Assembly (NCBI GenBank): GCA_964019425.1
Contig: OZ025789.1
Span: 930,001-994,000 of the forward strand
From: Flectonema sp. DT1601
Lineage: Eukaryota
Length of the DNA: 64,000 nt
Reading direction: 5' to 3'
In this document: piece by piece, positions 1 through 64,000 of the stretch
Layout of the letters: each line of letters starts with the position of its first letter
Numbering within the stretch: the stretch's first letter is position 1
The notes under the pieces: model-generated
What the model saw: the letters and a program-made list of their open reading frames with translations, nothing else
Told to the model about the DNA's origin: nothing
Databases searched by the model: none
Made by a program: the position numbers and the translations under genes

Positions 1-81
1 GTAAATGGACATCCCTCGCGATGATAGAAATCATTACAGCAAGTGATAATACAAAACTAAAGTTCACGTCGTCTTCCTAAC

Positions 82-1359
82 TCATCTTTTAGACTTTCTA
101 TGAAGTCGATTCTCAGCTTTGTGGTAGTCTTCTTTGCCCAGGAATCTGCTCTTCTTAATTCGACCGCGTTGGAAGAGTTGTAATCCCATTACACCAAACA
201 AAACAGAGCATCCCATGAGGATGAAGGCAGTAGCTTGTGAACCTCCTGAAGCAAACACTGCAATACCCGACAGTAACATCACTACAGCACAACCAGCAAA
301 GTTGATACCACTTCCCTTTTGACAACCAGCTTTCTGTGGAAGTGATTTAGAGAACATGAAATACATCGGAAGCCACAAGACTATTCCAAACAGAGTTGAG
401 ATGTACAACGACCTCTCGTATTCTCTTAATTGCATTGTAGTAAACTCTATCGGATCAACAGTCTTTTTAGGAGGTCTACTGAGTAGCATGTCTCCTTCTC
501 TAGTCTTTAGTGGGATATCAACTGCCTCACATCCTAATAGTACGGTTGCACATGGTCCTTGTGTTGATAGTGGAACGTCAATGTGAGTTTTTCCGTATCG
601 AAGTTTGTTGTCTTTTTGATGTTTTTCTAAAACTACTTTGTGATCCCTCTCTTGGTCTTCCAACTGTTGTTCCATTTCAGATATTTTATTCATGAGTTGT
701 GTTTCTCGTTGAAGAGCTGCTAGAAGTCTGACTTCAACTGTTTGGTCTTCAGTTGGTTCTTCTTCTTCTTCTAAATAATCAAAATCAGGTAACGAACAAG
801 GAGGTGAACCAGGAGGTGTACTTCCTTCTAATTCAACTTGAATACCGTCAATCCATCCCCACCTGCAGTCTTCAGGAATCTCTGGTGGTGGTGTTGGAGG
901 ATTTTCATACGCTTCAATTGCTGTGAACAGAACCGCACCAACAGCAGCTGGCAGTGTTTCTGCATAGCAACGAGCTTTAAATATACAATGCTGTTCCCAA
1001 TCAAATATTTCATCATTTACAACAGGAGCATTTGTTACTACTTTAACAGAACTGCTATCAATTAGTTCTATTCTTTGTGGGAGGGTGTCAACGCTGATTG
1101 TTCGATTTTGATGTTTCGTTTTCCTCTTTTTTTTAACTTTTTTTTCAGAAGAAAGTTCCTTATCAGGTGCGTCATTGCTGGAGGCTCTTGATGAAGCATC
1201 TGTCTCACCGAAGGCTTCGATTAATCTTGGTGGCCTACCTTCATCATCACTTGGATCGTATGATGAATTACATGGAGATGGTGAGAGTGCTTTCCTTGGA
1301 TCAACAGATCCGAAAGTACTACCACTTCCCGCTAATGGAATAACACAAGTATCTAACAT
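82..1359 (-). CDS. Hypothetical protein: acidic/low-complexity N-terminus, short coiled coil, about three C-terminal hydrophobic (TM) segments
   Basis: 425-aa ATG..TGA ORF; heptad region (LLAALQRETQLMNKISEMEQQLEDQE); hydrophobic stretches near the C-terminus. No family recognised. Confidence 0.7.
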   Translation of the reverse strand: MLDTCVIPLAGSGSTFGSVDPRKALSPSPCNSSYDPSDDEGRPPRLIEAFGETDASSRASSNDAPDKELSSEKKVKKKRKTKHQNRTISVDTLPQRIELIDSSSVKVVTNAPVVNDEIFDWEQHCIFKARCYAETLPAAVGAVLFTAIEAYENPPTPPPEIPEDCRWGWIDGIQVELEGSTPPGSPPCSLPDFDYLEEEEEPTEDQTVEVRLLAALQRETQLMNKISEMEQQLEDQERDHKVVLEKHQKDNKLRYGKTHIDVPLSTQGPCATVLLGCEAVDIPLKTREGDMLLSRPPKKTVDPIEFTTMQLREYERSLYISTLFGIVLWLPMYFMFSKSLPQKAGCQKGSGINFAGCAVVMLLSGIAVFASGGSQATAFILMGCSVLFGVMGLQLFQRGRIKKSRFLGKEDYHKAENRLHRKSKR

Positions 1360-1715
1360 TTACTCTTTAAGTAAATTAATGATGTGGTTCATATTGTCTT
1401 CTGAATGAGAATTGAACAGAATGATTTCCCAAAGTGAACACATCAACCGAATCCCAACGAGGTGTCTAATTCCTGTTATAAGAATTATAACTTTTGAAAT
1501 AAATCACAAACAGACTGCAAAACATCAGTGACTAGCTTAAGTACCAACACAAACTGGGTACACAAAATAGTACTTCTGAAAGATAGATGAAGAGAGAGGA
1601 ATAAAACAAATAAGTTGTATAAGAACAACATCACCAACAGAACTACAATAACAGCCCCAGTGAGACATACTATTCACTAGGGAGTCTGTTCAGCAGATAT
1701 GTCAGAAAAACAGAA

Positions 1716-3188
1716 TCACTTACTCCAATACTTCGAGTGATTCATTAAGAACCACCTATCCCAATAAGAACCAATCTCTTGGTACAAAAGGAACTCTAGA
1801 CTAGTGTCGTACATAGACATCGCATCCTTAGTATTGAGAATCTCATCATGTCTGAAACATATTACCTTTCTATCATGGTTACCTATTCCAGCAACTACAA
1901 ACCCATTGTCCATATCACCGAATTCTAACATTCCTAACCTCGACACGTTAGGATATCCGAACTGAGTGTCACCAGGAGCTATCCAATAATCTAACATGTT
2001 ACCAAACCTGTCATACTTCCCACCTCGGAATAAACGACCACTCATCCAACTAATCCAAAGTTCACCAGTCAGTGTAGTAGTAGCAACAGGAAGGAATCCC
2101 GTATTATCCCACGATGCTACAGTAGCTCTCCTGGGAACAGGATTGTCAGCTCTCGGGAGTCCATCGATGTCGAACTCCCTCATCCAAATAGTGGGAAGTG
2201 GGAACTTGCTGCTCCAGGTTTTCGCGTCGTAAGGATCCTCCTTCCAAATAATGAAGAACTGTCCCCCGTACATCGACACACATGCTGGACGCCAGAAGTA
2301 TCCAGGCTCCATACCTTCTGTTACTTGGAAGTAGGGACGACCTTCTATCTGTGCTCCGTTGTTTTCTAAGAGGATGCCCCATATTCCAAATCCATTCGTG
2401 TTCTGCCAGACAACAATGACCCTGCCATTAGTCAGAAAACATACATCAGGCCACGTCTGGGTTTCCGACATTGGCTCCGTTATGTTCGCAATATCTACGC
2501 CATCATTGTAAAAATGAGCGAGTTCTATACCTCCTTGTCTATCATCTTGGCGCCAAGTTGCCATTGCAATAGTGATGTGATGATGAGTACTGTCGCAATC
2601 AATACCGAAATGATACCAAATATGATACTGTGGAACTCTATCTTCCTGGGGATACGAAGGACAAATATTACTTACAACAATTTGCAAATTAATCCTCTGC
2701 CTCAAACTAGTGTACTGAACACGAGTACTTACCTGATACACAGCATTCATGATACCCGCAGTGTACGACATGCATGTCCGAAGATGTGCCCGCACCAACT
2801 TGGTAGAACAATATATGCCAGGAGGCCAAACAGCACTCTCAAACCTGTTGAGGTACCCCTGTGCAAGCAAGTCGTGAGTTCCGTATTTCGGAGACCTCAG
2901 CGTGTTAATCCAAGTCACAATGTATCCCACAGGCGTCCGACCCAACTGAGGGCTGAAACCACTCCACTGATTAACAACGAACCACCAAGGACTGAATCGT
3001 GGTCTTGGATAGTACCTCGATATCATTGCAGGACTGTAGTTGGTCAGGTCTTCATTCCTTGCCAGTTCTATACTTTCTGACACATTCATCCTGAAAGTAG
3101 TGTAACCTTTCATTATAGTGTAATTACCATCAGTCGTGCTATCTCCTGGAGTAGTAGTCAGTGCTAACAATAACGCGATGTACAACAT
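1716..3188 (-). CDS. Secreted beta-propeller-like protein, cassette copy 1
   Basis: Intronless ORF, first ATG at 3188 (MLYIALLLALTTTPG, signal-peptide-like) after pyrimidine-rich acceptor tttattgtttctcag. Repeated blade-like motifs WPDVCFLTNGRVIVVW, WRPACVSMYGGQFFIIW, FLPVATTTLTGELWISW. No TM segment seen. Confidence 0.75.
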   Translation of the reverse strand: MLYIALLLALTTTPGDSTTDGNYTIMKGYTTFRMNVSESIELARNEDLTNYSPAMISRYYPRPRFSPWWFVVNQWSGFSPQLGRTPVGYIVTWINTLRSPKYGTHDLLAQGYLNRFESAVWPPGIYCSTKLVRAHLRTCMSYTAGIMNAVYQVSTRVQYTSLRQRINLQIVVSNICPSYPQEDRVPQYHIWYHFGIDCDSTHHHITIAMATWRQDDRQGGIELAHFYNDGVDIANITEPMSETQTWPDVCFLTNGRVIVVWQNTNGFGIWGILLENNGAQIEGRPYFQVTEGMEPGYFWRPACVSMYGGQFFIIWKEDPYDAKTWSSKFPLPTIWMREFDIDGLPRADNPVPRRATVASWDNTGFLPVATTTLTGELWISWMSGRLFRGGKYDRFGNMLDYWIAPGDTQFGYPNVSRLGMLEFGDMDNGFVVAGIGNHDRKVICFRHDEILNTKDAMSMYDTSLEFLLYQEIGSYWDRWFLMNHSKYWSK

Positions 3189-3542
3189 CTTATTGTGCGG
3201 ATCAATAATAATCCTGAGAAACAATAAAGAATTGAAGCAGGATGGAAGAACACTTATTGTTCAACTGCAGAGTACGCATCCACGTACTGTCAGCAATCGG
3301 CAAAGTAGTAAATGGGTGCAAGACGACAAGCTTCCTCACACGAGGCCGCCTACACAAACTGGTGTCGTGGTGATGCACAAAAAGAATAGATAGCAATCGG
3401 ATTAAGGTAAACAACAATCACGATGTTTGCCGGGGTAGATGAAAAAAGGAAGAAATCAAAAAAAAAAGAAAATGTGTAAGCAAAATAGAGGAAAACTGTA
3501 ACAGAAACAAAAACAACAAACGGTGTTGCCCGCATGAGCAAT

Positions 3543-5135
3543 TCACAACTCCACCTCATCCTCGTTGTCCTCCTGCACACCACCAGAGACATGACTACCA
3601 GAGAGGATGCTACACATGGGAGTTAGAAGCATGTCTGAACTCGCACGCATAGTTGCCGGAATCGTTGTCGGTGAATCCGACAACTCAGCAGCGCTCATCA
3701 TTAATATGTAGTTCGGTTCCTCATCTGAAGCAGCGAACTCAGAACGCAACACTCGCCACAGCCACGGACGCGGACGCAGCAGCAATCCACACATAACACA
3801 TCCAAAAAGATCCGCGACATGAACCGCCCACTCCACCTTGCGGAAGCGGTCCAACGCCGAGGAATTGTCTGCAACGAGCAACACCACGGGAAACGATGAA
3901 ACGTGAAGCAACAGCAAAACACCCCATCCCAGAAAGAATCCTCTCGCTTCCGAATGAGCTACTAATTGTCGCCACACATTACGACAGAAGTAACAGGCAA
4001 TCGGAAGTGAGAGACATCCCACAGCGATAGCAGGAGGTGTTTGATACTCGCTGGCAGTCAAATCATCACTTCGCATTATGTACATCCAAATGAAGAGCAC
4101 CAGGAGAACAACTCCACACCCACTAATTAGTTTGCAGTCCACAGATGACATCCCTCCAAACGATTCTCCGAGGACTCCAAACCCAGTCGAGAAGTTGCAC
4201 ACCAACTGCATCAGCATCACCCGAGCAACCAACCCCGCCCCGTAGGCATTCGCTTTCCCGTGTCCTGTATTCGCAATGCTGACGTATGCGAATAGCTTCT
4301 GAACCCACTCAACAAGGAAAAGCATCAAAACCACGAGGAACCATTTCACAACTGCCGGGGTCACTCCTCGTTGCCTTCGATCCCAAACTGCGAACGCCAC
4401 GAAGACGAACACCAAAATGACAAACAGCGGGACTGCGATGATGTTCAGTTCGAGGATTCCCTGCTCCTCCAGACTGAACTCCCTCCGCCACCATCCTCCT
4501 TTGTTTATGAGGTGTAAGTGGATCGTCACTGCCTCGTCGTTGGTACCGTTGCAGTTCGTCACCGTGAAGTACCACCTCCGAGGTGCTACTCGCTGGTGGC
4601 AGGGGAACTTGAAGGGATTGGATGCGAACCCTTCACACGGAGACACCGTGCAATTCGGACGCATTGGTCTGGTTAGTGAGTAGTATTGACCGAGTGAAGT
4701 AGGGTTGTCTTCCTCACCGCGTATAAGTCCGTGGTAGGTGTGATCTATTAATCCCATGGGATACGTTACAATTAAGGGACTGTCCGGCTCAAGCTTAATT
4801 ACATTTCTGATAATCAGCTGTCGATAGTACGTAATCATTCTACACAAGTGGAATGGATTTTTAATGAATGGGAGCGATGCTTGAACGGAACTCCAACTTT
4901 CAACTTCATCCGAATAGACAACGAAAGTGTAGTTCTCAACCTTCCAGCTGTCTTCAGAGTCTACCCACATCTCACCCCTCGGGGCCAATCCTTCTTCTCC
5001 GAGTGCGCCATCAACAGTATCGAATAAGAAGGTTCCGAGAATATTCCTCATCCCACTCACTTCGATATCATATCGCCGACCTTCAGAAATGATTGGAATC
5101 CACGTCAACCACAATACCCATACTAAGGTGTGCAT
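3543..5135 (-). CDS. GPR180/TMEM145-like (GOST-type) 7TM protein, cassette copy 1
   Basis: 530-aa ORF; signal peptide; luminal domain ending PRRWYFTVTNC...IHLHLINKGGWWRREFSLEEQGI, the motif typical of GPR180/TMEM145; then about 7 hydrophobic helices. Acceptor ttccttcag abuts the ATG. Confidence 0.75.
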   Translation of the reverse strand: MHTLVWVLWLTWIPIISEGRRYDIEVSGMRNILGTFLFDTVDGALGEEGLAPRGEMWVDSEDSWKVENYTFVVYSDEVESWSSVQASLPFIKNPFHLCRMITYYRQLIIRNVIKLEPDSPLIVTYPMGLIDHTYHGLIRGEEDNPTSLGQYYSLTRPMRPNCTVSPCEGFASNPFKFPCHQRVAPRRWYFTVTNCNGTNDEAVTIHLHLINKGGWWRREFSLEEQGILELNIIAVPLFVILVFVFVAFAVWDRRQRGVTPAVVKWFLVVLMLFLVEWVQKLFAYVSIANTGHGKANAYGAGLVARVMLMQLVCNFSTGFGVLGESFGGMSSVDCKLISGCGVVLLVLFIWMYIMRSDDLTASEYQTPPAIAVGCLSLPIACYFCRNVWRQLVAHSEARGFFLGWGVLLLLHVSSFPVVLLVADNSSALDRFRKVEWAVHVADLFGCVMCGLLLRPRPWLWRVLRSEFAASDEEPNYILMMSAAELSDSPTTIPATMRASSDMLLTPMCSILSGSHVSGGVQEDNEDEVEL

Positions 5136-5706
5136 CTGAAGGAAGTTTGAAAATAATGTAAATCAACAACACAAATGAATTATTCACATTATTGAATTGA
5201 TATCCGTACTTCACATCTGCGTATTGTAAACGACAATGAAGTCAAAGGAGAGTCTAACTGTTCGGTAATCTAAGACTGTTAAAGGAGAGAGAGATACTCA
5301 TGTCTCATATCTCACTCGTATTGAGGTTTTCATTATTTGTTGTGAAGTACCTGAGTATGGAACATTAATACATTGAGTTCTGTGGTGTACAAACTAATTA
5401 CTACTTTCCTAATCAACGATCATTATTGTGAAGAACTCTGAGATGAATAATAATCACAAGTAACAACAACAAAGAAAGTGTTAACAAAAGAATAGCAATA
5501 AGTACTTGTAATTACCTTCAAATACCACCACAAACTGGGCATAAGAAAGTACTACTTCGGTACTGCAGCAAAGAGAGGAATCATTTGAACAAAAAGGAAG
5601 AAGAACAACTGCGAGATACCAATCATAAAGTATCACAATAACAACCCAGTGAGACATACTATTCACTAGGGAGTCTGTTTAGCAGAAATATCAAAAAAAA
5701 ACAGAA

Positions 5707-7179
5707 TCAATTACTCCAATACTTCGAGTGATTCATTAAGAACCACCTATCCCAATAAGAACCAATCTCTTGGTACAAAAGGAACTCTAAACTAGTGTCG
5801 TACATAGACATTGCATCCTTAGTATTGAGAATCTCATCATGTCTGAAACATATTACTTTTCTATCATGGTTACCTATTCCAGCAACTACAAACCCATTGT
5901 CCATATCACCGAATTCTAACATTCCTAACCTCGACACGTTAGGATATCCGAACTGAGTGTCACCAGGAGCTATCCAATAATCTAACATGTTACCAAACCT
6001 GTCATACTTCCCACCTCGGAATAAACGACCACTCATCCAACTAATCCAAAGTTCACCAGTCAGTGTAGTAGTAGCAACAGGAAGGAATCCAGTATTATCC
6101 CACGATGCTACAGTAGCTCTCCTGGGAACAGGATTGTCAGCTCTCGGGAGTCCATCGATGTCGAACTCCCTCATCCAAATAGTGGGAAGTGGGAACTTGC
6201 TGCTCCAGGTTTTCGCGTCGTAAGGATCCTCCTTCCAAATAACGAAGAACTGTCCCCCGTACATCGACACACATGCTGGACGCCAGAAGTATCCAGGCTC
6301 CATACCTTCTGTTACTTGGAAGTAGGGGCGACCTTCTATTTCTTCTCCGAAGTTTTCCAAAAGGATGCCCCATATTCCGTACCCATTGGTGTTCTGCCAG
6401 ATAACAATGACCCTGCCATTAGTCAGAAAACATACATCAGGCCACGTCTGGGTTTCTGACATCGGCTCCGTTATATTTGCAATAGCAAACCCGTTATTGA
6501 AAAAGTGAGCAAGTTCTATACCTCCTTGTCCGTCGTCACTTCTCCAAGTTGCCATTGCAATAGTGATGTGATGACGAGCACTGTCGCAATCAATACCAAA
6601 GTGCAGCGAAATAGAAAACTGCGGGATCTTCTCTTCCCCGGGATACTTAGGACAAATATTACTTACAACAATTTGCAAATTAATCCTCTGCCTCAAGCTG
6701 GTGTACTGAACACGAGTGCCCACTTGATAAACAGCATTCATGATACCCGCAGTGTACGACATGCATGTCCGAAGATGTGCCCGCACTAACTTGGTAGAAC
6801 AATAGATGCCAGGAGGCCAAACAGCACTCTCAAACCTGTTGAGGTACCCCTGAGCAAGCAAGTCATGAGTTCCGTATTTCGGAGACCTCAGTGTGTTAAT
6901 CCAAGTCACAATGTATCCCACAGGCGTCCGACCCAACTGAGGGCTGAAACCACTCCACTGATTGACAACGAACCACCAAGGACTGAATCGTGGTCTTGGA
7001 TAGTACCTCGATATCATTGCAGGACTGTAGTTGGTCAGGTCTTCATTCCTTGCCAGTTCTATACTTTCTGACACATTCATCCTGAAAGTAGTGTAACCTT
7101 TCATTATAGTGTAATTACCATCAGTCGTGCTATCTCCTGGAGTAGTAGTCAGTGCTAACAATAACGCGATGTACAACAT
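5707..7179 (-). CDS. Secreted beta-propeller-like protein, cassette copy 2
   Basis: Paralogue of 1716-3188 at offset +3991; same signal peptide and repeats. Confidence 0.75.
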   Translation of the reverse strand: MLYIALLLALTTTPGDSTTDGNYTIMKGYTTFRMNVSESIELARNEDLTNYSPAMISRYYPRPRFSPWWFVVNQWSGFSPQLGRTPVGYIVTWINTLRSPKYGTHDLLAQGYLNRFESAVWPPGIYCSTKLVRAHLRTCMSYTAGIMNAVYQVGTRVQYTSLRQRINLQIVVSNICPKYPGEEKIPQFSISLHFGIDCDSARHHITIAMATWRSDDGQGGIELAHFFNNGFAIANITEPMSETQTWPDVCFLTNGRVIVIWQNTNGYGIWGILLENFGEEIEGRPYFQVTEGMEPGYFWRPACVSMYGGQFFVIWKEDPYDAKTWSSKFPLPTIWMREFDIDGLPRADNPVPRRATVASWDNTGFLPVATTTLTGELWISWMSGRLFRGGKYDRFGNMLDYWIAPGDTQFGYPNVSRLGMLEFGDMDNGFVVAGIGNHDRKVICFRHDEILNTKDAMSMYDTSLEFLLYQEIGSYWDRWFLMNHSKYWSN

Positions 7180-7537
7180 CTTATTGTACGGATCAATAAT
7201 AATCCTGAGAAACAATAAAGAATTGAAGCAGGATGGAAGAACACTTTATTGTTCGACTGCAGAGTACGCATCCACGTACTTTCAGCAATTGGCAAAATAG
7301 TAAATGAGTGCAAAACGACAAGCTTCCTCACACGAGGCCGCCTACACAAACTGGTGTCGTGGTGATGCACAAAAAGAATAGATAGCAATCGGATTAAGGT
7401 AAACAACAATCACGATGTTTGCCAGGGTAGATGAAAAAAGGAAGAAATCAAAAAAAAAAGGAAATGTGTAAGCAAAATAGAGGAAAACTATAACAGAAAC
7501 AAAAATAACAACAAATGGTGTTGCCCGCATGAGCAAT

Positions 7538-9127
7538 TCACAACTCCACTTCATCCTCGTTGTCCTCCTGCACACCACCAGAGACATGACTGCCAGAGAG
7601 GATGCTACACATGGGAGTCAGAAGCATGTCGGAACTCGCACGCATAGTTGCCGGAATCGTTGTCGGTGAATCCGACAACTCAGCAGCGCTCATCATTAAT
7701 ATGTAGTTCGGTTCCTCATCTGAAGCAGCGAACTCAGAACGCAACACTCGCCACAGCCACGGACGCGGACGCAGCAGCAATCCGCACATAACACATCCAA
7801 AAAGATCCGCAACATGAACCGCCCACTCCACCTTGCGGAAGCGGTCCAACGCCGAGGAATTGTCTGCAACGAGCAACACCACGGGAAACGATGAAACGTG
7901 AAGCAACAGCAAAACACCCCATCCCAGAAAGAATCCTCTCGCTTCCGAATGAGCTACTAATTGTCGCCACACATTACGACAGAAGTAACAGGCAATCGGA
8001 AATGAGAGACATCCCACAGCGATAGCAGGAGGTGTTTGATACTCGCTGGCAGTCAAATCATCACTTCGCAATATGTACATCCAAATGAAGAGCACCAGGA
8101 GAACAACTCCACACCCACTAATTAGTTTGCAGTCCACAGATGACATCCCTCCAAACGATTCTCCGAGGACTCCAAACCCAGTCGAGAAGTTGCACACCAA
8201 CTGCATCAGCATCACCCGAGCAACTAACCCCGCCCCGTAGGCATTCGCTTTCCCGTGTCCCGTATTCGCAATGCTGACGTATGCGAATAGCTTCTGAACC
8301 CACTCAACAAGGAAAAGCATCAAAATCACGAGGAACCATTTCACAACTGCCGGGGTCACTCCTCGTTGCCTTCGATCCCAAACTGCGAACGCCACGAAGA
8401 CGAACACCAAAATGACAAACAGCGGGACTGCGATGATGTTCAGTTCGAGGATTCCCTGCTCCTCCAGACTGAACTCCCTCTGCCACCATCCTCCTTTGTT
8501 TATGAGGTGTAAGTGGATCGTCACTGCCTCGTCGTTGGTACCATTGCAGTTCGTCACTGTGAAGTACCACTTCCGAGGTGCTAATCGCTGGTGGCAGGGG
8601 AACTTGAAGGGATTGGATGCGAACCCTTCACACGGAGACACCGTGCAATTCGGACGCATTGGTCTGGTTAGTGAGTAGTACTTACCCAGGGAAGTGGGGT
8701 TGTGATTCATCATTGTGAATCCGTGGTATGTCCAATCTGCGCCATCTAATGGATAAGTTACAAAAAGAGGACTACTCGGATCGCCCTTATCAATCCCTCT
8801 GATGATTAACTGTCGGAAGTACGTAACCAATCTACACGAGTGGAATGGATTTTCAATGGAATCAACAAAAGCTTGTGTTTGAGGCCAACTATAAGGCTCA
8901 TCTGAATAGACAACGAAAGTGTAGTTCTCAACCTTCCAGCTGTCTTCAGAGTCTACCCACATCTCACCCCTCGGGGCCAATCCTCCTTCTCCGAGTGCGC
9001 CATCAACAGTATCGAATAAGAAGGTTCCGAGAATATTCCTCATCCCACTCACTTCGATATCATATCGCCGACCTTCAGAAATGATTGGAATCCACGTCAC
9101 CCACAATACCCATATTAAGGTGTGCAT
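7538..9127 (-). CDS. GPR180/TMEM145-like 7TM protein, cassette copy 2
   Basis: 529-aa paralogue of 3543-5135; acceptor ctctccctcag abuts the ATG. Confidence 0.75.
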   Translation of the reverse strand: MHTLIWVLWVTWIPIISEGRRYDIEVSGMRNILGTFLFDTVDGALGEGGLAPRGEMWVDSEDSWKVENYTFVVYSDEPYSWPQTQAFVDSIENPFHSCRLVTYFRQLIIRGIDKGDPSSPLFVTYPLDGADWTYHGFTMMNHNPTSLGKYYSLTRPMRPNCTVSPCEGFASNPFKFPCHQRLAPRKWYFTVTNCNGTNDEAVTIHLHLINKGGWWQREFSLEEQGILELNIIAVPLFVILVFVFVAFAVWDRRQRGVTPAVVKWFLVILMLFLVEWVQKLFAYVSIANTGHGKANAYGAGLVARVMLMQLVCNFSTGFGVLGESFGGMSSVDCKLISGCGVVLLVLFIWMYILRSDDLTASEYQTPPAIAVGCLSFPIACYFCRNVWRQLVAHSEARGFFLGWGVLLLLHVSSFPVVLLVADNSSALDRFRKVEWAVHVADLFGCVMCGLLLRPRPWLWRVLRSEFAASDEEPNYILMMSAAELSDSPTTIPATMRASSDMLLTPMCSILSGSHVSGGVQEDNEDEVEL

Positions 9128-9905
9128 CTGAGGGAGAGTAATTTAGAAACACCAGAAATAAACACCCTTGAGGTTGTTAATGTTTGATACTTAGAAACAG
9201 GACAAGTAGGACGCAGTACTTTAAAATAAATTACTGCAAAACCGCAATAGTAGACCACATGATTCAAAGTACGTCCAATACCTGATCAGCAGTAAATAAT
9301 GACCGCAGTACCCTTTTTATTAATACCTGTTGAGAATAGTAATTACAAATAGAAAAAAAACCAATTAAATCAAAAACAACAAATTAAGAGTTGTGACGAG
9401 GTAATCGTCTCAAGAGTATAAATGAAGGAAATCGATGCAAAGCTATATAACACCACATCGAATATACAAAAAAAAAAGAAAAGGGGGGACCGTCTTCTCA
9501 TCCCGAAGAAGCTCTACTGAGAATCATAATTTAATACGGTGAGATGAGAGAATACATATTTATTGATTAAGGACACACACACTCCTCTCATTAGAGTGTA
9601 ACTTAATTCGAAATGTTGATGCACTGCTGATATCCATATGCTATATTTGTACCGAGGAAAAAAAGGGGGAACTAGAATTCCTCATCGGTACAAGGTAGGA
9701 TATTGCAACTACAAAAAATATGATAAAGAAGAAAAGAAAACTACTACTAAAAAGAAAAAAAGAATCGGCAAACTTCACTTTTTTTACTTACTCACTCACA
9801 CTTTTATTTTGCTTGTGTGCGCAACCGGTAGAAAATCCTAATAAAGGAATAGGTTAGTTACGCTGTCACAATTCTCTTTCTACCGAACAATGGGTTTTGT
9901 AGGTA

Positions 9906-9942
<37 letters not shown>

Positions 9943-10947
9943 ATATAAAATATAAAATATAAAATAGTATTATTGCTGGGTTTTGACTTTTTTTTTTTTA
10001 ACTGCAGTGACCTCGATGGGAATGGAAGGCAGTCTGCATAAAATAATGAAAAGAAAAAAGTGGGAAAAAGTACCAAACCTTTACGATATATTAAAGAATG
10101 AGATTTACTTGTTGTTATCTTCCAATACGCAATCAGAATAGCACTGCAATGACTTCAGAAGTGAAAGCAGAACACCACCTGAGAGTTGATTGGTTGTGAG
10201 ATAAAAAGAGATTTCCTCAACACAAACCCGACACGAGATAACAAAGTAATGTTTAAATAATAATAATAAATAAATAAATGATGAGTATGGCTGATTTCAT
10301 TCGCCTTCATTCAAAAAAAATAGCTTTCAAAAAAATATTTATTTTTTTCTGAGACCGATTTTTTACAGCAAAAATACATATACTCGGGGGGAAGGGATCA
10401 AAAAATATAAAACTAACAACTGAAAAACGAATGACCAGCTAAGTCTGGTAATAACCCAGTTACAATATACTTTAGTAAAATATTTTTATAAAGGTCTACG
10501 GTGACTTAGTTGGTCATGGGGTGTAAAGTGAATCAGCTCACTTTGTGAAAAGTTTTTTACCGAAAAAAAAAAAAAAAAAAAAATTAAGAAAAAATTCAAT
10601 AACATACGAAAACTGAAATAGGTAGACAAACATCGCTGAACAGGTACTAGAAGATCTTTATTGTGAAAAAAAGAAGAAAAGAAAAGCAGTATAAAAATGA
10701 AAAATATTTTTTGACTTTGAGTAGTGTAAGGAAGAAAAAGACAGACTTTACAAAAAAAAAAAAACTCAAAAAAAAGGAGCAAATATTAAACCATAATTAA
10801 ACTACAGGTGAATACACTACGAGGAGGAAACGATTGCCAAAAAACTTACATAAAAATGTATTTTTTTTTTTTTTCTTTTGTAGCAAAAATTAAAAAGACA
10901 TTCTCACTCATGAGAAGGACAAGATCACAACTCTCACTTAATACTTC

Positions 10948-12450
10948 CTATCGAGGTAGTAAGGGATTGCGTGTGATTGTTGAAGATTTTTTTGATTTTT
11001 TTAAGTTTTTTTTGTTTTCTGTTGCGGGTCCTTCCAACTCCTTCTCATTTGGTTTCGCTGCTGCTGTTTCAGAATCAGCAACGACACCTGCTATGTCGAG
11101 TTGGCGGAAAGAGCTGGCGGTGATTTGTTGTTGTTGCTGTTGTTTTTGGGATTTCTTACTGCGAGAAGCAAGCAAAGTTTCTCTCTTTAGTTGGCAGCTG
11201 ATAACAAGTTCAAATACTCGATACCAATCATCTCTGTGATCGTTGCTGCGAGCTTGAAAGAAGTATGAACCAGTACACTTAGTGACTAGTTTAAAACAGT
11301 ACATTCGACCACCTACTCCCTCAACAGCTTTCGCGACACTTGCTAGTTCTGATACGGGAATAGTGAGAACGGTATTGTCATCAGTTTTGTTGTTATAAAT
11401 TGTGACCTTTCCTCCTTGAACAGATACATATCTCTGTTGCCAGACTAATTTACTCCACAGAAGATTATGAACCCAAGTGTTCATTATTAAGTTTCCACTT
11501 CTCTTACGTTTTGTACCACCAGAGGGTTTGCTTTTCTTTTGTTGTCTACGTTGAGACTGTCCGAAGAGGTCGCTGTTTGTACCAATACTAGAGCTGAGTG
11601 ATGTTATTGTTCGTCGTATTGATGTGCTGTGAGTTGAATTACTTCTGTCTTGAGTTCTATCAATTATTTGGAATTCTTCTTCTTCAATGTTTTTATCATT
11701 ATCATCATCTTGATGTGGTTCAGAATATATGTGTAGCTCTTCTTTATCTTTATGGGTATTAACTTTCGATGGTGTTTCTTCCACTTCTATATTGTTATCG
11801 GTAGTGTTTGTATTCTCTTCTAATACGCATTCCTGAAGAACATCAGAGTCACCGTCTTTTTGTTGTTTTAGTTCGCAAGTATCATTTGCATCACTCCCAA
11901 CGCTATGGTCTATTGAGATTGTGTCACTCTCAGTATCAACACCGTCAGTGGGACTTAGAAATTGTTTCTCTCTACTATTCTCTAATTGCATTGACATTCC
12001 TCTCTTTGGAGTGTCTGGAAGATCGAAAACATGTAATTTATTATAACTACCTGAGTCTGATTTACTTGAATGCCGTCTGTGGAGGATTTCTGTATCGGAT
12101 GTCGGTGATGATAAATCTTGTGTCTCTGAAGGATGTGTAACAGAATCGACTTTTAAAAAGTTTAAATATTCTCTAGTTCCTTTACTGTTAACACTAAAGT
12201 TGTCATAATGGTGTTGACTTTCTTGACTTGTGCTTGTTGTGTGTCCAAGAGACGTTGATTGACTTGACCTGCTAGTATCTGTCCTCTCATGTTGTCTTCC
12301 TGAAAACCCGCTGTCAGTTGAGCTAAAGAAATCAGCTATTTCTCGACTGAGTGATGTTGACTTACGAAGTTGATCACTTTCCTGGTGTCTCAAAACACGA
12401 AGTTTTTGAACTGGTATACCCAAACCTGCTACAGCAACTCCGAGTTCCAT
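10948..12450 (-). CDS. PH-domain protein with long disordered Ser/acidic N-terminus
   Basis: ATG at 12450 (MELGVAV). C-terminal PH-like pattern WQQRYVSVQGGKVTIY...YCFKLVT...YFFQARSNDHRDDWYRVF. Confidence 0.75.
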   Translation of the reverse strand: MELGVAVAGLGIPVQKLRVLRHQESDQLRKSTSLSREIADFFSSTDSGFSGRQHERTDTSRSSQSTSLGHTTSTSQESQHHYDNFSVNSKGTREYLNFLKVDSVTHPSETQDLSSPTSDTEILHRRHSSKSDSGSYNKLHVFDLPDTPKRGMSMQLENSREKQFLSPTDGVDTESDTISIDHSVGSDANDTCELKQQKDGDSDVLQECVLEENTNTTDNNIEVEETPSKVNTHKDKEELHIYSEPHQDDDNDKNIEEEEFQIIDRTQDRSNSTHSTSIRRTITSLSSSIGTNSDLFGQSQRRQQKKSKPSGGTKRKRSGNLIMNTWVHNLLWSKLVWQQRYVSVQGGKVTIYNNKTDDNTVLTIPVSELASVAKAVEGVGGRMYCFKLVTKCTGSYFFQARSNDHRDDWYRVFELVISCQLKRETLLASRSKKSQKQQQQQQITASSFRQLDIAGVVADSETAAAKPNEKELEGPATENKKNLKKSKKSSTITRNPLLPR

Positions 12451-12807
12451 TGTGTGTGTATTCTGGTAATAAATATTTATTAACAATCAACGGAACGTTA
12501 TTAGCATCTCAATAAGTTTATTGTCTAAAGAAGAAGTAATAACTTAATCAACTGTGATCGACATCCTAATAATCATCTATCCTCCACAGCAAGATGGAAT
12601 ACCGTCTAACAAAGAACAGAGTAGGATAGAAACTACAAAACTGGGCAAACTTGTAAAACTGAAATAGTACAAATAACTAACTGAACAGTTGGGGAGGTGA
12701 ATACAAAAACAAGGGGATCCTTCGATACAAAGAAAAGAGACATTAAGAGGAGGAATTTTTTGAGAAAAGAAATCCTCCTCTTCTATCAAAAAAAAAAGAA
12801 AACTCAT

Positions 12808-14321
12808 TTAGTCCTCAGAGTTTATTGTTGTGTTTGGAGTTGCGCTGGCAACCTGGTTTTGGTTGTTTGTTTTCAGTCACGTCTTGGCGTTCTGTCACAG
12901 AATGATATAAAATAAATGCATACCTTAAGTCCACATCGTAGCAGGCATTGCGCAACTTGCTTCGCTGATGCTCGTTTTAGAACATTTTCAAACAGAGTCA
13001 GTTGATCATCAAGAGACGCACTCGTAAAGTCAGTCGAGGAATTACCCCCTGAGAGGATATTTGAAGAGGTGGCAGTGCTGGTTGGACGCTTTCTAGATTT
13101 GGACTTCTTCGTAGCAGCAGTGTACCCCCTGAGATATGCATCGTCTGTGATTGGTTTTAGTTCGGCTACGATGCGATTGTGAAAGGATTTCTTATTCTTC
13201 TCGAAGGTGCTTCTCAATCCCGACAGCAGCTGCACTAATTTCCAGTCGGCCATCGATTCACAATATTGGACATGAGCTCTGCACTCCTCAAGTATTATAT
13301 CTTTCCTCGAACTCATCGCTTCTGAATCGAGCTGTTTCAGTTTGCTTTGCTTTGCAACTTGAATCACAGCTCGGCATCTTTCCTCACTCTTGTTAAGTTC
13401 GATCCCGGATACAGACATATTTTTCAACGATGTATTTTCCGCTTTAAGCATGCTAATGGTAGATTTTGCTTCTCGGAGTGAGGCTGCAAGCTCACGTTGA
13501 TTTTTTTCAGACATTTCGATAGCGGAGTCGAAACCGTTGAGAAGGTTCTGTTCCACAGAACTAGTAGTGAAGTGTCGGAGTTGGTCCTGAGTGTTAGTGA
13601 GTTCTGTTCTGAGATCTGTGATGGTAGCTGACCTTTGTTTATCATCAATTTTACATTCTTCAAGTTCTCGTTGAAGTAGTTGAATGTGTTCGTATTGCTG
13701 TTTTATTTTTGAGACATGACCTTCTGTGATAACTTTATTACTCGCATTCTCATTACTATCAGCCCTGTTCGTCTCATCACGTATTCTAAATTGAGTCTGA
13801 AGTTCATCATTCTGTTGTTGATAAGATGAAATAGACCTAGCACGAGCTTTTAATAATGCGTCCTTTGCGATGACTGTTTGAGTTTGTTTTCGAAGTTCCG
13901 ATAGAAGAGATGTATTTTGTGATGTCAGTGATTGGATTTGCTTTTTGTAATTCGATGATTCGGTTCTTTGAAGTGATACCTGTTGTCTGATTGTTGAGAG
14001 GTCTATTTTAGGAATGTGATTACCTCCTCTGAATGTTAGAATAGTATCTTCCATATCAGATACTTGCTGTAGGAGTTCATCTCTCTCACGTTGAATTATT
14101 CTCACGAGTTCGCTTAGCTCTTCAACTGTTGCTCTTAGTTTTGAATTATCGAAGTATTGAACTTCCAATTCCATTCCTCCAGACATCATTAATCTGTCTC
14201 CAGATATTACTGACTTCGAAGTAGTACTTCGAGGGGATCCACCACCACCACCACCACTGCTACCAACTGATCTACTTGCTGGTGTTAATGTCAAAGGTAA
14301 CACATTCTCAGCTCCATTCAT
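12808..14321 (-). CDS. Coiled-coil protein; one predicted intron 12853-12923
   Basis: Long heptad-rich ORF. Donor AAG|GTATGC and acceptor aaacaaccaaaaccag| give in-frame last exon VASATPNTTINSED*. Confidence 0.7.
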
Positions 14322-14955
14322 TTATACTTAGCGACGAGAAGAGTGCATTTGTTGAGGATTGTTGAATGCCTGGAGGGGAAAGGTAAAAATAAATAATTAA
14401 AATAAAACAAAAACATAACTACCGACGTCAAAGATACGAGTGAAACTTCTTGTTTCTCGGTAACATAGAAACATTTCACTGAATGAAAATACGAAACAAA
14501 AGAGGACCCGTGCAGTGGTACCTGCTGATCTTCAGCTCACCAACTGCAACCGACGCGAAGATATCACGTATCAGGTGAGAGGTTGCTTTTTGATTTTTAA
14601 AAAAAAATTAAAAAAAAAAATCAAATTGCTTTTTCGAATTGTAACAATAATATATATGAGGAACAGATAGACAAAAAGAAACAAAACCGGAAAAAAAAAA
14701 AGAATTTTTTTTTTATTATTATTATTATGATTTATCTGACAAAAAAAAAAAAAAAAAAAAAAATAAGAAAATCCCCCCTCTCGTGAAATTTTAATAAAAG
14801 AAGCAATTCTCCGCTCTAGTAAAAGAGAGGCCAATTTTGGCTTTTTTTTTTTTTTTGACTACAATTTAGTGTCGATCAAAGTGGAATATTGCACATCTTC
14901 CTAAGAAGAAGAAGACGTAAAGAAACTCAGTCATTAAGTGTTTGAAGGGAAAGTG

Positions 14956-17079
14956 CTATTTCATGTCTGGTGCTGTCTGCGGCTGCGTCTGCGGCTGCGT
15001 CTGCGGCTGCGTCTGCGGCTGCGTCTGCGGCTGCGTCTGCGGCTGCGTCTGCGGCTGCGTCTGCGGCTGCGTCTGCGGCTGCGTCTGCGGCTGCGTCTGC
15101 GGCTGCGTCTGCGGCTGCGTCTGCGTCTGCGGCTGCGGCTGCGTCTGCGGCTGCGGCTGCGTCTGCGGCTGCGTCTGCGGCTGCGGCTGCGGCTGCGGCT
15201 GCGGCTGCGGCTGCGGCTGCGGCTGCGGCTGCGGCTGCGGCTGCGTCTGCGTCTGCGGCTGCGGTTGCAGCTGCGTCTTGTAGGAAGAGCTCGTGTACGG
15301 ATCTTCCTCAAACTGTTCCTTTCTAAAAACAAAGAAATACGACACAGCAGCTATAATAATAATAGCACAAACACAACCCAACACAATACCAGCAATTGTT
15401 CCAGCGCTGATGTCATCGTCCTCAGGGATGATGGGTGCTGGAGTAGCAGAACAAACCCCACCAGGACCATAGACGTATCCAGGTAAGCACTCCAATGCCC
15501 TGCAAGTATTAGAGCCCTTGAATCCAACAGTAATTAACACACCTGACTTATAAGCGCATCCGTATCCAGAAGCTTCTACTGCACCCACCAGGTACGTCGC
15601 CGATCTGTTGATGTACAACCTACCAGGACCATCAATAATTCTGCTCTCAAGATTTGCAAAGTTTGGATTAAATGCAGTTGCGACAGTCGCTGTAGCGAGT
15701 ACCGCTACTTGGACATTGTAGCTGTTTGTTTGTTTTTATGTACTAATATGTGAGTGTGTGTACACTTGCAATGCACTTCAGATATTGTAAAGGAAGTATT
15801 CAATTAAACTATTACAACAATCATGAGACGGTACTAAATTGGAACACACATGTTGCATTAACCCCCCCGGAATATCTGTTCTAAATCCGATATAAAAACA
15901 ATACGAAAACAGTACATACCTAGTAGTAGTCCCACTCACTGTTTCACAAAATTGAAATATTCTCACCTCACTAAAAAGGTTCCCAACGAGCGCTAAGAAC
16001 TCCGCCTTGAATGCCGCGGCTGTGCCATCTGTGACGTCGCAAATTACATCAAGAAATACCAACGACAGAATATATACTTGTTCTGTCAATCCTGTTATTG
16101 TTATAATGTTTAATGACTTGGTAATAACACATTCTATTAATAAACAACACTGACACACACCATTAACTATCTGTCCCTCCTCAGTGTTGAAGCAGCTGCT
16201 AAAAGTTGACGAAGCAGTCTGAGACACGGTTGTACCAACGTAGTTTTTATATATTGAGCCGGTCGTGCAACGACATGTTGCAGACTGATCACTGCGTAGG
16301 CAAGTAGCTTTTCGGTCTCCGTGTCTTCTGCAGTTGTCGTTGACGTTGCAAATTCGGAGTGTTGATGCATCTTGTATGCCCTGAGTACAAGCACCAATTG
16401 AATTAAAACCAAAACCAGGACTACAAATAATATCAGTACACATCATCAATGGACCTGATTTGAGAACTTCACGAAATCGAGCATTCGCAGTCGAAGGACA
16501 CCACAGTGAACTCGACCTCAAAAATGACAATCTGGTATAGCCAACCATCCCTCCAGCAAGGGGTGGTATTTCATTACTATTTATAGCATCACTGACAGCA
16601 GTTGGAAACAACAACAAACTGGTGTTAAAAATTCCTTTTAAAGTCACATTTAACACCATCGATGAATAGATACCTCCACTAATACAAGAATGTCTTATTG
16701 ATTTGATTTGTGGGCTGAGTTGGGACTTAGAAAACGACCAATACGAAGCCGTAACATCACCAATACCTTCACAACGTATGTTATTTGTGTAGAGAGACAT
16801 TACTAGCGATAGAGGTTTTAGTGTGTCAAAGTTCGTGGTATCCATCCGTGGGTAGCACGTCTTTATACTTTGTAAACCGTTAGAAGAGACATAGAAATCA
16901 AAATTTTCGCTGCATGAACACCATGACCTCTCTCCTTGGATTTTGCAAGATGCTCTTGAATCTCCAAAAATTTGACAATCTTCATTTATAAAACAGGTTG
17001 AGATATCACTCGGTGTGTAATCCGCAGTCGATAATAAAACTATATATAATATCCCACACAAAACATATTTATATTTCAT
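14956..17079 (-). CDS. Cys-rich type I membrane protein with PQ/TQ-repeat cytoplasmic tail; introns 16092-16160 and 15722-15919
   Basis: Signal peptide MKYKYVLCGILYIVLLS; two related Cys modules (C..N.DC...GD..A.C...C.C). Splicing joins the ORFs 15778-17133 and 14956-15618 in frame (TTTS|YNVQV). TM segment IAGIVLGCVCAIIIIAAVSYFFVF. Confidence 0.8.
14975..15278. repeat. GC-rich coding minisatellite: 12-bp (CAGACGCAGCCG) and 6-bp (CAGCCG) units encoding (QTQP)n/(QP)n
   Basis: Directly visible as ctgcggctgcgt repeats on the + strand. Confidence 0.95.
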
Positions 17080-17280
17080 TTTTTTTTTGTGTTGAGGAAC
17101 TGACAATGTGAAATAGCTAACACACAACAACATCCATTCCCATCTTCAACAAATATGAAAATAAATGCGATTTAAACAGAACGACTAAAACAATAAGATT
17201 TCTAAACAAATAAGTGTAACTGATATGGTATAATTTATTTTTTTTTTTCGGACGTTTTCATTCAAAAGAAGATGAGGATC

Positions 17281-20131
17281 TCACACTTTATAAAGACAAG
17301 TTCTAAGTGAGTATCCTCTCTGAGTTAATAATTTTCTCATTTTCGCGATGCAATCAGATTTCGTGAATAACATAAAACAGACAACGTAGTCAACGTCCTC
17401 GTGATCTCTGTACACCGACATCGTCATTTTTGAATTATGAGCATCAAGCTGTGTTGGTTGCCAGATGTGATTAGAAAAATGACCAGGATAGTCCCACAAA
17501 GCACCTATCTTATCACCGCATGGGTTTAAGACTTGCCAACAACGTCCAGTTGGTTTTCGACTGCATATCGACATGGGTGCTGCGAAATCAAACTCATTGT
17601 GAGATAGTCGATGGTATAAATAATCAAATGAATCAGACATAGCGATGTGTTCTAACAGCGCACCCTCGTTGTTTAAATCATAGATGGTGCAGTTTAGGAA
17701 TTTATGTGTCTTTTTACTGTTAGAGTTCGAAACGGGTACAATGAACCCTGATCTGCATTGGATGGTAGCGGACAGTACTGGTCCACAGTAAACATCTAGA
17801 GTTCTGCATGTCTTGTGTTCAATCATTGTAATTTGTTCTCTTGTTGCTGCGATGTCTGGTAAGATGTCATCTATACCTGTTGGTTGTATTATTTTATATA
17901 AAAAAGAAATTGGCTTTTATCTTAAATAACTATACAGAAAAACAGTAATATAACAACTGTGATGTGTTTTTTTGTTTGTGTCACGAAACCGACTTAAAAC
18001 TGATAAAGCTAAAGGAGGTTTACGTGTGCTGCCCAACATTCTTTTAATACTTGTTAAATGCAAAAAAGAACCATACTGTTCGTTTTCAAAAATAGAAGCA
18101 AACACATACCAATATCAGCTTTCTTACCTTCTTGTTTAGCAACAGTAACGAGAACAGATAACTCTTCAGCTGGTCTCATAGGATCTATCGATACTTTTCC
18201 AGTTTCATCAGTCGTGGTGCAAAAACATCGAATTAAGATGCGAAGAAATGATTTGAAATCAATGCATGATTCAGTTCTAACTCCAAGGTTTTGATCATTC
18301 TTACCAGACCCTGATGCACCTGATAATGGAGGTAACACCTGTTGTTGCATTACTTCTTGAAAAAATGGTTCATCACTCACTTGAGTACCATCAGCCATGT
18401 ATAGTTTTTCAACAATTCCATAATCAGTTTTAAACTTCCTCCATTTATCAAGAACTAAGAATCGAGTGTTTCTTCGATCTTTGTAACAAACTAACGATGA
18501 GAATAGTTTTTGTAATTTTGTGATGAGAGTGTCGTCGATGTACCAAACTGGACAGGTATCCCTAACAGTAAATAACTGACCAGGAACGGTCTCAGAATAT
18601 CTAACTCGATCATTACTAACATCAACTAAGAAGGTTGAGTACATTCCAATTTCTACGGTCCATAAATGAGTTTGAGTATCGTATCTGATTACAACATTTA
18701 TTTGTGAAGGTTCGACTGATGGAAGAGTCAGAGCCACTCTTTTCGGTTTCACAGTATGAGCTCGTAACGCAAACGGTGGTATTATCTTGTTTATGTCTGA
18801 GAATCTAACAAGAACGTCTCTCTTGGTACAGAAATTAGATCCATCGATAGTGACGTCGATGTCACCAGAGCCTGGAGATATGTATGGACGACAAGCAGCA
18901 TGTTCACTGTTATTTCTTAGTATCGGAACACCTTTTGGAACCCAGTCACAGTCTGATGATAATTCCCTTGAAAATATTTTTTGATAAAACGGAGAAAAAG
19001 ATCTAAACAAAGACTCAACTCTACTGGTAATAGTCGGTGACTCAACCATGTCAGTATGGACCACCATGGAAACCCTTAACATAACATCAATAAATGTCTG
19101 TTTATCAAGAAGAATATCCTGATAAGTCATCTCTCCTAAGCCTCCAGATTGAGATCCTCTCCGAGAAATATTAGCATAGGTACATTCTTGCATTTCAAGA
19201 GGTGTGTTTGGATTCACAATTATTTTTCCAAAACACGCTACTTGAAGAATTTTTGATATTTGAACAGAATTAATCAATTTTGGGTAAAGACCGAATTCTT
19301 TACAAAAATCAATGAACTCATCGACTTCGACATTCGCATCCAATACTTTTAAAACATCATAACTAAGTGTTTTATTGCCATGTTGATCCAATGATTTATA
19401 TCGTTGGAATATTCGTTCAATGGGAGCATCGTAGATGCAGAGTAGTCGATCAATGTCGAGGGATTGTAAAAGGTCATCACCAGGTTGACATCCATCATTT
19501 TGATTTCTTCTAATCGACTCGTCAACCCATTTGCTTATGTGTGTTTCAAATAATTCTTGTAGAGCATGTCGGTGTTTACCATCCAGATGCGGATGTTTTT
19601 GAAATGCTGTTTTTTTTTTTTTGTTGTTGAGTTTTTTTTAGTTTTTTTAAAATATTGGATATAATAACAAAAAAAAAAAAACCTACCAATATGAACCAAT
19701 ACTTTAGTAAAGCGAACGATGTCTAAGTTTCCTTCAGAATCAACAGACCAATCTACCAAAGTCATGTATCGGGATTGCTCTTTATCAGTTGTTATTAGCT
19801 TGCATTGTTTCGCCCAGTGTTGAAATAATTTTCTATCCATTTTCTTTTTTTCTAAATAATCACCATGATCCAAAGCATGTGAGAATAACACCATTATAAC
19901 CGAAAGCATTCCTTCCCTACCATCAGATAAGATTAGCTCAATGCTAGTTTTCTCCATGTCACCTTCTTTGTAAAGGTTATTTATCATTTCACTAATTAAT
20001 TTATTTGCGACTGAAGCAGCTGATTGCCTTCTAGCACCTCCTTCCTTTCGTACCCATGAAGCTGGAGATCCCATTCTTCGAGTACTGCTATTACGTCGCA
20101 CTGGGATACTCGCAGAGCTCATGCGACGCAT
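17281..20131 (-). CDS. Large multidomain protein with EF-hand/p25alpha-like helical modules and an IPT/TIG-like domain; introns 19607-19686 and 17877-18109
   Basis: Two GT-AG introns join three ORFs in frame (VHI|AFQKH; DI|GIDDILP). PYISPGSGDIDVTIDGSNF resembles IPT/TIG. Domain calls are tentative. Confidence 0.7.
17901..18066. repeat. Dispersed ~165-bp repeat, copy A (inside intron 17877-18109)
   Basis: Near-identical to 47354-47525 (gaaattggcttt...tcacgaaaccgacttaaaactga...aaaggaggtttacgtg...aatacttgttaaatgc). Confidence 0.9.
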
Positions 20132-20281
20132 TTTTTTAAATTTATTTTATCTGAAATTTAGTCATCGCTTTTAAGAAAGAAGGGGAAATAATTTTTTTTT
20201 TTCATCACTGAAGATGCGAATAATCGATGTGCAGGTTGGCACAGAAGTACCACCGCAATATTTTTATATAAGTGAGAATAA

Positions 20282-21148
20282 CTACGAAGTCCTAACTACG
20301 TCAGAAGTATAACAGAGCTTGATGTCGTGTTGCTCAAGCATTTGATGAATATCTGTCGCAGATGATAAGAATCCTCCTTTTCCGATTCCCTCTCCAGCAA
20401 AGTAGAATGGACGACTTGCATCAAACACAATATGAATACCACTCTTACCCATTTGATGAGCACAACAGGCTGTGTCAATAACTCCAAAATCGAATGGTAC
20501 ACCACAAACGAATATACGAGAACCCTCAGGTGCTCCCCAAAGTATTTCTTTGATAGGAACCTTACGAAGGATTGATCTGATGTCTGGATGAGCGTTAATA
20601 TCGTCGGATAGATTTGAGCATCTCAGTTCGAATGCTCCCGTCCAGTCAGTCATTGGTTTACTGGGATCAGCCATCGTTAGTCTCTGTAATGCAAACTGTG
20701 GAGCATACGGAATGGCACCACTTGATGAGATTTGTTCACAAAAACCTTTAAAACAGATGTGAACGTTGTTCTCTTTTCGTTCATGAGCTCGACGCATTGC
20801 CAATGACAACGCCTCTCCAATCTCATCACAGAAATACGAACCAGAAGTCCCTTGAACACAATGTCTTGGGAATGCTGCTCTCCTTCCAGTAAAAGAACAA
20901 TGACTAATAGGATGATAGGCCTTCACAGCAATGATCTTTGATCCTGTTTGAGAAGCATGGCCTATCAGTCTCGCTATTTCCGGAATAACAGCTTCACATT
21001 CAACAACCTCCATAGGTCCTCCTTCCATCATATCATTTTGCATATCCAGCACGATAAGCACGTCGTGGATTTTCATTTCTCGTTCGATCTTCTTTGCGGA
21101 GCTGCCCGCTTCCGCCAGCATTGATGCCCATTCGGTAAGGACCCGCAT
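20282..21148 (-). CDS. Nicotinamidase/isochorismatase-family homologue, probably catalytically inactive
   Basis: LDMQND, HPxxHxSF, FPRHCVQGT and FKG motifs of PncA present; the nucleophile region reads GVPFDFGV instead of GxATDYCV. Confidence 0.85.
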   Translation of the reverse strand: MRVLTEWASMLAEAGSSAKKIEREMKIHDVLIVLDMQNDMMEGGPMEVVECEAVIPEIARLIGHASQTGSKIIAVKAYHPISHCSFTGRRAAFPRHCVQGTSGSYFCDEIGEALSLAMRRAHERKENNVHICFKGFCEQISSSGAIPYAPQFALQRLTMADPSKPMTDWTGAFELRCSNLSDDINAHPDIRSILRKVPIKEILWGAPEGSRIFVCGVPFDFGVIDTACCAHQMGKSGIHIVFDASRPFYFAGEGIGKGGFLSSATDIHQMLEQHDIKLCYTSDVVRTS

Positions 21149-22083
21149 GGCATAAAACCTGATAAAGGAAAGTATAACATGATCTCATCACATAATAATT
21201 GTGGAATAGCTGCAGTCAGACAACTGCTAACGAACGACTACTCGAACACACACGATGCTCGTGGATACTGTCCTTGCTACCGTGTATCGAGTATTACTGT
21301 TTAATATAACAAAAGGATGACTATGAGTGAGGATAGTCATTCCTATTGTCACAAGTACGTTTTTAACTAATTCTACAGCGACACTGCAATGCAGGATAGT
21401 AGATCAGCTGAGGACGGAAGTTGATTATAACGAAAACGAATATTCCTCTTTAAAGTGTTTACAGACACTAACTGTGTTGTGTCACCAATTCCCACCCAAA
21501 AGATCGAAAGGTGGAGGGGGCAGCAATACGGAAAAAAAAAAAAAAAAACGGGGTGGATAATTGTAACATCGTAATAGAAGAAAATCCAAACCACCAAAAC
21601 ACAAAAACAGGAGGACGAAAACTTTGCTCTGCACCCCAACAGAAAACAAGATTCCACTCGCATAAAACAAAACGTATGATAACTTCAATGGGTACATCAC
21701 ACTAACGGCATTGGCACATCGCCTGCCTAACAGTAATGATTAGTTGGCCCATAAAAAGATTCTCAATCCCAAGAACACATCCAAAAGTATTATTTCATTA
21801 GATCCACAGAAAGACATGTTATGCAGCATTCAAAACAGAGCTCAACCCAATCACTCTCTAAAGGAGATCAGCGTTCACGTACGATGAGTGACTCTAATTG
21901 CTACCTCAAGTGTAATGTAGTAGTAGCGCACAGCAATCGATAAAAAGGATCTTTAAAAAACAAAAGAACTTATCATTTGGTAGAAGCCGATAAACAGGTA
22001 CCCCAATTACTTCTGTGAAGGTTTTGTTTTCATTAGAAACAAACAGGAACGTGACGTGCGAGTTTAGTATATTTTAACAATGT

Positions 22084-22911
22084 TTATAATTTTGCTTTTT
22101 TAGGAGCACCAAGTTGCCTTGACTTATCAGTAGCAGCAGTAACAGCTCTGATCACAGCATGACGTAGACCATGTTCTTCCAGAGCGCTTACTGCTTCAAT
22201 GGTAGTACCTCCAGGAGAGCAGACCTCGTCTTTTAGAACCATCGGGTGTTTTGAGGTACTCAGTTGCATCTTCGCCCCTCCTAGTACTGTTTGAGTTGCT
22301 AATTTAATTGCTGTAGCACGTGGTAATCCTGCTCTAACACCACCATCAGCTAGAGCTTCAATAAAAAGATAAACATATGCGATTCCTGAACCAGCAACAC
22401 CAGTTGCTGCGTCAAGAAGATCTTCACTTTTAAGGAACGTTGCGATTCCACAAGAGTTGAGTAGTTGTTCAGTGATGCGAATATCTTCTTCAGTGCAAGA
22501 AGCTGATGGTGTGAATGATGAGGCGGATTCACCAACTAGACAGGCGGTGTTTGGCATCACTCTCACCCAACGAATAGAACTGTTGCCGAATTCTGAAAGA
22601 CTTTGTAACTTTACTCCAGCAGCTATCGATATGACTAACTTATTAGAAAGTTCTGAATGAATCTCTCTAAGAACTGGTTGAATAACATTAGGCTTCAGAC
22701 ATATAACTGAGATGTCAGAAGCTCTCGCAGCCTCTAACGCACTGTCAGTGGCTCTCACTCCCAATTCCATCGCTCTTTCTCTTGCTGCTGGTAGAAGATC
22801 AGCTACGACGACGTCGTTCTTTGAGACGATTCCTTTTTCCAACATTCCTCCTAACATCGCACTTCCCATTGCCCCACCTCCAATGAATGAGATTTTCTTT
22901 TGAAGTGACAT
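22084..22911 (-). CDS. proC: Pyrroline-5-carboxylate reductase
   Basis: FIGGGAMG Rossmann motif, ISIAAG, RVMPNT, GSGIAY, EALADGGV, VCSPGGTTIEA. C-terminal -AKL is PTS1-like. Confidence 0.97.
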   Translation of the reverse strand: MSLQKKISFIGGGAMGSAMLGGMLEKGIVSKNDVVVADLLPAARERAMELGVRATDSALEAARASDISVICLKPNVIQPVLREIHSELSNKLVISIAAGVKLQSLSEFGNSSIRWVRVMPNTACLVGESASSFTPSASCTEEDIRITEQLLNSCGIATFLKSEDLLDAATGVAGSGIAYVYLFIEALADGGVRAGLPRATAIKLATQTVLGGAKMQLSTSKHPMVLKDEVCSPGGTTIEAVSALEEHGLRHAVIRAVTAATDKSRQLGAPKKAKL

Positions 22912-23267
22912 TGTTTGTAAGATTCTTATGCTGTGATAATGATTAAAATAATAAAGAAGATCGCGGTCATACTTATCTTCAGTTTCTTCATCTTCTGAAG
23001 CTGCGAAACAATTAGTTTATAAAAAAGAACGTAAAACCCAAACTCCATAATTGGACTCTATGAAATAATTAAAATAGCAACAAACTTTTATTTTTTTTCA
23101 ATGAAAAAAAAAAAAAAAAGATTTTTTTAAAAAATATATAATAAAACCCTAACGGTCAATTGACACAATAACAAAAATGTCTTCCTAGTCTACAGAAAAC
23201 AGATAACAGAATAAAAAAAAAAGATACAGGTAAAGTTGAACAGAAGCTACAAGGTGAGAACAACTAT

Positions 23268-23897
23268 CTACGGAGCTAATACTAACTTATTACACCAAAC
23301 AGTACTAGGTAATGGTGCAACTGGTCGACAGAATACAAACATGTCGTGAGGGTCTCTCTTCAGTACAGGAAGTTCTACTGGAGGAGGCTGAATATCATCT
23401 TGAATAGTATAAGTTGGCGATACGACAAGCGTTGATTCGGTGATTGGAGAAGTACTTGAATCGCTGTTGCAAGTATCAGGTGAGTTCTCAACGACAACTA
23501 GTGAAGGCCCGACTACATTTGAGATTGCGACACTGAACTGTAATGATTCAGTTGGTGAAGGAAATATAAATGAGAATATCAATTCATGTTGTCCTGTTTC
23601 TGAAGATTCACCGAACACCATCACCTTATTAGACTTCGAATTATGCGATAATTTAATTATATTGTATCCGTGGTATCTTATTATTTCACGATTGTCTTCT
23701 TCATCTCCCTCCATTACTTTCGGTATTGAATACACTCCAACAGAACATACGAGGCAGTGAACGGTTTTTGAATCTTCTCCTTCAGCGTATCCAGAATAAC
23801 GAATGCTTGTCTCTCCGCATTGTTGGAGAAATCTAGAAATTGGCTCGATACTGCCTGATGAGATGTTAAGGTAATCAGATCCACCTATTGCTTCCAT
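23268..23897 (-). CDS. Hypothetical protein (possible PH-like fold)
   Basis: About 209-aa ORF from ATG at 23897; coding-like composition in AT-rich flanks. No family recognised. Confidence 0.55.
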   Translation of the reverse strand: MEAIGGSDYLNISSGSIEPISRFLQQCGETSIRYSGYAEGEDSKTVHCLVCSVGVYSIPKVMEGDEEDNREIIRYHGYNIIKLSHNSKSNKVMVFGESSETGQHELIFSFIFPSPTESLQFSVAISNVVGPSLVVVENSPDTCNSDSSTSPITESTLVVSPTYTIQDDIQPPPVELPVLKRDPHDMFVFCRPVAPLPSTVWCNKLVLAP

Positions 23898-25251
23898 TTT
23901 TTTTCTTTTTTTTTGTGTTCCCACCCTAGTTCTATGATGTAAGAGAATTTATCAAATTAAAAAAAAATCAAACCCACAACAACAACAACAACAACAACAA
24001 AAAAAAAAAAAAAACCATTCTCATTTTTTTTATTTTTTTTTAATTATTTTCAATTTTTTGGTTATTATTGTTATTCATTATTTGAATTGACTTTCTTAAA
24101 AAAAATAAAAAAATTTTCAAAAAAAAAAAAAAACCGAAACATGCTTGGCCAGTGAATCAAACAACTTATTTTTTGCGATATCATGGCGGACTCGAACTGA
24201 GATAGCTACCCTGGAAAAGGTTTTTTTTAAATAAAGGAACTTGTGGAGTTCGGAACACCAAGCAGAGATTAATATCGCTGAGTGGCCATCGAACAGCACC
24301 TGATCTCTTTAATTTTATTTTATTTTATTTTTTTTTATTTCTAATTCTGATTGAATTTCAAAAAAACGTGTATGAAAGGAAAGAAAACAACAACAACAAC
24401 AACACACAACAAGGGTTAGCTTAATAACTTTTTTTTTTTTTTTTTTTTTTTTTCTTAATTTTTTTTTTTTTTTTTTCTCTCTGTCCGTCCGCCACAAAAC
24501 CACAATATACTACAACGTCATCGGAGAGCCAATTGACCAGGCCAGGCAAAAAAAAAAAAAAACAACAACAACAAAAGGCAGATTTGAGCGACACAATACA
24601 AACAAGGATAGATATAAATTGTTGAAGCTCAATCATAACACGGAAAGATCGGATAGAGATTTAAAAAAAATAAAGCTTCACTATTACACACCATTACCCC
24701 TCTCTCTCCACGAATAGATAAGAAGAACACCTTTAAAAAAATATATATAAATATTGACTATTATTAACATACAGTTGTTAATCTTTATTTTTTTTTTTTT
24801 CAATATTTTTTTTTTTTTTTAAAAAGAGATGGCAAATGCTCTACTACACTCCCACTCAACACAGAAATCAACCCTTAAAAAGGTTTTTAAAACTACCCAG
24901 ATACCTTCACATCTGCAACGGGAAACACACATAATACTTAGAAATGTACGTCTTAAGAAAGACGATTAATTAATTAATCGAAGAGAGGAAATAGCATGGC
25001 GTGAAACTATAAAAAAAAAAGTCACAACAACGATCAGAGTAAACGCTTTCAATGAGTAATTGGGTAACTCAGCGACACCATGATTCCTTCATTTTTCAAA
25101 ACAGGAATTGACCAAACGAAGAAAACAAACGAAATAATAATAATAATTTCATTTTTTTTTTTTTTTCAATAATGTTATATAAATCTAACAATCAAAACAA
25201 GAAAAACCATAATAAACACAACTCAATTAACGATAAACCGCATCAAGGTAG

Positions 25252-28042
25252 TTATATTGAAGGAGGAGGATGCACACATATGTGAGACGCCTTTGAACTT
25301 CTAGACTTTACACATCCATGAATGGAGTGTAAATTGGGACAGTTCTCAACTAGATCATCCAAAGTATATTCGTCTATCAGTAAAGAACCGCAACCAGAGT
25401 TGTTAACGTGAAGCTGTTTTATTTATTTATTTTTTTTTTTTTTTTGTAATTGTTTGTTAGTATTACTCCGTGAAACTTAGTACCCATTAACAGGGTTGGC
25501 TCAACAAGAATAGTGTGGTTGAGGGAATTGAATGTTGACCAAACAGGTAGATATGCAGGGGAGGCCGCTCCTTGTTAGATCGAATTTCATCATTCCTCCC
25601 GATGCTAGAAAGTTCCTCAGTACTGATGATAATCATTGGTGTGAACTGACTAGGTTCCCAACGGGTCATTCAGCTCCAGAGATTACGCATACTCTAGTAG
25701 CAACCATCGATAGTTTTCATTGAAACTTGTTCGAAGAGCGATAAATAAAATCAACTGAGGCATTATTAGTCTGTTCGAACATTAGCGTGGACAATAACCT
25801 TCCAGAGTTGCTCTTTGGTCAGCTGCCTTCAAATAAGAGTCCCACAGGCAGTGGGGGGTTGTTCTTTCAAACTCAAAATATGATTTAAAATGGTTCTTAT
25901 TTCAAACTTCAACTTGGCTAATTGAAGTAGTTACTTTCAACTTTAACACCAAATGGACGACGCTGACCATTCCTTTTATTGATTGGCAGCTACATATATT
26001 AAGGCTAATTACACCTCTTTTTGACTTTAGTGAAATCTGAAGTTTTTTGAGTCAACCAACAGTAAACCATCACAGCTGTTGGGATGGATGACATCATTAC
26101 AAGGTTCTCAACTAATAGATGATTGATGACTTGGGATCAACAATAGGTCGTCGCGGTATGGGTTTGCGATACCTCACAAAACAAGTAAAGAGAGTAAACT
26201 CCGAAGAACAGAAAGAAAAAAAACAACAACAACACATACCACTGACAAGGTCAAATTCCTTATCAACATCAAAGGAGAGATGTGATCTAAAAACAGACTG
26301 AGAGTATGAAGACTTGTGAGATTTGCTATGGAGTGAGCGACAGATTCTCCGATTTTACCAGGCAAGTCCAACACCAAAACCCTTAAGTGAATACAACCAG
26401 TCAACGATGAAGCTAAATCCTCTTCACTCACAGGTATGTCACGAAGAGTTAACTCTTTCAAACCAAACAGATAAAAAGGAATGCTTTGCGCTAGAGAACA
26501 GCAATTTTCAAGTTGTAAGATCTCTATTGTGTCGATAGTCAGAAGGATAGTTTTTACTATGCTAGAAGTAACTAGATAGTCGTTAGTTAAGTTTAAGTAT
26601 CTCAGCATTGGTGGTTGTCTAACCTTCCTTACTATGGATACAAGCATTGATGGTGCTGACAGTGAGATCAAACGACTTGCTAAGACGTCAAGAAGATCTT
26701 GTGTTGTGATGTGAGATGTACCAAACAGTAACACACTACTCAGTGATGGTAATCTATTTAAAATAGAAATCCAGTCTAAGTCCGTCTGTGGTTGGATTGT
26801 GTCCGTATCCCAACAACCACAATCATTAATTTCAAGGTACCTTATCGAGTTACTTTTCAACTCACGCATTATGTCACAGGAGTCGTCTTCTAAGTCTACC
26901 AAAACTAGTTCCCTCAGAGAAGTGCAATAGTCGCAAATCGCTCTGTACGATCCTTTTGGAAAAAAACTCAAACTAGTAAAACAAAGAGTTACCAAATTTT
27001 CAGGAAATGAATAACTTCGAAGAGACTCAACAGTTAGTTTGAATTCTGTTCGTGTTGCGAACATCCTTCTCCCATCTAATCTCAATGTTTTTAAATTCTT
27101 TGGTAAATGCGAAAGCAATGCTGGTGTTGCAGCCTCACCACAAGCAAGCAACAACTCCGACAAAGATTCCAACTTGGGTAAAACATCCAATAATTCCTGA
27201 GTGAAGTCAGTATGAGGATCGCTGTCAATAAGTACCATTGATAGTACTTTGAGAGTTTCTGAACAATTTTTTAAACTTGAAATTAATGTTTCTCCCTCAT
27301 ATCGACTTAAACCAGAAATCCACATGTCGAGGTCTTCCAAACGAGTAATATTAATTTGATCTAACAAAGACCTTCGAATATCACTGTAGCCGTAAACTGA
27401 TAATCGTTTGCATCGATTTCGAAGAGGAGGGATATCCGTATCCGCATCAATTTTAAATTCTTTTAAATTATCTAACTTCGCAATGACATCTGCGGGTACC
27501 ACAGGACCCCATATACATTCTAAGTTAGGAAATTGCGTATCCCAAGGGATGATTTTTAAATCGTTAGTATCAATGTTGTTTGGTAATCCGAGATGCTTCA
27601 GTTGAGGTAAAGATGGAATATTCTCTATGAAACCCTTTACTGATATGTTAACACAGCCACGTAGGTCTAAGTGATACAAGTTTGGAAGATTTTTTAATTG
27701 CGGAAGTGATTCTTCAGTGATCGACGTCCATCTTAAATCCAATTTCTCAACCTTATTCCCAACAATACTCTGCAGAGATTGCACACCTTCTATTCCTTGT
27801 AGATTTAATTCCTTCATTTGTGTTGTTAATTTGCTTGATACGATTTCCTTATTCATTAGTTTTTCAAGTAGTTTTCCCGGAATCGAACTGGCGATATCGC
27901 CAACAGAGACTTTTTTATCGCCAATCCATTCTTTTAACTTGTGTATACAGGCACCCTTTAGACCGAAGAATCCACCTGCCTGGCACTGTCTCTTATAAAA
28001 ATCAAAGGCGGTGGTTCCCAGAAATGTTTCTTGGCAGTCCAT
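25252..28042 (-). CDS. Leucine-rich repeat protein (FBXL/RNI-like repeats); intron 25414-26239
   Basis: Many LxxLxLxxC repeats; ATG at 28042 after acceptor ttatttcatactctag. Donor GTG|GTATGT joined to acceptor aaataaaacag gives in-frame last exon LHVNNSGCG...LVENCPNLHSIHGC...PPPSI*. Confidence 0.8.
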
Positions 28043-28247
28043 GTCCGTACCTAGAGTATGAAATAACAAATTGATAATTCACGCAAAGGTATTCCCTTTC
28101 TCAATAGGATGCATCTGTTTTTTTACTGTTTAAATTGAAGTAAAAAGTACGTTAAAATACAACCGAAGAAACAACATATTGAGAGCAGAATTGCTGCGCT
28201 TGTTCTTGTTTTTTACTTTGGTTTTAATTTTTATTTTTAATAATTGT

Positions 28248-28278
<31 letters not shown>

Positions 28279-29027
28279 CCAATCTTCAAATTCTCTTGAT
28301 AAAACCGAACAAGAGAAAAGAAAAGAGCATAATCGTGCATAATCGCGCATAAGACAATGTTGGGAACTCTTTTTTCCTTTTTTTTTTTTTTTTTGCTCTA
28401 TCTTTTTCCCCACCCCATTTCGCCTACCTGTATCAAATCACAGCTGAAGAAGAATTTTTATGTTCTTTTCCACTGCTGTTTTTTCAGATCACACTAATAA
28501 AGTGGGATACAGCAATTTTTCTAAAGTGAAGGCAAGTATGTATGAACAGGGTTAGAGACTTGTTGGCAGATTATCAAACAAAAAAAGACTGCAATAAAAA
28601 CATAATTACCACCTGTGGTATCAATCTATTCTAGATTTCAACAGTGATATTCCGCAATAAGAGCCAGTGGAGGGTAATGACCCATCACACTTCTCTTGTC
28701 TTCCTCCAACAACGGACGTGATTATAGTTCTTTCCTTTTTCTTTCTTTCTTTCTTTTTTTTTTTTTTTTTTTTTTGATTATTTCTCCTCCTCCTTATGAC
28801 ACTTTGAAAAGTACACTGAGGCGTGCAGTCCTCCGCCTCGCCGTTGAAGCAGTCGCTTCTACGGTAAAAGGAGAAGCGGTGCCCTGCCAGTATGACAACA
28901 CATTTTTGAGCAAGGAACCAGCGCGTGTTTGGGGTCTAATTAACAGTTTCTCTTCTCTTTGTTTCTTTTTTTTTTTTTTTTTTTTTCGTTCTTGATTTTC
29001 TTTCATTAAATAATAACAGAGACGTAG

Positions 29028-30737
29028 CTATGCTGGAGTGAGAGGTGCCTCAGCTGCTGGAGATTGTGGTGCTTCTTGAGAGGCCACAGCCTTCGTAGGA
29101 GTAGTAGAATCAATGTCCATACTGCCTTCCTTCTCTTTAAGAGCAGGGTTAACCCATATTTTATTTCCTTTGTGAAGCACTGAGGCAGCTAGAGGTGCAT
29201 TTACTTTTTTCGCAAGCGCAGCTTCCTGAGCAACCTTTTGATCTTCTGTTAGTAATGAAGGGTTCTGCCACACCATGTTACCAGTGTGAGCAGGAGCTGC
29301 CTTCTTCCCACTCTTGTGTCCACCCTTTACCCCTGCACCTCTTCCTCTACCCGGAGCAACACCAGGTGCAGTGTACCTGTTGGTTGGTTGGTTGGTTATA
29401 ATTAGTTGAAGTTGTTTTACTCTTTACGATTCTCTGAATAATATAAAAGAAAAAGACCGATATAGTGATACAAGAATGTTACTTGCAAGAGCTGGAAGTG
29501 GAGCGAGCAGGTGAAGGTCTCAACCAACTGAGGTCATCGGACGGGCAGGAGGACTCCAGAATGGAAGTAGACGATGGCCCAAACCAACGGACTGAAGGGC
29601 AGGGCTTGACTCTGCTCCAAGGTAAGGTGACAACTTTAGGAGCGTGAGTGGATCCAGGTAAGGATGTTTGGAGACTCTGGAAGCCTGGCACTGGTGCAGG
29701 CAAAATTTGAGGCAGACGCCATCATAATTATATTGGAAATGCAAATAAAAGCAAACGCAAGATAATACATACACCATGTTACCACTTGACCACTGCTTCC
29801 AAGGTGGGATTGATGCTGCTGCAGTTGTTGGTGCGGTCACACCCTTACCTCCTTTGCCACCTTTTCCTGCCAACCACCAAGGGGCTGGTGGCTCTTCAGC
29901 AGTAGCTGGTTTCGGTGTGTTGTAGTGTGAGATGTTTGGTATGTCAGAATCTTCTATTTTATTTAATGTAATTGTGAACTTCGTTTGACTGTCGTCAGTG
30001 AGTGCTGGTTGAGTGAGAAGCGATCTGTCAACAGCTGGGACTACGTTCAGATGAACAGCACCTTCTGGAAGATCAAAACCGGCACCTTTACTATCTGTTA
30101 TAGTGAATCTGGTTGAGGCTGAAGAATCTTGTTTTTTAGTTTTTTTTTCATCCTCTTTGCGACGTCTGCGACGGTCGCGGTCACCTCTACGTTCTCTGTC
30201 ACGATCTCTGTCTTTATCGCGGTCATCTTTTCTTTCCCGACGGCGTTCTTCACGGTCTCGGTCTCGTTTTGTATTATCGCGAGTTGCCCATTGTAATGCG
30301 CTTCTGAAGCTTTTTAAATTTGGTTGTTCTCGGACTTCTCCAGCCAGGTCGTCTGCGGAGACGCCTCCCGAGCGATCGAAGTCTCTTGGTCTGTCTACTT
30401 CCATATCGTCATCAGTTGAGGCTTCTTTCCTCTTTGAGAAGGCGGAGTGAGTTCGAGCTGGATTCCTATCCGCAAGCATCTGCCATAGCCAATCAACAAA
30501 ACGTGGAGCTTCGTCAAATAAAAACACTTTTAGATCTTCTATGACTTGTGGCTTTTGTTTTGCATTACACACAATAACTTTAATATACTCTGGTAGGATG
30601 GACGAGATTGTTTCTACAGATCCAGCATGTGAATATTCATCTTGTAATTTTCTCTTTATCTCTTCCTGAATTTGATTAGCCAGTTCTGAATCAGCCTGCA
30701 ATATCAACGGTGGTCCATCTTCCGTAGGCATAGCCAT
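29028..30737 (-). CDS. PWI-domain RNA-processing protein with R/D-rich and RG/KG-rich regions; intron 29377-29772
   Basis: N-terminal LPEYIKVIVCNAKQKPQVIEDLKVFLFDEAPRFVDWLW resembles the Nab2/ZC3H14/RBM26-type PWI domain. Splicing gives SSGNMV|YTAPGVAPGRGRG, in frame with ORF 29028-29276. Confidence 0.8.
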
Positions 30738-30904
30738 ATATTATAATTATAAATAGGTTTGTCAATTACCCAATTCCTGTGTGCTGGTTGCAGCGCTTGA
30801 GTCCCAGAGTCGAGAAGTCCCAGTGGTCGGCAATTCAATGCGTGTAGCAAAAAAAAAAAAAAAACTTTAAATTTTTGACAACCGTTTTTTTCTTATTTTC
30901 TTCT

Positions 30905-31390
30905 GGCCCGGGCTTTTTTTTTTTTTTTTTTTTTTAAACAGTTGTCACTGGTAATTGGTTTTTTTTTTTTTTTTTTTTAATATCGCCTCGGGTCTTATCA
31001 TATCATCGCCCCACCCCCCAGCCAGCAAAAAAATTTAGGAAAGCCTTGACACATGTTTTGATTTTTTTTTGGCCCGGGCTTTTTTTTTTTTTTTTTTTTA
31101 AACAAGTGTCAATGGTTGGCTTTTTTTTTTTTTTTTTTTTTAATAGCGCCTCGGGTCTTCGCATGTCAGCCTCTCCCACCCCCCAACACCGATTGCCTCA
31201 AAACAAATTGAGGAACTAAAACAAATCAGCAAAGCCTCTGCTGTTGTTTTCACTCGACAGTCTCCGACTAAATAATGCTAAATTTCTTTTGGCCCGGGTT
31301 TTTTTTTTTTTTTTTTTTTTAGCATTTGCCAATACGATTGGCTTTTTTTTTTTTTTTTTTTTTTTAAATGCCTCGGGTCTTTTGCATGTC
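30905..31390. repeat. Three degenerate tandem units: GGCCCGGG-poly(T)-spacer-TTGG-poly(T)-GCCTCGGGTCTT
   Basis: Units start at 30905, 31071 and 31291 with the same motif order. Confidence 0.9.
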
Positions 31391-31893
31391 ATCAAGCCAT
31401 CAAAATCCTACAGCTATTTCCAAACGTCAGTGAAAAAAAACAAAAAAAAAACAAGAAAAAATTTTGTTACTTTATCACGTCTTGTATACCACCACTCTTC
31501 GATTAGGAACAGAAAAGGGAATAAAAGGAAAGCGTCCTCAACATCCATCCACGATAGCAGAGAGGGACTTCTCAACAAGGGTGCGGAAGATTAGGAGGCA
31601 TCCGCTGGAAAATAAAGGGGGGGAGGTACTTAGTGCTATATTACAACAATAAATCACATTGCGATCAAGAACTCAGGACCATCTTTTACTTGCTGTCAAA
31701 AAACAAAAAGCAACAAAACTTATTCAGGAAAAAAAAAAAAGAAAATACTATTTAACGATCGGAATCCAAATCAGAATTTTCTAAATAAAAATTTCACATC
31801 ACAGTCGGTTAGGTCCTTCTGTTTTAATTAATTAATACGCCTCTCACTAGCATTGTCTTGAGTAGAAACAAATCCAGATCTACTCACAAAATG

Positions 31894-32551
31894 TTATTTC
31901 TTTGCATTCTTCGCACTCGCAGTGGCATTCGAATCGGATTCGAATTGTTCTTTAATTGCTTTTACTTTTGCTAGCAGTTGTCTTACCTTTGGATTCTTAT
32001 CAATCACCTCTGCTGCTTTGCTAGGTTCTGTTTTTTTTTATTTTTTGTTTATAAAGAGATACAGATCAACTAAACTAAAGGTGCGGTTCATTAGCAACTT
32101 ACTCAAACATACCTCTTGCGATTGACTGAAAGTGTGAAGCGGTGTCCATGTCTTGGAGATCGTCAATCAGAGATGGGTCTTTTCGAACGTACGGAAGCAT
32201 CGCTTTTATTTCTTCTTCTTTGAATCCAGGAGTACCTCTCAGCCGATTTACAAGTTTTTTATCTTCATAATGAGCATATTGCTTTGAATCTGGAACCGGG
32301 TCTTCCGGTTCGGGTTCGGGTTCTGGTTCATTGACGAGAACAAATCCTGTTTCATCAAGTTTTTTTTGCATTTTTACTTCTTGTTTTGCCGCATGGTGCA
32401 TAACTCTCGCTCTAGCTGCTTCTTTTTTTTCAGCAGCCGTTGGAGGAATGTCTACTAAAACGAAGCCGGTTTCATCTGCACCTCCCGATATTGCTCTTTT
32501 ACTTATGGAGTGCCATAATCTGGTACTTGAGATTCGGAGTCTCGGGTACAT
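31894..32551 (-). CDS. Putative mitochondrial protein with STI1/DP-like C-terminus; intron 32028-32112
   Basis: Arg/Ser-rich presequence-like N-terminus; duplicated DETGFVLV. Spliced C-terminus KDPSLIDDLQD...FQSIAR|EPSKAAEVIDKNPKVRQLLAKV resembles STI1 motifs. Confidence 0.65.
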
Positions 32552-32718
32552 CCAACCTCAACTGTTTAAAAAGAAAAAAAAAAAAGATTTTTAATTTATA
32601 TAATCAGACAAAAAAAATAAAACTAATCAACATTAAACAAACTCCTTGATAAAGGAATAGGACTACTTTTACAATCAGATAATAAACTGAAATAGAGAGA
32701 GAGAGATATAACGCATTC

Positions 32719-34233
32719 TTATTCAAAACATTTCATAGTCCAGATTACTTGCTTGCTAAGAGGGAGTGGTTCTTCGTGCAGAGGGAGGCCTGATGATCGT
32801 CGCAATCGACTTTTTGTTTTAGTTTGATTGAGTTGTCGTATCTGAGGTACAGTAGCGGATATCAATTGCGTTGATGGTTCATAAGAATCGCAATATGATT
32901 TGGGAGATTGCTGTTCTTGATCATCAGTTTCCGTTGGTGTTGATATCGGAAGCCGTACCCTGGAAACTCCATGAGCTATCCATTCAAATCTCCCACATAT
33001 CCAACTCCCCTCACCTCCATAGATCGATTGAAAGTCTTGACAAAACGATCCCAACGCTTGCAATTGAGGTAGCGTTTCAACAGAAGTCGCAACTTGAAAT
33101 TTTTTCAAACAGATCGGACATAATAACGATTTTGAAGAATCGTTAACATCCTCAATACCATCCTCATTCATTAAACAAATAAAAACATAACAATGTTTCA
33201 ACCCAAGTGAATGCAGCAATAAGTGCGCAGCATAACGACATACTCGTTTAGATAACCACATGTACCAAAGATCACCACCACTGGAATATCCATTTTGAGA
33301 AAAGTGTCTCGCAGTAGCAGGCTCATCGTCGTTAGCATCTGACTGTCCTGTCTCTTTTAAGAAACTTGGCATTAATCTTTTACCATATAATGTTCTGGGG
33401 TATCCAAAAAATGAAGGTTCGAGTCTGGCGAATGACAACACAGCAACGCCATTTTCTGATGAACTGCCAACGCAGTGATTGACTGCAGGATCCTTGTAGA
33501 GATCAACGTGAGTGATTCCGATGGTACAAAACGCATCAGCAGGAGCCTTTAACTGAATCCATCTTAAAAGGTCAGGAGCGTACTTCTGAATCCTCCTTCC
33601 CGGTGGATTGTTTTCATTAATCCGAGTACGTATAACAGATTGTGGATATTGAGAGAAGGCTGGGTTTACACTTTGTGGCTGTTGTTGTTATTCTTATTTT
33701 ATTACACGTTTTTACAAATATATCGATGGGAAAAAAACAAAAAAAAAAGAAGAAAAAAAAAAACGGACCTTTTTTTTGACCGGCAACGGCTGTGGATCCA
33801 ACAGTATGACAGGAATTCCATGAAAGAAAGCACCGAGATATCTCCGTAGGATATCAAGCTGTGGAGGAATGATTGAAGGTACTGCTTCTGGAGTAGCGTC
33901 TTGTCTTCCTTTTCGGAAAGAGTTTGTTCGGAGTTGTGTTGCTGGAGAACTGCTGAAGCCGTGGACCCAACATTGTCCCAGAGGCATGATATAGATAATA
34001 TTACGACCGTTTAGGGAGGCACTTTGTGGTCGTTTTTGTTTGAAGTTGGAAACAGTTTGAACTTCACCTGAAGAAGGACCATATGCTCTGAAGAACTCCG
34101 GATCCCAATGAAAGACTCGCTGCTCTTCTATCGGAGCCGTTTCATCGACGGCATCCCAACACATGGCTTCTGCTGCTCCTGCTGGTGCTGGAACTTCATT
34201 CCTCGGCTCCTCCGTCCTACGAGGGAAGCCCAT
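32719..34233 (-). CDS. Archaemetzincin (peptidase M54) homologue lacking the catalytic Glu; intron 33679-33768
   Basis: IYIMPLG, PADAFCTIGITHVDLY, SFAR and HLLLHSLGLKHC...CLMN...LCPICLKK motifs. The intron joins ORFs 33712-34245 and 32719-33441 in frame. Confidence 0.85.
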
Positions 34234-35064
34234 TACCTCAACCACTGTAGATATAAATTAAGAATAAATATAACAAACTGGTTGTTACTACTTATCACAT
34301 CATATAAATGTTCTGTAATAAAAAAATTAAAACTTGTTGAAATCATAAAACAGCTGCCGAACTAATTATCTAAAAGTCGAAAATACAACGTACAGCTACA
34401 ATTAATTTGAGATTTAAAGGGAATGAGGGTGAAAGTGAAACAAAAGAAAATGGTACAAAAACTAAGGCAAAACTAAAACTAAACGAGAGAGAAGAGTCAT
34501 CCACGGCTGAATTTAAAATTTAAAAAAAAAAAAACAGCTGGAACTTTATTCATTGGGAAAGGATGTCACACTGCAGTCAGAATTAATGCAACGCCTACTG
34601 TTTTTTTTTCATAGAGACAGTGAGTGAATTACATAACCCTAACACACGACAATTTACTGAGGCAAAACTGAAACAAAATAAGTGAAGGAGCACCACCCGG
34701 ATCTGCAAGAAAGACTGCATTCATCTGTCAATTTTTTAAAGACAGAGTAGGTCCACTCCAACAGGAGTGACTTATGCCACAGACAGGTGACCAAAGAAAA
34801 GCAGTATCAGCAATAACCAATAACAATCTGATATGAATTACAAGATATTATTATTTCAGTTTTCCCCCACCGACGATACAATTTAATGACTTCAGTCAGC
34901 AGAAAGAAAACCAAAACAAAAAAATGGAAATGAGTACAATGAAAATAAGAAACACAACTGATAACAGCACCCGCCGAGGGAAGCAGAGAGGTATATCGAG
35001 TGAATGCTTGTACACAAAAAAAAAACGGAAATAATAATAAAAAGATTCTACAGTCTAACTACTA

Positions 35065-37284
35065 CTATCTTGGAGAAGGTATACCCGCCCGCGACAATAT
35101 AGAATCGTATGCTGTGGATCTGGCTGCTTGTCGTTGTTGAAGACGCTGAAGTAAATCACCCGACTCAGGTTGAACAGGATTGATGACAGGTGTGATGGCT
35201 GGTGTAACTGGAACAGGAGATGGTACCACTACTGATTGTAGTATTGATGTTCTAACAGGAGGATTTAGTAGCCTAGCAGCTGATGATGCCGCAGACATAT
35301 ACCTGGCGGTGTTTAAGGCAGCTTCGATAATCTCATCTTCAGTCTTCCGACGAGGAGGTTGAACAATTCTGACCGGTGAAACAGATGTCCTTCTCCTCGG
35401 TGAGACTGTTGGTAGTTCCATAGCAGCTCCAATATTCCCTCGAGGATTCCCTTTCAAAGGAGAGATATTCAACCTCCTCCAAGGACTGCTATGTCTCGAC
35501 TCAATCCTAACACGAGGTGGTGATCTTGGCACCACTCTTGGAGGTGATTTCGGAGCCGTCTGCATAGATGACAAACAAAGATCATCAACAACAGCCAACC
35601 TATCAGTTACGTAAGTAAATAATATATCTAACCTACCACGAGTATCATTTAATATTTGTGGTAGCAACTTGTCAGAGAAGGTATCCCCACCTGATGACTC
35701 TTTGGGAGGATTTCGCATTAGCTCTTCAATAATATTTGAAAGTTGATCACATCGGGAATCGAACTGGTCATTTTTCTCCCTCAACAGCTGAAGCTCTGCT
35801 GATAAGGAGTCAATGTCGCTGGTGGTTCCTGTCATGGAGTTTATTAGATTTTGAAGTCTTAATTCAAGTTCTGATTTCTCTTCAGCAATTGAATTTATCA
35901 GTTTTTGTGATAACTCGTGTCTTGTTCGTAGGTCTGTTAGGTGTGCTTCGAGACCTTGGTCGTTGTCGGCGAGTAAAGCGTTTATCTTTCTTTCTAACTT
36001 TCCAAGTCGATCAGTCTGATTAGGAATCTGACTCACAAGACCAGCAACATTTGTTTCTATAGCGATAAGTCGAGGAAATCCTTCAGAGTCAAGCCACTGT
36101 TTATGTGCCCTAGATATTCCATCGAGTATTTTTGAATGAATTCGGTTTCTTTCAGCATTCCGTTTTAACCTTTGATAGTACGTCGCCATCTGTTGCTTTG
36201 AAGAAGTCAATCCTATCTGTTGTGCTATTTTTCTTTTTAAAGTTTTACTTTTAAACATTCTAATGTACATCAACCATTTTGATAGATATCTCCTCCTCAA
36301 TACAACTGATCTGTTTTCACAGAAGGCATCCCACGCCAGTTGTTTTCCTTTCTTTTTACGAACTTCCATCCTGTGCAGTGCTACTTTGTTATAATATTTT
36401 AACACCAACAGTCGAGATGATCTCGCTATGAACGCATCCTTGATTGGTTGTAGTTTACGTACGTTTATTTGATGTAGTCTGAAGAGACCTAATCTTCTAA
36501 AGGACACTCTGATTGCTCTCGTATGAACGCCTAGTAAGAGTCTTATAGAAGCTTCTCTCATAGAATGATAACGATTTTTTTGTGATTTGGTGTGTTCAAT
36601 CCACATATCATAATATATCCTGTAGTACATTCCGTTATTAGTCAAAGCGAGGTATCTCAGAGCTCTTCGAGTTCGTTTTGCTTGAGAACGAAGGTTTGAA
36701 AATCTTTTCCATCGATCAAACATCTGTGATCGGATTGCTCTGCTGCTTCCTCTACAGATTCTTGATAGTACTTGTCGTAGTTTAATCCATCGTAGCCAGG
36801 TATGAAATGATCCTTTTGATATTTTATCAAGGTTCTTTGATCTTAGATATTGTGCTGCGACCTTGCCATGTGCCAACCTGTTTCGGGATATCTTTAACTC
36901 CATTGCTCGAAGTCGTAAATCTAAGTCAGACTGATGTTGTTCCAATAGGTCGTTGTATTTCTGTTGATTTATTTCACACTTACAATTACATTTACACGAT
37001 ATGGTTATTGGTGGTTCTTCTCGAGGTTTTTTCGGAGGTGATTTCTTCACAACTGGTGCTCTTCGTGGAGGTGACAACCCCCTGTCTATTAGAAAAGTGT
37101 TATTCGGATGTCTATTTCTTGGAATGCTTCTGAAATCATCAAGTAAAGCAGCAACACTACTCTCTCTTGGTACTAATGGTGTTTGAAGTTTATTTAACAT
37201 CGATCCACTCACAGGCATATTAGGAACGTCGACAAACATCGATGCGTCCACCCAGTCTTGGGTAGTCCGGGCGGATGACGGCAT
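35065..37284 (-). CDS. Basic helical/coiled-coil protein with Sfi1-like repeats (possible centrin binder)
   Basis: 739-aa ORF; recurring FxxW motifs (FHTWLRW, FDRWKRF, YDMWIEH, LSKWLMY), then a coiled coil and an SP-rich tail. Confidence 0.7.
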   Translation of the reverse strand: MPSSARTTQDWVDASMFVDVPNMPVSGSMLNKLQTPLVPRESSVAALLDDFRSIPRNRHPNNTFLIDRGLSPPRRAPVVKKSPPKKPREEPPITISCKCNCKCEINQQKYNDLLEQHQSDLDLRLRAMELKISRNRLAHGKVAAQYLRSKNLDKISKGSFHTWLRWIKLRQVLSRICRGSSRAIRSQMFDRWKRFSNLRSQAKRTRRALRYLALTNNGMYYRIYYDMWIEHTKSQKNRYHSMREASIRLLLGVHTRAIRVSFRRLGLFRLHQINVRKLQPIKDAFIARSSRLLVLKYYNKVALHRMEVRKKKGKQLAWDAFCENRSVVLRRRYLSKWLMYIRMFKSKTLKRKIAQQIGLTSSKQQMATYYQRLKRNAERNRIHSKILDGISRAHKQWLDSEGFPRLIAIETNVAGLVSQIPNQTDRLGKLERKINALLADNDQGLEAHLTDLRTRHELSQKLINSIAEEKSELELRLQNLINSMTGTTSDIDSLSAELQLLREKNDQFDSRCDQLSNIIEELMRNPPKESSGGDTFSDKLLPQILNDTRGRLDILFTYVTDRLAVVDDLCLSSMQTAPKSPPRVVPRSPPRVRIESRHSSPWRRLNISPLKGNPRGNIGAAMELPTVSPRRRTSVSPVRIVQPPRRKTEDEIIEAALNTARYMSAASSAARLLNPPVRTSILQSVVVPSPVPVTPAITPVINPVQPESGDLLQRLQQRQAARSTAYDSILSRAGIPSPR

Positions 37285-37453
37285 CTTTCTTAACCTGAAA
37301 AAACTGAATTAAATAATGTAACCAAATTTATCATTATAGATTGTTATGAATAGGAAATTTAACAAAAAAAAAAAAAAAAAAAAAAAGGATTTCAATAGTA
37401 ACAAATACCTTCCTGTGTAAATAGTTAGTATGAGAAGGTATAAGGATAAATAA

Positions 37454-37545
37454 TCAGTCAGTCAGTCAGTCAGTCAGTCAGTCAGTCAGTCAGTCAGTCA
37501 GTCAGTCAGTCAGTCAGTCAGTCAGTCAGTCAGTCAGTCAGTCAG
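37454..37545. repeat. (TCAG)n tetranucleotide microsatellite, about 23 units
   Basis: Directly visible; overlaps the stop codon of the gene at 37538. Confidence 0.97.
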
Positions 37546-40500
37546 CAATGTATCCTCCAGAATTATAATTATCAAAATGCCTCAAAAGTGTTGTTCTACA
37601 TTTCGAAGTTCCAATTCGGTTTGTTTTCTGTTGAGGATTCGACAGCAGTTTTTCAATGATCGCAGCGATTCGAGATTGTTTTTTTTTAACTTTGTGAGGC
37701 TTTGAATTCGTTGATGATGACCTACGCTGGGTTTTTCTATGAGCGCGAAGTAGATGACGCAAAGAAGGATCTTTTATTAAGTTAGTCGGAAATGATAATA
37801 ACCCTCTCACTGGAACTGGAGCTGAATTAGGTTCTGAGAACTTTCTCTGACCTGTGTAAACACAAGACGCCGCTCCTGATCGAAATCCGAGAGGGTCTTC
37901 AAACTGTTTGACAGCTGAAGAATCAGGTGATTGAAACTGATATTTCTTTTCGACTTTTTTCGGATTCAGAGACACATCATTCCACCATCCTGGAACCCTT
38001 CGTATTTGATGACTATTAGGACACGATGGTGAGATGTTGTGTTTTGCTAAAACCCTTCGACGAAGACGTCTGGTAGGACCCTGCAACAGAATGTCAGATA
38101 GTGAAATAGCTCTGCAGTCTTCTTTGTCATCCGTAGCTAAAACTTTATCAGGTGAGGCTGCTATTTGAATATCATTCGAAGCATCGTGAGATGGCGTACA
38201 GTCAGCTATCTCTAACTCACCAACACTTGAATTAGTTCCTCCCGTTAGTATTCTATCAGAGGAGAAACTGATATCAATATTTTGTGTATTTAATCCGTCA
38301 GATGAGTTGGTTCTGCTGATTTGTGTTGTCGGCATTCCACCAAAAGAAGAATGAGGAGAACTACTATCAACACAACAACAACTAACACATAATGATCCAG
38401 ATACCATTGAAACCACAACCAAGTGTTTTAAAAGCCAAGACGGAATGCTCGTTTTCGATGATCTTCTGTTCGATAATTTTTGAGTTGTTAAATTACAAAG
38501 AACGGCAGCGGTGAGAGTCATGGCGGGTACGAGTGATTCGAACGTCCAACTTTCCATAATTTGATGAACAAGTAGATCAGTTTCTTTTCTAATAACCTCA
38601 GTATCACCTTGCTGTAGAGTCCACGAATAGAATAGCTCACCTGATGAGTCAGATAATTCTTCTTTCGGGACTGACTTAATAGTTTGATCGAACTCAAACA
38701 ATGCAACAAGAGATAATTTTAATGAACGTACCCAGGTAGCAGAAGTTCCCCTCCAGGGTTGGTCTGGCTTTGGAGGCTGTACCGCGTTGTTTTTATTTTT
38801 ATTTTTTTTTAAAAAATTTTTTGGAACAGCTACCGCTGTTGGTATTGCCATCGTACCTGAATTCTGAGATCGATTTCTCATAGCACTGACGCCAACTTTT
38901 TGTAGAAAAGTTGTGAAATCGGTCGCTTGTCTGTTCTCTTTACTACTTAAAAGTTCTACTGCTTTCATATTTCTTGAGACGACCCGTTCTTCTTCATCAA
39001 GTTCTGCAAGACTAAGGTTTGTACTGTGCTCTTCTTCAATACAGTTTTGTTCTTTAATCAGATCCAGTAAATGACAATTAATTCCTTCCTGTGCTAGTAG
39101 TAGTGTGATGTGATCGTCTGTGTCAACGATAACTTCAGAAGTAAGCTCAATTTTATAAAGTAGATATTCAGTGAGGCGTCTTTCGTAACGAAGTGATTTC
39201 ATCGCGTGTTGAAAATGTTGTTCAGAGTGAGTTTCGAATAGTTTTTTTGTTTTTATGACCGGACGAAGGACCCTTTCTCTCGCTTTGTAACTTTGAATCG
39301 CAGAAATGTGTTTTGAATAGTTTCGCTTTGCGGCTAAAACTCTGGCGTTGGCTTCTCGAGTTTTGGCCATCCTCGCGTTTGATGTTTCTTCTGACTGAGC
39401 GAAGTCGTTCCATAGACGCAGTTCATCCGCAGTCAGTTCCGGTTTTTCTTGATTTTCAGTTTGAATCAGCTCCTCTTCCAGATTCTTTATCATCATCGTC
39501 GTTGTTGTTTTTGTACTGCTGTCTCTCGTTGATTCTAATTCCTTACGATATGCTTCTATAGCGGATGCTATGGATTGCATCTTTTCTTGACACTTTTTAT
39601 TGTGTTTTTCGATTTCGAATACCTTTCGTCTTGCTGCTTTGCCAAGTTTCGCGTCAACTAATTTCGTTACAGTGTCGGAAGATTTCGTTGATACTTTTGT
39701 AAGTTGTTTTCCATGATTAATCCACGCTTTCTTTTCTTCAGCGTTAAGCTGTAGTTCTTCTTCTTTTAGTGTGAGCGCTGCGTCGAGCTCTGATTCTCGT
39801 TTTCTAGCATTTGAAAGCCAAGTGAGTAGTGTTTGCTTTTCACCTCTCCAAGCCAAGGCCTTTCTGGGATTTATGTATTCTTTATCGAGTTCAATTTCGA
39901 CATCTTCTAATCGCCGACATTTACTTGCCAGTTCGTGTCGGTGTTCAGCAAGGGCTGCTCTGTGGTCAGCAATGGCTTTGTGTAGTTCATCTTCTTTCTT
40001 CTTTGCAGTCGCCAGTCTGACTGATAACGAGATCTGATTTTCAATTTGAATATTCTTCTCAACCTTTTCTCTTAACGTTACGGAAGCAATTGATGAAGAA
40101 CGTCGCTTGTCCACAGCGACAGATGGAGACTTTGAATCACTCGTCTGACTTTCAGGAAGTGATTTTACAGACGCGATTGACGATGAGCGTTGCTTGCCTG
40201 GTACAGGTGGAGGCTTTAAACTAAACATTACTTCTGTCTGACTATCAGTAAGAGACTTGACGATAGAAACAGTTGATGAAGAGCGTCGCTTGTCCACAGC
40301 GACAGATGGTGACTTCATATCGGAGACCCCTCCTGTTTGACGTTCAGACGGTGATTTAATGATTGATGACCGCCTCCGGTCTGTGGCGGCAGGGGACGAT
40401 TTCGAATCGGGTGAAATTGTCCGAGTCTCAGGTGAATCGACAATAGACACAACTGAGGCTCGTCGTTTCTCTTCAGACGGAGATCGTAAGTCAACAGATT

Positions 40501-40927
40501 GCCGTCTGGATAACTGATCTACAGAATTGACTGCCCGTGGTTTTCTTAATATAAACTGCTGCTCCAGATCATCAGATAACGGTGCTTGGATTGATACAAC
40601 TGTTGGAGTACGAGCACAACGCGGCTGTTGGATAATCGTCGGGGCGTCACGTTTAAGTGATTGAGCTCTCTCCCTTCGAGTAGTCAACCTCCTAGCCCCT
40701 GAGATTACTTTTAATTCATTGCGTCGATACCATTTAACATCCATTGTTGGTCCTCTAACGAGATATGGTGTTTCACCTCCGGCTTCCATTATTATTTCAC
40801 CAACTTCATCTTTTCCCAGGACGTAATCTTCACCAAATACGGTTGCTGTTACTCTATCTCCCTTTTTTAATAACGTCGTAGGCTCTTCAGCTTCATCCTT
40901 TTGATCTTCGTTGTCATCGCTGGACAT
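37538..40927 (-). CDS. Large protein: N-terminal SH3/KOW-like module, Ser/Arg-rich repeats, coiled coil
   Basis: Likely start MSSDDNE at 40927; LKKGDRVTAT...GEI...PYLVRG...WY module; duplicated KSPSVAVDKRRSSS; long heptad region. Confidence 0.75.
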   Translation of the reverse strand: MSSDDNEDQKDEAEEPTTLLKKGDRVTATVFGEDYVLGKDEVGEIIMEAGGETPYLVRGPTMDVKWYRRNELKVISGARRLTTRRERAQSLKRDAPTIIQQPRCARTPTVVSIQAPLSDDLEQQFILRKPRAVNSVDQLSRRQSVDLRSPSEEKRRASVVSIVDSPETRTISPDSKSSPAATDRRRSSIIKSPSERQTGGVSDMKSPSVAVDKRRSSSTVSIVKSLTDSQTEVMFSLKPPPVPGKQRSSSIASVKSLPESQTSDSKSPSVAVDKRRSSSIASVTLREKVEKNIQIENQISLSVRLATAKKKEDELHKAIADHRAALAEHRHELASKCRRLEDVEIELDKEYINPRKALAWRGEKQTLLTWLSNARKRESELDAALTLKEEELQLNAEEKKAWINHGKQLTKVSTKSSDTVTKLVDAKLGKAARRKVFEIEKHNKKCQEKMQSIASAIEAYRKELESTRDSSTKTTTTMMIKNLEEELIQTENQEKPELTADELRLWNDFAQSEETSNARMAKTREANARVLAAKRNYSKHISAIQSYKARERVLRPVIKTKKLFETHSEQHFQHAMKSLRYERRLTEYLLYKIELTSEVIVDTDDHITLLLAQEGINCHLLDLIKEQNCIEEEHSTNLSLAELDEEERVVSRNMKAVELLSSKENRQATDFTTFLQKVGVSAMRNRSQNSGTMAIPTAVAVPKNFLKKNKNKNNAVQPPKPDQPWRGTSATWVRSLKLSLVALFEFDQTIKSVPKEELSDSSGELFYSWTLQQGDTEVIRKETDLLVHQIMESWTFESLVPAMTLTAAVLCNLTTQKLSNRRSSKTSIPSWLLKHLVVVSMVSGSLCVSCCCVDSSSPHSSFGGMPTTQISRTNSSDGLNTQNIDISFSSDRILTGGTNSSVGELEIADCTPSHDASNDIQIAASPDKVLATDDKEDCRAISLSDILLQGPTRRLRRRVLAKHNISPSCPNSHQIRRVPGWWNDVSLNPKKVEKKYQFQSPDSSAVKQFEDPLGFRSGAASCVYTGQRKFSEPNSAPVPVRGLLSFPTNLIKDPSLRHLLRAHRKTQRRSSSTNSKPHKVKKKQSRIAAIIEKLLSNPQQKTNRIGTSKCRTTLLRHFDNYNSGGYIAD

Positions 40928-41211
40928 AGTTTCTATGCGCAACCTGCTTGGATTATATAACTTTCTGACTTGCTGTCCATTAGTACGTTTTAACTGTTCT
41001 GGGAAAGAATGGTACAACTCTTTTTGTAATAATACTACATTGAGTGGGACTAAATATTGTAACCGGCGTATTTTTTTCAAAAAAAAAAAAAAAAAGTAAA
41101 CAAATTGTAGAACACAGAAGGCTCTCAAATCAAATAAATGTTCGCGTCATCATCACAACGTACGGCATAAGGATCTCATATTGTGGATGTATTATAGTTT
41201 TGTGTAGTCTC

Positions 41212-42039
41212 TCACTTTGATCCATAAACACCAGTTGCAATAGATGACGTTAAGTTAGCGAAAGCTAAGAATTTCTTGTTTATAATATAACGAGACATGG
41301 CGACGTCGGTTGCTACTAAACGACCGTTGCAGTGGATTCCAATTTTACCTCCTCCTTGGATGGTGTGGCCAACAACGATTCTGTTGACTTGATCACCAAC
41401 CTTTAACAATTCAGAAAGAACGCTGTCGACCATCGCACACTCTCCACGAAGTGCCTGAGAGACCATCTCACGAGTCCAGAGAGGACCACTTGGTCCAAGA
41501 AGTGGAGAGTTCCAATTCTCTGTTGAGATCGCACTGTTGATCTCTGATTTCAGTCGAGTGATCCCTAACTTAGCCAGTTCCTTAGTCATTCCACCATGTA
41601 CAAACATTGTACCATTTACGAGTGCCATTGTTGGACTCTGTCTTAAGAATTGACCCATTTCACCCTGAACTTGAAATGCTGCTCGTCGATCCTTTTTTGA
41701 ATTGAATGGTAGATACTCATCAGGATGAACATATGCTTGAACACCTTGTAAGTTCATTAATTCATGATTACCCATTATTGTAATCACATCACCTCCTTGA
41801 GTCTTAGCTTGTGCTTTTAGATTTCTAAAGAGTCGTAAAATCTTTGTACCATCAGGTCCCCTGTCGTAGATGTCGCCTAATTGAACGACGACAGTGTCCG
41901 CTCCTGACCAATTACCATCGTCTGTAGCAACACCAGCAAGTTGTAATACTGCAATTGCTTTATCATAATCTCCGTGTAGGTCACCAATACCAATTAGTTG
42001 ACCTGCCAGAGCTACAGCAGTCAGTATCAGAAATAACAT
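41212..42039 (-). CDS. Shewanella-like protein phosphatase (metallophosphoesterase) with signal peptide
   Basis: GDLHG, GDIYDRG, GNHE, VHGG, GPLWTR, VVGHTIQ and DVAMS motifs. Confidence 0.9.
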   Translation of the reverse strand: MLFLILTAVALAGQLIGIGDLHGDYDKAIAVLQLAGVATDDGNWSGADTVVVQLGDIYDRGPDGTKILRLFRNLKAQAKTQGGDVITIMGNHELMNLQGVQAYVHPDEYLPFNSKKDRRAAFQVQGEMGQFLRQSPTMALVNGTMFVHGGMTKELAKLGITRLKSEINSAISTENWNSPLLGPSGPLWTREMVSQALRGECAMVDSVLSELLKVGDQVNRIVVGHTIQGGGKIGIHCNGRLVATDVAMSRYIINKKFLAFANLTSSIATGVYGSK

Positions 42040-43171
42040 TATGCAGTGCTCTGGGGATCTGGGAGGGACCTGGAAAAGATGTTATTATAATCAGTTCTTC
42101 TTATAAACAGATGATCACTATCACTACTAATTGTAATGGTCGTAAAGTATAACCTGATACTGGAGGAGGGGGTGAAAAAATAATTTTTATCCAAATCAGT
42201 ACATCATCTTAAACCAAAAGTACTCAAACAGACCAAAACTCAAATCATCAGCGACCGCTGATGCTTATAATTGCCTCTGAGATGGGAAGGGGAGGGCAAT
42301 CGGATCACTCTTACTCGAAATCACAACCCAAAAAGAGTAAGGAACTAAGTAGTGGATGTGATACGTAAAATATTGCTTTCAGACAGTAGTTCCACTACAG
42401 GAGGAGAATAAAGAAAGTAAAAAACTCAATACTACTTGTAGAAAAAGGAAACCAGGAAATGCTATTCCCAATTATTCAAAACGCTAATTACTAACCCAGG
42501 TAGAAAAAACAAAAAGAGCAAAAAAAAAAAGCAAACTAATGCCCTCCCAAACAAAACAAACAGATTCTCTCCCCAGAGTGTAACGCCTACCTTGTTAGAA
42601 TAAAGGAAGACAGAACAATTGCAATGAAAGACTCATATTATGATCAATAATGTCTTTTCTACTATTGGTTTAAACACTACTAATAATTGTGTGGTGGTAT
42701 TAATTGCAAGTTTTTTTCATTCATAGCTAAAGGCTGATTCATTATTAAAGTCTGTTTTTGTTGTTGTTTTTTTGTTTTTGGTTTTTTCCCCGTTCTCCTT
42801 TTTTTTTTTTCCAGTCCTACGTATTAGAAGGAGAAAATCAAAACTGAGTAAATTATAAACAACGAAGGGGGAAAAAAAAAGAAAGAAAAAGAGAGAAAAG
42901 CAAGAAACACAGCAGGGTGCCTACTGAGTTTCTCATCCCAGTCAAGGGTGGCATGACAATCTCTCTTTGTTTGTGGTGTTTTTGTGCTTTTTTTTGTTTT
43001 TTATTTTTTTTTTTTTTTATCTCACATGGAAGAATATTATAAAAGAAAAAACCAATCTCCCATTAAAAGCAACAAAAAAAATGAAAAAAAAAAAAAAAAA
43101 TTTAAATTACAGAAAATCTACAACGGAAAGGAATACACTCTACCACTAATAACAGGCTGATATGCCCTTTG

Positions 43172-43783
43172 CTAATGAACAAGGGTATTGTAATAAGAGA
43201 GTTCTCCTTTGGCAGCGTAGTACAACCACTCAAGATGACGTGGTTGTAAACCAGAACCACTTGAAAGAGGAAGAATAGAGGCGTTGATAATATTTGCTTT
43301 GGCATCAGCGATGTTTTTTCGATCATCATCAGCGAAGACTAACCGACAAGGAGTATAACGGTTGCATATCTCAACAAGTTTTTTACCTTTTGAACGTGAA
43401 TTACATGAGATTACCTCCGTGACAAACCCATCAAGTCCTCCTAAACGAAGGCAGTGCAAGACTACATTGTGTGTGTTAAGAGTTAGGATTATTATTTCAC
43501 AACCAACTTCATGTTTGAGATCCGACAAGAAGTTTTGTAGACTACGAAGTCTTCCCGGAGGAGAATCGAATACCATTTCAGGTGTTAAGCTGCCCAACTC
43601 TTTCTCAGTTAACTGAGTCTTACCACAATGTAAACACGTCAAGGTCATGTCGAAATCCAATACCATAACTGGCGCACCATCACCTCCAACAGTCTTTCGC
43701 TTTTGAGCAAGTGCTGTTTTTAGTGGAACTTTTTGAAGCTGCCGCTGAGTCTCATCCTGCTCAGAACTGCTACACGCCCCCAT
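43172..43783 (-). CDS. HAD-superfamily phosphatase-like protein, likely N-myristoylated
   Basis: MGACSS N-terminus; motif I VLDFDMTL; motif IV FADDD. Confidence 0.8.
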   Translation of the reverse strand: MGACSSSEQDETQRQLQKVPLKTALAQKRKTVGGDGAPVMVLDFDMTLTCLHCGKTQLTEKELGSLTPEMVFDSPPGRLRSLQNFLSDLKHEVGCEIIILTLNTHNVVLHCLRLGGLDGFVTEVISCNSRSKGKKLVEICNRYTPCRLVFADDDRKNIADAKANIINASILPLSSGSGLQPRHLEWLYYAAKGELSYYNTLVH

Positions 43784-44014
43784 TTATATTATTATGGGGA
43801 GGGTGACTGAAATGTTAGATATTTATAAAAGGATGATGGGGAAAGAAAACAAAACAAATGCCGAGTATTCATCTGCTGTCATTTTCTGTTGATTTTTGTG
43901 TATTTGAGTCACCTGCAGAAATAGTAATCACCAAGTCTGTTGCACAAATTACTCCAAAAAAAAAACAAGAATTTAATTAGCATTCTTAGACAGTGCCACC
44001 AATCTGCTTTGCTA

Positions 44015-44548
44015 TTAGATATCGCGTAGGGCGCTTCGTAACATTTCAATCATTTTACCGAACATTTCAGGCCTGTCAGTCTTTTTTACATAATTTGAGA
44101 GTAGTTTAGTGTAATAATATTTCTCTACGTGGACTAACTTCCAGGCTAGTTGGCTCTCTCCGACTTCTTTTGATAGGACTGCCGCCTCGTGGAGGGATTT
44201 TGTGAAGAGGTCGCTGCAGATTAGACCAACGCCTCCCCTTTTAAGAATTTTGAGAAAGTAACGAAGACTTTTTTCATTTTTACCTTCTTCTTTAAAACGT
44301 TCAGCCTTTGTCATTAATTCTGACAGCTCGGCTGTATCATCATAGTCACTGTCACTGTCGTCGTCACTTTCTATCGTCACGATTTTTTCATTTTTTATAA
44401 ACATCCACCAAAGCAGACCTATCAGAACAACAGTGGTTACGCCTATAAATTCTGGGCCTACATACTCATGACTAGCCCAATCTAACCATTGAATTGTTGA
44501 TTCCCAAGCCGTTGAGTCTTCACCAACTGACAACAAATTGAAACTCAT
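44015..44548 (-). CDS. Single-pass membrane protein with TPR-like helices
   Basis: TM segment FIGVTTVVLIGLLWWMFI, acidic linker, helical repeat AERFKEEGKNEKSLRYF. Confidence 0.65.
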   Translation of the reverse strand: MSFNLLSVGEDSTAWESTIQWLDWASHEYVGPEFIGVTTVVLIGLLWWMFIKNEKIVTIESDDDSDSDYDDTAELSELMTKAERFKEEGKNEKSLRYFLKILKRGGVGLICSDLFTKSLHEAAVLSKEVGESQLAWKLVHVEKYYYTKLLSNYVKKTDRPEMFGKMIEMLRSALRDI

Positions 44549-44930
44549 GTGGGCATCTAGCTCTGAAAAATGAACGAATTAGTGAACCTATTTTTGATTG
44601 AGGGCAGCAACACAAATGAACTCACTTTTATTGGGGTCATCTCTTCCTGTAGTATAAACAATGAGAACATTAAAATACGTAATAAAAAGAGCTTTACGCT
44701 ATTCTACACCCCAACCTTGACTTCCAAGGCAGGGTTTACAGATATTCTAAATTAGATAACAAAAAGTAAAAGTACACATCTCTGGCAAGTTTAGTACGTA
44801 AAGAAAGAAAGGTTCCGTAGAGTTAACACAAATCTATATCCGCAATATGCAGATTGGTTCTGTTTATAATAATAAACGTTCCGGGGAAAAACGGAAATCT
44901 TACATTGAGACAAAAGAAAAAGTCGCAATG

Positions 44931-46238
44931 TTAACAAGGAGGAAGTAAGGAGCCAACATGCATATCTCTCAGGGCAGTCTCGTATAGTGGTTCTTCTGGT
45001 TCGGCTCCTCTGGTCATCATTTTGCAGGCCTTCACCATTGCAGTGCCTCTCTCTTGATGGATGCCCAGAACTTCCTTGAACTCCGCGATTATCTTTCTTT
45101 TTCCGACCTTGCGTTTATTACGAAGCATTTCACCGACTCGGGTTAGCTTCAGTTCTGATTTCGCATCGAGGACTTTAAGATCAGAAGCGAGCTCATTAAG
45201 AGGGAGATTATCCTCATATGATGGAGGGTGTGCTAAGAGTGCTTGATGAGAAACTGGAGCAACATTGTTCTTGGCATACGGAAGTTGCTTTTCTACCATT
45301 TGAGAAACAAAATTAGAACGAACTGCGAGATCACCAACAGATTTTGCCGAAGGATTCAATCGAAGAGGTTGCTCAGCATCGATCCCTCCCATCGTACTTT
45401 CACCATAACCAGAATCAAGAACTTCGAGTGGGTCTGCTGAAGGGAAGTCTTTAGGCATTGTTGTCTTTGGGTCATTTAATAGTTCTCCACCAGCAAGAAT
45501 CTTTAACTCATCATATGATAAGGGTTTATTAGTATCAGCGAGTGCATCAGCAAGCTGTCTATGAAGAGTTCCCTTATTACCGGGAGTACCATATCCACTA
45601 CCAGTAGTCATGTACTGTTTTGGTATCTTCTGCTGTTGATGTTTGAGTTGTGGCTGTGGTTGTGATTGTGATTTCATTGGAGAATATCTGCTGGTCGGTT
45701 TTAATGAAGATTTTGGAGCAGTCAACTGACTGTTACTTGGATAAGAAGGGAATCCCATGAAATCATTTAACGCCTCAGCCATGGGACCCGTCGGAGGTGA
45801 TGCCGCTGCCACACGAGCAGCAACAGGTGTGTCATCAAAAGAATAATTATTTCCTGACGGGTAATCACGACCTGATTGATAATTGTAAGTCTTTGTAGGG
45901 TGTTCAATTGTATGTCTTGGTTGTGGTGCTTGTTCTCTTGCATAGAATCCATCACCTCCGCTATTCGAAAACTTTGTATCTTCACCTGTTGGATCAAAAC
46001 TACTTGGCTTTCTCACTTGAGAAACATGTTGCGGCATGGGACAGTTCTCTCCACCAGAACTTCTGAACCCTTCCACTGCTGCCTTTCTTCTTTCATAGTA
46101 TTCAGCCCCCTGTTGAGTTCTCTCATTCCCTTTCTGAGGTGTGGCCATCGATCCTTTTATATTTTGGATCGTATTAAGTGCGCTTCTCAAGTGTCCTCGC
46201 AAAGCTTCCTTCTCACCTGCGGCATGTGAAGGATGCAT
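44931..46238 (-). CDS. Hypothetical protein, largely disordered with helical C-terminus
   Basis: 435-aa ATG..TAA ORF with coding-like composition. No family recognised. Confidence 0.75.
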   Translation of the reverse strand: MHPSHAAGEKEALRGHLRSALNTIQNIKGSMATPQKGNERTQQGAEYYERRKAAVEGFRSSGGENCPMPQHVSQVRKPSSFDPTGEDTKFSNSGGDGFYAREQAPQPRHTIEHPTKTYNYQSGRDYPSGNNYSFDDTPVAARVAAASPPTGPMAEALNDFMGFPSYPSNSQLTAPKSSLKPTSRYSPMKSQSQPQPQLKHQQQKIPKQYMTTGSGYGTPGNKGTLHRQLADALADTNKPLSYDELKILAGGELLNDPKTTMPKDFPSADPLEVLDSGYGESTMGGIDAEQPLRLNPSAKSVGDLAVRSNFVSQMVEKQLPYAKNNVAPVSHQALLAHPPSYEDNLPLNELASDLKVLDAKSELKLTRVGEMLRNKRKVGKRKIIAEFKEVLGIHQERGTAMVKACKMMTRGAEPEEPLYETALRDMHVGSLLPPC

Positions 46239-47353
46239 TGCTGTTGAAACAAATGGTTTGAGGAAGTTATCAATTTCAGTATAAATTTAACACCAGAGTG
46301 TAATGGTCATCCTCTCTCATCAACATCATGTGTAAGGCTGGGTTAATACATGGAGTTAAGGAACAGCAATGAAAAAATAAACAATAGAAATAGAATACTA
46401 CATAATCTAATTAGAAAAAAAAGCTACAATTATTTTGATAAGAATCTATGAGGCGCTTGCAGTAGGGGTACGTTGTGTGTATTCTAATGAAAAAAAAAAA
46501 GGAAAGCAACAAAAAAAAAGAAGAAGAAAAAAAGTCCCCTACTTTCTGTGATACAATTCGCAGCTTAAACCAATTTTTTTTTTTTTTGCCTTACGGCGGT
46601 TTTTTTTTGAAGGGCAAAACTTTGACAATGTAGAAACAGTTACAACTTTTAGGTATTAAAAACAAAATTAATATCAAAAGTACTTGACTGAAAAAAATAT
46701 ATTTGAGGGAAGAACAAAAAAAAAAAAAAGCACATCCGAAATAAAATCACAATGTGAGTTTTTTTTTTTTTCTTTGCATTCCAAAGCAGCTGTCATCACA
46801 TATGTATGAGAAGACGCTATGAAATACCCTTTTTTAACGACATATCCCGAAACTATAATCTACAGATAGAGACTGCCACAAGAATATTATGGTGTTGTTA
46901 TTGTTGTTGTTGTTTTTTTTCTTTCCTGTTGTTTTTTTCATTAAGAGAATACGAAAAAAAAAGAAGAACAGAGGGAGAAATAAAAAGAAAAAAATAATCT
47001 TCCCTCTTAAGACTAGACAAGTTAGTGAGTGAATCCAACAGACCACCACCGAATATCGGTTTGGTTGACTCTCAAATAGAGATCTTCGAGTCATCCCCAA
47101 TAACTGCAGTAAGAGTTTTAAACGCAATAATCCTCAAAAAGATAGAGAGTTTCTACTATGAAGGAACAAAAAAAAAGCCATTCCAATGCAAGGAACAGAA
47201 AGGAATTAGAATAAGCGACTTTGAGCCTTCGAAAAAAAGGAGTTGAGGCTAAAGTTGAAATAAGGAGTCTTTTCAATGTTCCGCACTTTCTTATTTTATG
47301 TTTTAACATAAACAGCATAAGTGCTAATAAAAAAGAAGTTTTGGAAGAAGAAA

Positions 47354-47525
47354 AAAAAGAAATTGGCTTTATCTTAAAAACTATACAGAAAAATAGTAAT
47401 ATAACAACTGTGATGTTTTTTTGTTTGTGTCACGAAACCGACTTAAAACTGACAAAAGCTAAAGGAGGTTTACGTGCTGCCAACATTCTTTTTTCGTTCT
47501 TACAATACTTGTTAAATGCAAAAAA
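47354..47525. repeat. Dispersed ~165-bp repeat, copy B (intergenic)
   Basis: Matches 17901-18066 with a few substitutions and indels. Confidence 0.9.
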
Positions 47526-48024
47526 AAAAAAAGAGGGAAAAAATGGTTTAAGGTTTTTGTTTTATGAGTGTATACACAATAAATTCCAAAAAAAAAAAAA
47601 AAAAAGTTTAATTTTCAAAATGGAAAAAAATCATTATCACTCCAACAGCACCATAATTTTTTTGTTTTTGTTTTTTTTACATATTATTTTTTTTTTTTTT
47701 TGCTTCTGATAATTATTTTCACTTACTTCGGACAAAAGATTAAAAGGGAACGTGGACTAGAGTTGTCTACTTTGTTGGACAAGAGAAGGAAGGGGTAGGT
47801 GCAAATAACTACCTACAAGTAACAACAAATTTAACAAGATCACAAAGGCATGGCAAATAATATGTGAAACATTAAAGCATCACGGTGAGACTGTTCGAAG
47901 CCTTGGCATCAACAACGATTGAACAACGACAAATAAAAAAGAGAAAAAAAAAAAGAAAAGAAAACAAATCTAAGGACGGAGAGAGAAAAGGGAAATTATA
48001 ATGACACATAACTTAGTACAACTA

Positions 48025-48055
<31 letters not shown>

Positions 48056-48149
48056 TTTAATAACAAAAGAGAATGTTGCCCACCTATTAATTTCAATTCT
48101 CATGAAGTGGTCCACAATATTTATTATTGCATAAGCAGTATTTGTAATT

Positions 48150-48655
48150 CCATAGTGGCGTCACTAATTCTAGTCGGTTATCACGGTTTTTAACGAAGGA
48201 AGAGTTCTCCTAGACCGGGTAGTGCAAGATCGCTACGTCTGGTGCGTGCACTGCGGGGGTGGCACTGCATTAATACAACATTTGGATAGCAGCTTTCCCG
48301 TAGGATTGAAGACTTTCACAAACGTGCACCAATACAGAACTTTGCCCTCGTGCACATACGTATCCTACACGGTCTGCAGAACCAGGGCCTGAGCAAGCTC
48401 ACGGCACCCAGCATGTAGGCGCGTCGAATACGACCAGACAACTTAATGATAGGACTGATGAGGAGAATCATGAAGTTTTGAACGGATCTCGTACTCTTAC
48501 CACTCACCGGTTTCAGGGACTTTTAACCCTCTTTTCAAAGTTCTTTGCATCTTTCCATCACTGTACTTGTTCGCTATCGGTCTCCGGGAGATATTTAGCC
48601 TTAGCAGAGGGATACCTGCCAATTAGCTCAGCATTCCCAAACTGAGCGACTCTTG
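48150..48655 (-). pseudogene. Isolated fragment of cytoplasmic LSU (28S) rRNA: conserved core between D1 and D2 (about 48500-48655) plus probable D2 sequence
   Basis: Minus strand reads GAGTCGCTCAGTTTGGGAATGC...GCTAAATA...GAGACCGATAGCGAACAAGTACAGTGATGGAAAGATGCAAAGAACTTTGAAAAGAG, the universal LSU motif. No other rDNA nearby; the lower boundary is estimated from GC content. Confidence 0.9.
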
Positions 48656-48826
48656 CTGACCAGAGAACCAATTTATACATAGGCAACAAATTCTCACTTA
48701 AAAAAAAGACAAGTCTCACTCGATGGCGTGAAAAATATAAAAGTAATAATAAAAAAAAAAATTACATCTTTTTTCTTTTTTTCTTAGAAACAAACAAGAC
48801 GGCGAGCAACAATTTTTTTGTGCACA

Positions 48827-48886
48827 AAACTGTGAACCGACTTACACCGATGAAGCCAAAGGAGGCTTGCGTGCTGCCTTGTTAAA
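48827..48886. repeat. Diverged partial copy C of the dispersed repeat
   Basis: aaactgtgaaccgactta...gccaaaggaggcttgcgtgctgccttgttaaa matches the core of copies A and B. Confidence 0.7.
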
Positions 48887-49186
48887 AGAAAAAGAAAAAA
48901 TAAAAATGAAAAAAAGAAATCAGCCGGCACGCTGATTTAAACCCGTGAGACAAATATTTTAGCTAACGGTTGTGTTAGTTTTTAACTTTACGTTTTTTTT
49001 TTTTTATGTTTTTTTTTTAACTCGTACTGGGGAAATTGTAGAAATATTAAAAAAAATTCAAAAAAAAAAAAAAAAAGAGAAGAAATTTCAAAAAAAAAAA
49101 AAAAAAAACATTTTTTAAATAAATAAAACAATAATGCCATTCGTGTTCACGTTGTTTTGTTTTATTTTCAGAAACCGAACCTCTTC

Positions 49187-51546
49187 CTAAATATGCCTCG
49201 AGAGAATCTCCATCCGGTCGGCAGGCATCGCGAATGATGGCCGTTGCTGTTTTTTTGTTACTTTTTTTTTTTTTTTTTTTTAAAATTGATAAAACATCAA
49301 ACAAAACAAAAACAAAAAAAACAAACCGATCTCGGAGTTGTCCTACTCGGCCGACCAGGGAAATCAGTCGGAGAAAGAAGAGCTGTATTTGCTCGTTCCC
49401 TTCGATGTGGTTTAATAGAACTAGTAGGAGCCTGTTCAAGTTGACCAGATTTGAATTCATTTTCTAAACTAACAAGTGCAGCACTGAGGTCAGCATCACG
49501 TATTCTACGAGTTGGAGTTTTTGCTCCATCTCTGTTTGATTTTGGTGGTACAAGATCACGTAGTTCAGAATCCAAACCATACTCTGCACTTGCTCGACGC
49601 TTTTTTCCAGATGATGATCGACGACGAGGTGGTTTCTTAGCATCAACCACCGAGGATCTACGAGAACTTCTCCTCGATGATGGAGCAGAATGACTAACAG
49701 GAAGAGTACCAGAAGATCTTCTTCTCCCCGACAAGTTGCTAACCATTGAGTTGACCCTCTCTCTTGGTTGTAATTTATCAAATCCTGGAATGGGTTTTAT
49801 GTGTGTTTGGTTAACAATAGTTCCCATTTCAATATTTTCAGTTTCCGGATAATTATTTGATTTTTGTACTTCAGGTAACTTATTAACTACGTCTTTATGT
49901 GTTGGTGTCACCCTCTGTGATGGTGGTTGAGATGAATTTGGTATCGATCCAACAGGTTCTATTTGAATAACATTGTGAGAAACTCTTTCATCAGAACTCC
50001 CTTGAAGTAGAGTTGATAGTAGTTTTGGTTCATTATTACAGTCGTTTGTCGTCTTCGGTGTCTTTGTCACATAACAAATAGCAGCTGCCATAAACACACA
50101 TAAAAATGCACATCCCACAGCCACTCCAATAATAGTTTCTGTAGGTAATTGACTATCTTTTGATCCAGAATTCATAACCTCACAGTAGTCACCGTACCAG
50201 TTTGGTTGGCAGCTGCAGATGCAGCCTCCGTCAATAATGGTAGCACTGACTGCGTGATTAGTACAATTATCTACTTTTGTACAAACAAGACCACCATTTG
50301 GAGTACTAAGACAGCTTCCCTTTAAACAAACAGTGTTGTGGTTTGGAATAGATTTACACCTACAGAAACCATCACTAGCAAGACTGGATTGTGAATCACA
50401 AGACTGATGAAGAAGCGGAATGATATCACACTTCGCAGTAGTTGCAGCACTGAGTCTCTCGCATATCGAAGACGGGGCTCCTGGACATGCAGTTCCTTCT
50501 GCTACAGACTTAACTGTTTTTGATTCTCCTGCATAGCAGTTTGATGACTTCACTTGATACTCCATGGCTTTACCTTTACACTCAGATGGCATGTATTGTT
50601 CAGGTTGACTTACTTTCTTACAATATGTTGCTGCGCTGACACATAAATCAGCCTCTTCACAAGTGAGGTGAGAATAAGATGTGAATTCACTAGTTAGTTG
50701 GTGTTCATCCCAAGGATGACCACCAACACAGCACGTTGGTGATGTTGAGTTTCCGCAGGTGTTTGTGACGGTACCTCGTCGAATGCATGAGCATGACTCT
50801 GTTGAGCACTTAGTGTTGATTTCACTTGTAATTATAGGATCAGTTTGAGTTCTTTGGTATTCCCAACCACAGTCTACACTTCCCTCAGGGATGACGGCAT
50901 GGGCGGCACTTAAGTCTCTACAAATGTCATTCTGATCACAGGTATTGTTGTCCTTATCGACTGTAACTTTAGTACTGCAGGAGTCAACAACTTTTCCAAC
51001 TTGTTTTTTAACACAATTCCACAAGGTGTCACAGGTTGCAAGTCCCTTTGTATACTTAACCCAAGCTTTAATATCACAAGGATTGTTACTGCAGCGTTCT
51101 ATTTGATCACAGGATGCCTGAGAATATTTTAGTACTTCTGGACGGTCAACTAATTTTGAGTTATCTTCAAAAAGAGTATCTGGTGAAGTAGAAGACTTAC
51201 ACAGTCCTGTTGATGCATCATACGTTGCTGGACTACCAGCACAGATACAAACTTCAAGAGAGCATTTGTCTGCTTCTGCTCTAAGTTCTGCAGGGTCGGG
51301 TGTCCATGATGACGGTGCCAGTGTTAAGCTAGACATACACCTTGACATTAATGGTTCACAACCCTCTGCGAAATTAATACTTAATTCATTAGCACCCCTC
51401 GAGTTACGTTGCTGTCCTCTTTGCAGTACCATACTCCTGAATAACTCTTCTAGTACGTCTGCGTTACCAGCACTTGTAACAATGCATAGCCAAGCAAGCA
51501 TCAGTATCTGAAGCAGTGCAGTCGGCATGTTGGTTGAGTTGTTCAT
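49187..51546 (-). CDS. Cys-rich type I membrane protein with a membrane-proximal EGF-like domain; intron 49247-49326
   Basis: Signal peptide (MPTALLQILMLAWLCIVTSA), many Cys, EGF signature CICSCQPNWYGDYCE, TM IIGVAVGCAFLCVFMAAAICYV, Arg/Ser-rich tail; spliced end PRS|QRPSF...RHI*. Confidence 0.8.
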
Positions 51547-51790
51547 TCTCGTGAACTGATGTGAAAGAATAACATTATACACGTCAAGGAATATTTTTGT
51601 CGTAAAGTTCAACTGAAAAAAAAAGGAGGTCCACTTCATAATGTCGCTGTGAAGGAATAAAGGATTAAGAATTATAAAAACAAATTGACCGACAATAAAA
51701 AAAAAAAATAACAAATATAAGAATATAAGAATATAAGAATAAAAAGTTTGTGTAAATAATAAACATCTGACCACTGAATCATGAAAAGGA

Positions 51791-53794
51791 TTAACGCCAC
51801 ATCTTCTCACTCTCTCGTAGTCCAGCTTTAATAATAAAAACAGAATGGTACGGGTCACTTGCATCTAATGTGATAGTTGCGGCTTTTCGTAGTAGTAGTT
51901 GAGAGCAATTGTTCATTCTACAATGAATGAATGAACGAAATTTTGTATTCATTCTCCAAGTCTCGGTAGTTTCAATCGCCAATGCGACTTTTCGAAGAAG
52001 ATCATCAGCATCACTAAATGATGGTGAGACGTCGAGGAAGAACCAACAGCCTTTTGAAATTGAATTTAATAAATAACTTTCAGCCTTAGCAAGATCTTCA
52101 CTTGAAGTGACTGATGCGTATTTCAAGGTTGCCATCATATCGACAGAATACGACTCAAGAGCAGCAGCTGGGTCCGTCCCATCACCTAAAAATAAAACAG
52201 GAACTCTACATCCCGACAATAAAAACGACGCTCTAATCTCTGCAGTCGAAATAAATATTTTAGCTATGTTCAAAGATCCAGCAGACAACAAGTTCCTTTC
52301 TTTTTCTATTAAATTTTCAGATGCTCTGTTTAACTTTGCAGCCATCAGCACAACCTTTTCCAAATGCATTCCAATACTCTTATCGTTGCAAACTGCTATA
52401 AATTCCTTAATTCGAACATCAGAATCATCAAGTTCGATTCCCGATGAAATTCGAGATTCGTGGATGAAATTGACAATGTCGAAGGGCTGTTGAGCATATT
52501 GTGAGGTATACTCTTCAAGAATAGAGGCTATTTTTGAAAGGGAAATACCAATGCCAGTGGGATCGTGTAGCTTCCATGAGGTGTATAGTTTTTTAAAAAT
52601 CGAAGATGTCGCAGATTTTCGTTGAATGGTTTCCAATCGATCGACAACTTGACTTTGAAAGAACACAATTAAATATTCGAATTCAGGTTGGGGTAATAAT
52701 TCAGTCAACGTTAATATTAAATCGACAAACATCATCTTTGTAAGCATCCCTCGTCTATCAAGTTGTAGTATTTGTGTTTCATCAGACCCCACAACAGAAG
52801 TTATGTTGGAGTCTCTCTTGTCATCTGACCAATAAAAGAAAACTTGTAGACCGAGAATTACTAATCGGCAGTTTATCTTTTCCGATCTAAACCCATCAGG
52901 GTTACTCGACTGGTCCCACTCATCAAATAAGTTTTCAAGAAGAGAACGTCTCGATGATAATTCCAATATTCCACTTCTCTGAAGACTGCCACCAACTTCA
53001 TGAACGCCGTACAGTCGGATTCTCTCACGTCTTTTCGCTGTTAGTTTGTACTGTTTTCGTTCTTTTTGTGAGATTTCCAACCATCGTCTTGAGCTATTAT
53101 TATTATCGTTGAATTGCTTGTATTCATCCCACGTGAATTCTTTATTTAATGAGACCACCTGCGATACTTCCTTCTTCTCACTATTTAATATGTCATCCGG
53201 TTCTGACAATTCAACATCAGAACCATCGTCTTGCAATGTTGATTGTTGCTGTGGTTGGATGTGACTACTACAAACTACTGAAGTTGGACTATATGTTGGT
53301 TGTTTGATTTGAAGCGTTGCTTCTGCTGCTGCATCTGTTCTTTTGATTATTGATTCAAGTTTTAGTTGAAGGGAACTAATGATGTCTAAATCATCATCGA
53401 CAGACTGTTCAGTTGAATAGCTTTTAGGAGATTGGAAATCATCGACATCACCTTCTTTATCAAAACTAGAAATATCTGAACAAGTTGTACTTTCTGGTTC
53501 ACTACTGTGAAGACTTTCCGTCTTTGATTGAACATCAAAGGGAGACTCAATGTCTGAGAGACATAATATTCTTTCGATAGACGACATCATTCCCAAAGCA
53601 TCCTTCTTCGTGCTTAAATAAAAATCATTTCTCAACTCTGTTATAGTCAACTCAGACAAAGCCATTCCATCAACTCGATTGCTTGCCAACAATGCGAGAA
53701 ACTCATCCGTGCAAAGATTATTTTTTTTAAAGTAATAACAAACATCATTAGTATTCCAAGTGGTAGGTGATTTCAATTCCTTTGGGAAGTCCAT
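51791..53794 (-). CDS. SAM-domain protein with C-terminal dynein heavy chain AAA6 (D6)-like domain
   Basis: SAM: WNTNDVCYYF...NRVDGMALSELTITELRNDF. C-terminal PVLFLGDGTDP...ISKGCWFFLD...FRSFIH resembles the dynein D6 pattern PLIFxLSxGxDP...GxWVxL...FRLxL. Confidence 0.7.
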   Translation of the reverse strand: MDFPKELKSPTTWNTNDVCYYFKKNNLCTDEFLALLASNRVDGMALSELTITELRNDFYLSTKKDALGMMSSIERILCLSDIESPFDVQSKTESLHSSEPESTTCSDISSFDKEGDVDDFQSPKSYSTEQSVDDDLDIISSLQLKLESIIKRTDAAAEATLQIKQPTYSPTSVVCSSHIQPQQQSTLQDDGSDVELSEPDDILNSEKKEVSQVVSLNKEFTWDEYKQFNDNNNSSRRWLEISQKERKQYKLTAKRRERIRLYGVHEVGGSLQRSGILELSSRRSLLENLFDEWDQSSNPDGFRSEKINCRLVILGLQVFFYWSDDKRDSNITSVVGSDETQILQLDRRGMLTKMMFVDLILTLTELLPQPEFEYLIVFFQSQVVDRLETIQRKSATSSIFKKLYTSWKLHDPTGIGISLSKIASILEEYTSQYAQQPFDIVNFIHESRISSGIELDDSDVRIKEFIAVCNDKSIGMHLEKVVLMAAKLNRASENLIEKERNLLSAGSLNIAKIFISTAEIRASFLLSGCRVPVLFLGDGTDPAAALESYSVDMMATLKYASVTSSEDLAKAESYLLNSISKGCWFFLDVSPSFSDADDLLRKVALAIETTETWRMNTKFRSFIHCRMNNCSQLLLRKAATITLDASDPYHSVFIIKAGLRESEKMWR

Positions 53795-54279
53795 ATCTGG
53801 TATTGAGCAGTCAAGCTAAGAGTAGCTAATAGCACAGTCCATGTGAGTCTGTGAAGGAAATAGTTCATAAACCTTGAAATATTCTGAAAACAAATTAACC
53901 ATCGCACCGTGAAAAATTAGTATACCACAATAACAAGAAAAACAACAAAAAAAAAAAAACTAAAATCACAAGCAGATCAAATCCAACCAAAAAAAAAAAT
54001 TTAATTTTTTCGGTAAAATCGTTACAGCTTAAAAGAAATTCACGCTTTTTTTTAACTTTTTTTTTTTTTTCAAATATTTTTTTTTATAGTGTTCCATGAG
54101 AGTAATAAGAAATTAAAAAGTCCGATACAAGGTTAAAAACAAGTTTAAAAATAAAATGACAAAAACAACCAAAAAAAACAAACACGCGTATGCAGACTAG
54201 CTGCAGGGAAAGCTTCCTTTTTATAGATGCTTCAATAGTACTAAAACGAAAAGGTTTATCGAACGAAAAATGAAATCAT

Positions 54280-55710
54280 TTAGAAAGGAGTACCCTTCAG
54301 GTATCTCGAGTAGAATGTGAAAGCAGCGATTGGCTGGAACTGAGGAACCATGTGTCCAGCAAGACGGATAGTGATGAAAGAGAAATCCTTGTCTCCCTTA
54401 GTTGGAGTGTAGGTGGTGGCGTATCCGAGTGGAATACCTCCGGCATCACCAAACCATGGGTGCCATGCCTTCTTCTCAGTGGCAACTCCAGCGGTAACCA
54501 TGGAAGTGGTCCACTCTTCGTTACCCTTGTAAGGAACACAAGCATCAGAGTCACCGTTGTAAATCAAAACTCTGATCTTTCCGATCAAGTGTGGGTACAG
54601 AGTAACGGAAGCTGGTCCACTGGTAGAGTAGCTGAATCCAGAAACACCTGGCTTTCCCAAGTGAAGAGCCTTCTGGACGTCGTCTCTCTGGAAGTAAGCA
54701 GCCATGGCAGCCATACCACCACATGACCAGTCGTATCCTCCTCCCAAGGCCTTCAACTCAGCGGCTGCTGCAGCAGGTCTGTGAAGGTTGTCTCTCAAGT
54801 AGTTTCTAAGGAAGGTTTGACTCTTACCAGATCTCATAACCCATTCTTCAGTCTGAGGACAGTTGTCATAGATATCGTAGATGTTGTAAGGACCAACTTC
54901 ATTGTTCATTTGGTCGAGAGCTTGACGGCAGCCAGCGGATCCAGTGTTTGGGAAGTTGCATACTTTGTAGATCTGCTCGTAAAGCTTCTTTGATACGAGT
55001 CCCTTACCGTAGAACATGTCGACGTCGTTCTGCTCGGAGTTTGGTCCGTTGCAGTTCACGTTTCTCGCGTCACCTCCCCAACAACCGTTTCCAACAGCAA
55101 TTCCCTTCAAGTTTGGAAGAACGTTGTGGGTGGTGATGTAGTAAGCGATGTTTGGAATGTACTGTCCAGCGTATGACTCACCAGTAAGGTAGAGATCATT
55201 GTTCTTGTACTCAGGGAACTCACTGAAGAACTGCTGAAGGGTCTTGGCGTAAGCCTCAGCCTGGTTGGTGTCATTCCAGCTGCAGGTGTGCTGAGGCTGG
55301 TTGTTGATCAAACAGTAAGAGAATCCAAGTGGATCATCAGAACCAGCAGGTGACTCAAGGTAAAGCATACTGCTAACACGGTTCCATGCCTGGCTGTTGA
55401 CGTACTGAGAAGTGGTGTTCAACTGAAAGTATCCCATCTCAGCGTAGGCTCCAAATAAAGAGGATCCACCAGGACCTCCCTGATGCCAAGTTGAGATTGG
55501 GTCAGTCGCTGGGTTGTTCTGTGACTCATGGAACTGGTAGTGAACCTTTAGCTCATCGTATCCAGCAGCGAATGGTCCCTTCACAGTGAGGTATCCACTG
55601 TACACCTTGAATGGTGCTTTTGGGAATCCAGGAAGCTGGTCGACGAGATCCGCAGCAGGGGCGGCCATCGTGCATCCCAGGGATGCCAAAAGCGCAGCAG
55701 CGTAACGCAT
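54280..55710 (-). CDS. Serine carboxypeptidase (S10), copy 1
   Basis: Signal peptide; YSGYL, QGGPGGSS, ESPAG, TGESYAG (catalytic Ser), YNGDSD, AGHMVP (catalytic His). Confidence 0.97.
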   Translation of the reverse strand: MRYAAALLASLGCTMAAPAADLVDQLPGFPKAPFKVYSGYLTVKGPFAAGYDELKVHYQFHESQNNPATDPISTWHQGGPGGSSLFGAYAEMGYFQLNTTSQYVNSQAWNRVSSMLYLESPAGSDDPLGFSYCLINNQPQHTCSWNDTNQAEAYAKTLQQFFSEFPEYKNNDLYLTGESYAGQYIPNIAYYITTHNVLPNLKGIAVGNGCWGGDARNVNCNGPNSEQNDVDMFYGKGLVSKKLYEQIYKVCNFPNTGSAGCRQALDQMNNEVGPYNIYDIYDNCPQTEEWVMRSGKSQTFLRNYLRDNLHRPAAAAAELKALGGGYDWSCGGMAAMAAYFQRDDVQKALHLGKPGVSGFSYSTSGPASVTLYPHLIGKIRVLIYNGDSDACVPYKGNEEWTTSMVTAGVATEKKAWHPWFGDAGGIPLGYATTYTPTKGDKDFSFITIRLAGHMVPQFQPIAAFTFYSRYLKGTPF

Positions 55711-56513
55711 TTTTATAGCAACTGTTAGGGGGAATGAATATCACAGAGCGATACAACAACTCAAAATATAACAATCGCGTGGTGAAGCAACCCTAAGAAC
55801 AACGATCACATTCCGATGGCTTCCACAGTGATCGACTAGCCGAGTTACGCTGCGGTAGCCATCTGCTTCCTGAAGTGAAGGTGAAAATAATATAAATCAG
55901 TAGAATATTCGCAACCGTTATCACGGTCGAAAGTAAGACAGAAACCCGAAAAACGGGAGAACACTGTCCCTTTTGTTTTGTTTTGTTTTACACGTCGGTA
56001 ACGAGGTTAATTGTAACAAAAAGAAAAATAAAATTAAAATAAAACAAAAAAAAAAAGGCAAGCTGAAAGCACAAGCAGCTCGCGAACAACAAGAAAATAA
56101 AATGCAGCACGCGGATTTCACCCATTCATAAGTTTTTTTTTTTTTTTTTTTTTTTTTCCCGGAAAACCGAAATCCAGAATGTCTCTTCCAACACTCCTTT
56201 TTTTTTTTTTTTCAAGGTTTTTTTAATTATTTAGTTCTGCCTCTTATTTCAATCAAATCAGCACATGTACGCTATAAGAATCAGTAAATGCGGTAAAAAT
56301 TGCTTATCCCAAAGGAGGACAAAATACTCACTACTCCAGTTACCAACAGCTATGAGAAATAATCAGTAAACGAGTGCAATTAATTAACGAAAAGAGAAAC
56401 CAAAAAGTGTGGCAATTACTTTATAAAAAATTAAAGAGGAACTGCAGACACGCATGGCAAAGAAATAATAGAAAATTAAAAAAACGTTTTTTTCTTTTTT
56501 TTATGTCAACAAA

Positions 56514-57944
56514 CTAGAAAGGAGTACCCTTCAGGTATCTCGAGTAGAATGTGAAAGCAGCGATTGGCTGGAACTGAGGAACCATGTGTCCAGCAAGACG
56601 GATAGTGATGAAAGAGAAATCCTTGTCTCCCTTAGTTGGAGTGTAGGTGGTGGCGTATCCGAGTGGAATACCTCCGGCATCACCAAACCATGGGTGCCAT
56701 GCCTTCTTCTCAGTGGCAACTCCAGCGGTAACCATGGAAGTGGTCCACTCTTCGTTACCCTTGTAAGGAACACAAGCATCAGAGTCACCGTTGTAAATCA
56801 AAACTCTGATCTTTCCGATCAAGTGTGGGTACAGAGTAACGGAAGCTGGTCCACTGGTAGAGTAGCTGAATCCAGAAACTCCTGGCTTTCCCAAGTGAAG
56901 AGCCTTCTGGACGTCGTCTCTCTGGAAGTAAGCAGCCATGGCAGCCATACCACCACATGACCAGTCGTATCCTCCTCCCAAGGCCTTCAACTCAGCGGCT
57001 GCTGCAGCAGGTCTGTGAAGGTTGTCTCTCAAGTAGTTTCTAAGGAAGGTTTGACTCTTACCAGATCTCATAACCCATTCTTCAGTCTGAGGACAGTTGT
57101 CATAGATATCGTAGATGTTGTAAGGACCAACTTCATTGTTCATTTGGTCGAGAGCTTGACGGCATCCAGCGGATCCAGTGTTTGGGAAGTTGCATACTTT
57201 GTAGATCTGTTCGTAAAGCTTCTTTGATACGAGTCCCTTACCGTAGAACATGTCGACGTCGTTCTGCTCGGAGTTTGGTCCGTTGCAGTTCACGTTTCTC
57301 GCGTCACCTCCCCAACAACCGTTTCCAACAGCAATTCCCTTCAAGTTTGGAAGAACGTTGTGGGTGGTGATGTAGTAAGCGATGTTTGGAATGTACTGTC
57401 CAGCGTATGACTCACCAGTAAGGTAGAGATCGTTGTTCTTGTACTCAGGGAACTCACTGAAGAACTGCTGAAGGGTCTTGGCGTAAGCCTCAGCCTGGTT
57501 GGTGTCATTCCAGCTGCAGGTGTGCTGAGGCTGGTTGTTGATCAAACAGTAAGAGAATCCAAGTGGATCATCAGAACCAGCAGGTGACTCAAGGTAAAGC
57601 ATGCTGCTAACACGGTTCCATGCCTGGCTGTTGACGTACTGAGAAGTGGAGTTCAACTGAAAGTATCCCATCTCAGCGTAAGCTCCAAACAAAGAGGATC
57701 CACCAGGACCTCCCTGATGCCAAGTTGAGATTGGGTCAGTCGCTGGGTTGTTCTGTGACTCATGGAACTGGTAGTGAACCTTTAGCTCATCGTATCCAGC
57801 AGCGAATGGTCCCTTCACAGTGAGGTATCCACTGTACACCTTGAATGGTGCTTTTGGGAATCCAGGAAGCTGGTCGACGAGATCCGCAGCAGGGGCGGCC
57901 ATCGTGCATCCCAGGGATGCCAAAAGCGCAGCAGCGTAACGCAT
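56514..57944 (-). CDS. Serine carboxypeptidase (S10), copy 2
   Basis: Same motifs as copy 1; one amino-acid difference (LNTTSQ vs LNSTSQ). Confidence 0.97.
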   Translation of the reverse strand: MRYAAALLASLGCTMAAPAADLVDQLPGFPKAPFKVYSGYLTVKGPFAAGYDELKVHYQFHESQNNPATDPISTWHQGGPGGSSLFGAYAEMGYFQLNSTSQYVNSQAWNRVSSMLYLESPAGSDDPLGFSYCLINNQPQHTCSWNDTNQAEAYAKTLQQFFSEFPEYKNNDLYLTGESYAGQYIPNIAYYITTHNVLPNLKGIAVGNGCWGGDARNVNCNGPNSEQNDVDMFYGKGLVSKKLYEQIYKVCNFPNTGSAGCRQALDQMNNEVGPYNIYDIYDNCPQTEEWVMRSGKSQTFLRNYLRDNLHRPAAAAAELKALGGGYDWSCGGMAAMAAYFQRDDVQKALHLGKPGVSGFSYSTSGPASVTLYPHLIGKIRVLIYNGDSDACVPYKGNEEWTTSMVTAGVATEKKAWHPWFGDAGGIPLGYATTYTPTKGDKDFSFITIRLAGHMVPQFQPIAAFTFYSRYLKGTPF

Positions 57945-58255
57945 TTTTATAGCAACTGTTGGGGGGGATGAATATCACAGAGCGATACAATTCACAAACC
58001 TCAATCACTAAATAGAACCTCAACGCCAACCTCTCATATTATTAATAAATTAAACAAGTCCTAAAAAACAAGTAGTAATAATTACAAAACCACACCACGA
58101 GATAGTCTTGACGCAGTCTCTGAACGGCGTCTATGAATAGAATCCCCAGAGCTAGAAGGGAATTATTTTATTTTATTTTTTAAAAAGACAGTTCCAAGCT
58201 ATTATGAAAAAAAAAATAAATAATAATAATAATAATCTAAAGAAGGCAGCAGATC

Positions 58256-59266
58256 TCATCCCTTTGATCTTTTCAGTACGTTGCTGTCAAGCAGTTCTGT
58301 GGAGTCATTGTCAGAAGGTTGGGATTCATCTGCTGTTACTGATGTATTAGATGGGTGTTGGTCTAGGATGATCTCACCTGATAAATATTGATTTAAAACA
58401 TCATCAGATGAGCTCTCACTCTCATTTTCTGATGATAGGAATACTTGTAAGGCAGGGTCATCATGGTTATGGTCTACAGACTTGCTGGAAGTGGTCTTAG
58501 TTTGTGCATTTGCCCGTTCATTCATTTTTTGTAAAATAGACGACACGTCTCGAACCTTCACGCCAGCTGTAAAAAACACCCGTCTCACGGTTTGCATAAT
58601 TTTAAGTACTTTTGCAAGAGAATGTTGATCGTCTTCTTCAGAGTCAGCGTGGAGTCGTTTTCCTTTTTTAAAATATTTATAAGGTGTTATTTGAACTACT
58701 TGTTTACTGTCCTGACGTTTCCATGCTACAGTTAAATCATCAACAACGATAACGTGATTTATTGAAAAAGGGAATATCCGAGAGAGAGTTTTACGACCAC
58801 CCGTATCAATATCGTCACGGGATACCACTCTGTCGTGAAAGTATTTCTTAGTTGGGTCGATTATAGATAAAATTCCTTTTGCATAATCACGAGCTCCATG
58901 TGTGAAGACATGTAGTTCAAAGTTTTTTGATAATTCGCTTAAAAAACTGTCAAGTCCTGGTCTGGTTTTTACTAAGTATCTTCCTCTCGGTAGTTTCAAC
59001 TTATAAAACGGTCCTGAAATATTTTTTCGAGGTGCATCTGCTGCGTGAATCAATGTATGGTCAAGATCTAAAATAGCGACCAGCTTATGTTCTTTCATCA
59101 GGCTATCATATTCGGTTTTGTGCTTCTCCTCAACTTGATTTTTCTGAACCCATATATCAGATCTCGAGTGAACACCACGAATTGCATTTTCTTCTTTTTT
59201 AACAGTTTGTCCACATGTTACGCAAAGATTTCCAAAGACTTCGTTGTGAGTACAATTTTCTGACAT
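58256..59266 (-). CDS. FCP1/CPL4-like CTD phosphatase (NIF/HAD domain), no BRCT domain seen
   Basis: Start MSENCTH at 59266; CxH...GNLCVTCG motif; LDLDHTLIHA catalytic motif; KTRPGL, IIDP, VVDD...W. Confidence 0.9.
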   Translation of the reverse strand: MSENCTHNEVFGNLCVTCGQTVKKEENAIRGVHSRSDIWVQKNQVEEKHKTEYDSLMKEHKLVAILDLDHTLIHAADAPRKNISGPFYKLKLPRGRYLVKTRPGLDSFLSELSKNFELHVFTHGARDYAKGILSIIDPTKKYFHDRVVSRDDIDTGGRKTLSRIFPFSINHVIVVDDLTVAWKRQDSKQVVQITPYKYFKKGKRLHADSEEDDQHSLAKVLKIMQTVRRVFFTAGVKVRDVSSILQKMNERANAQTKTTSSKSVDHNHDDPALQVFLSSENESESSSDDVLNQYLSGEIILDQHPSNTSVTADESQPSDNDSTELLDSNVLKRSKG

Positions 59267-60844
59267 ATTGATTGCCTGAGAGATAATAAAAAAGAAAAAT
59301 AATATCGATTGATATTCCACATTAAAATACGTTCTGTATGACTCATACGATGAAAACATTATTGTAAGCTGCAAGGTGTATTGTTACATATTTATGAATA
59401 ATGCTTTCAGTCAACACGGAGGCGGAAAAAACAATCGCACCCGCAGCACCAAAAAAGATTTGTAGTACCTTGTTCTGTGAGACAGACAGAAAAGATGTAC
59501 GTTTGCATTTTTCACGTAGGATGGGGATGAGTAATATAGGAATTCAAGACACGCAAGACGATAAAATGCACCAATCCAACAAAAAAAAAAAAAAACTCGG
59601 AGAAATTTCAAAAAGAACGGGAAAAAAAAATGGAGAAAAAAAAAATGATCCAAGATCTATGTGATGAGGCTAATCCACAAAAGAATAGATGGAAAAACTT
59701 TTCATTTCATTCTTTTTTTTTTTTTTTCCTTATTTTTTATTTATTTTTTTTTTTTTTTTGCTTTTCCTTAAACACTCATCTCATCCGTTGCTGTATCTTA
59801 AATTTTATTTTTTAAAAAATATAATAATAAAACGCGCATATCGTAACTTCAATTACCCCCTTTTTTTTTTTTTTTTTTTTCCTTTTTTGTTGTTGCACCG
59901 ACGAAGTCGAGAAGAAACTATTCAGATTAAGAGCCATTATTTATTATGTCATGGTATCTACTTCAGATTTGCCAACAAAATGTAAGGCTTACCTGAATGA
60001 ATGGCTCTTTTTTTATAAACTAACGAGGTACACTTGACAACCAAGACACAGGCTCTATTCGCGTTGTGAGAAAAAAAAAAGCTACTCTTTTAATTTTTTT
60101 TTCTTTTTTAATAAGCAGCTATGATGTTTTTTTTTTTTTTTTTTTTCCCTCATTTTAATTTTCAATTCTATTTTTTTTTTTTTTTTTTTTTTTTTTCCCT
60201 CTGGCCGATCAGCAGGTTTCATTGAAGACAATCAATGAAGGCTTATTAGTACGGTAAAGATAAGATAGTTACACAAGAGTCTCGCTACTTGAAGAAATGA
60301 AGGCTGACCTGTCCACACAATATTCTTAGATTCGGGTGTTTCGAGTGGGTTGTCCCTTCTCATTCCTTTTTTTGATTCCACGCACTCGCGCTGTCTGTGT
60401 GTTTTTTTTGGGTTTTCTGAAAAGCATAAGAAATCAATAGGCAAGACTGCCAGATGAAAAGGGAAAGGGGAAAAAAAAACAAAAAGGTCGGTGGATTTCA
60501 TTAATTGGCGGCAGCTTCTGCAATTTTAACTAATGAACAATTGCTAGTGATTACCAACTGCGGCAGAGAATAATACGCACAATCAACCCAATGACAGCGA
60601 TTCTCTCGTTTTTGCGAGCAGATTTTTTGATACGGCTCCCTTGACTGATTCTAAAAATTGTTTTTTTTTTTTTTTCCTGATGTACGGACTACGAACCAAA
60701 ATTCAAAAAAAAAAAAAAAAAAAGAATAGCTGTATGCGGTGAGTAGACTATCCTTCTCACCAGAGAAATCGAACAGCGTAAAGTCTTCTACACAAGAAGG
60801 CCATCTACGATTAATCAATACTTGCTCTGATGGTGTTATTTACC

Positions 60845-62872
60845 TTACTTGCAAAGAGCAGACTTGGGACCGGCATATGAAAATCCATTAAATTTACCAC
60901 CAGAAGTGTCTTTTGTTCCAGGCTCGTCATCTCCACCTGGGAGGTCAGTTGCTTGTTTAGTGAATTCACTGTCAAAATATTTCGTATCTGACTCACCCTT
61001 ATGAATCGACGGTATAAACTCTGGCTTGTAATTCCTTTTATATAATTCTTGAAAGTCAATACCACTGAAGAACGGATGGCTTTTTAATTTTTCGATGTCA
61101 CACATTCTCTGTTTTGGATCTCTATCAAGAAGCTTTGTTAAAATATCTCTAAGAGGGGCTGACACAAAGGATGGGAACTCAAGAGGTTTATTTAATATCA
61201 ACTGATACATCTGACTAACATTCTGTGTGTAGAATGGTGGAATACCCACCACCATTTCATATAAGAATATCCCCAAACTCCACCAGTCAACTGCTTGGGT
61301 ATGACCTTGTTTCATAACCAATTCTGGAGCCATATACTCTGGTGTACCACAGAAGGTATAAGTCGTTCCCTTAACGTTAGTTTTAGCTAAACCAAAGTCT
61401 GTAAGCATTACGTGACCTTCGCCATCGAGTACCTGTTTTTTTGTTTTGTTTAATAAAATGTTCTTTAAAAAGATCGATTCCTCACAAATACAATCACATA
61501 CCAAGTTCTCCGGCTTCAGATCTCGGTATATAACACCAAGCGAATGGAGATGAGACAACGCTAGAGAGATTTCAGCTGTGTAGAAACGAGCACGGCTCTG
61601 TTTGTTTGTTTGTTTGTTTTTTTCCCGTTCTTTTTCGTACAAGTGTTAATACTTTGCTTCAACCAACAACATACTTCACTAAACCTCTTACTGCGTTGCA
61701 GGTGATAGAATAGCTCTCCTCCAGAGAGGAAGTCGAGGATGAAGATAAGTTGTTTTTTAGTCTGTTTGTTTATTTAATTTTTCTACCCTATAATACATAT
61801 CCAACAAAGATGACTCACTCTTACATACCTGAAATGCGTAGTGGAGGTTAACGACGAATGGATGGTTGACCATTTCTAATATCATCTTTTCAGCATTAGT
61901 GTGAGCAACCATTTTGTTTTGAATGATTTGATCTTTATTGAGGACCTTCATAGCATACACTTGTGCTGATTCACGATGTTTAACTTTCATTACCTTACCA
62001 AAGCTTCCGATACCCACAACGCAAACCAAGTCGAAGTCTTTGAGGCCGAGAGTCTTTCGGCCGTCAGTTCCTTCGGCAGCCTTGTCAGCTTGTTTTGAAT
62101 AGTATTGTTGTGCCATGTCAGCGTCTTCTACACCTTCTAGCTCACCGATACCCTTGTTTCCTGGAAGCTCACCGCCGCTTGTTACTGCTTCAAGGTACTT
62201 CCACCATCTCTGTTTTTCCTTTTCACAATCATCAGGTTTCGCATCATCACCCACAGCCGCTGTCAATACATATGTCCTCGGTAAGCTGGGACCCATTAAG
62301 CAGAATGCATATCTGTACATCGTACAGTCAACTACTTTAGTATTTTTTAGTGGAATTGTTCCAAGTCTTTTCCCACCTTGTTTTTCATGATAGTGAAGGT
62401 TGTCACCTCTTATTTCAAACCAACGAGTTTTAAAAGGGTCTTTAAAAGCAACGGTCCGGGCACCCAATTTTCTCAGGTAGCCACCGCCACCGAAGAGACC
62501 GAGCAGTGCCCTGAACTCCGATGCAGAATTAAGTCCGTTACAATGCTTAACTTGTGCTAGGAAATCCTCTAATTGTCTTCTTCTCTCTTCAACGAATTTT
62601 GGATCAAACCTTCCAAATGTCTTCTTTGGTGGAGGTTCTGGTAAGTGTGGCAACCCTAACTCTTTACTCTTCTTTCGTAGTGCCTTAAACGCTTCTTCAA
62701 ATTCTCTAAACCTCCTCCAACAACTAGCTAACTCAGACCCACTCCTCTCTTCTCTTATACTTACTTTATAAACCATAAAGTCACTCTTCTTAGTAGGGTC
62801 AGTTACATGAACAGTCATAGAATTCCAATCAGGGTCGGAGAGATCAGAGGGAGGCCCATCCCCCATAGTCAT
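60845..62872 (-). CDS. AGC Ser/Thr kinase with PX and PH domains (Akt/SGK-like); introns 61762-61828, 61598-61674, 61433-61501
   Basis: PX (WRRFREF...PEPPPKK...[11 protein letters not shown]), PH (GYLRKLG...FKTRWF...RWWKYL), kinase ([28 protein letters not shown]) and hydrophobic motif FNGFSY. Three GT-AG introns restore one frame. Confidence 0.92.
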
Positions 62873-63215
62873 TTAATATATCTCCCACCTGTTCCTGAAT
62901 GAAAGTAAGTAAAATTATTCCGAGATGAAAACTATCACAAGAGAATCTGCAATAAGTCACTTGAATACAGCAAATGGAATACGAAGCTTTGCAATTCAAA
63001 GAAGAAAGAGTAAAAATTAGAGGGATGGTGCTAGTATGTCCACAACTAACAATAAACTTCGCCATCGGGTTGTTACTCATTATCGGATGCCGACTTCCAT
63101 GGCCACCGTCGTCTAGATGAACCGACAGGATCTGATAAGCGATCACTGGATTCTTTGTCGATTGAGCAACTCCGCGTTCATGCCGAAATGGAGGACATCG
63201 GTAGAACTGAAGTAA

Positions 63216-63281
63216 ATCACTGTACTAGTTCTATGCAGAGGATACCAATTAGCTCAGCATTCCCAAATTGAGCGACTCTTG
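63216..63281 (-). pseudogene. Short, internally deleted LSU rRNA fragment
   Basis: + strand atcactgtact...gcagag.gata.ccaattagctcagcattcccaaattgagcgactcttg matches 48557-48655 with internal deletions. Confidence 0.85.
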
Positions 63282-63450
63282 TCTCTGGCGAGTGATTGAT
63301 CGAGAACAACATCGACACATTCCGGAATTGAACTATTATGTCCTAAACCTTGCATCACCACCTCGAACGTCCTGAAATTTAAAAAATACAATTAAAAAAC
63401 TGCATCAGGGGTATGTGACAAAATAAATAAAAAACGAAATTTGCCAGCAT

Positions 63451-63532
63451 GGCAGGATGGCCGAGCGGTCTAAGGCGGAGGACTCAAGTTCCTCTATCTT
63501 CGGATGCGTGGGTTCAAACCCCACTCCTGTCA
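63451..63532 (+). tRNA. tRNA-Leu(CAA), intronless, long variable arm
   Basis: Acceptor stem GGCAGGA/TCCTGTC+A; D arm TGGCCGAGCGGTCTAAGG; anticodon stem GAGGA/TCCTC with loop CTCAAGT; T arm GTGGGTTCAAACCCCAC; followed by a TTTTT Pol III terminator. Confidence 0.96.
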
Positions 63533-63549
63533 ATTTTTAGTTATCAGAA

Positions 63550-63895
63550 GTGGAAAAAACCGCACTAATTTTTCCACAAAATAATATTTTCCACTTGCAC
63601 CAATATTTCTACCAGAATAGACTTTTTCCAGCAGTTTGCGGTTCACAGTGCACTAATCTTTCCACACAGTAATGTAATATTTCCAGTTGCAGTACTGGAA
63701 AAAAATCTATTCTGAACAGAGAAATTAGTGTGGTAGAAAAACATTACTGCGTGGAAAAATTAGTGCGGTTTTTCCATGCAGTAATATGTTCCTCCAAACT
63801 AATATTTCCAGTTGCAGCAAAAAACCGCACTAATTTTCCACGTAACATTTCCCTGCAGTCCAATGCACTAAACTGTGAACCGACTTAAACTGATC
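63550..63895. repeat. Nested inverted/direct repeat (foldback or MITE-like) ending in a partial copy D of the dispersed repeat
   Basis: tggaaaaaaccgcactaatttttccac (63551-63577) is inverted at 63751-63776 and direct at about 63819-63841; cagaatagactttttccag (63613-63631) is inverted at 63696-63714; cggttcacagt (63639-63649) is inverted at 63872-63882. Confidence 0.85.
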
Positions 63896-64000
63896 AGCCT
63901 CATCTTTGCTGTGTGTTTATGTGAAAAAGAATTAACTGACAAAAAGCTCACACAGCGTCATGGAAAAACAATGTGTAAACGTCAATAGGCATGAATAACA

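Follow-up and report, generated by a model that had tools for sequence, protein, structure and literature searches.

Results

Organisation of the locus

Self-BLAST and pairwise alignment of the window (the whole stretch of 64,000 nucleotides that was analysed) revealed one direct repeat of 3.6 kb, in which positions 1539-5143 are 93.4% identical to positions 5520-9135. Each unit carries a gene for a seven-transmembrane (7TM) GOST protein and a gene for a predicted secreted beta-propeller, with all four open reading frames (ORFs) on the minus strand, so that the two tandem copies of a linked gene pair described in the first-pass annotation were recovered. The DNA is from a marine unicellular eukaryote, likely a diplonemid. 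The elements of the repeat are listed below.

1539..5143, no strand: repeat unit A (GOST-A, spacer, propeller-A and the beginning of the 3' flank)
5520..9135, no strand: repeat unit B
1716..3188, minus strand: propeller-A gene, 490 aa counted from ATG
5707..7179, minus strand: propeller-B gene, 490 aa from ATG
3543..5135, minus strand: GOST-A gene, 530 aa
7538..9127, minus strand: GOST-B gene, 529 aa
3189..3542, no strand: spacer A, non-coding, from GOST-A to propeller-A, 354 nt, homogenised
7180..7537, no strand: spacer B, non-coding, homogenised
5136..5706, no strand: junction spacer between the units, 571 nt, with its own pyrimidine tract and AG

A polypyrimidine tract and AG, likely trans-splice signals, precede the propeller ATG in spacer A. 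A single fused GOST-propeller gene was ruled out by the stop codon, the spacer and the separate signal-like start. Gene adjacency is little informative here, because all 20 of the 20 ATG ORFs of at least 200 aa in positions 14000-64000 share one strand; euglenozoan genomes are polycistronic, with genes on one strand.

The surroundings of the two units differ strongly. The end of the junction spacer adjoining propeller-B can be aligned, if indels are allowed, to the sequence 3' of propeller-A; in this comparison of the propeller 3' flanks, 33 and then 21 columns differ in the first two blocks of 100 columns. The end adjoining GOST-A has no alignable counterpart upstream of GOST-B (alignment score of 38 for the two GOST upstream regions, against a shuffle maximum of 54), and none of the genes neighbouring the tandem is repeated. 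The diverged outer flanks argue for a real and old tandem rather than a haplotype join, and rule out a recent duplication.

The encoded proteins

GOST-A consists of a signal-peptide-like start, a GOLD-like luminal domain, seven predicted transmembrane helices (residues 222-452, where the structural model has seven long helices) and a C-terminal tail. Both copies match Pfam PF10192 (38.8 and 37 bits, cut-off 23.7), and the best four Foldseek matches are all TMEM87A (E 2e-6 to 1e-4). The top Atlas matches bear TMEM145_N or PTM1-like_N (0.92 and 0.90; families present on 12-39% of members); Pfam TMEM145_N itself did not match either copy, and the last strands of the luminal part align to a TMEM145_N-bearing protein with 98.7% probability. 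The 7TM protein thus belongs to the GPR180/TMEM145 group of GOST proteins, in keeping with the GOST type named earlier, and an N-terminal luminal GOLD beta-sandwich is likely present. Residues 1-223 are modelled with pLDDT below 50; this makes the luminal model unreliable, and the surface position of the patch described below therefore cannot be read from it.

Propeller-A has a signal-peptide-like start (judged by eye), a predicted seven-bladed beta-propeller (approximately residues 65-450) and an aromatic C-terminal helix. It has no transmembrane helix, with no 19-residue hydropathy peak above 1.6, which agrees with the earlier prediction that this partner is secreted. In the structure search with its model (pLDDT 70.8, pTM 0.75), propellers were the only fold matched, with Z up to 32.7; this value was reached with CylK (7ron; rmsd 3.2, 332 aligned residues, 11% identity), and the top Foldseek matches include the seven-bladed Photorhabdus lectins PHL/PLL. 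The likeness to these lectins and CylK, at 9-13% identity, is generic and lies at the level of fold. The protein has no sequence match in the PDB and no family in Pfam or NCBIfam, and neither CylK nor the PHL/PLL lectins were among the matches in profile searches of PDB sequences. A lectin or CylK function was not assigned on the strength of the fold, which gives no function. Sequence searches match blades 3-5 to a bacterial-type repeat family, with E values as low as 2e-10, and a viral scan confirmed 0 of 2 stretches.

Islands of divergence

A two-state HMM separated one block of high divergence in each gene from a background in which 46 of 2795 columns (about 2%) differ:

4686..4911, minus strand: divergence island of GOST-A, residues ~75-150, 79 of 228 columns differing
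8681..8903, minus strand: divergence island of GOST-B
2337..2739, minus strand: divergence island of propeller-A, codons ~150-284, mainly predicted blades 3-4, 62 of 403 columns differing
6328..6730, minus strand: divergence island of propeller-B, counterpart of 2337-2739 at an offset of 3991
2613..2657, minus strand: most changed propeller loop, residues 178-192, 9 of 15 differing, predicted linker from blade 2 to blade 3
4912..5135, minus strand: homogenised GOST 5' segment, 3 of 224 positions differing, wedged between the island and non-homologous upstream DNA

The patches reported in the N-terminal luminal part of the 7TM protein and in its secreted partner were reproduced at the codon level. 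Within limits set after inspection of the data, 33 of 72 paired codons are substituted in the GOST patch (residues 78-150), with one codon indel besides, against 9 of 457 in the rest (Fisher p=2e-24); the propeller patch (residues 178-281) has 22 of its 104 residues changed, compared with 3 among the other 386 (p=3e-13). As these limits were post hoc, a scan-wide shuffle test was also performed. The best 220-nt window held 77 differences, whereas 2000 shuffles reached 29 at most; with the GOST patch removed the best 310-nt window held 54, against a shuffle maximum of 26. The spacer was likewise found to be more conserved than the patches, as had been claimed: of its 358 alignment columns, 11 are mismatched and 4 gapped (4%).

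The word 'hypervariable', applied to these patches in the first-pass annotation, does not fit, as two copies reveal divergence, and in both patches this divergence is higher still at silent than at replacement sites. In the GOST genes dS is 0.79 in the patch and 0.038 in the rest, with a patch dN of 0.43; the propeller values are 0.48 (residues 178-281) and 0.068, with a patch dN of 0.135. Synonymous divergence in the patches is 7-21 times the background, and patch dN/dS, calculated from one sequence pair each, is below 1 in both cases (0.54 for GOST, 0.28 for the propeller). Hypermutation and recent positive selection as causes of the patches were ruled out by dS exceeding dN.

The GOST island comprises luminal helices and a lineage-specific insertion. 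Among the 22 changed propeller residues, 18 lie in loops. General propeller topology allows changed residues to be assigned to faces, and a hand reading of the predicted strand order placed about 12 at the top, 9 at the bottom or side and 1 in the core. GC3 of the GOST patch is 0.42 and 0.40, compared with 0.57 outside (p=0.022 and 0.008). We give this dip little weight because the difference between patch and outside is not significant at four-fold sites (p=0.43 and 0.12), nor is that of GC3 in the propeller (p=0.054 and 0.76).

Probable gene conversion and selection

In both genes, silent and replacement divergence peaks locally within otherwise homogenised sequence, and conversion extends right to the island edges, as seen in the 224-nt GOST 5' segment (3 differences) and in the spacer (4%). 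A control, the carboxypeptidase tandem in the window, has 9 scattered differences and no island.

The nonsynonymous share of differences is greater in the patch than outside it (p=0.039 for GOST, p=0.003 for the propeller), for which weaker constraint could be an alternative cause. In the propeller island, the distance from silent differences to amino-acid changes is shorter than expected by chance (mean 3.0 versus 4.5 codons, p=0.006). The same clustering gave p=0.99 in the GOST island, where 46 codons already differ and the test has little power.

Neutral evolution was simulated in toy models. A uniform neutral model produced two inner islands on a low background in 17 of 780 runs. With relaxed, region-specific patches, both islands on a clean body appeared in 0 of 720 runs, on a small grid and with edge behaviour partly built in; a GOST island by itself arose in as many as 37 of 40 runs.

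Homologues and paralogs

In a separate trio of propeller paralogs (P0011/P0129/P0130), each carried by a contig of identical length, 7 of 12 differences fall in the region matching the island (p=0.012), and 7 of 9 do so when the last three differences are left out (p=0.001). No close orthologue of the propeller was found in homologue searches. The GOST search returned two matches, the window's own and one from Flectonema, with no further GOST cluster, and the only close homologue (P0003) is without the patch region. The GOST search reaches close relatives only, because the same tool missed all the 25%-identical propeller paralogs; it therefore cannot show that the propeller trio is without a GOST neighbour. 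The GOST homologue of Flectonema neradi is 65% identical, and the closest propeller found in that species is only 25-27% identical, a distance that fits poorly with an old obligate pair unless the propeller transcript is missing. In a metagenome scan, 3 of 91 candidate GOST stretches were distant GPR180/TMEM145 genes, on contigs (1.4-2.1 kb) too short for context.

Discussion

The arrangement described here is very probably an old duplication under continuing gene conversion. The patches likely represent old divergence, to judge from the alignments, which has persisted while conversion homogenised the remainder of the unit, including the spacer. There is good reason to believe that selection opposes conversion in at least one island. 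It probably protects the propeller island, because silent and replacement differences cluster there and the same blades are variable in the paralog trio.

Why both genes of one unit should retain such an island is less clear-cut, and our best guess, a tentative one, is that the GOST protein and the propeller form a matched cargo/anchor pair in the manner of TMEM145 and stereocilin. The GOLD domain of TMEM145 is reported to bind secreted stereocilin and to promote its secretion (PMC12789471); Wnt contacts the GOLD domain of WLS, and GOLD loops have been proposed as cargo-recognition sites (PMC9711517). By analogy, the GOST protein may bind the propeller, with the two patches touching each other. 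An ancestral tandem duplication of both genes would have been followed by gene conversion homogenising the copies, with selection shielding one patch per gene. The luminal domain of each GOST protein would bind its own cassette's propeller, escort it or anchor it, and the cell would thus export or display two forms of the propeller, both with a dedicated handler. The step of which we are least sure is that a hybrid cassette, combining an A receptor patch with a B propeller patch, might work badly and so cause the islands to persist.

A matched pair had been proposed from the outset, serving either kin, mating or allorecognition, or cargo handling by a dedicated secretion chaperone. Part of this proposal stands, as selection probably maintains at least the propeller patch. 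The cargo variant has good precedent (PMC12789471, PMC9711517), the binding itself being what we infer; kin, mating and allorecognition were not supported by any result, with dN/dS below 1 and both types in one genome. Against a matched pair speak the changed propeller residues, which occupy both faces and not one surface, most of them in loops, and loops vary among proteins generally. On the same side stand the dN/dS below 1 in both patches, the lack of clustering in the low-powered test of the GOST island, the neutral runs that yielded one or two islands, and the distant propeller of Flectonema neradi. Prediction of a complex between propeller-A (60-475) and the GOST-A luminal part (19-232), run twice without alignments and with an uncertain partner fold, scored 0.00 and speaks neither for nor against binding.

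An almost equally likely, though likewise doubtful, alternative to the matched pair is independent division of labour, in which the two genes were duplicated jointly as neighbours and selection has kept the copies of each gene different on account of separate outside partners. The propeller would be selected by surfaces and glycans of prey or hosts, the GOST protein by toxins, viruses or other cargo, and the two proteins would not bind each other. The evidence of selection is identical for both readings. The same variable blades in an unrelated paralog trio point to a family-wide binding surface, and the propeller changes on both faces (by hand reading) also favour this reading, as does the finding of no GOST cluster other than those of the window and Flectonema, in searches that reach close relatives only. 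Seven-bladed lectins are among the top Foldseek matches of the propeller, but at 9-11% identity they reflect a generic fold. Independent diversification would also need two separate long-lasting selective reasons inside one 3.6-kb unit, whose limits enclose exactly the GOST and propeller genes.

It is unlikely that the islands arose by neutral escape, that is, by loosely constrained loops gathering mismatches, blocking conversion and drifting apart. This could apply to one island, most plausibly that of GOST near the repeat edge, or to both, without adaptive meaning. Such escape has been proposed for trypanosome arrays (PMC1855330, in its available text), and dN/dS below 1, changes located mostly in loops and the lineage-specific GOST insertion are consistent with it, as is the toy model, which readily yields a GOST island and gave two islands in 17 of 780 runs. 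On the other hand, the indel-bearing spacer and the 224-nt edge segment would be expected to escape first, yet they are homogenised, and none of the 720 region-specific runs had both islands on a clean body. Against escape also speak the clustering of silent differences near replacements in the propeller island and the recurrence of the same region in another propeller trio.

Cell-to-cell recognition appears quite improbable. Here the propeller would mark identity, either released or displayed, and would be received by the GOST protein of other cells in mating or kin recognition; the tandem would hold two specificities that were perhaps once alleles and became fixed next to each other. The Tetrahymena mat locus is similar in having tandem gene pairs with type-specific and conserved segments (PMC3608545), and a Plasmodium GPR180, described as located at the plasma membrane, has a role in gametogenesis (PMC9045217). 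Some diplonemids are reported to aggregate (PMC5845003), and D. papillatum has meiosis genes, although sex is unobserved in that species according to the available account (PMC10161547). However, only two types exist, both complete and in the same genome, and nothing points to a mechanism that switches between them; dN/dS stays below 1 in each patch, though old balanced types can also fall below 1; and trafficking is the role of most characterised GOST proteins. We would give equally poor prospects to a two-gene diplonemid specificity cassette, with matched lock-and-key patches kept against conversion as a cell-identity or mating code, in which the propeller would perhaps be of bacterial descent. 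Finally, an assembly artefact joining two haplotypes of one cassette head to tail, so that the differences would be allelic, is suggested by the presence of only two copies and the ~2% background difference but is very improbable, as a join would repeat the flanks at allelic identity, whereas strong divergence and indels separate the 3' flanks, those upstream cannot be aligned, none of the neighbouring genes occurs twice, the compact 571-nt junction spacer has its own pyrimidine tract and AG, and D. papillatum, another species, is apparently haploid (PMC10161547, in its available text).

Clients are known for a few GOST proteins (WLS-Wnt, TMEM145-stereocilin) and open for most, as far as the available accounts go (PMC9711517, PMC11605061). 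The locus offers a natural two-by-two swap, with two GOST luminal variants and two candidate clients differing almost only in the patches, and it flags blades 3-4 as the likely working surface of a predicted secreted diplonemid propeller family. If the matched pair is true, mirrored conversion-resistant islands could be used to detect receptors and their clients in the genomes of protists; otherwise the locus would still stand as a probable case of selection against gene conversion. Were the identity-code reading true, the GOST protein would have a ligand that is genetically linked to it and diversifies along with it, and a group without observed sex would have a recognition locus.

Among known systems, CylK and the PHL/PLL lectins have their fold in common with the propeller, as predicted, without a sequence match. 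Brassica SRK/SCR is a linked pair with variable extracellular parts, multi-allelic, with shown binding and rejection phenotypes. Dictyostelium TgrB1/TgrC1, as far as the available accounts go, is likewise a linked pair with variable extracellular parts, multi-allelic in populations and with shown binding and rejection phenotypes. Tight linkage with extracellular type-specific parts, a trait of recognition pairs, is found here (354-nt spacer, one island per gene; receptor and ligand roles assumed), while a dN/dS above 1 in the variable part is not (0.54 and 0.28, from one sequence pair). Tetrahymena MTA/MTB (PMC3608545, in its available text) also has tandem gene pairs with conserved and type-specific outward parts, but its six germline pairs are head-to-head and incomplete, one being chosen by DNA rearrangement, and encode two membrane proteins with large segments ~42% identical; here two complete head-to-tail pairs carry small islands in unrelated families.

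Trypanosomatid tandem arrays resemble our locus in being euglenozoan, subject to gene conversion and partly diverged between copies, the available text of PMC1855330 not describing a two-gene unit with an island per gene. TMEM145-stereocilin and WLS-Wnt (PMC12789471, PMC9711517, PMC11605061) have the GOST architecture in common with our 7TM protein, and TMEM145 also PF10192; there the GOLD domain binds, escorts and may anchor a secreted protein. Those partners are established by experiment and are not propellers of this family, whereas binding here is inferred, and gene linkage and duplicated specificity are not mentioned in the available text of those reports. Leptodactylus ATP1A1 R/S (bioRxiv 10.1101/2020.08.04.234435, in its available text) is again a case of tandem copies homogenised except near selected amino-acid differences, and its clustering of silent differences near replacements is matched by our propeller island. 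That system involves one gene, 12 sites and a known toxin, whereas here two neighbouring genes each carry a block-like island.

Results

A direct repeat of 3.6 kb (identity 93.4%) was found in the window, each unit of which comprises two intronless genes, the first to be transcribed encoding a 7TM protein and the second, after a 354-nt spacer, a secreted protein:

1539-5143: unit A
1716-3188 (-): propeller-A, secreted protein
3543-5135 (-): GOST-A, 7TM protein
5520-9135: unit B
5707-7179 (-): propeller-B, secreted protein
7538-9127 (-): GOST-B, 7TM protein
54280-55710 (-) and 56514-57944 (-): serine carboxypeptidase S10 genes, separate tandem outside the repeat, used as control

The first-pass annotation had reported one strongly diverged patch in each protein, and its difference counts were borne out on recount: 33 substitutions in 72 paired codons and one indel in the 7TM patch (residues 78-150) versus 9/457 elsewhere, and 22 of 104 residues in the propeller patch (178-281) versus 3 of 386. 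In the spacer between the genes, 15 of 358 columns differ. Both difference clusters are far beyond chance, reaching 77 and 54 as compared with maxima of 29 and 26 after shuffling (2000 shuffles each). An HMM calls two islands, 2337-2739 and 4686-4911, the former dividing in two about a 68-nt near-identical tract at the strictest setting.

Silent divergence (dS) is 0.79 in the GOST patch and 0.038 outside (21 times), and 0.48 versus 0.068 (7 times) for the propeller, with dN/dS of 0.54 and 0.28 in the respective patches; thus, the patches are old rather than fast-mutating. The outer flanks of the repeat are likewise old: the 3' flanks of the propeller genes can be aligned only with many indels, and the upstream regions of GOST-A and GOST-B align no better than shuffled sequence. 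An old duplication, whose interior has been overwritten again and again by gene conversion, a process reported to be pervasive in trypanosome arrays (PMC1855330), very probably explains the divergence of patches, flanks and interior together. The plain, island-free outcome of conversion is shown by the carboxypeptidase tandem, whose copies (1431 nt) differ at 9 scattered sites and whose flanks diverge within about 70 nt. As to base composition, four-fold-site GC is 0.50 in the GOST genes outside the patch versus 0.17-0.34 in 19 single-copy ORFs, possibly owing to GC-biased conversion.

The 7TM protein is a GOST protein: it matches Pfam GPR180-TMEM145_TM over the cut-off, its model contains seven long helices (222-452), and the best four structural matches are TMEM87A. 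The term "receptor", used in the first-pass annotation, is not established as a signalling label, because the majority of GOST proteins characterised so far function in trafficking (PMC9711517, PMC11605061, PMC12716839). The luminal part, whose model is unreliable (pLDDT <50), is akin to TMEM145_N and PTM1-like_N Atlas clusters, and comparison with three distant homologues places the patch in its helical part and a lineage-specific insertion.

The secreted protein matched no family in Pfam or NCBIfam. It is predicted to be a beta-propeller (pLDDT 70.8), with seven blades by strand count, and its structural matches are generic propellers only (lectins, glycosidases, WD40; CylK Z 32.7, 11% identity). 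A representative search (E up to 0.001) returned 124 matches, namely itself, seven family members (422-505 aa, 25-32% identity) and 116 repeat proteins aligning chiefly to blades 3-5. In a quick tree of 26 rows, 10 from the family and 16 of the 116 repeat proteins, chosen by length, a branch with support 100 separates the family from the repeat proteins. Among Atlas clusters the nearest are bacterial (0.92, low recognition); descent from bacteria is no more than a lead. The patch maps to predicted blades 3-4, with 18 of 22 changes in loops. At the C-terminus (about 1719-1830, -), a helix (456-471) and an aromatic-rich tail are predicted; with low confidence, this tail might touch a membrane or a 7TM cavity. 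Two further propeller paralogs, P0007 and P0008, are 38% identical to one another and probably lie on one contig.

The DNA is eukaryotic and, judging from homologues, most probably comes from a diplonemid. The sole close 7TM relative found is a Flectonema neradi transcript, P0003 (65% identity, 65% of the query covered), and this species supplies three of the seven best non-self matches of the secreted protein. Within 14000-64000, the - strand carries every one of the 20 ATG ORFs that reach 200 aa, as expected for euglenozoan polycistronic units. The annotated ORF of P0003 (isoform i9) begins within the luminal domain and the patch-bearing 5' part is absent; further isoforms might reveal patch variants. 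Other elements observed were:

about 14900-15350: tandem array, 12-nt period
17900-18070 and 47353-47528: dispersed repeat of 180 nt, copies 88% identical
about 30870-31400: poly-T-bounded unit present in three degenerate copies at 160-220-nt spacing, directly upstream of the ORF 29520-30737
61757-62872 (-): PX-PH-kinase ORF ending early inside the kinase domain, likely resuming past an intron

Discussion

The explanation we favour, though tentatively and at less than even probability, is that the GOST and propeller proteins of each unit form a matched cargo/anchor pair. Such coupling would account for an island in each gene of a unit; binding itself we infer from the islands. Counted against it are the cheapness of gene adjacency in such genomes, the apparent location of changed propeller residues on both faces (strand order read by hand), and the conservation of the F. 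neradi homologues, 65% for GOST and only 25-27% for the propeller. Selection acting on each gene independently is nearly as probable.

That one island, or both, escaped conversion neutrally we consider unlikely. The spacer and a 224-nt GOST edge segment, the likeliest sites of such escape, are both homogenised, which counts for selection. The replacement share is greater in patches than outside (GOST p=0.039, propeller p=0.003), and negative BLOSUM62 scores are given to 17/33 GOST changes in the patch versus 1/9 outside, and to 9/22 versus 0/3 propeller changes. In the propeller island silent differences are grouped close to replacements (p=0.006), a signature reported for frog ATP1A1 duplicates (bioRxiv 10.1101/2020.08.04.234435); in an unrelated trio of near-identical propeller paralogs (P0011, P0129, P0130), 7 of the 12 differences are in the part that corresponds to the patch (p=0.012). 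On the other hand, such clustering was not detected in the GOST island (p=0.99), where 46 codons already differ and the test has little power. Neutral toy models, whose grids were small and edge behaviour in part built in, gave a lone GOST island in as many as 37/40 runs and two inner islands in 17/780, but never the full pattern (0/216; 0/780 with a clean edge; 0/720). Support for selection is thus good at the propeller island and weaker at the GOST island.

Cell-to-cell recognition, proposed by analogy with tandem gene pairs of Tetrahymena (PMC3608545), tgr genes of Dictyostelium, the role of Plasmodium GPR180 in gametogenesis (PMC9045217) and the aggregation of some diplonemids (PMC5845003), seems improbable. 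An assembly join of two haplotypes of one cassette is highly improbable, because no neighbouring gene recurs and the junction possesses its own spacer.

The literature matches listed contained nothing on this locus, diplonemid GOST proteins or the propeller family; the text of the P. papillatum proteome paper has zero occurrences of propeller, GPR180, TMEM145 or lectin, and the D. papillatum genome/proteome supplement tables (secretome, gene-family) may list the family. For the putative cargo/anchor pair, the closest precedent is TMEM145, of the same Pfam family as our GOST proteins, which is reported to bind secreted stereocilin via its GOLD domain and to promote its secretion (PMC12789471); WLS acts likewise for Wnt (PMC9711517). 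GOST-client binding and selection against conversion are both known already; what would be new is to find them mirrored in two neighbouring genes.

Follow-up and report, generated by a model that had tools for sequence, protein, structure and literature searches.

The window, by which we mean the whole 64-kb stretch of DNA analysed, holds 28 gene models, all 28 on the minus strand, which is the one-stranded arrangement of euglenozoan spliced-leader (SL) systems. Five ATG-initiated open reading frames of at least 100 aa occur on the plus strand, each covered to 76 to 100% by minus-strand genes. The gap between a stop codon and the next acceptor is 350 nt or less in 13 of 27 cases and sometimes as short as 131 to 235 nt; the non-coding background is 38% T and 29% A. 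Protein matches identify the host as a diplonemid, and thus as a member of an SL-using lineage: the window's kinase is 81% identical to the protein of D. japonicum, 80% to that of D. papillatum and 79% to that of D. ambulator, the best named matches of the kinase exon are diplonemids (74 to 81% identity), and a second gene matches S. specki and D. papillatum. In D. papillatum, PMC10161547 describes an SL on essentially all mRNAs and one-stranded gene clusters. Searching the window with Rfam for SL RNA or snRNA genes returned none, and only a tRNA and an rRNA fragment were found. A metagenome scan with the kinase alignment (590 pattern matches) gave at least two loci among the matches listed; one (L001, first 300 nt) starts at the coding region, without 5′ context, and another (L002) is a distant kinase (23%).

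Acceptors in front of start codons

We defined the first acceptor of a gene as the YAG nearest upstream of its start codon, and its tract as the 15 nt at positions −18 to −4. Leaving out 3 tandem copies, the 28 models provide 25 independent starts, which were compared with 179 intergenic ATGs; four starts were checked against homologues. Real starts lie closer to their YAG than the controls do (median 11 nt versus 23 nt, p = 0.017), and this YAG is more often CAG (21/25 versus 50%, p = 0.0016), follows a longer AG-free stretch (median 36 nt versus 14 nt, p = 0.005) and has a tract with more pyrimidines (10.1 versus 8.0 of 15, p = 5e-4) and less G (1.1 versus 2.7, p = 3e-6). The A content of the tract is that of the background (3.8 at first acceptors versus 4.3 at controls, p = 0.57). 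At least 10 of the 15 positions are pyrimidines in 16 of 25 first acceptors, a property that holds for the set and is weak for single genes. The first-acceptor tract is only moderately pyrimidine-rich and G-poor, and weak as a signal. A candidate branch-point motif, YTRAY, one of three patterns tried, precedes 16/25 first acceptors and 104/351 intergenic YAGs; we rejected it as a mere effect of composition, because shuffled stretches give 12.9 (p = 0.14).

An initial annotation had listed 12 pyrimidine-AG motifs just upstream of start codons on this strand. All 12 are present within 2 nt of the places given and 0 to 48 nt before a modelled ATG; nine end exactly at the base given and three are 1 to 2 nt off, with corrected G positions of 3214 (given as 3212), 55722 and 62895. 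They form the pyrimidine-rich end of the set (10 to 14 Y of 15). The putative SL acceptor at 3214..3228 (this and all following features on the minus strand) lies 25 nt before the ATG at 3188 and has 13 Y and 1 A of 15; its tandem-duplicate copy at 7205..7219, before the ATG at 7179, was left out of the independent count. Further putative SL acceptors abut the ATG of a GPR180/TMEM145-like gene (5136..5144), belong to a second GPR180-like copy (9128..9138), or precede the ATG at 14321 by 48 nt (14370..14387, with a weak donor look-alike only), an isochorismatase-domain gene by 10 nt (21159..21172), an LRR gene by 8 nt (28051..28066, a TAG) and the ATG at 37284 by 10 nt (37295..37304). Between acceptor 14370 and its ATG lies a 6-codon upstream ORF. 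The metallophosphoesterase gene has tandem candidates at 42070 and 42051 (42051..42080), and the PX-PH-kinase gene, whose start is homology-checked, has candidates at 62895 and 62889 (62889..62908). Copy a of a serine carboxypeptidase follows its putative SL acceptor (55722..55738) by 11 nt, with no +5-G donor within 150 nt, and copy b has the same acceptor (57956..57973). Three sites are ambiguous: 22931..22948, 19 nt before proC, with a GTATG donor look-alike at 22972, 42 nt upstream; 44557..44574, with candidates at 44563 and 44557 before the ATG at 44548 and a GTGAG 63 nt upstream of 44563; and 59276..59289, 9 nt before an NIF/FCP1-type phosphatase gene, with a GTATG look-alike at 59348, 73 nt upstream.

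Among the first acceptors absent from that list, the more pyrimidine-rich are 1401..1418 (11 Y, 3 A), 17100..17117 (10 Y, 3 A; start codon uncertain), 32562..32579 (12 Y, 3 A), 51556..51573 (11 Y, 3 A) and 34245..34262, that of the peptidase M54 gene (10 Y, 5 A; start homology-checked). Others are 23926..23943 (8 Y, 6 A), 46241..46258 (9 Y, 5 A), 53797..53814 (9 Y, 4 A), and the two most A-rich, 12463..12480 and 43807..43824 (each 8 Y, 7 A). There is little tract (6 to 7 Y) at 20151..20168, which lies 131 nt past the preceding stop (7 Y, 5 A), at 30777..30794, the nearest YAG of a PWI-domain gene whose start is backed by homologues and which has no adjoining pyrimidine tract (7 Y, 5 A), and at 40933..40950, the nearest YAG to the ATG at 40927 (6 Y, 4 A, 5 G).

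Could these AGs instead be acceptors of cis introns in 5′ UTRs, or chance AGs beside start codons, with the SL added elsewhere? We consider this very unlikely as a general account. Donors (G/GTNNG or GTATG) lie 60 to 100 nt upstream of 1/25 first acceptors, close to the background of 19/309 intergenic YAGs and far below the 9/13 of introns, although look-alikes are present before 22931, 44563 and 59276 and long introns are possible. The initial annotation had reserved this reading for 14370 and proC (22931), a caveat that was incomplete, as 59276 and 44563 have better donor look-alikes than 14370. Also in favour of it are the 5′ UTRs of D. papillatum, about 70 nt long against a median of 11 nt here, and the tandem AGs, which make the exact acceptor uncertain in several genes. 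Against it, gaps of 131 to 235 nt give little room, an mRNA spliced from the look-alike donors at 22972 and 59348 would still contain ATGs that are upstream or out of frame, and duplicated units start just upstream of the AG: near-identity of the two carboxypeptidase copies begins only about 33 nt before it, which leaves them no upstream exon or donor in common. The 5′-UTR-intron reading may apply to one to three sites.

Intron acceptors and the contrast between classes

We modelled 13 coding introns, of which seven are supported by homologues; the other six were found partly by seeking A-rich acceptors, and the set may miss in-frame introns with other tracts in genes without homologues. Three of the supported introns lie in the kinase gene: intron 1 (61762..61828, 67 nt, A-rich acceptor), whose junction is exact against transcript-derived homologues, intron 2 (61598..61674, 77 nt, A/C-rich) and intron 3 (61433..61501, 69 nt, A-rich). 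The remaining four are 19607..19686 (80 nt, A-rich), 17877..18109 (233 nt, A-rich, containing a dispersed repeat), 33679..33768 in the peptidase M54 gene (90 nt, A-rich) and 29377..29772 in the PWI gene (396 nt, A/C-rich), where single homologues span both exons. Predicted introns are 12853..12923 (71 nt, A-rich), which restores the frame, 16092..16160 (69 nt, in frame), 15722..15919 (198 nt), 25414..26239 in the LRR gene (826 nt), 32028..32112 (85 nt) and 49247..49326 (80 nt). All 13 read GT..CAG with G at +5, and nine begin with GTATG. Positions −23 to −4 are 74% A and 13% C, and positions +7 to +26 are 60% T and 17% G.

The acceptor classes of the window differ in composition. The A count in 15 nt ranges from 1 to 7 at first acceptors (n = 25) and from 8 to 14 at intron acceptors (n = 13), without overlap (Fisher p = 2e-10), and the contrast persists with only the six homology-checked introns (p = 1.5e-4). 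If the nearest AG or the nearest CAG is chosen instead, the contrast remains but the ranges overlap somewhat (A 1 to 10 and 1 to 11, respectively, versus 8 to 14). The initial annotation had seen this difference correctly but overstated it in calling the compositions opposite, since A at first acceptors is not below background. The contrast is lopsided: the intron A-tract is a strong, unusual signal that goes against the T-leaning non-coding background, with at least 8 A of 15 in 13/13 cis acceptors, 32/351 intergenic YAGs and 0/25 first acceptors, the last being within the background (0/25 versus 9%, p = 0.15).

One account of the A-tract that we regard as improbable is structural, with the A/C-rich intron end acting as the 3′ arm that pairs with the U/G-rich intron start, bringing the splice sites together and hiding the U-run; first acceptors would lack the A-tract because they lack a partner arm. 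Intron starts are indeed T/G-rich and ends A/C-rich, for the intron 19686-19607 folding predicts a stem of 17 bp that joins its two ends (z −3.5), and end-paired introns are known from other euglenozoans (PMC12621601). Yet z lies between −0.2 and +1.5 in 10 of the 11 introns folded, and an intron's own arm pairs no better than a swapped one (−6.25 versus −6.16 kcal/mol, p = 0.43; with a second arm range, p = 0.74). First and intron acceptors are alike in tract accessibility (p = 0.95), which also counts against a stem. We therefore rejected an intron-end hairpin as a general rule, the pairing not being partner-specific; generic U:A pairing without partner specificity may be compatible with the folding tests run on these introns.

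Two readings of the contrast

Because the host is a diplonemid and SL trans-splicing is documented in that group, the AGs before start codons are likely ordinary SL acceptors. This reading, which was also that of the initial annotation, fits the taxon, the one-stranded genes and the background rate of donors. Our preferred explanation, to which we give a probability of roughly 55%, is that these AGs are the likely SL acceptors of a likely polycistronic array and that the intron A-tract likely blocks internal SL addition. By analogy with its relatives, a long precursor RNA would be resolved into mRNAs by SL addition at first acceptors. An acceptor without a donor would have to recruit the spliceosome alone and would thus keep a U2AF-type tract, and a short GT-AG intron, recognised through the donor that its acceptor is paired with (GTNNG, mostly GTATG), could dispense with one. 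An internal AG beside a pyrimidine tract would attract the SL and, if processing is coupled as in trypanosomes, polyadenylation upstream as well, so that the gene would be split in two; an A-rich tract would prevent this. The code would then be one-sided, with the A-tract as a derived mark and the pyrimidine-leaning tract as the default. In T. brucei, trans-splicing suffers when purines are inserted into the tract, which also determines polyadenylation about 100 nt upstream (PMC9639853). In the window, pyrimidine runs of 7 to 25 nt occur within several introns, 23 to 68 nt upstream of the intron's own AG, and these are hard to square with simple tract avoidance. The explanation is drawn from a single window, with 25 first and 13 intron acceptors, and both SL use and the causal code are what we infer from it.

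A further-reaching version, which we put forward tentatively and at clearly lower odds, is that in this diplonemid lineage a single spliceosome works with two acceptor languages, pyrimidine tracts committing an AG to the SL and adenine tracts committing it to cis-splicing. It resembles the two-signal code proposed initially, of which the distinctness of the classes stands; the tract as an instruction (Y to add the SL, A to cis-splice) stays a hypothesis, because tract type and the occurrence of a donor go together without exception across both acceptor classes of the window.

That covariation also underlies a possible, though again rather doubtful, alternative, in which the SL acceptors and the contrast are real but a nearby donor alone decides between cis and trans, without any sorting code. 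The A-tract would then reflect lineage-specific intron recognition, through an A/C-binding factor or drift after relaxed U2AF dependence, and the first acceptors would mostly mirror the T-rich intergenic background. Consistent with this, their A content is that of the background, and the 14 starts absent from the initial list are no richer in pyrimidines than intergenic YAGs (mean 9.0 versus 8.15 Y, p = 0.22); these same 14 are still G-poor (p = 0.007) and fully apart from intron acceptors (p = 1e-5). In Ciona, the acceptor that receives the leader in trans-splicing is the first functional one whose donor is weak or missing (PMC11155486). Moreover, some SL-bearing diplonemids keep C-rich intron tracts (PMC12621601) and trans-splice too, so the A-tract is dispensable for separating cis from trans. 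On the other hand, the first acceptors as a set exceed the controls in pyrimidines, low G and CAG bias, and both GPR180-like copies (5136 and 9128) retain a pyrimidine run and CAG before the ATG even though their upstream DNA aligns poorly. A decision by donor alone would also give no reason for the first acceptors having escaped the change to A.

Related systems and implications

The window shares with the SL arrays of Diplonema/Paradiplonema papillatum and the trypanosomatids (PMC10161547, PMC6597758) unrelated genes running head to tail on one strand and a pyrimidine-leaning, G-poor stretch with an AG shortly before the start and, probably, no paired donor. Its tract is short and weak (mean 10/15 Y) compared with the 9 to 40 nt given for T. 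brucei (PMC9639853), and its putative SL acceptors stand alongside frequent cis introns whose acceptors are of another type. These introns are of the kind published for Diplonema japonicum (Thakur et al. 2025, PMC12621601), with GT-AG borders, GTATG donors, CAG acceptors and A replacing the pyrimidine tract; a weak preference for A at intron acceptors is also seen in L. lanifica and R. humris (PMC12621601). The species differs from D. japonicum (kinase 81% identical), as does intron length, at 67 to 90 nt in 9/13 modelled introns against a median of 41 nt (PMC12621601). With A-rich acceptors of introns already on record for D. japonicum, what may be new here is the contrast with first acceptors: that study covers cis introns, and its main text is without "spliced leader", "SL RNA" or "outron". 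A literature search whose reach ended short of the main supplements did not find the cis-versus-trans acceptor contrast. Euglena gracilis likewise combines cis- and SL trans-splicing and CAG acceptors, but has one C-rich tract for introns and outrons (PMC11170887), whereas the A counts of the window's two classes are fully separate. Trans acceptors that tend to more U or longer tracts are reported for Schistosoma, Ciona and flatworms (PMC5832876, PMC11155486, PMC12582326); these are differences of degree with many dual-use acceptors, against a difference of kind in the window. The non-canonical end-paired introns of euglenozoans are a poor match, as the window's introns are all GT-AG and lack partner-specific pairing (p = 0.43).

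How a given AG is assigned to cis-splicing or to the SL is an open question in cells that do both. The acceptor classes of Euglena look alike, and in flatworms and Ciona they overlap, with many acceptors shared; a species with a clean compositional split makes the choice testable. Annotation software that knows a single type of acceptor would get gene starts or introns wrong in such genomes. The preferred explanation would account for the published, unexplained A-rich introns of D. japonicum, in that SL acceptors would be the place where a U2AF-type tract is still required. If the two-language reading is true, this would be a natural system in which the 3′ splice site itself encodes the cis/trans decision and a 15-base swap could switch it, and intron-rich genes could survive within polycistronic arrays.

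A one-strand diplonemid gene array

Sequence comparison identifies the window as diplonemid DNA, other than that of any species matched, because the PX-PH-kinase encoded by exon 62872-61832 has its best named relatives in D. japonicum (81%), D. papillatum (80%), D. ambulator (79%) and Rhynchopus euleeides (74%), and another gene has no matches besides itself, S. specki and D. papillatum. We built 28 gene models on the basis of ORFs, Pfam and homologues, the start codons of some being picked from what we take to be signal peptides and myristoylation sites. All 28 lie on the minus strand. The plus strand has five ATG ORFs of 100 aa or longer, whose overlap with minus-strand genes is 76-100%. Of 27 gaps from stop codon to next acceptor, 13 are no longer than 350 nt, and the minimum is 131 nt. 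PMC10161547 describes D. papillatum as having one-strand clusters of 5-120 genes each, 5' UTRs of ~70 nt and a spliced leader (SL) on essentially all mRNAs.

A tRNA-Leu(CAA) at 63450-63533 (+), encoded on the other strand from the protein genes and directly upstream of the array's first gene, could mark a transcription-unit boundary, as in trypanosomes; near it lies a 79-nt inverted repeat (63555-63773, 77%). Inside the array is a degenerate fragment of eukaryotic LSU rRNA (48215-48833, minus strand; Rfam 129.9 bits, model positions 24-664), a 37-nt piece of which recurs at 63245-63281.

Two types of splice acceptor

The initial annotation listed 12 pyrimidine-rich AG motifs before start codons and read them as half of a two-signal code, in which a pyrimidine tract specifies SL addition and an A-tract specifies cis-splicing. 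All 12 can be located on the minus strand, nine exactly at the base named and three 1-2 nt off it. Choosing sites by rule rather than by eye, we took the YAG nearest upstream of each of 25 independent starts (leaving out three tandem copies, 7179, 9127 and 57944) and counted bases at -18 to -4. These first acceptors have 1-7 A and 6-14 pyrimidines, whereas the acceptors of 13 modelled coding introns have 8-14 A and 1-7 pyrimidines, and the ending AACAG occurs in 12/13 introns, 4/25 first acceptors and 16/351 intergenic YAGs. Nearest-AG and nearest-CAG rules gave the same contrast, with some overlap between classes.

The introns differ in their support. Three kinase junctions align gap-free with transcript-derived proteins, one or two homologues support each of two junctions in the gene at 20131 and one in the peptidase M54 gene, and single homologous proteins match both exons of the PWI-domain gene. 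Support for the remaining six is a restored frame, and they come partly from a scan for A/C-rich acceptors, which is circular; genes lacking homologues could hide introns with other tract types. The contrast is kept with the six homologue-supported introns of the kinase, 20131 and M54 genes alone (p=1.5e-4). Donors carry G at +5 in 13/13 introns, nine reading GTATG. A difference between the two acceptor classes is confirmed.

The first-acceptor signal is itself moderate, because intergenic DNA of the minus strand is already 38% T. Compared with that of 179 control ATGs in intergenic DNA, the nearest YAG of real starts sits closer and is a CAG more often, has more pyrimidine and less G, and follows a longer AG-free stretch; a YAG lying no more than 30 nt away and having 10 or more pyrimidines precedes 14/25 starts and 28/179 controls (p=3e-5). 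Pyrimidines number 10-14 of 15 at the 12 annotated sites, and the 14 unlisted starts (mean 9.0) are indistinguishable from background in pyrimidine count (p=0.22), differing only in G (p=0.007). First acceptors show no A depletion against background. Given this weak pyrimidine excess and undepleted A, the intron A-tract is the outlier, and first acceptors resemble ordinary but weak 3' splice sites. The observation itself is confirmed, and the initial annotation's interpretation is partly supported.

Upstream of the PWI-domain gene, whose start lacks an adjacent pyrimidine tract, are degenerate tandem repeats containing long runs of A (30895-31393). The 396-nt intron of this gene holds a GC-richer stretch (29480-29720, minus strand) with an 80-codon open frame, for which neither the homologues tested nor Rfam gave a match. 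A dispersed repeat of ~175 nt (88% identity), at 17900-18070 inside an intron and 47353-47528 in intergenic DNA, contains an A-rich CAG resembling a cis acceptor.

Cis or trans at first acceptors

A G|GTNNG or GTATG donor is found 60-100 nt before 9/13 intron acceptors, 1/25 first acceptors and 19/309 intergenic YAGs. Near-identity of the carboxypeptidase copies begins only ~33 nt upstream of the AG, and the GPR180-like copies align poorly upstream, but both keep a pyrimidine run and CAG before the ATG. Donor rates, short gaps and duplicate comparisons fit unpaired acceptors, and from lineage we infer SL addition there. Good donor look-alikes leave cis and trans ambiguous at 22931, the acceptor before proC (42 nt upstream), 59276 (73 nt) and 44563 (63 nt). 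The initial annotation had allowed that 14370 and 22931 might end 5'-UTR introns; this caution holds for 22931, and the look-alike at 14370 is weaker than those at the three sites.

Both duplications are recent and tandem: a two-gene unit within 1539-9135 (93%; GPR180-like plus an unknown protein whose N-terminus is hydrophobic) and the serine carboxypeptidase pair within 54281-57990 (99%). Between two genes, non-coding DNA holds a 69-nt candidate intron (42752-42820, minus strand) with a GTAGG donor and A-rich CAG; 24 nt before this donor stands a pyrimidine-rich CAG. Another such candidate is at about 9976-10078. The 69-nt candidate is possibly a UTR intron, and would then test whether the A-tract accompanies cis-splicing outside coding regions.

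A possible rationale and earlier work

In T. brucei, according to the parts of PMC9639853 and PMC6597758 consulted, a pyrimidine tract drives SL addition, which purine insertions impair, and sets polyadenylation ~100 nt upstream. If these rules apply in diplonemids, a gene with a pyrimidine tract at one of its internal AGs would be at risk of being cut, which an A-tract would avoid while a nearby donor defines the intron. Against the simple tract-avoidance form stand several introns with pyrimidine runs lying 23-68 nt before the AG, and the existence of diplonemids with C-rich intron tracts (main text of PMC12621601). Pairing of the T/G-rich intron start with the A/C-rich end was no better for own than for swapped partners (p=0.43). 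Of the 11 introns folded (two long ones were skipped), 10 showed no excess stability; the sole exception is the canonical GT-AG intron 19607-19686 (minus strand), whose ends are predicted to pair perfectly in a 17-bp stem (z -3.5). An apparent branch-point excess before first acceptors disappeared against shuffles.

The main text of PMC12621601 gives A as the main tract base of D. japonicum introns, weakly so in L. lanifica and R. humris, and reports U2AF1/2 but contains no SL-acceptor analysis. In Euglena, introns and outrons share a C-rich tract (PMC11170887), and cis/trans differences are graded, with shared acceptors, in the systems of PMC5832876, PMC11155486 and PMC12582326, as far as the consulted parts of these papers go; those of PMC11613528, bioRxiv 10.64898/2026.07.29.740908, PMC2488372 and PMC6053224 contain no cis-versus-trans tract contrast. 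The spreadsheets of PMC10161547 gave no relevant match. We found no description of A-tract cis against pyrimidine-tract SL acceptors in the non-subscription literature searched, and Additional file 1 of PMC10161547 (splicing, UTR and polycistronic-unit sections) or the supplements of PMC12621601 could already show SL-acceptor logos. SL acceptors are expected in a diplonemid and A-rich intron ends are already published; the clean split between cis and putative SL acceptors, read here from the sequence of one window of a further species, appears undescribed and is directly testable.

Follow-up and report, generated by a model that had tools for sequence, protein, structure and literature searches.

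A-rich tracts in place of polypyrimidine tracts at the cis-splice acceptors of a marine diplonemid

How are the 3' ends of introns recognised in a genome where they carry no pyrimidine tract? The question is raised by the window analysed here, a 64,000-nt stretch of DNA, for which an initial annotation had described 13 GT-AG introns, all ending in an A/C-rich tract, and had inferred that their acceptors are read by another factor or by RNA structure. All 13 acceptors are CAG on the minus strand, exactly where that annotation had placed them. Coordinates below are positions in the window, and every feature lies on the minus strand. The host is a marine diplonemid protist: the top named protein matches come from Flectonema, D. 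japonicum, Sulcionema, D. papillatum and Lacrimia. A one-gene tree places it as sister to Flectonema neradi (support 100/99), D. japonicum not being nearest; the single gene that matches both species shows 70% identity to F. neradi and 45-46% to D. japonicum. Identity with either species was rejected, as three protein searches gave no nearly identical record apart from the entries of the window itself.

Comparison with homologues locates six of the introns, and removal left the protein continuous in 6/6. Three lie in a PX-PH AGC kinase gene (62872-60845). The first (61762..61828, 67 nt, GTATGT...AACAG) is the best of 76 GT/GC-AG pairs against six homologues, with a gap-free junction; the second (61598..61674, 77 nt, GTATGT...AACAG) is the best of 84 pairs and the third (61433..61501, 69 nt, in frame) the best of 64. 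Retention of the third would insert 23 residues just behind the catalytic loop. In a metagenome scan, 80 loci matched the kinase alignment. The fourth intron, in a peptidase M54-like gene (33679..33768, 90 nt, GTCCGT...AACAG), is spanned by homologues including Lacrimia; retained, it brings a stop, and the spliced product of 474 aa has the length of the Lacrimia protein. This pair ranks second of 165, scoring 2258 against 2271 for a pair with a GTTTTT donor.

The remaining two belong to the gene at 20131-17281. The intron at 19607..19686 (80 nt, GTAGGT donor) is the best of 79 pairs and its junction is spanned gap-free by a Sulcionema transcript protein; the site was correctly called in the initial annotation, but the abbreviated form given for its sequence understates the A run. 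The other, at 17877..18109 (233 nt), has an acceptor that ranks among the two best of 335 pairs, and D. papillatum DIPPA_09325 spans its junction. We also considered exon 17877-17281 as a separate gene, which was ruled out by the same bridging protein. At the level of protein homology, these six introns can be regarded as confirmed.

Reading frame and composition make four further introns likely. The first (32028..32112, 85 nt, GTATGT...AACAG) would, if retained, bring a stop after four codons, and the 43-codon next exon scores as coding. The intron in the PWI-domain gene (29377..29772, 396 nt) has an internal stop and is followed by a 115-codon exon that scores as coding; that in an LRR gene (25414..26239, 826 nt) is followed by a 53-codon last exon without Met. 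A Pfam scan of the small exon pieces gave no domain with a useful score that crosses the junctions at 32028, 29377 or 25414. Downstream of the intron at 15722..15919 (198 nt, GTATGT...AACAG) lies a 254-codon frame whose first Met is at residue 253 and which holds a transmembrane-like segment; this frame must therefore be an exon. The last three introns are possible: 16092..16160 (69 nt, GTGTGT donor) is in frame and stop-free, with GC 0.28 against flanks of 0.43/0.46; 49247..49326 (80 nt, GTTTGT donor) has GC 0.15 against 0.50/0.56; and 12853..12923 (71 nt, GTATGC...ACCAG) is proposed solely from its consensus donor. The latter two add last exons of just 19 and 14 residues respectively, and retention would give an alternative short tail, of 16 residues for 12853..12923.

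These three weaker sites, and the possibility that the initial annotation located its sites by the motif itself, could suggest that the sites are not introns or that the pattern is an artefact of choosing A-rich AGs. We consider this extremely improbable. Homologous proteins require six introns, which already refutes it for those six, and motif-blind scans of GT/GC-AG pairs ranked the A-rich AG first in five of them. No pyrimidine-tract intron was shown in 28 gene models by a gene finder requiring a bare AG together with an AT-island scan. The scan flagged 11 of the 13 introns, and only one further, weak candidate (38833-38777) came from the two methods. The gene finder produced much noise, fusing adjacent genes and often choosing nearby alternative sites, and was used only for coding-potential breaks.

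Across positions -15 to -4 of the 13 acceptors we counted 117 A, 24 C, 13 T and 2 G in 156 bases (75%, 15%, 8% and 1%), so that the tract is better termed A-rich than A/C-rich. A stands at -5 in 13/13 and at -4 in 12/13, C at -3 in 13/13, and 12 of the introns terminate in AACAG. The absence of a polypyrimidine tract, a typical though non-obligatory feature of U2-type introns, is borne out: 0/13 acceptors have at least 9 pyrimidines in this interval, and the mean T count is 1.0. At least 7 A in 12 nt were found at 12/13 acceptors, against 22/174 intergenic CAGs and 44/798 other CAGs inside gene spans; relative to the intergenic rate the enrichment is significant (binomial p ~2e-10), also for the homology-placed introns taken separately (6/6, p ~4e-6). 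Ordinary binding to a U tract cannot explain the acceptors, and it is plausible that another factor may read them.

The 5' ends are conventional. All 13 introns are GT-AG with a U1-type donor consensus, G|GTATGT (G at -1 in 11/13, G at +5 in 13/13, T at +6 in 12/13; GTATG in 9/13), and their median length is 80 nt. They do not resemble the nonconventional introns of Euglenozoa: none departs from GT-AG, and the terminal 9 nt pair no better than swapped ends (p 0.64). Behind the donor lies a U-rich stretch, 60% U at +7 to +26 with long introns included. The short introns have a marked polarity: T makes up 60% of the first quarter, whereas the last holds 77% A and 8% T. We disfavour the U-rich stretch as a displaced pyrimidine tract, as it adjoins the donor even in introns of 198-826 nt.

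Such polarity would suit a bridge in which pairing between the U-rich 5' part and the A-rich 3' part brings the splice sites together without U2AF65, as in the structured (AC)n-(GT)n introns of zebrafish (PMC4691745). Intron 19686-19607 indeed forms a perfect 17-bp end-to-end stem (z -3.66), the only clear stem found. However, native 5' and 3' ends pair no better than swapped ones (-5.39 vs -5.69 kcal/mol; p 0.66 by permutation, and 0.39-0.82 across five window settings), and we reject end pairing as a general mechanism. On folding, 10 of 11 introns gave z values of -0.17 to +1.48 and one fell below -2; in three folded introns the tract is predicted to be unpaired (probability <=0.10). The bridge is thus improbable, and the earlier suggestion that RNA structure reads the cis 3' splice sites does not hold as a rule, although loose end pairing may arise from composition alone.

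Branch-point sequences suggest another reading. Trichomonas and Giardia have a fused branch-point/acceptor element, and here a TAAC or TAAAC near the AG might likewise be read by SF1 and U2 snRNA. TAAC/TAAAC occurs ~10-25 nt from several AGs, TACTAAC lies ~50 nt upstream of the AG in intron 25414..26239, and CTAAT lies upstream of 29377. The spacing varies, however, and there is no conserved T column; YTRAY occurs in the final 60 nt of 6/13 introns at no fixed position, and the introns at 61598 and 19607 have no T in their last 20 nt. We regard a fused element as very improbable.

It could also be that the tract has no protein reader. The acceptor would then be set by the donor, the length of the intron and the terminal CAG, and the A run would be a G-free, unstructured spacer, filled by slippage and supplying branch adenosines. 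Intergenic DNA abounds in homopolymer A and T runs, and poly-A runs before AG are common there on both strands, so the tract alone is insufficient as a signal and slippage could feed it; an acceptor matrix was passed by 55 sense sites, 13 of which had served for training, and by 40 antisense sites. In T. brucei, the branch can form at any A without a consensus (PMC9639853), and many S. pombe introns have no tract (PMC8624252). Branch motifs are rare in diplonemid introns (~14% in D. japonicum). Slippage, however, predicts T runs as frequent as A runs (intergenic sense strand: 6653 T, 5045 A), which the A-dominated last quarter of the short introns contradicts. The invariant A at -5 also speaks against a tract without a reader. 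Moreover, A-rich decoys are passed over: in intron 18109-17877, the terminal AACAG is used in preference to two A-rich AGs, including a CACAG at 17957 carried by a dispersed repeat, and this suggests that the reading is sequence-specific. A tract without a reader therefore seems rather unlikely.

We favour, with a probability of roughly one half, short GT-AG introns with a G-free A-rich tract and a terminal AACAG, handled by the U2 spliceosome, whose U2AF would have a shifted specificity, without RNA pairing. U1 would pair with the donor, and both ends would be recognised across the short intron. The terminal (A)ACAG would be read by U2AF35 and the tract bound by a divergent or paralogous U2AF65. 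The branch A would lie within the tract or just upstream, and the lack of G would keep out competing AGs. A supplement on P. papillatum lists, in addition to the universal U2AF large-subunit orthogroup (three copies in S. specki, four in H. phaeocysticola), one gained in diplonemids that carries this annotation as well (OG0019132); these annotations are automatic. OG0019132 is missing from R. humris, which counts against a shifted U2AF.

Whether the trait had already been described, a question left by the initial annotation, can be answered: the canonical introns of D. japonicum have 'poly(A) tracts in PPT', with U2AF1/2 present (Thakur et al. 2025, PMC12621601). A changed U2AF is hence as likely as a replacement. 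D. japonicum shares with our host the diplonemid affiliation, GT-AG ends, the donor (G)/GTATG, a terminal CAG and A as the commonest tract base, but it is a different species and its introns are shorter (median 41 vs 80 nt); L. lanifica and R. humris show a weaker A signal (PMC12621601). The account, as available to us, offers no mechanism for the A tract, and searching the main text by term returned no analysis of spliced-leader acceptors. A mechanistic precedent is U2AF2-beta of Fritillaria borealis, a divergent U2AF2 paralogue that binds to intron ends rich in A and prefers weak pyrimidine tracts (PMC13326754), but in an animal with mostly non-GT-AG introns, whereas the diplonemid ends are canonical. 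Zebrafish (AC)m-(GT)n introns likewise have opposite end compositions and no usable pyrimidine tract (PMC4691745), but their polarity is reversed, and specific pairing occurs in only one intron here. Euglena gracilis, also a euglenozoan that splices both in cis and in trans, has CAG ends and a tract off the U-rich norm; its C-rich pyrimidine tract is common to both reactions (PMC11170887), whereas the diplonemid tract is A-rich at cis acceptors but apparently not at trans ones.

For trans splicing, we chose 25 candidate spliced-leader acceptors upstream of start codons by the longest AG-free stretch, among them putative pyrimidine-rich sites at 14370..14395 (48 nt before the ATG at 14321) and 51647..51672 (7 nt before the ATG at 51639, in a 118-nt AG-free zone). 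None of the 25 has an A-rich tract or more than 5 A. Against control windows, neither their pyrimidine excess (p 0.10) nor their A deficit (p 0.68; at least 7 A in 0/25 vs 8/89) was significant. The 2,500 nt before starts contain 12 copies of YYYYCAG, against 14 in the remaining 17,541 nt of intergenic DNA (p 2.5e-5); of the 75 CAGs upstream of starts, 4 are A-rich. As at T. brucei spliced-leader acceptors, genes are polycistronic on one strand and pyrimidine-leaning sequence precedes the AGs upstream of starts (PMC9639853).

The species may thus have two kinds of acceptor, with an A-rich tract in cis and an ordinary one in trans. With less confidence than the intron model itself, spliced-leader acceptors in the same polycistronic RNA would keep an ordinary U/C-leaning tract, and the A tract would protect internal exons from trans-splicing. 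Purine insertions in the tract harm trans-splicing in T. brucei (PMC9639853), and by analogy an A tract could exclude it. A full two-code polycistronic RNA, in which an A tract with AACAG marks cis sites and a U/C-leaning YYYYCAG the spliced leader, each read by its own U2AF65 paralogue, is a tentative proposal. Kinetoplastid cis introns contain pyrimidine tracts and Euglena shares one tract between cis and trans, so the two reactions can coexist without such a split.

The A-tract trait itself is already published for D. japonicum (PMC12621601), and what we report is a second diplonemid lineage rather than a discovery; the trait accordingly either had two origins or goes further back within Diplonemidae. 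Such introns will escape gene predictors that were trained on pyrimidine tracts, and the database entries for two window genes are unspliced fragments (P0121, P0125). How does a cell that is both intron-rich and fully trans-splicing prevent addition of the spliced leader to internal exons? Should the tracts of cis and trans acceptors differ in composition, this exclusion becomes testable, and the difference, if true, would show the possible range of U2AF65 specificity; if the two-code reading is true, a single spliceosome separates intron removal from gene separation.

CAG lies at exactly the coordinate given in the initial annotation for each of the 13 minus-strand cis acceptors (12853, 15722, 16092, 17877, 19607, 25414, 29377, 32028, 33679, 49247, 61433, 61598 and 61762), and 12/13 introns terminate in AACAG. 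Of the 156 bases at positions -15 to -4 of these sites, 117 are A, 24 C, 13 T and 2 G; at least seven of the 12 positions are A at 12 of the 13 acceptors versus 22/174 intergenic CAGs and 44/798 other CAGs inside gene spans. The donors are GTATGT (eight introns) and GTATGC, GTAGGT, GTCCGT, GTTTGT and GTGTGT (one each), always with G at +5 (13/13). Intron lengths range from 67 to 826 nt (median 80), and the short introns are polar (first quarter 60% T, last quarter 77% A).

Junction scoring was kept blind to motif to avoid circularity: all GT/GC-AG pairs around each break were ranked by alignment to homologues. In the PX-PH AGC kinase gene (62872-60845), introns 1-3 (61828-61762, 61674-61598 and 61501-61433) were each the top-ranked pair (of 76, 84 and 64, respectively), with junctions gap-free against six homologues. 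Intron 19686-19607 came top of 79 pairs against a Sulcionema specki transcript protein. For intron 2 of gene 20131 (20131-17281; homologue DIPPA_09325), acceptor 17877 occurs in both top pairs of 335, donors 18103 and 18109 not being separated by score. The A-rich pair of the peptidase M54-like gene (33768-33679) ranks second of 165; conservation is poor there, and a pair whose donor is GTTTTT scores 13 points higher. The initial annotation had called all 13 introns; this motif-free scoring shows that six are real, the A-rich AG ranking first in five, and the other seven stay candidates. That the A-tract sites are an artefact seems hardly credible.

Among these candidates, the likely introns with acceptors 32028, 29377, 25414 and 15722 have consensus donors, stops if retained and plausible next exons. 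Acceptors 12853 and 49247 belong to possible introns with tiny last exons, and possible intron 16160-16092 is in frame with no stop. When the 28 gene models were screened for further introns, by a gene finder with AG as its sole acceptor rule and by a scan for AT islands, a single weak candidate was added, 38833-38777. It spans 57 nt in frame, with a donor (GTAGCT) off the consensus and an A-run that stops short of the CAG, and would be a 14th intron or may be plain Lys/Asn-rich coding sequence. Between genes, A-rich CAGs lie on the minus strand at 42752, 43886, 60395 and 63909; those scored have no strong donor within 300 nt, and they are possible acceptors of UTR introns.

Every long ATG-started reading frame of the window is on the minus strand, which fits polycistronic euglenozoan DNA. 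Protein searches with three query proteins gave diplonemids as best named relatives in each case. The phosphatase matched Flectonema neradi (70%), D. japonicum (46% and 45%) and D. papillatum (45%); for the middle exon of gene 20131 the sole matches, apart from the entry of the window itself, were S. specki (43%) and D. papillatum (37%), and the peptidase M54-like exon had hits in Lacrimia lanifica (48%) and one further record. A phosphatase tree of 21 rows joins the window's sequence and one F. neradi paralogue as sisters (support 100/99), a placement resting on one gene with paralogues. The host thus appears to be a Flectonema-related diplonemid, placed no closer by this gene. D. japonicum and F. 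neradi themselves were ruled out, as searches with the three proteins brought up nothing near-identical apart from the entries of the window itself.

The window also contains a degenerate eukaryotic LSU rRNA fragment between genes (48215-48833, minus strand; Rfam RF02543, 129.9 bits, model 24-664), which has 37 nt in common with 63245-63281; a second small piece lies near 63260. A tRNA-Leu(CAA) gene (63450-63533, plus strand), opposite to all protein genes and at the cluster's upstream end, adjoins an imperfect inverted repeat (63555-63773) and may mark a cluster boundary. A two-gene unit is duplicated in tandem (1539-5143 and 5520-9135; 93%); its products are a membrane protein resembling GPR180/TMEM145 and a second protein that looks secreted and has no Pfam match. 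Other repeats are a GC-rich 6/12-nt repeat (14960-15280) coding for the Asp/Ala-rich cytoplasmic tail past the transmembrane segment of gene 17079, a degenerate tandem repeat (30895-31393) that contains long A runs and lies directly upstream of the PWI gene, and a (TGAC)n array immediately past the stop at 37538. Tandem serine carboxypeptidase (S10) genes (54281-55756 and 56515-57990) are 99% identical, and the identity extends about 46 nt above the ATG, including a C-rich candidate spliced leader (SL) acceptor ending in AACAG.

RNA structure, put forward in the initial annotation as one possible reader of the cis 3' splice sites, did not emerge as a general rule. Pairing between 5' and 3' ends averaged -5.39 kcal/mol for an intron's own ends versus -5.69 for swapped ends (permutation p 0.66; 0.39-0.82 over five settings). 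Among the 11 introns of at most 250 nt folded against shuffles, only 19686-19607 was more stable (17-bp stem, z -3.66), the one case in favour of end pairing that bridges the splice sites, which we consider improbable overall. Specific bridging, as reported for zebrafish introns (PMC4691745), is therefore not general in the window; loose U-A pairing from composition alone is possible.

In the confirmed intron 18109-17877, two internal A-rich AGs are skipped and the terminal AACAG is used, which speaks for sequence-specific reading. One skipped AG is the A-rich CACAG of a repeat of about 175 nt (17900-18070), 88% identical to intergenic 47353-47528. The tract could instead be a passive G-free spacer, which is unlikely, or part of a fused branch/acceptor element at the 3' end, which is more improbable still. 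Since A-runs followed by AG abound in intergenic DNA of either strand, the tract must act together with a nearby donor, in keeping with recognition across the intron. By analogy, a reader protein would have precedent in the Fritillaria U2AF2-beta paralogue, reported to bind A-rich intron ends (PMC13326754), and in Fusarium FgRbp1, reported to bring in the small U2AF subunit via its own motif (PMC8113354). At about even odds, the best mechanism is that the U2 spliceosome would remove A-tract introns, recognized across their short length, and that a U2AF whose specificity has shifted would read the A-tract AACAG. D. japonicum has U2AF1/2 despite 'atypical poly(A) tracts' (PMC12621601), and a table for P. 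papillatum (PMC10161547) includes a diplonemid-gained orthogroup in three of four tabulated diplonemids whose automatic label, U2AF large subunit, makes it a lead only.

In trypanosomes, SL addition is signalled by a pyrimidine tract and AG and is harmed by purines within that tract (PMC9639853). Upstream of predicted start codons (28, less three duplicates, leaving 25), 2,500 nt contain 12 copies of YYYYCAG, versus 14 in 17,541 nt elsewhere between genes (p 2.5e-5); YYYYTAG was not enriched over the same lengths (2 versus 14). One trans candidate per gene (n=25) was chosen as that AG, at most 150 nt from the start, whose AG-free stretch is longest. These have 1-5 A in -15 to -4, versus 6-12 at cis sites, with no overlap, and 17/25 are CAG versus 29/89 in control windows (p 0.002), an excess which suggests that the rule catches real sites; neither their pyrimidine gain (p 0.10) nor their A deficit (p 0.68) over control windows was significant. 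A-rich sequence also precedes 4/75 CAGs upstream of starts, which counts against a cis/trans difference. Around gene starts the cis-type tract is missing, and short words of pyrimidines plus CAG are present; their role as SL sites, like any function of the cis/trans difference, is a prediction. The boldest reading, a two-code acceptor system keeping cis apart from trans splicing, is doubtful; in Euglena one C-rich tract is reported to serve both (PMC11170887) and kinetoplastid cis introns are reported to contain pyrimidine tracts (PMC11613528), both of which count against such a split.

Our literature search found no study of the A-tract mechanism or of cis versus trans acceptors in diplonemids, on which Additional file 1 of PMC10161547 may bear; 'spliced leader', 'outron', 'SL RNA' and 'Flectonema' do not occur in the main text of Thakur et al. 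2025 (PMC12621601). From RNA-seq, that paper reports donors (G)/GTATG and introns ending in CAG, with C preferred in the tract of the studied diplonemids except D. japonicum, where A is commonest, and weak A in L. lanifica and R. humris. With the D. japonicum tract in print, the trait is known for the diplonemid family; A-tract introns are a real feature, known in kind, now found in a further diplonemid lineage.

Follow-up and report, generated by a model that had tools for sequence, protein, structure and literature searches.

The 64-kb window, by which we mean the whole stretch of DNA analysed, comes from a diplonemid, a marine protist. All 28 gene models lie on one strand, as in a one-strand cluster with putative spliced-leader acceptors, and we found 12 GT-AG introns in the window. 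All 12 have GT..CAG borders, as in the U2-type GT-AG introns of Diplonemidae, and their median length is 82 nt. Nine begin with GTATG, the exceptions being the introns at 19607, 33679 and 49247; donor positions +4..+6 read TGT, CGT, GGT or TGC. The motif GTATGT occurs 19 times on the sense strand: eight of these are listed donors, six lie in coding and five in intergenic DNA.

Introns and example gene-start sites in the window, in window coordinates
Feature	Position	Strand	Length (nt)	Donor	Other properties	Evidence
Intron	12853..12923	-	71	GTATGC	A/C-rich acceptor	reading frame only
Intron	15722..15919	-	198	GTATGT		reading frame only
Intron	17877..18109	-	233	GTATGT	A-rich acceptor	junction aligns to D. 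papillatum DIPPA_09325 (P0124)
Intron	19607..19686	-	80	GTAGGT	U13 5' arm, A-rich acceptor	gap-free junction vs transcript-derived P0123
Intron	25414..26239	-	826	GTATGT	U-rich 5' arm, A16 in 3' arm	reading frame only
Intron	29377..29772	-	396	GTATGT	(AACC)n acceptor tract	reading frame only
Intron	32028..32112	-	85	GTATGT	A 0.90 acceptor tract, 5' U 0.35	reading frame only
Intron	33679..33768	-	90	GTCCGT	in Peptidase_M54 gene (Pfam)	
Intron	49247..49326	-	80	GTTTGT	U/G-rich 5' arm, A20 in 3' arm	reading frame only
Intron	61433..61501	-	69		intron 3 of kinase gene	homolog-supported
Intron	61598..61674	-	77		intron 2 of kinase gene, (AAAC)n acceptor tract	homolog-supported
Intron	61762..61828	-	67		intron 1 of PX-PH-kinase gene	gap-free junction vs transcript-derived P0121
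Gene-start YAG	22931..22953	-			pyrimidine-rich putative spliced-leader acceptor, 19 nt 5' of P5CR ATG	rule-based pick
Gene-start YAG	37295..37317	-			U-rich putative spliced-leader acceptor, 10 nt 5' of ATG	rule-based pick

The junctions of six introns match homologs, and intron removal restores the protein there; the other six are supported by reading frame only. The five intervals quoted in a first-pass annotation (starting at 19607, 25414, 33679, 49247 and 61762) proved to be GT...CAG stretches on the minus strand. Among the four it used as main examples, those at 19607 and 33679 are homolog-supported, and those at 49247, for which alternative donors are possible, and 25414 are introns by reading frame. 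Retaining intron 33679 leads to an in-frame stop; once it is spliced out, the product can be aligned with P0126 and P0127, with small gaps that fall at the junction or close to it. The six frame-only introns were first spotted with an A/C-rich filter, so their A-richness is partly circular. A composition-blind intron search returned many chance joins among the matches listed, and cis introns with pyrimidine acceptors are neither shown nor excluded by it. In Pfam scans of 15 exon translations, the kinase domain was the only place where a match spanned a junction. A metagenome scan with the kinase alignment gave two loci out of 525 pattern matches: one is a distant kinase without introns, the other a spurious match rich in GC. 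The statistics below refer to these 12 introns from one 64-kb window, three of them in one gene. We rejected a shared mobile origin of the introns, which beyond low complexity have no similarity to each other; intron 17877 contains a dispersed repeat.

An A-rich 3' tract precedes the acceptor in every intron (A 0.55-0.90 at -23..-4), and a pyrimidine tract at the acceptor was found in none of the 12. Tracts this rich in A are far above intergenic windows (0 of 100000 draws), and the acceptor in use is the most A-rich AG nearby in ten introns and the second in the remaining two. The 3' arms had originally been described as A/C-rich; the A part holds throughout, and the C part shows no co-variation with 5' G across introns (rho -0.29 and -0.43). 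For comparison, the gene-start acceptor was defined by rule as the YAG nearest the start codon, two start codons being set by hand. The 28 gene-start sites have a pyrimidine tract and an AG shortly 5' of the ATG, with a mean pyrimidine content of 0.67. With three tandem paralogs dropped, gene-start YAGs (n = 25) have an A content of 0.10-0.45 upstream of the AG, compared with 0.55-0.90 for cis acceptors (n = 12); the ranges are fully separate (p = 1e-6). The homolog-supported six alone (A 0.65-0.85) give p = 2e-4 against the gene-start YAGs. Of all YAGs within 120 nt of an ATG, only 5 of 85 reach an A content of 0.55. One of the genes with a pyrimidine-rich start site, encoding P5CR, is intron-free and complete in comparison with homologs. 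Four long introns skip 10, 6, 6 and 2 pyrimidine-rich AGs, the ten being upstream of the acceptor of intron 29377; pyrimidine-rich YAGs are not significantly depleted within introns (8/39 vs 110/314, p = 0.07).

We propose, with roughly even confidence and on sequence grounds, that the A-rich tract marks cis acceptors as a linear signal, which would separate introns from the pyrimidine-rich putative spliced-leader sites at gene starts. U1 would read the GTATGT-type donors. The A tract would be a poor substrate for pyrimidine-tract-dependent leader addition, and only a spliceosome that has already engaged an upstream donor might use it. In trypanosomes, purines inserted into the tract are reported to impair trans-splicing (PMC9639853). 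The earlier idea that cis acceptors are kept from spliced-leader attack fits the data, but A-rich sequence is a likelier means than pairing. The A code may be a local one, since other diplonemids are described as having C-rich cis tracts and retaining U2AF1/2 (PMC12621601). Such variation of cis tracts among diplonemid species also speaks for a somewhat unlikely reading with no special code, according to which a relaxed acceptor signal would have drifted towards A in this one species, whose genome is rich in homopolymers, and an upstream donor alone would set cis- or trans-splicing, as in the classical model. The 68 T and 57 A runs of at least 8 in 19 kb of intergenic DNA agree with drift, as does the frequent addition of leaders at cis acceptors reported for Ciona and Schistosoma (PMC11155486, PMC5832876). 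Against it speak A tracts that occur at every cis acceptor, were never drawn from intergenic DNA and are avoided by gene-start YAGs, and long introns that pass over internal pyrimidine-rich AGs.

The 5' arms are less uniform. The four main examples (19607, 33679, 49247 and 25414) are the introns with the most U-rich 5' arms of the 12 (U 0.75-0.90 at +7..+26, with A 0.70-0.85 at -23..-4). The mean 5'-arm U content of 0.54 exceeds that of intergenic DNA (0.38, p = 7e-4); six introns lie below the 75th intergenic percentile and only four are strongly U-rich. Since 5'-arm G is 0.00-0.30, the first description of these arms as T/G-rich is correct for U in the main examples, but is not general and fails for G: intron 33679, with U 0.90, has no G in +7..+26 that could pair with 3' C. 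In this small sample (n = 12), U content follows donor mismatch (rho 0.72, p = 0.008); with the A content of the 3' tract it shows no correlation (rho -0.04). The three non-GTATG donors are followed by the three highest U contents (1 of 220; 1 of 15 for the homolog-supported introns only). By analogy, where the donor departs from GTATG, the U tract just 3' of it may help to recruit U1, like TIA-1/Nam8-type proteins elsewhere. A survey reports that donor strength in most metazoans is inversely related to the downstream pyrimidine tract (PMC2766253). The TIA-1/Nam8-type donor enhancer it treats and the introns here share a U tract within about 20 nt of the donor and the inverse relation to donor strength, but the survey gives no clear homolog in its two protozoa, and our sample is 12 introns.

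The complementarity of the arms had suggested hairpin-defined splicing. When the 5' half of each intron was combined with its own or with mismatched 3' halves, a comparison named beforehand as the computational half of the refuting check, the own pair was no better (p 0.35-0.95, 12 introns), although generic U:A pairing would escape this test. A measure of 9+9-nt terminal pairing gave 0.30 for own and 0.29 for mismatched ends. Dinucleotide shuffles fold as well as 11 of the 12 introns, only one being significant at p<0.05, and the fold z of intron 19607 is -2.47. The 5' arm of intron 33679 ranks its own 3' partner 4th to 9th of 12. The complementarity of the arms is compositional and not partner-specific, with the exceptions of intron 19607, in which 19666-19682 and 19609-19625 form the arms of a perfect 17-bp inverted repeat with 13 U opposite 13 A, and intron 15722, which contains a perfect 10-bp stem. 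We rejected partner-specific stems as a rule.

End-bridging is predicted at 37 C in five introns, with 8.5-18 pairs each, including about 18 pairs in intron 49247 and about 17 in intron 15722. The other seven have at most 3.4 expected bridging pairs, three homolog-supported introns and the 826-nt main example among them. In sequence context no bridging pairs are predicted for this 826-nt intron and no bridging for intron 32028; end-bridging is likewise not predicted for intron 17877. Intron 61762 has an A-rich acceptor, no U-rich 5' arm and about one predicted bridging pair. Because these seven introns hardly bridge, pairing cannot be the general definition of the introns found here. The rule that end pairing substitutes for protein recognition of the 3' splice site throughout is thus largely refuted computationally, and we regard it as very improbable: it accords with the lack of pyrimidine tracts at intron acceptors and with a U-to-A polarity that is present on average, but not with the seven introns that hardly bridge, the shuffle-like folds or own partners that pair no better than foreign ones.

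A narrower version, in which the U tract of a weak-donor intron zips generically onto the A tract, joins the splice sites and hides the acceptor while the other introns use linear signals only, is in our judgement unlikely. It can draw on the fact that all three weak-donor introns are among the five with predicted bridging. End-bridging also exceeds that of random intergenic windows (Stouffer p = 8e-4, 10 introns), and in bridging the introns' own 5' arms outperform arms taken at random from intergenic DNA (p = 0.019, 8 introns). The perfect stem of intron 19607 points in the same direction, but 8% of partner permutations yield a best stem of 17 bp. Long runs of U and of A are found together in 3 of 4 versus 0 of 8 introns and in none of 24 intergenic windows; p is 0.018 at a threshold chosen after looking and 0.067-0.55 at four others, and the rank correlation of U-run with A-run length across introns is 0.36 (p = 0.26). 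Stem stability is low, at -0.06 to -0.15 kcal/mol per nt for the short introns, and does not exceed that of intergenic windows (p = 0.85); the arms of the 12 introns show neither U~A nor G~C covariation. Homopolymer lengths in assemblies may be inaccurate, which also counts against this version. Quite unlikely, in our view, is a still more elaborate scheme of two mutually exclusive 3' codes in polycistronic pre-mRNA, a pyrimidine tract for the leader and, for cis-splicing, a poly(A/C) tract recognised independently of U2AF65, where the U tract of a weak donor would zip onto the A tract and deliver donor to acceptor. Under the linear signal that we prefer, the hairpins predicted in fewer than half of the introns are likely a by-product: a U tract and an A tract within one short intron would complement each other by composition and so mostly produce them. 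Given the 17-bp stem and the weak bridging excess, pairing may still have a helper role.

The closest known system is Diplonema japonicum (Thakur et al. 2025, PMC12621601), for which A-rich acceptors themselves have already been published. As described there, its canonical introns share with ours the GT-AG borders, (G)/GTATG donors and CAG acceptor, a predominance of A in place of the usual pyrimidine tract ('PPT'), little pairing of the terminal 9 nt and the rarity of YTRAY, which just 3 of our 12 introns have in their final 50 nt; their median length is 41 nt versus 82 nt here (n = 12). Pairing was tested in that study on 9-nt ends only, and the text consulted contains no comparison of cis with leader acceptors. 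We found no such contrast in the literature searched, which did not extend to the supplements of PMC12621601 or Additional file 1 of PMC10161547.

The first-pass annotation drew analogies to fish and euglenid introns, and neither held in detail. The (AC)m-(GT)n introns of fish (Lin et al. 2016, PMC4691745), whose function and U2AF2 independence are reported as demonstrated, resemble ours in having low-complexity complementary end arms, spliceosomal borders and no pyrimidine tract. However, AC lies at their 5' end and GT at their 3' end, a polarity opposite to that seen here, their dinucleotide repeats provide G-C pairs where we find U/A arms, and they are about a third more stable than shuffles. 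We looked within 40 nt of each end for an AC hexamer on the 5' side combined with a GT hexamer on the 3' side, and none of our 12 introns has such a pair in either polarity; 11 of them are matched by their shuffles. Fish-type repeats were rejected. Euglenid non-conventional and intermediate introns and hemistasiid non-canonical introns (PMC3935182, PMC12621601) are also euglenozoan, with end pairing proposed, but these are described as lacking GT-AG and forming stable, often GC-rich, partner-specific stems, in contrast to the consensus borders and weak generic pairing here. The CA/TG at +4,+5/-7,-6 reported for euglenid non-conventional introns, which have no GT-AG borders (PMC3935182), occurs in none of the 12 GT-AG introns, and borders of this type were rejected as well. 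In Schistosoma mansoni and Ciona (PMC5832876, PMC11155486), leader acceptors are reported to be more U-rich than cis acceptors, as the putative ones are here, but there the difference is graded and sites are shared, whereas the cis and gene-start sites here fall into separate ranges, with purine-rich tracts at the cis sites.

In polycistronic organisms that retain many introns, each AG needs a choice between leader addition and exon joining, and a leader added at an internal acceptor would split a gene in two. The difference between cis and leader sites is graded in the animals studied so far. A clean split between A and pyrimidine tracts, if true, would be a simple answer to this choice, would account for the A-rich tract that has been published, but left unexplained, for D. 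japonicum and would aid gene calling. Pairing in a subclass, for which present support is weak, would if true connect canonical introns with those of euglenids and hemistasiids that depend on stems. As for gene calling, the database's own protein for one gene in the window fails to take account of both its introns.

Each of the five intervals quoted as introns in the first-pass annotation is a GT..CAG stretch on the minus strand. Combining an A/C-rich filter, a minus-strand reading of positions 9001–64000 and a frame-break check, we collected 12 introns of 67–826 nt, named here by first coordinate. Alignment of spliced products gives homolog support for six of the 12 junctions: three in the PX-PH-kinase gene, gap-free against a transcript-derived protein (444/597 identical), 19607 and 17877, which align to proteins P0123 and P0124, and 33679, which aligns to proteins P0126/P0127 with small gaps nearby. 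The basis for the remaining six, including 49247 and 25414, is the reading frame.

All 28 gene models of the window lie on the minus strand (GC 38%). The top matches of the P5CR gene are EukProt transcripts (79, 61 and 56%) and Diplonema papillatum (52%); a second gene matches only a 'Sspe' transcript, which we take to be from Sulcionema specki, and D. papillatum DIPPA_09325. On these matches, the source organism is a diplonemid. The available text on D. papillatum describes co-transcription of clustered genes, a spliced leader joined at the 5′ UTR and GT-AG borders in most introns (PMC10161547).

Introns and other features of the window
Feature	Position	Strand	Observation
Intron	17877–18109	minus	Dispersed repeat of ~170 nt inside (17900–18070), repeated in intergenic 47353–47528 (88% identity)
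Intron	19607–19686	minus	
Intron	25414–26239	minus	826 nt
Intron	33679–33768	minus	
Intron	49247–49326	minus	
Intron	61762–61828	minus	Kinase-gene intron 1
Database protein P0122	18057–19391		Unspliced fragment of intron-bearing gene; starts within exon 2, continues across donor at 18109 into intron
Database protein P0125	32722–33372		Unspliced fragment of intron-bearing gene
Candidate UTR introns	42752–42820, 28115–28427, 24300–24772	minus	Donor-like GT, then A-rich acceptor, in intergenic DNA; absent from every count; the first without any U-rich 5′ arm
tRNA-Leu(CAA)	63450–63533	plus	Opposite to gene cluster
Two-gene unit	1656–9135		~3.99 kb, duplicated in tandem; most blocks 93–97% identical
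Tandem gene pair	54280–57974		Near-identical, 2234 nt apart; presumably serine-carboxypeptidase-like (by a motif)
Degenerate tandem unit	30895–31393		~165–220 nt; long A runs on sense strand; upstream of gene with weak PWI-domain match
37-nt element	48619–48655, 63245–63281		Intergenic; 97% identity
(TGAC)n microsatellite	37454–37545		Begins at stop codon
12-nt coding repeat	14963–15262		QPQT-type tail after predicted transmembrane segment

The proposed T/G-rich 5′ and A/C-rich 3′ arms hold at the 3′ end, where A content at −23 to −4 is 0.55–0.90 in all 12 introns; U content at +7 to +26 is variable (0.35–0.90). Four of the quoted introns are the top four for 5′ U, so the extreme third had been described. 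Among the 12 introns, the U content of the 5′ arm does not covary with the A content of the 3′ arm, and the same is true of G and C; the G/C side of the claimed complementarity is thus unsupported.

For each gene we took the last YAG before the ATG, whatever its composition, as the putative leader acceptor. These YAGs (28 genes) have a mean pyrimidine content of 0.67 and an A content of 0.10–0.45 (25 genes once three tandem paralogs are dropped), with zero overlap with the cis acceptors (p 1e-6; p 2e-4 for the six homolog-supported cis acceptors alone). Of the 85 YAGs that lie no more than 120 nt from an ATG, just 5 have an A content of at least 0.55. The used cis acceptor ranks most A-rich among nearby AGs in 10 introns and second in two, a ranking partly circular for the six frame-only introns; the four long introns skip 10, 6, 6 and 2 pyrimidine-rich AGs.

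The three introns whose donors depart from GTATG (GTTTGT, GTCCGT, GTAGGT) rank first to third for U content (exact probability 1 of 220; 1 of 15 among homolog-supported introns), and U is higher at poorer donors across the 12 introns (rho 0.72, p 0.008). Two linear signals, an A tract at cis acceptors and a U tract at weak donors, are in our view the likeliest explanation of these patterns, with about an even chance of being right. The A tract would mark cis acceptors and be a poor substrate for leader addition, the U tract would support weak donors, and their complementarity would be incidental. While borders and compositions are observed, we infer these roles from trypanosome trans-splicing, where purines within the tract are harmful (PMC9639853), and from TIA-1/Nam8 biology as a model for U tracts at donors (PMC2766253), as the accessible parts of both sources describe them. 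Neutral drift, with the cis/trans choice driven by the donor, is possible but doubtful.

The A-rich intron end is already known, since the 'PPT' of D. japonicum is mainly A, and weakly so in two other species, in the available sections of Thakur et al. 2025 (PMC12621601), which also report U2AF1/2 as present and terminal pairing as low in canonical-intron species. Leader acceptors of Schistosoma and Ciona show a graded U enrichment in the text available (PMC5832876, PMC11155486), whereas the purine/pyrimidine split here is non-overlapping. Neither this split nor the donor-strength link was found in literature searches on diplonemids, although two papers' supplements may describe them.

Hairpin definition as a general rule is very improbable. 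Whole-intron folding resembles that of dinucleotide shuffles in 11 of the 12 introns (z −1.3 to +0.8), 19607 being the sole outlier (z −2.47, p 0.015 uncorrected). Native halves are no better than mismatched ones, either as arm pairs (five settings, p 0.35–0.85) or as half-and-half chimeras of the eight short introns (p 0.95 for energy and 0.38 for bridging), a comparison blind to generic zipping, since every A tract can serve as partner to every U tract. When 60 nt of exon is kept on each side and folding is modelled at 37 C, five introns have 8.5–18 expected pairs bridging their ends and seven have 0–3.4, a split retained at 20 C. The 826-nt intron, cited as an end-paired example, has 0 in context; long-range pairing predictions are least reliable for the four long introns. 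These models leave very little room for pairing as a defining feature of the introns.

Hairpin help restricted to introns with weak donors is unlikely, although several predictions favor it. Bridging in the 10 introns of at most 250 nt exceeds that in random equal-length intergenic windows (Stouffer p 8e-4), with no excess in folding energy (p 0.85), and native 5′ arms of the eight short introns bridge better than random intergenic arms (p 0.019). Long U and A runs occur together in 3/4 versus 0/8 introns and 0/24 intergenic windows (p 0.018 at one post hoc threshold, 0.067–0.55 at four others), and 19607 has a perfect 17-bp stem, equalled in 8% of partner permutations. All three introns with non-GTATG donors fall within the five with predicted bridging, so the U/donor link is also compatible with such help. 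However, the U-richest arm (33679) lacks G and forms a weak isolated duplex with its own 3′ arm. Pairing may nevertheless act as a helper in an intron subclass.

The suggested fish and euglenid analogies do not extend to class membership. As described in the accessible text, the arms of fish structured introns are arranged in the reverse polarity and the introns fold more stably than their own shuffles (PMC4691745), and we rejected this class on the reversed polarity and the lack of stability above shuffles in 11 of 12 introns. The euglenid type was rejected on its borders, which in the sections available differ from the GT-AG borders here (PMC3935182).
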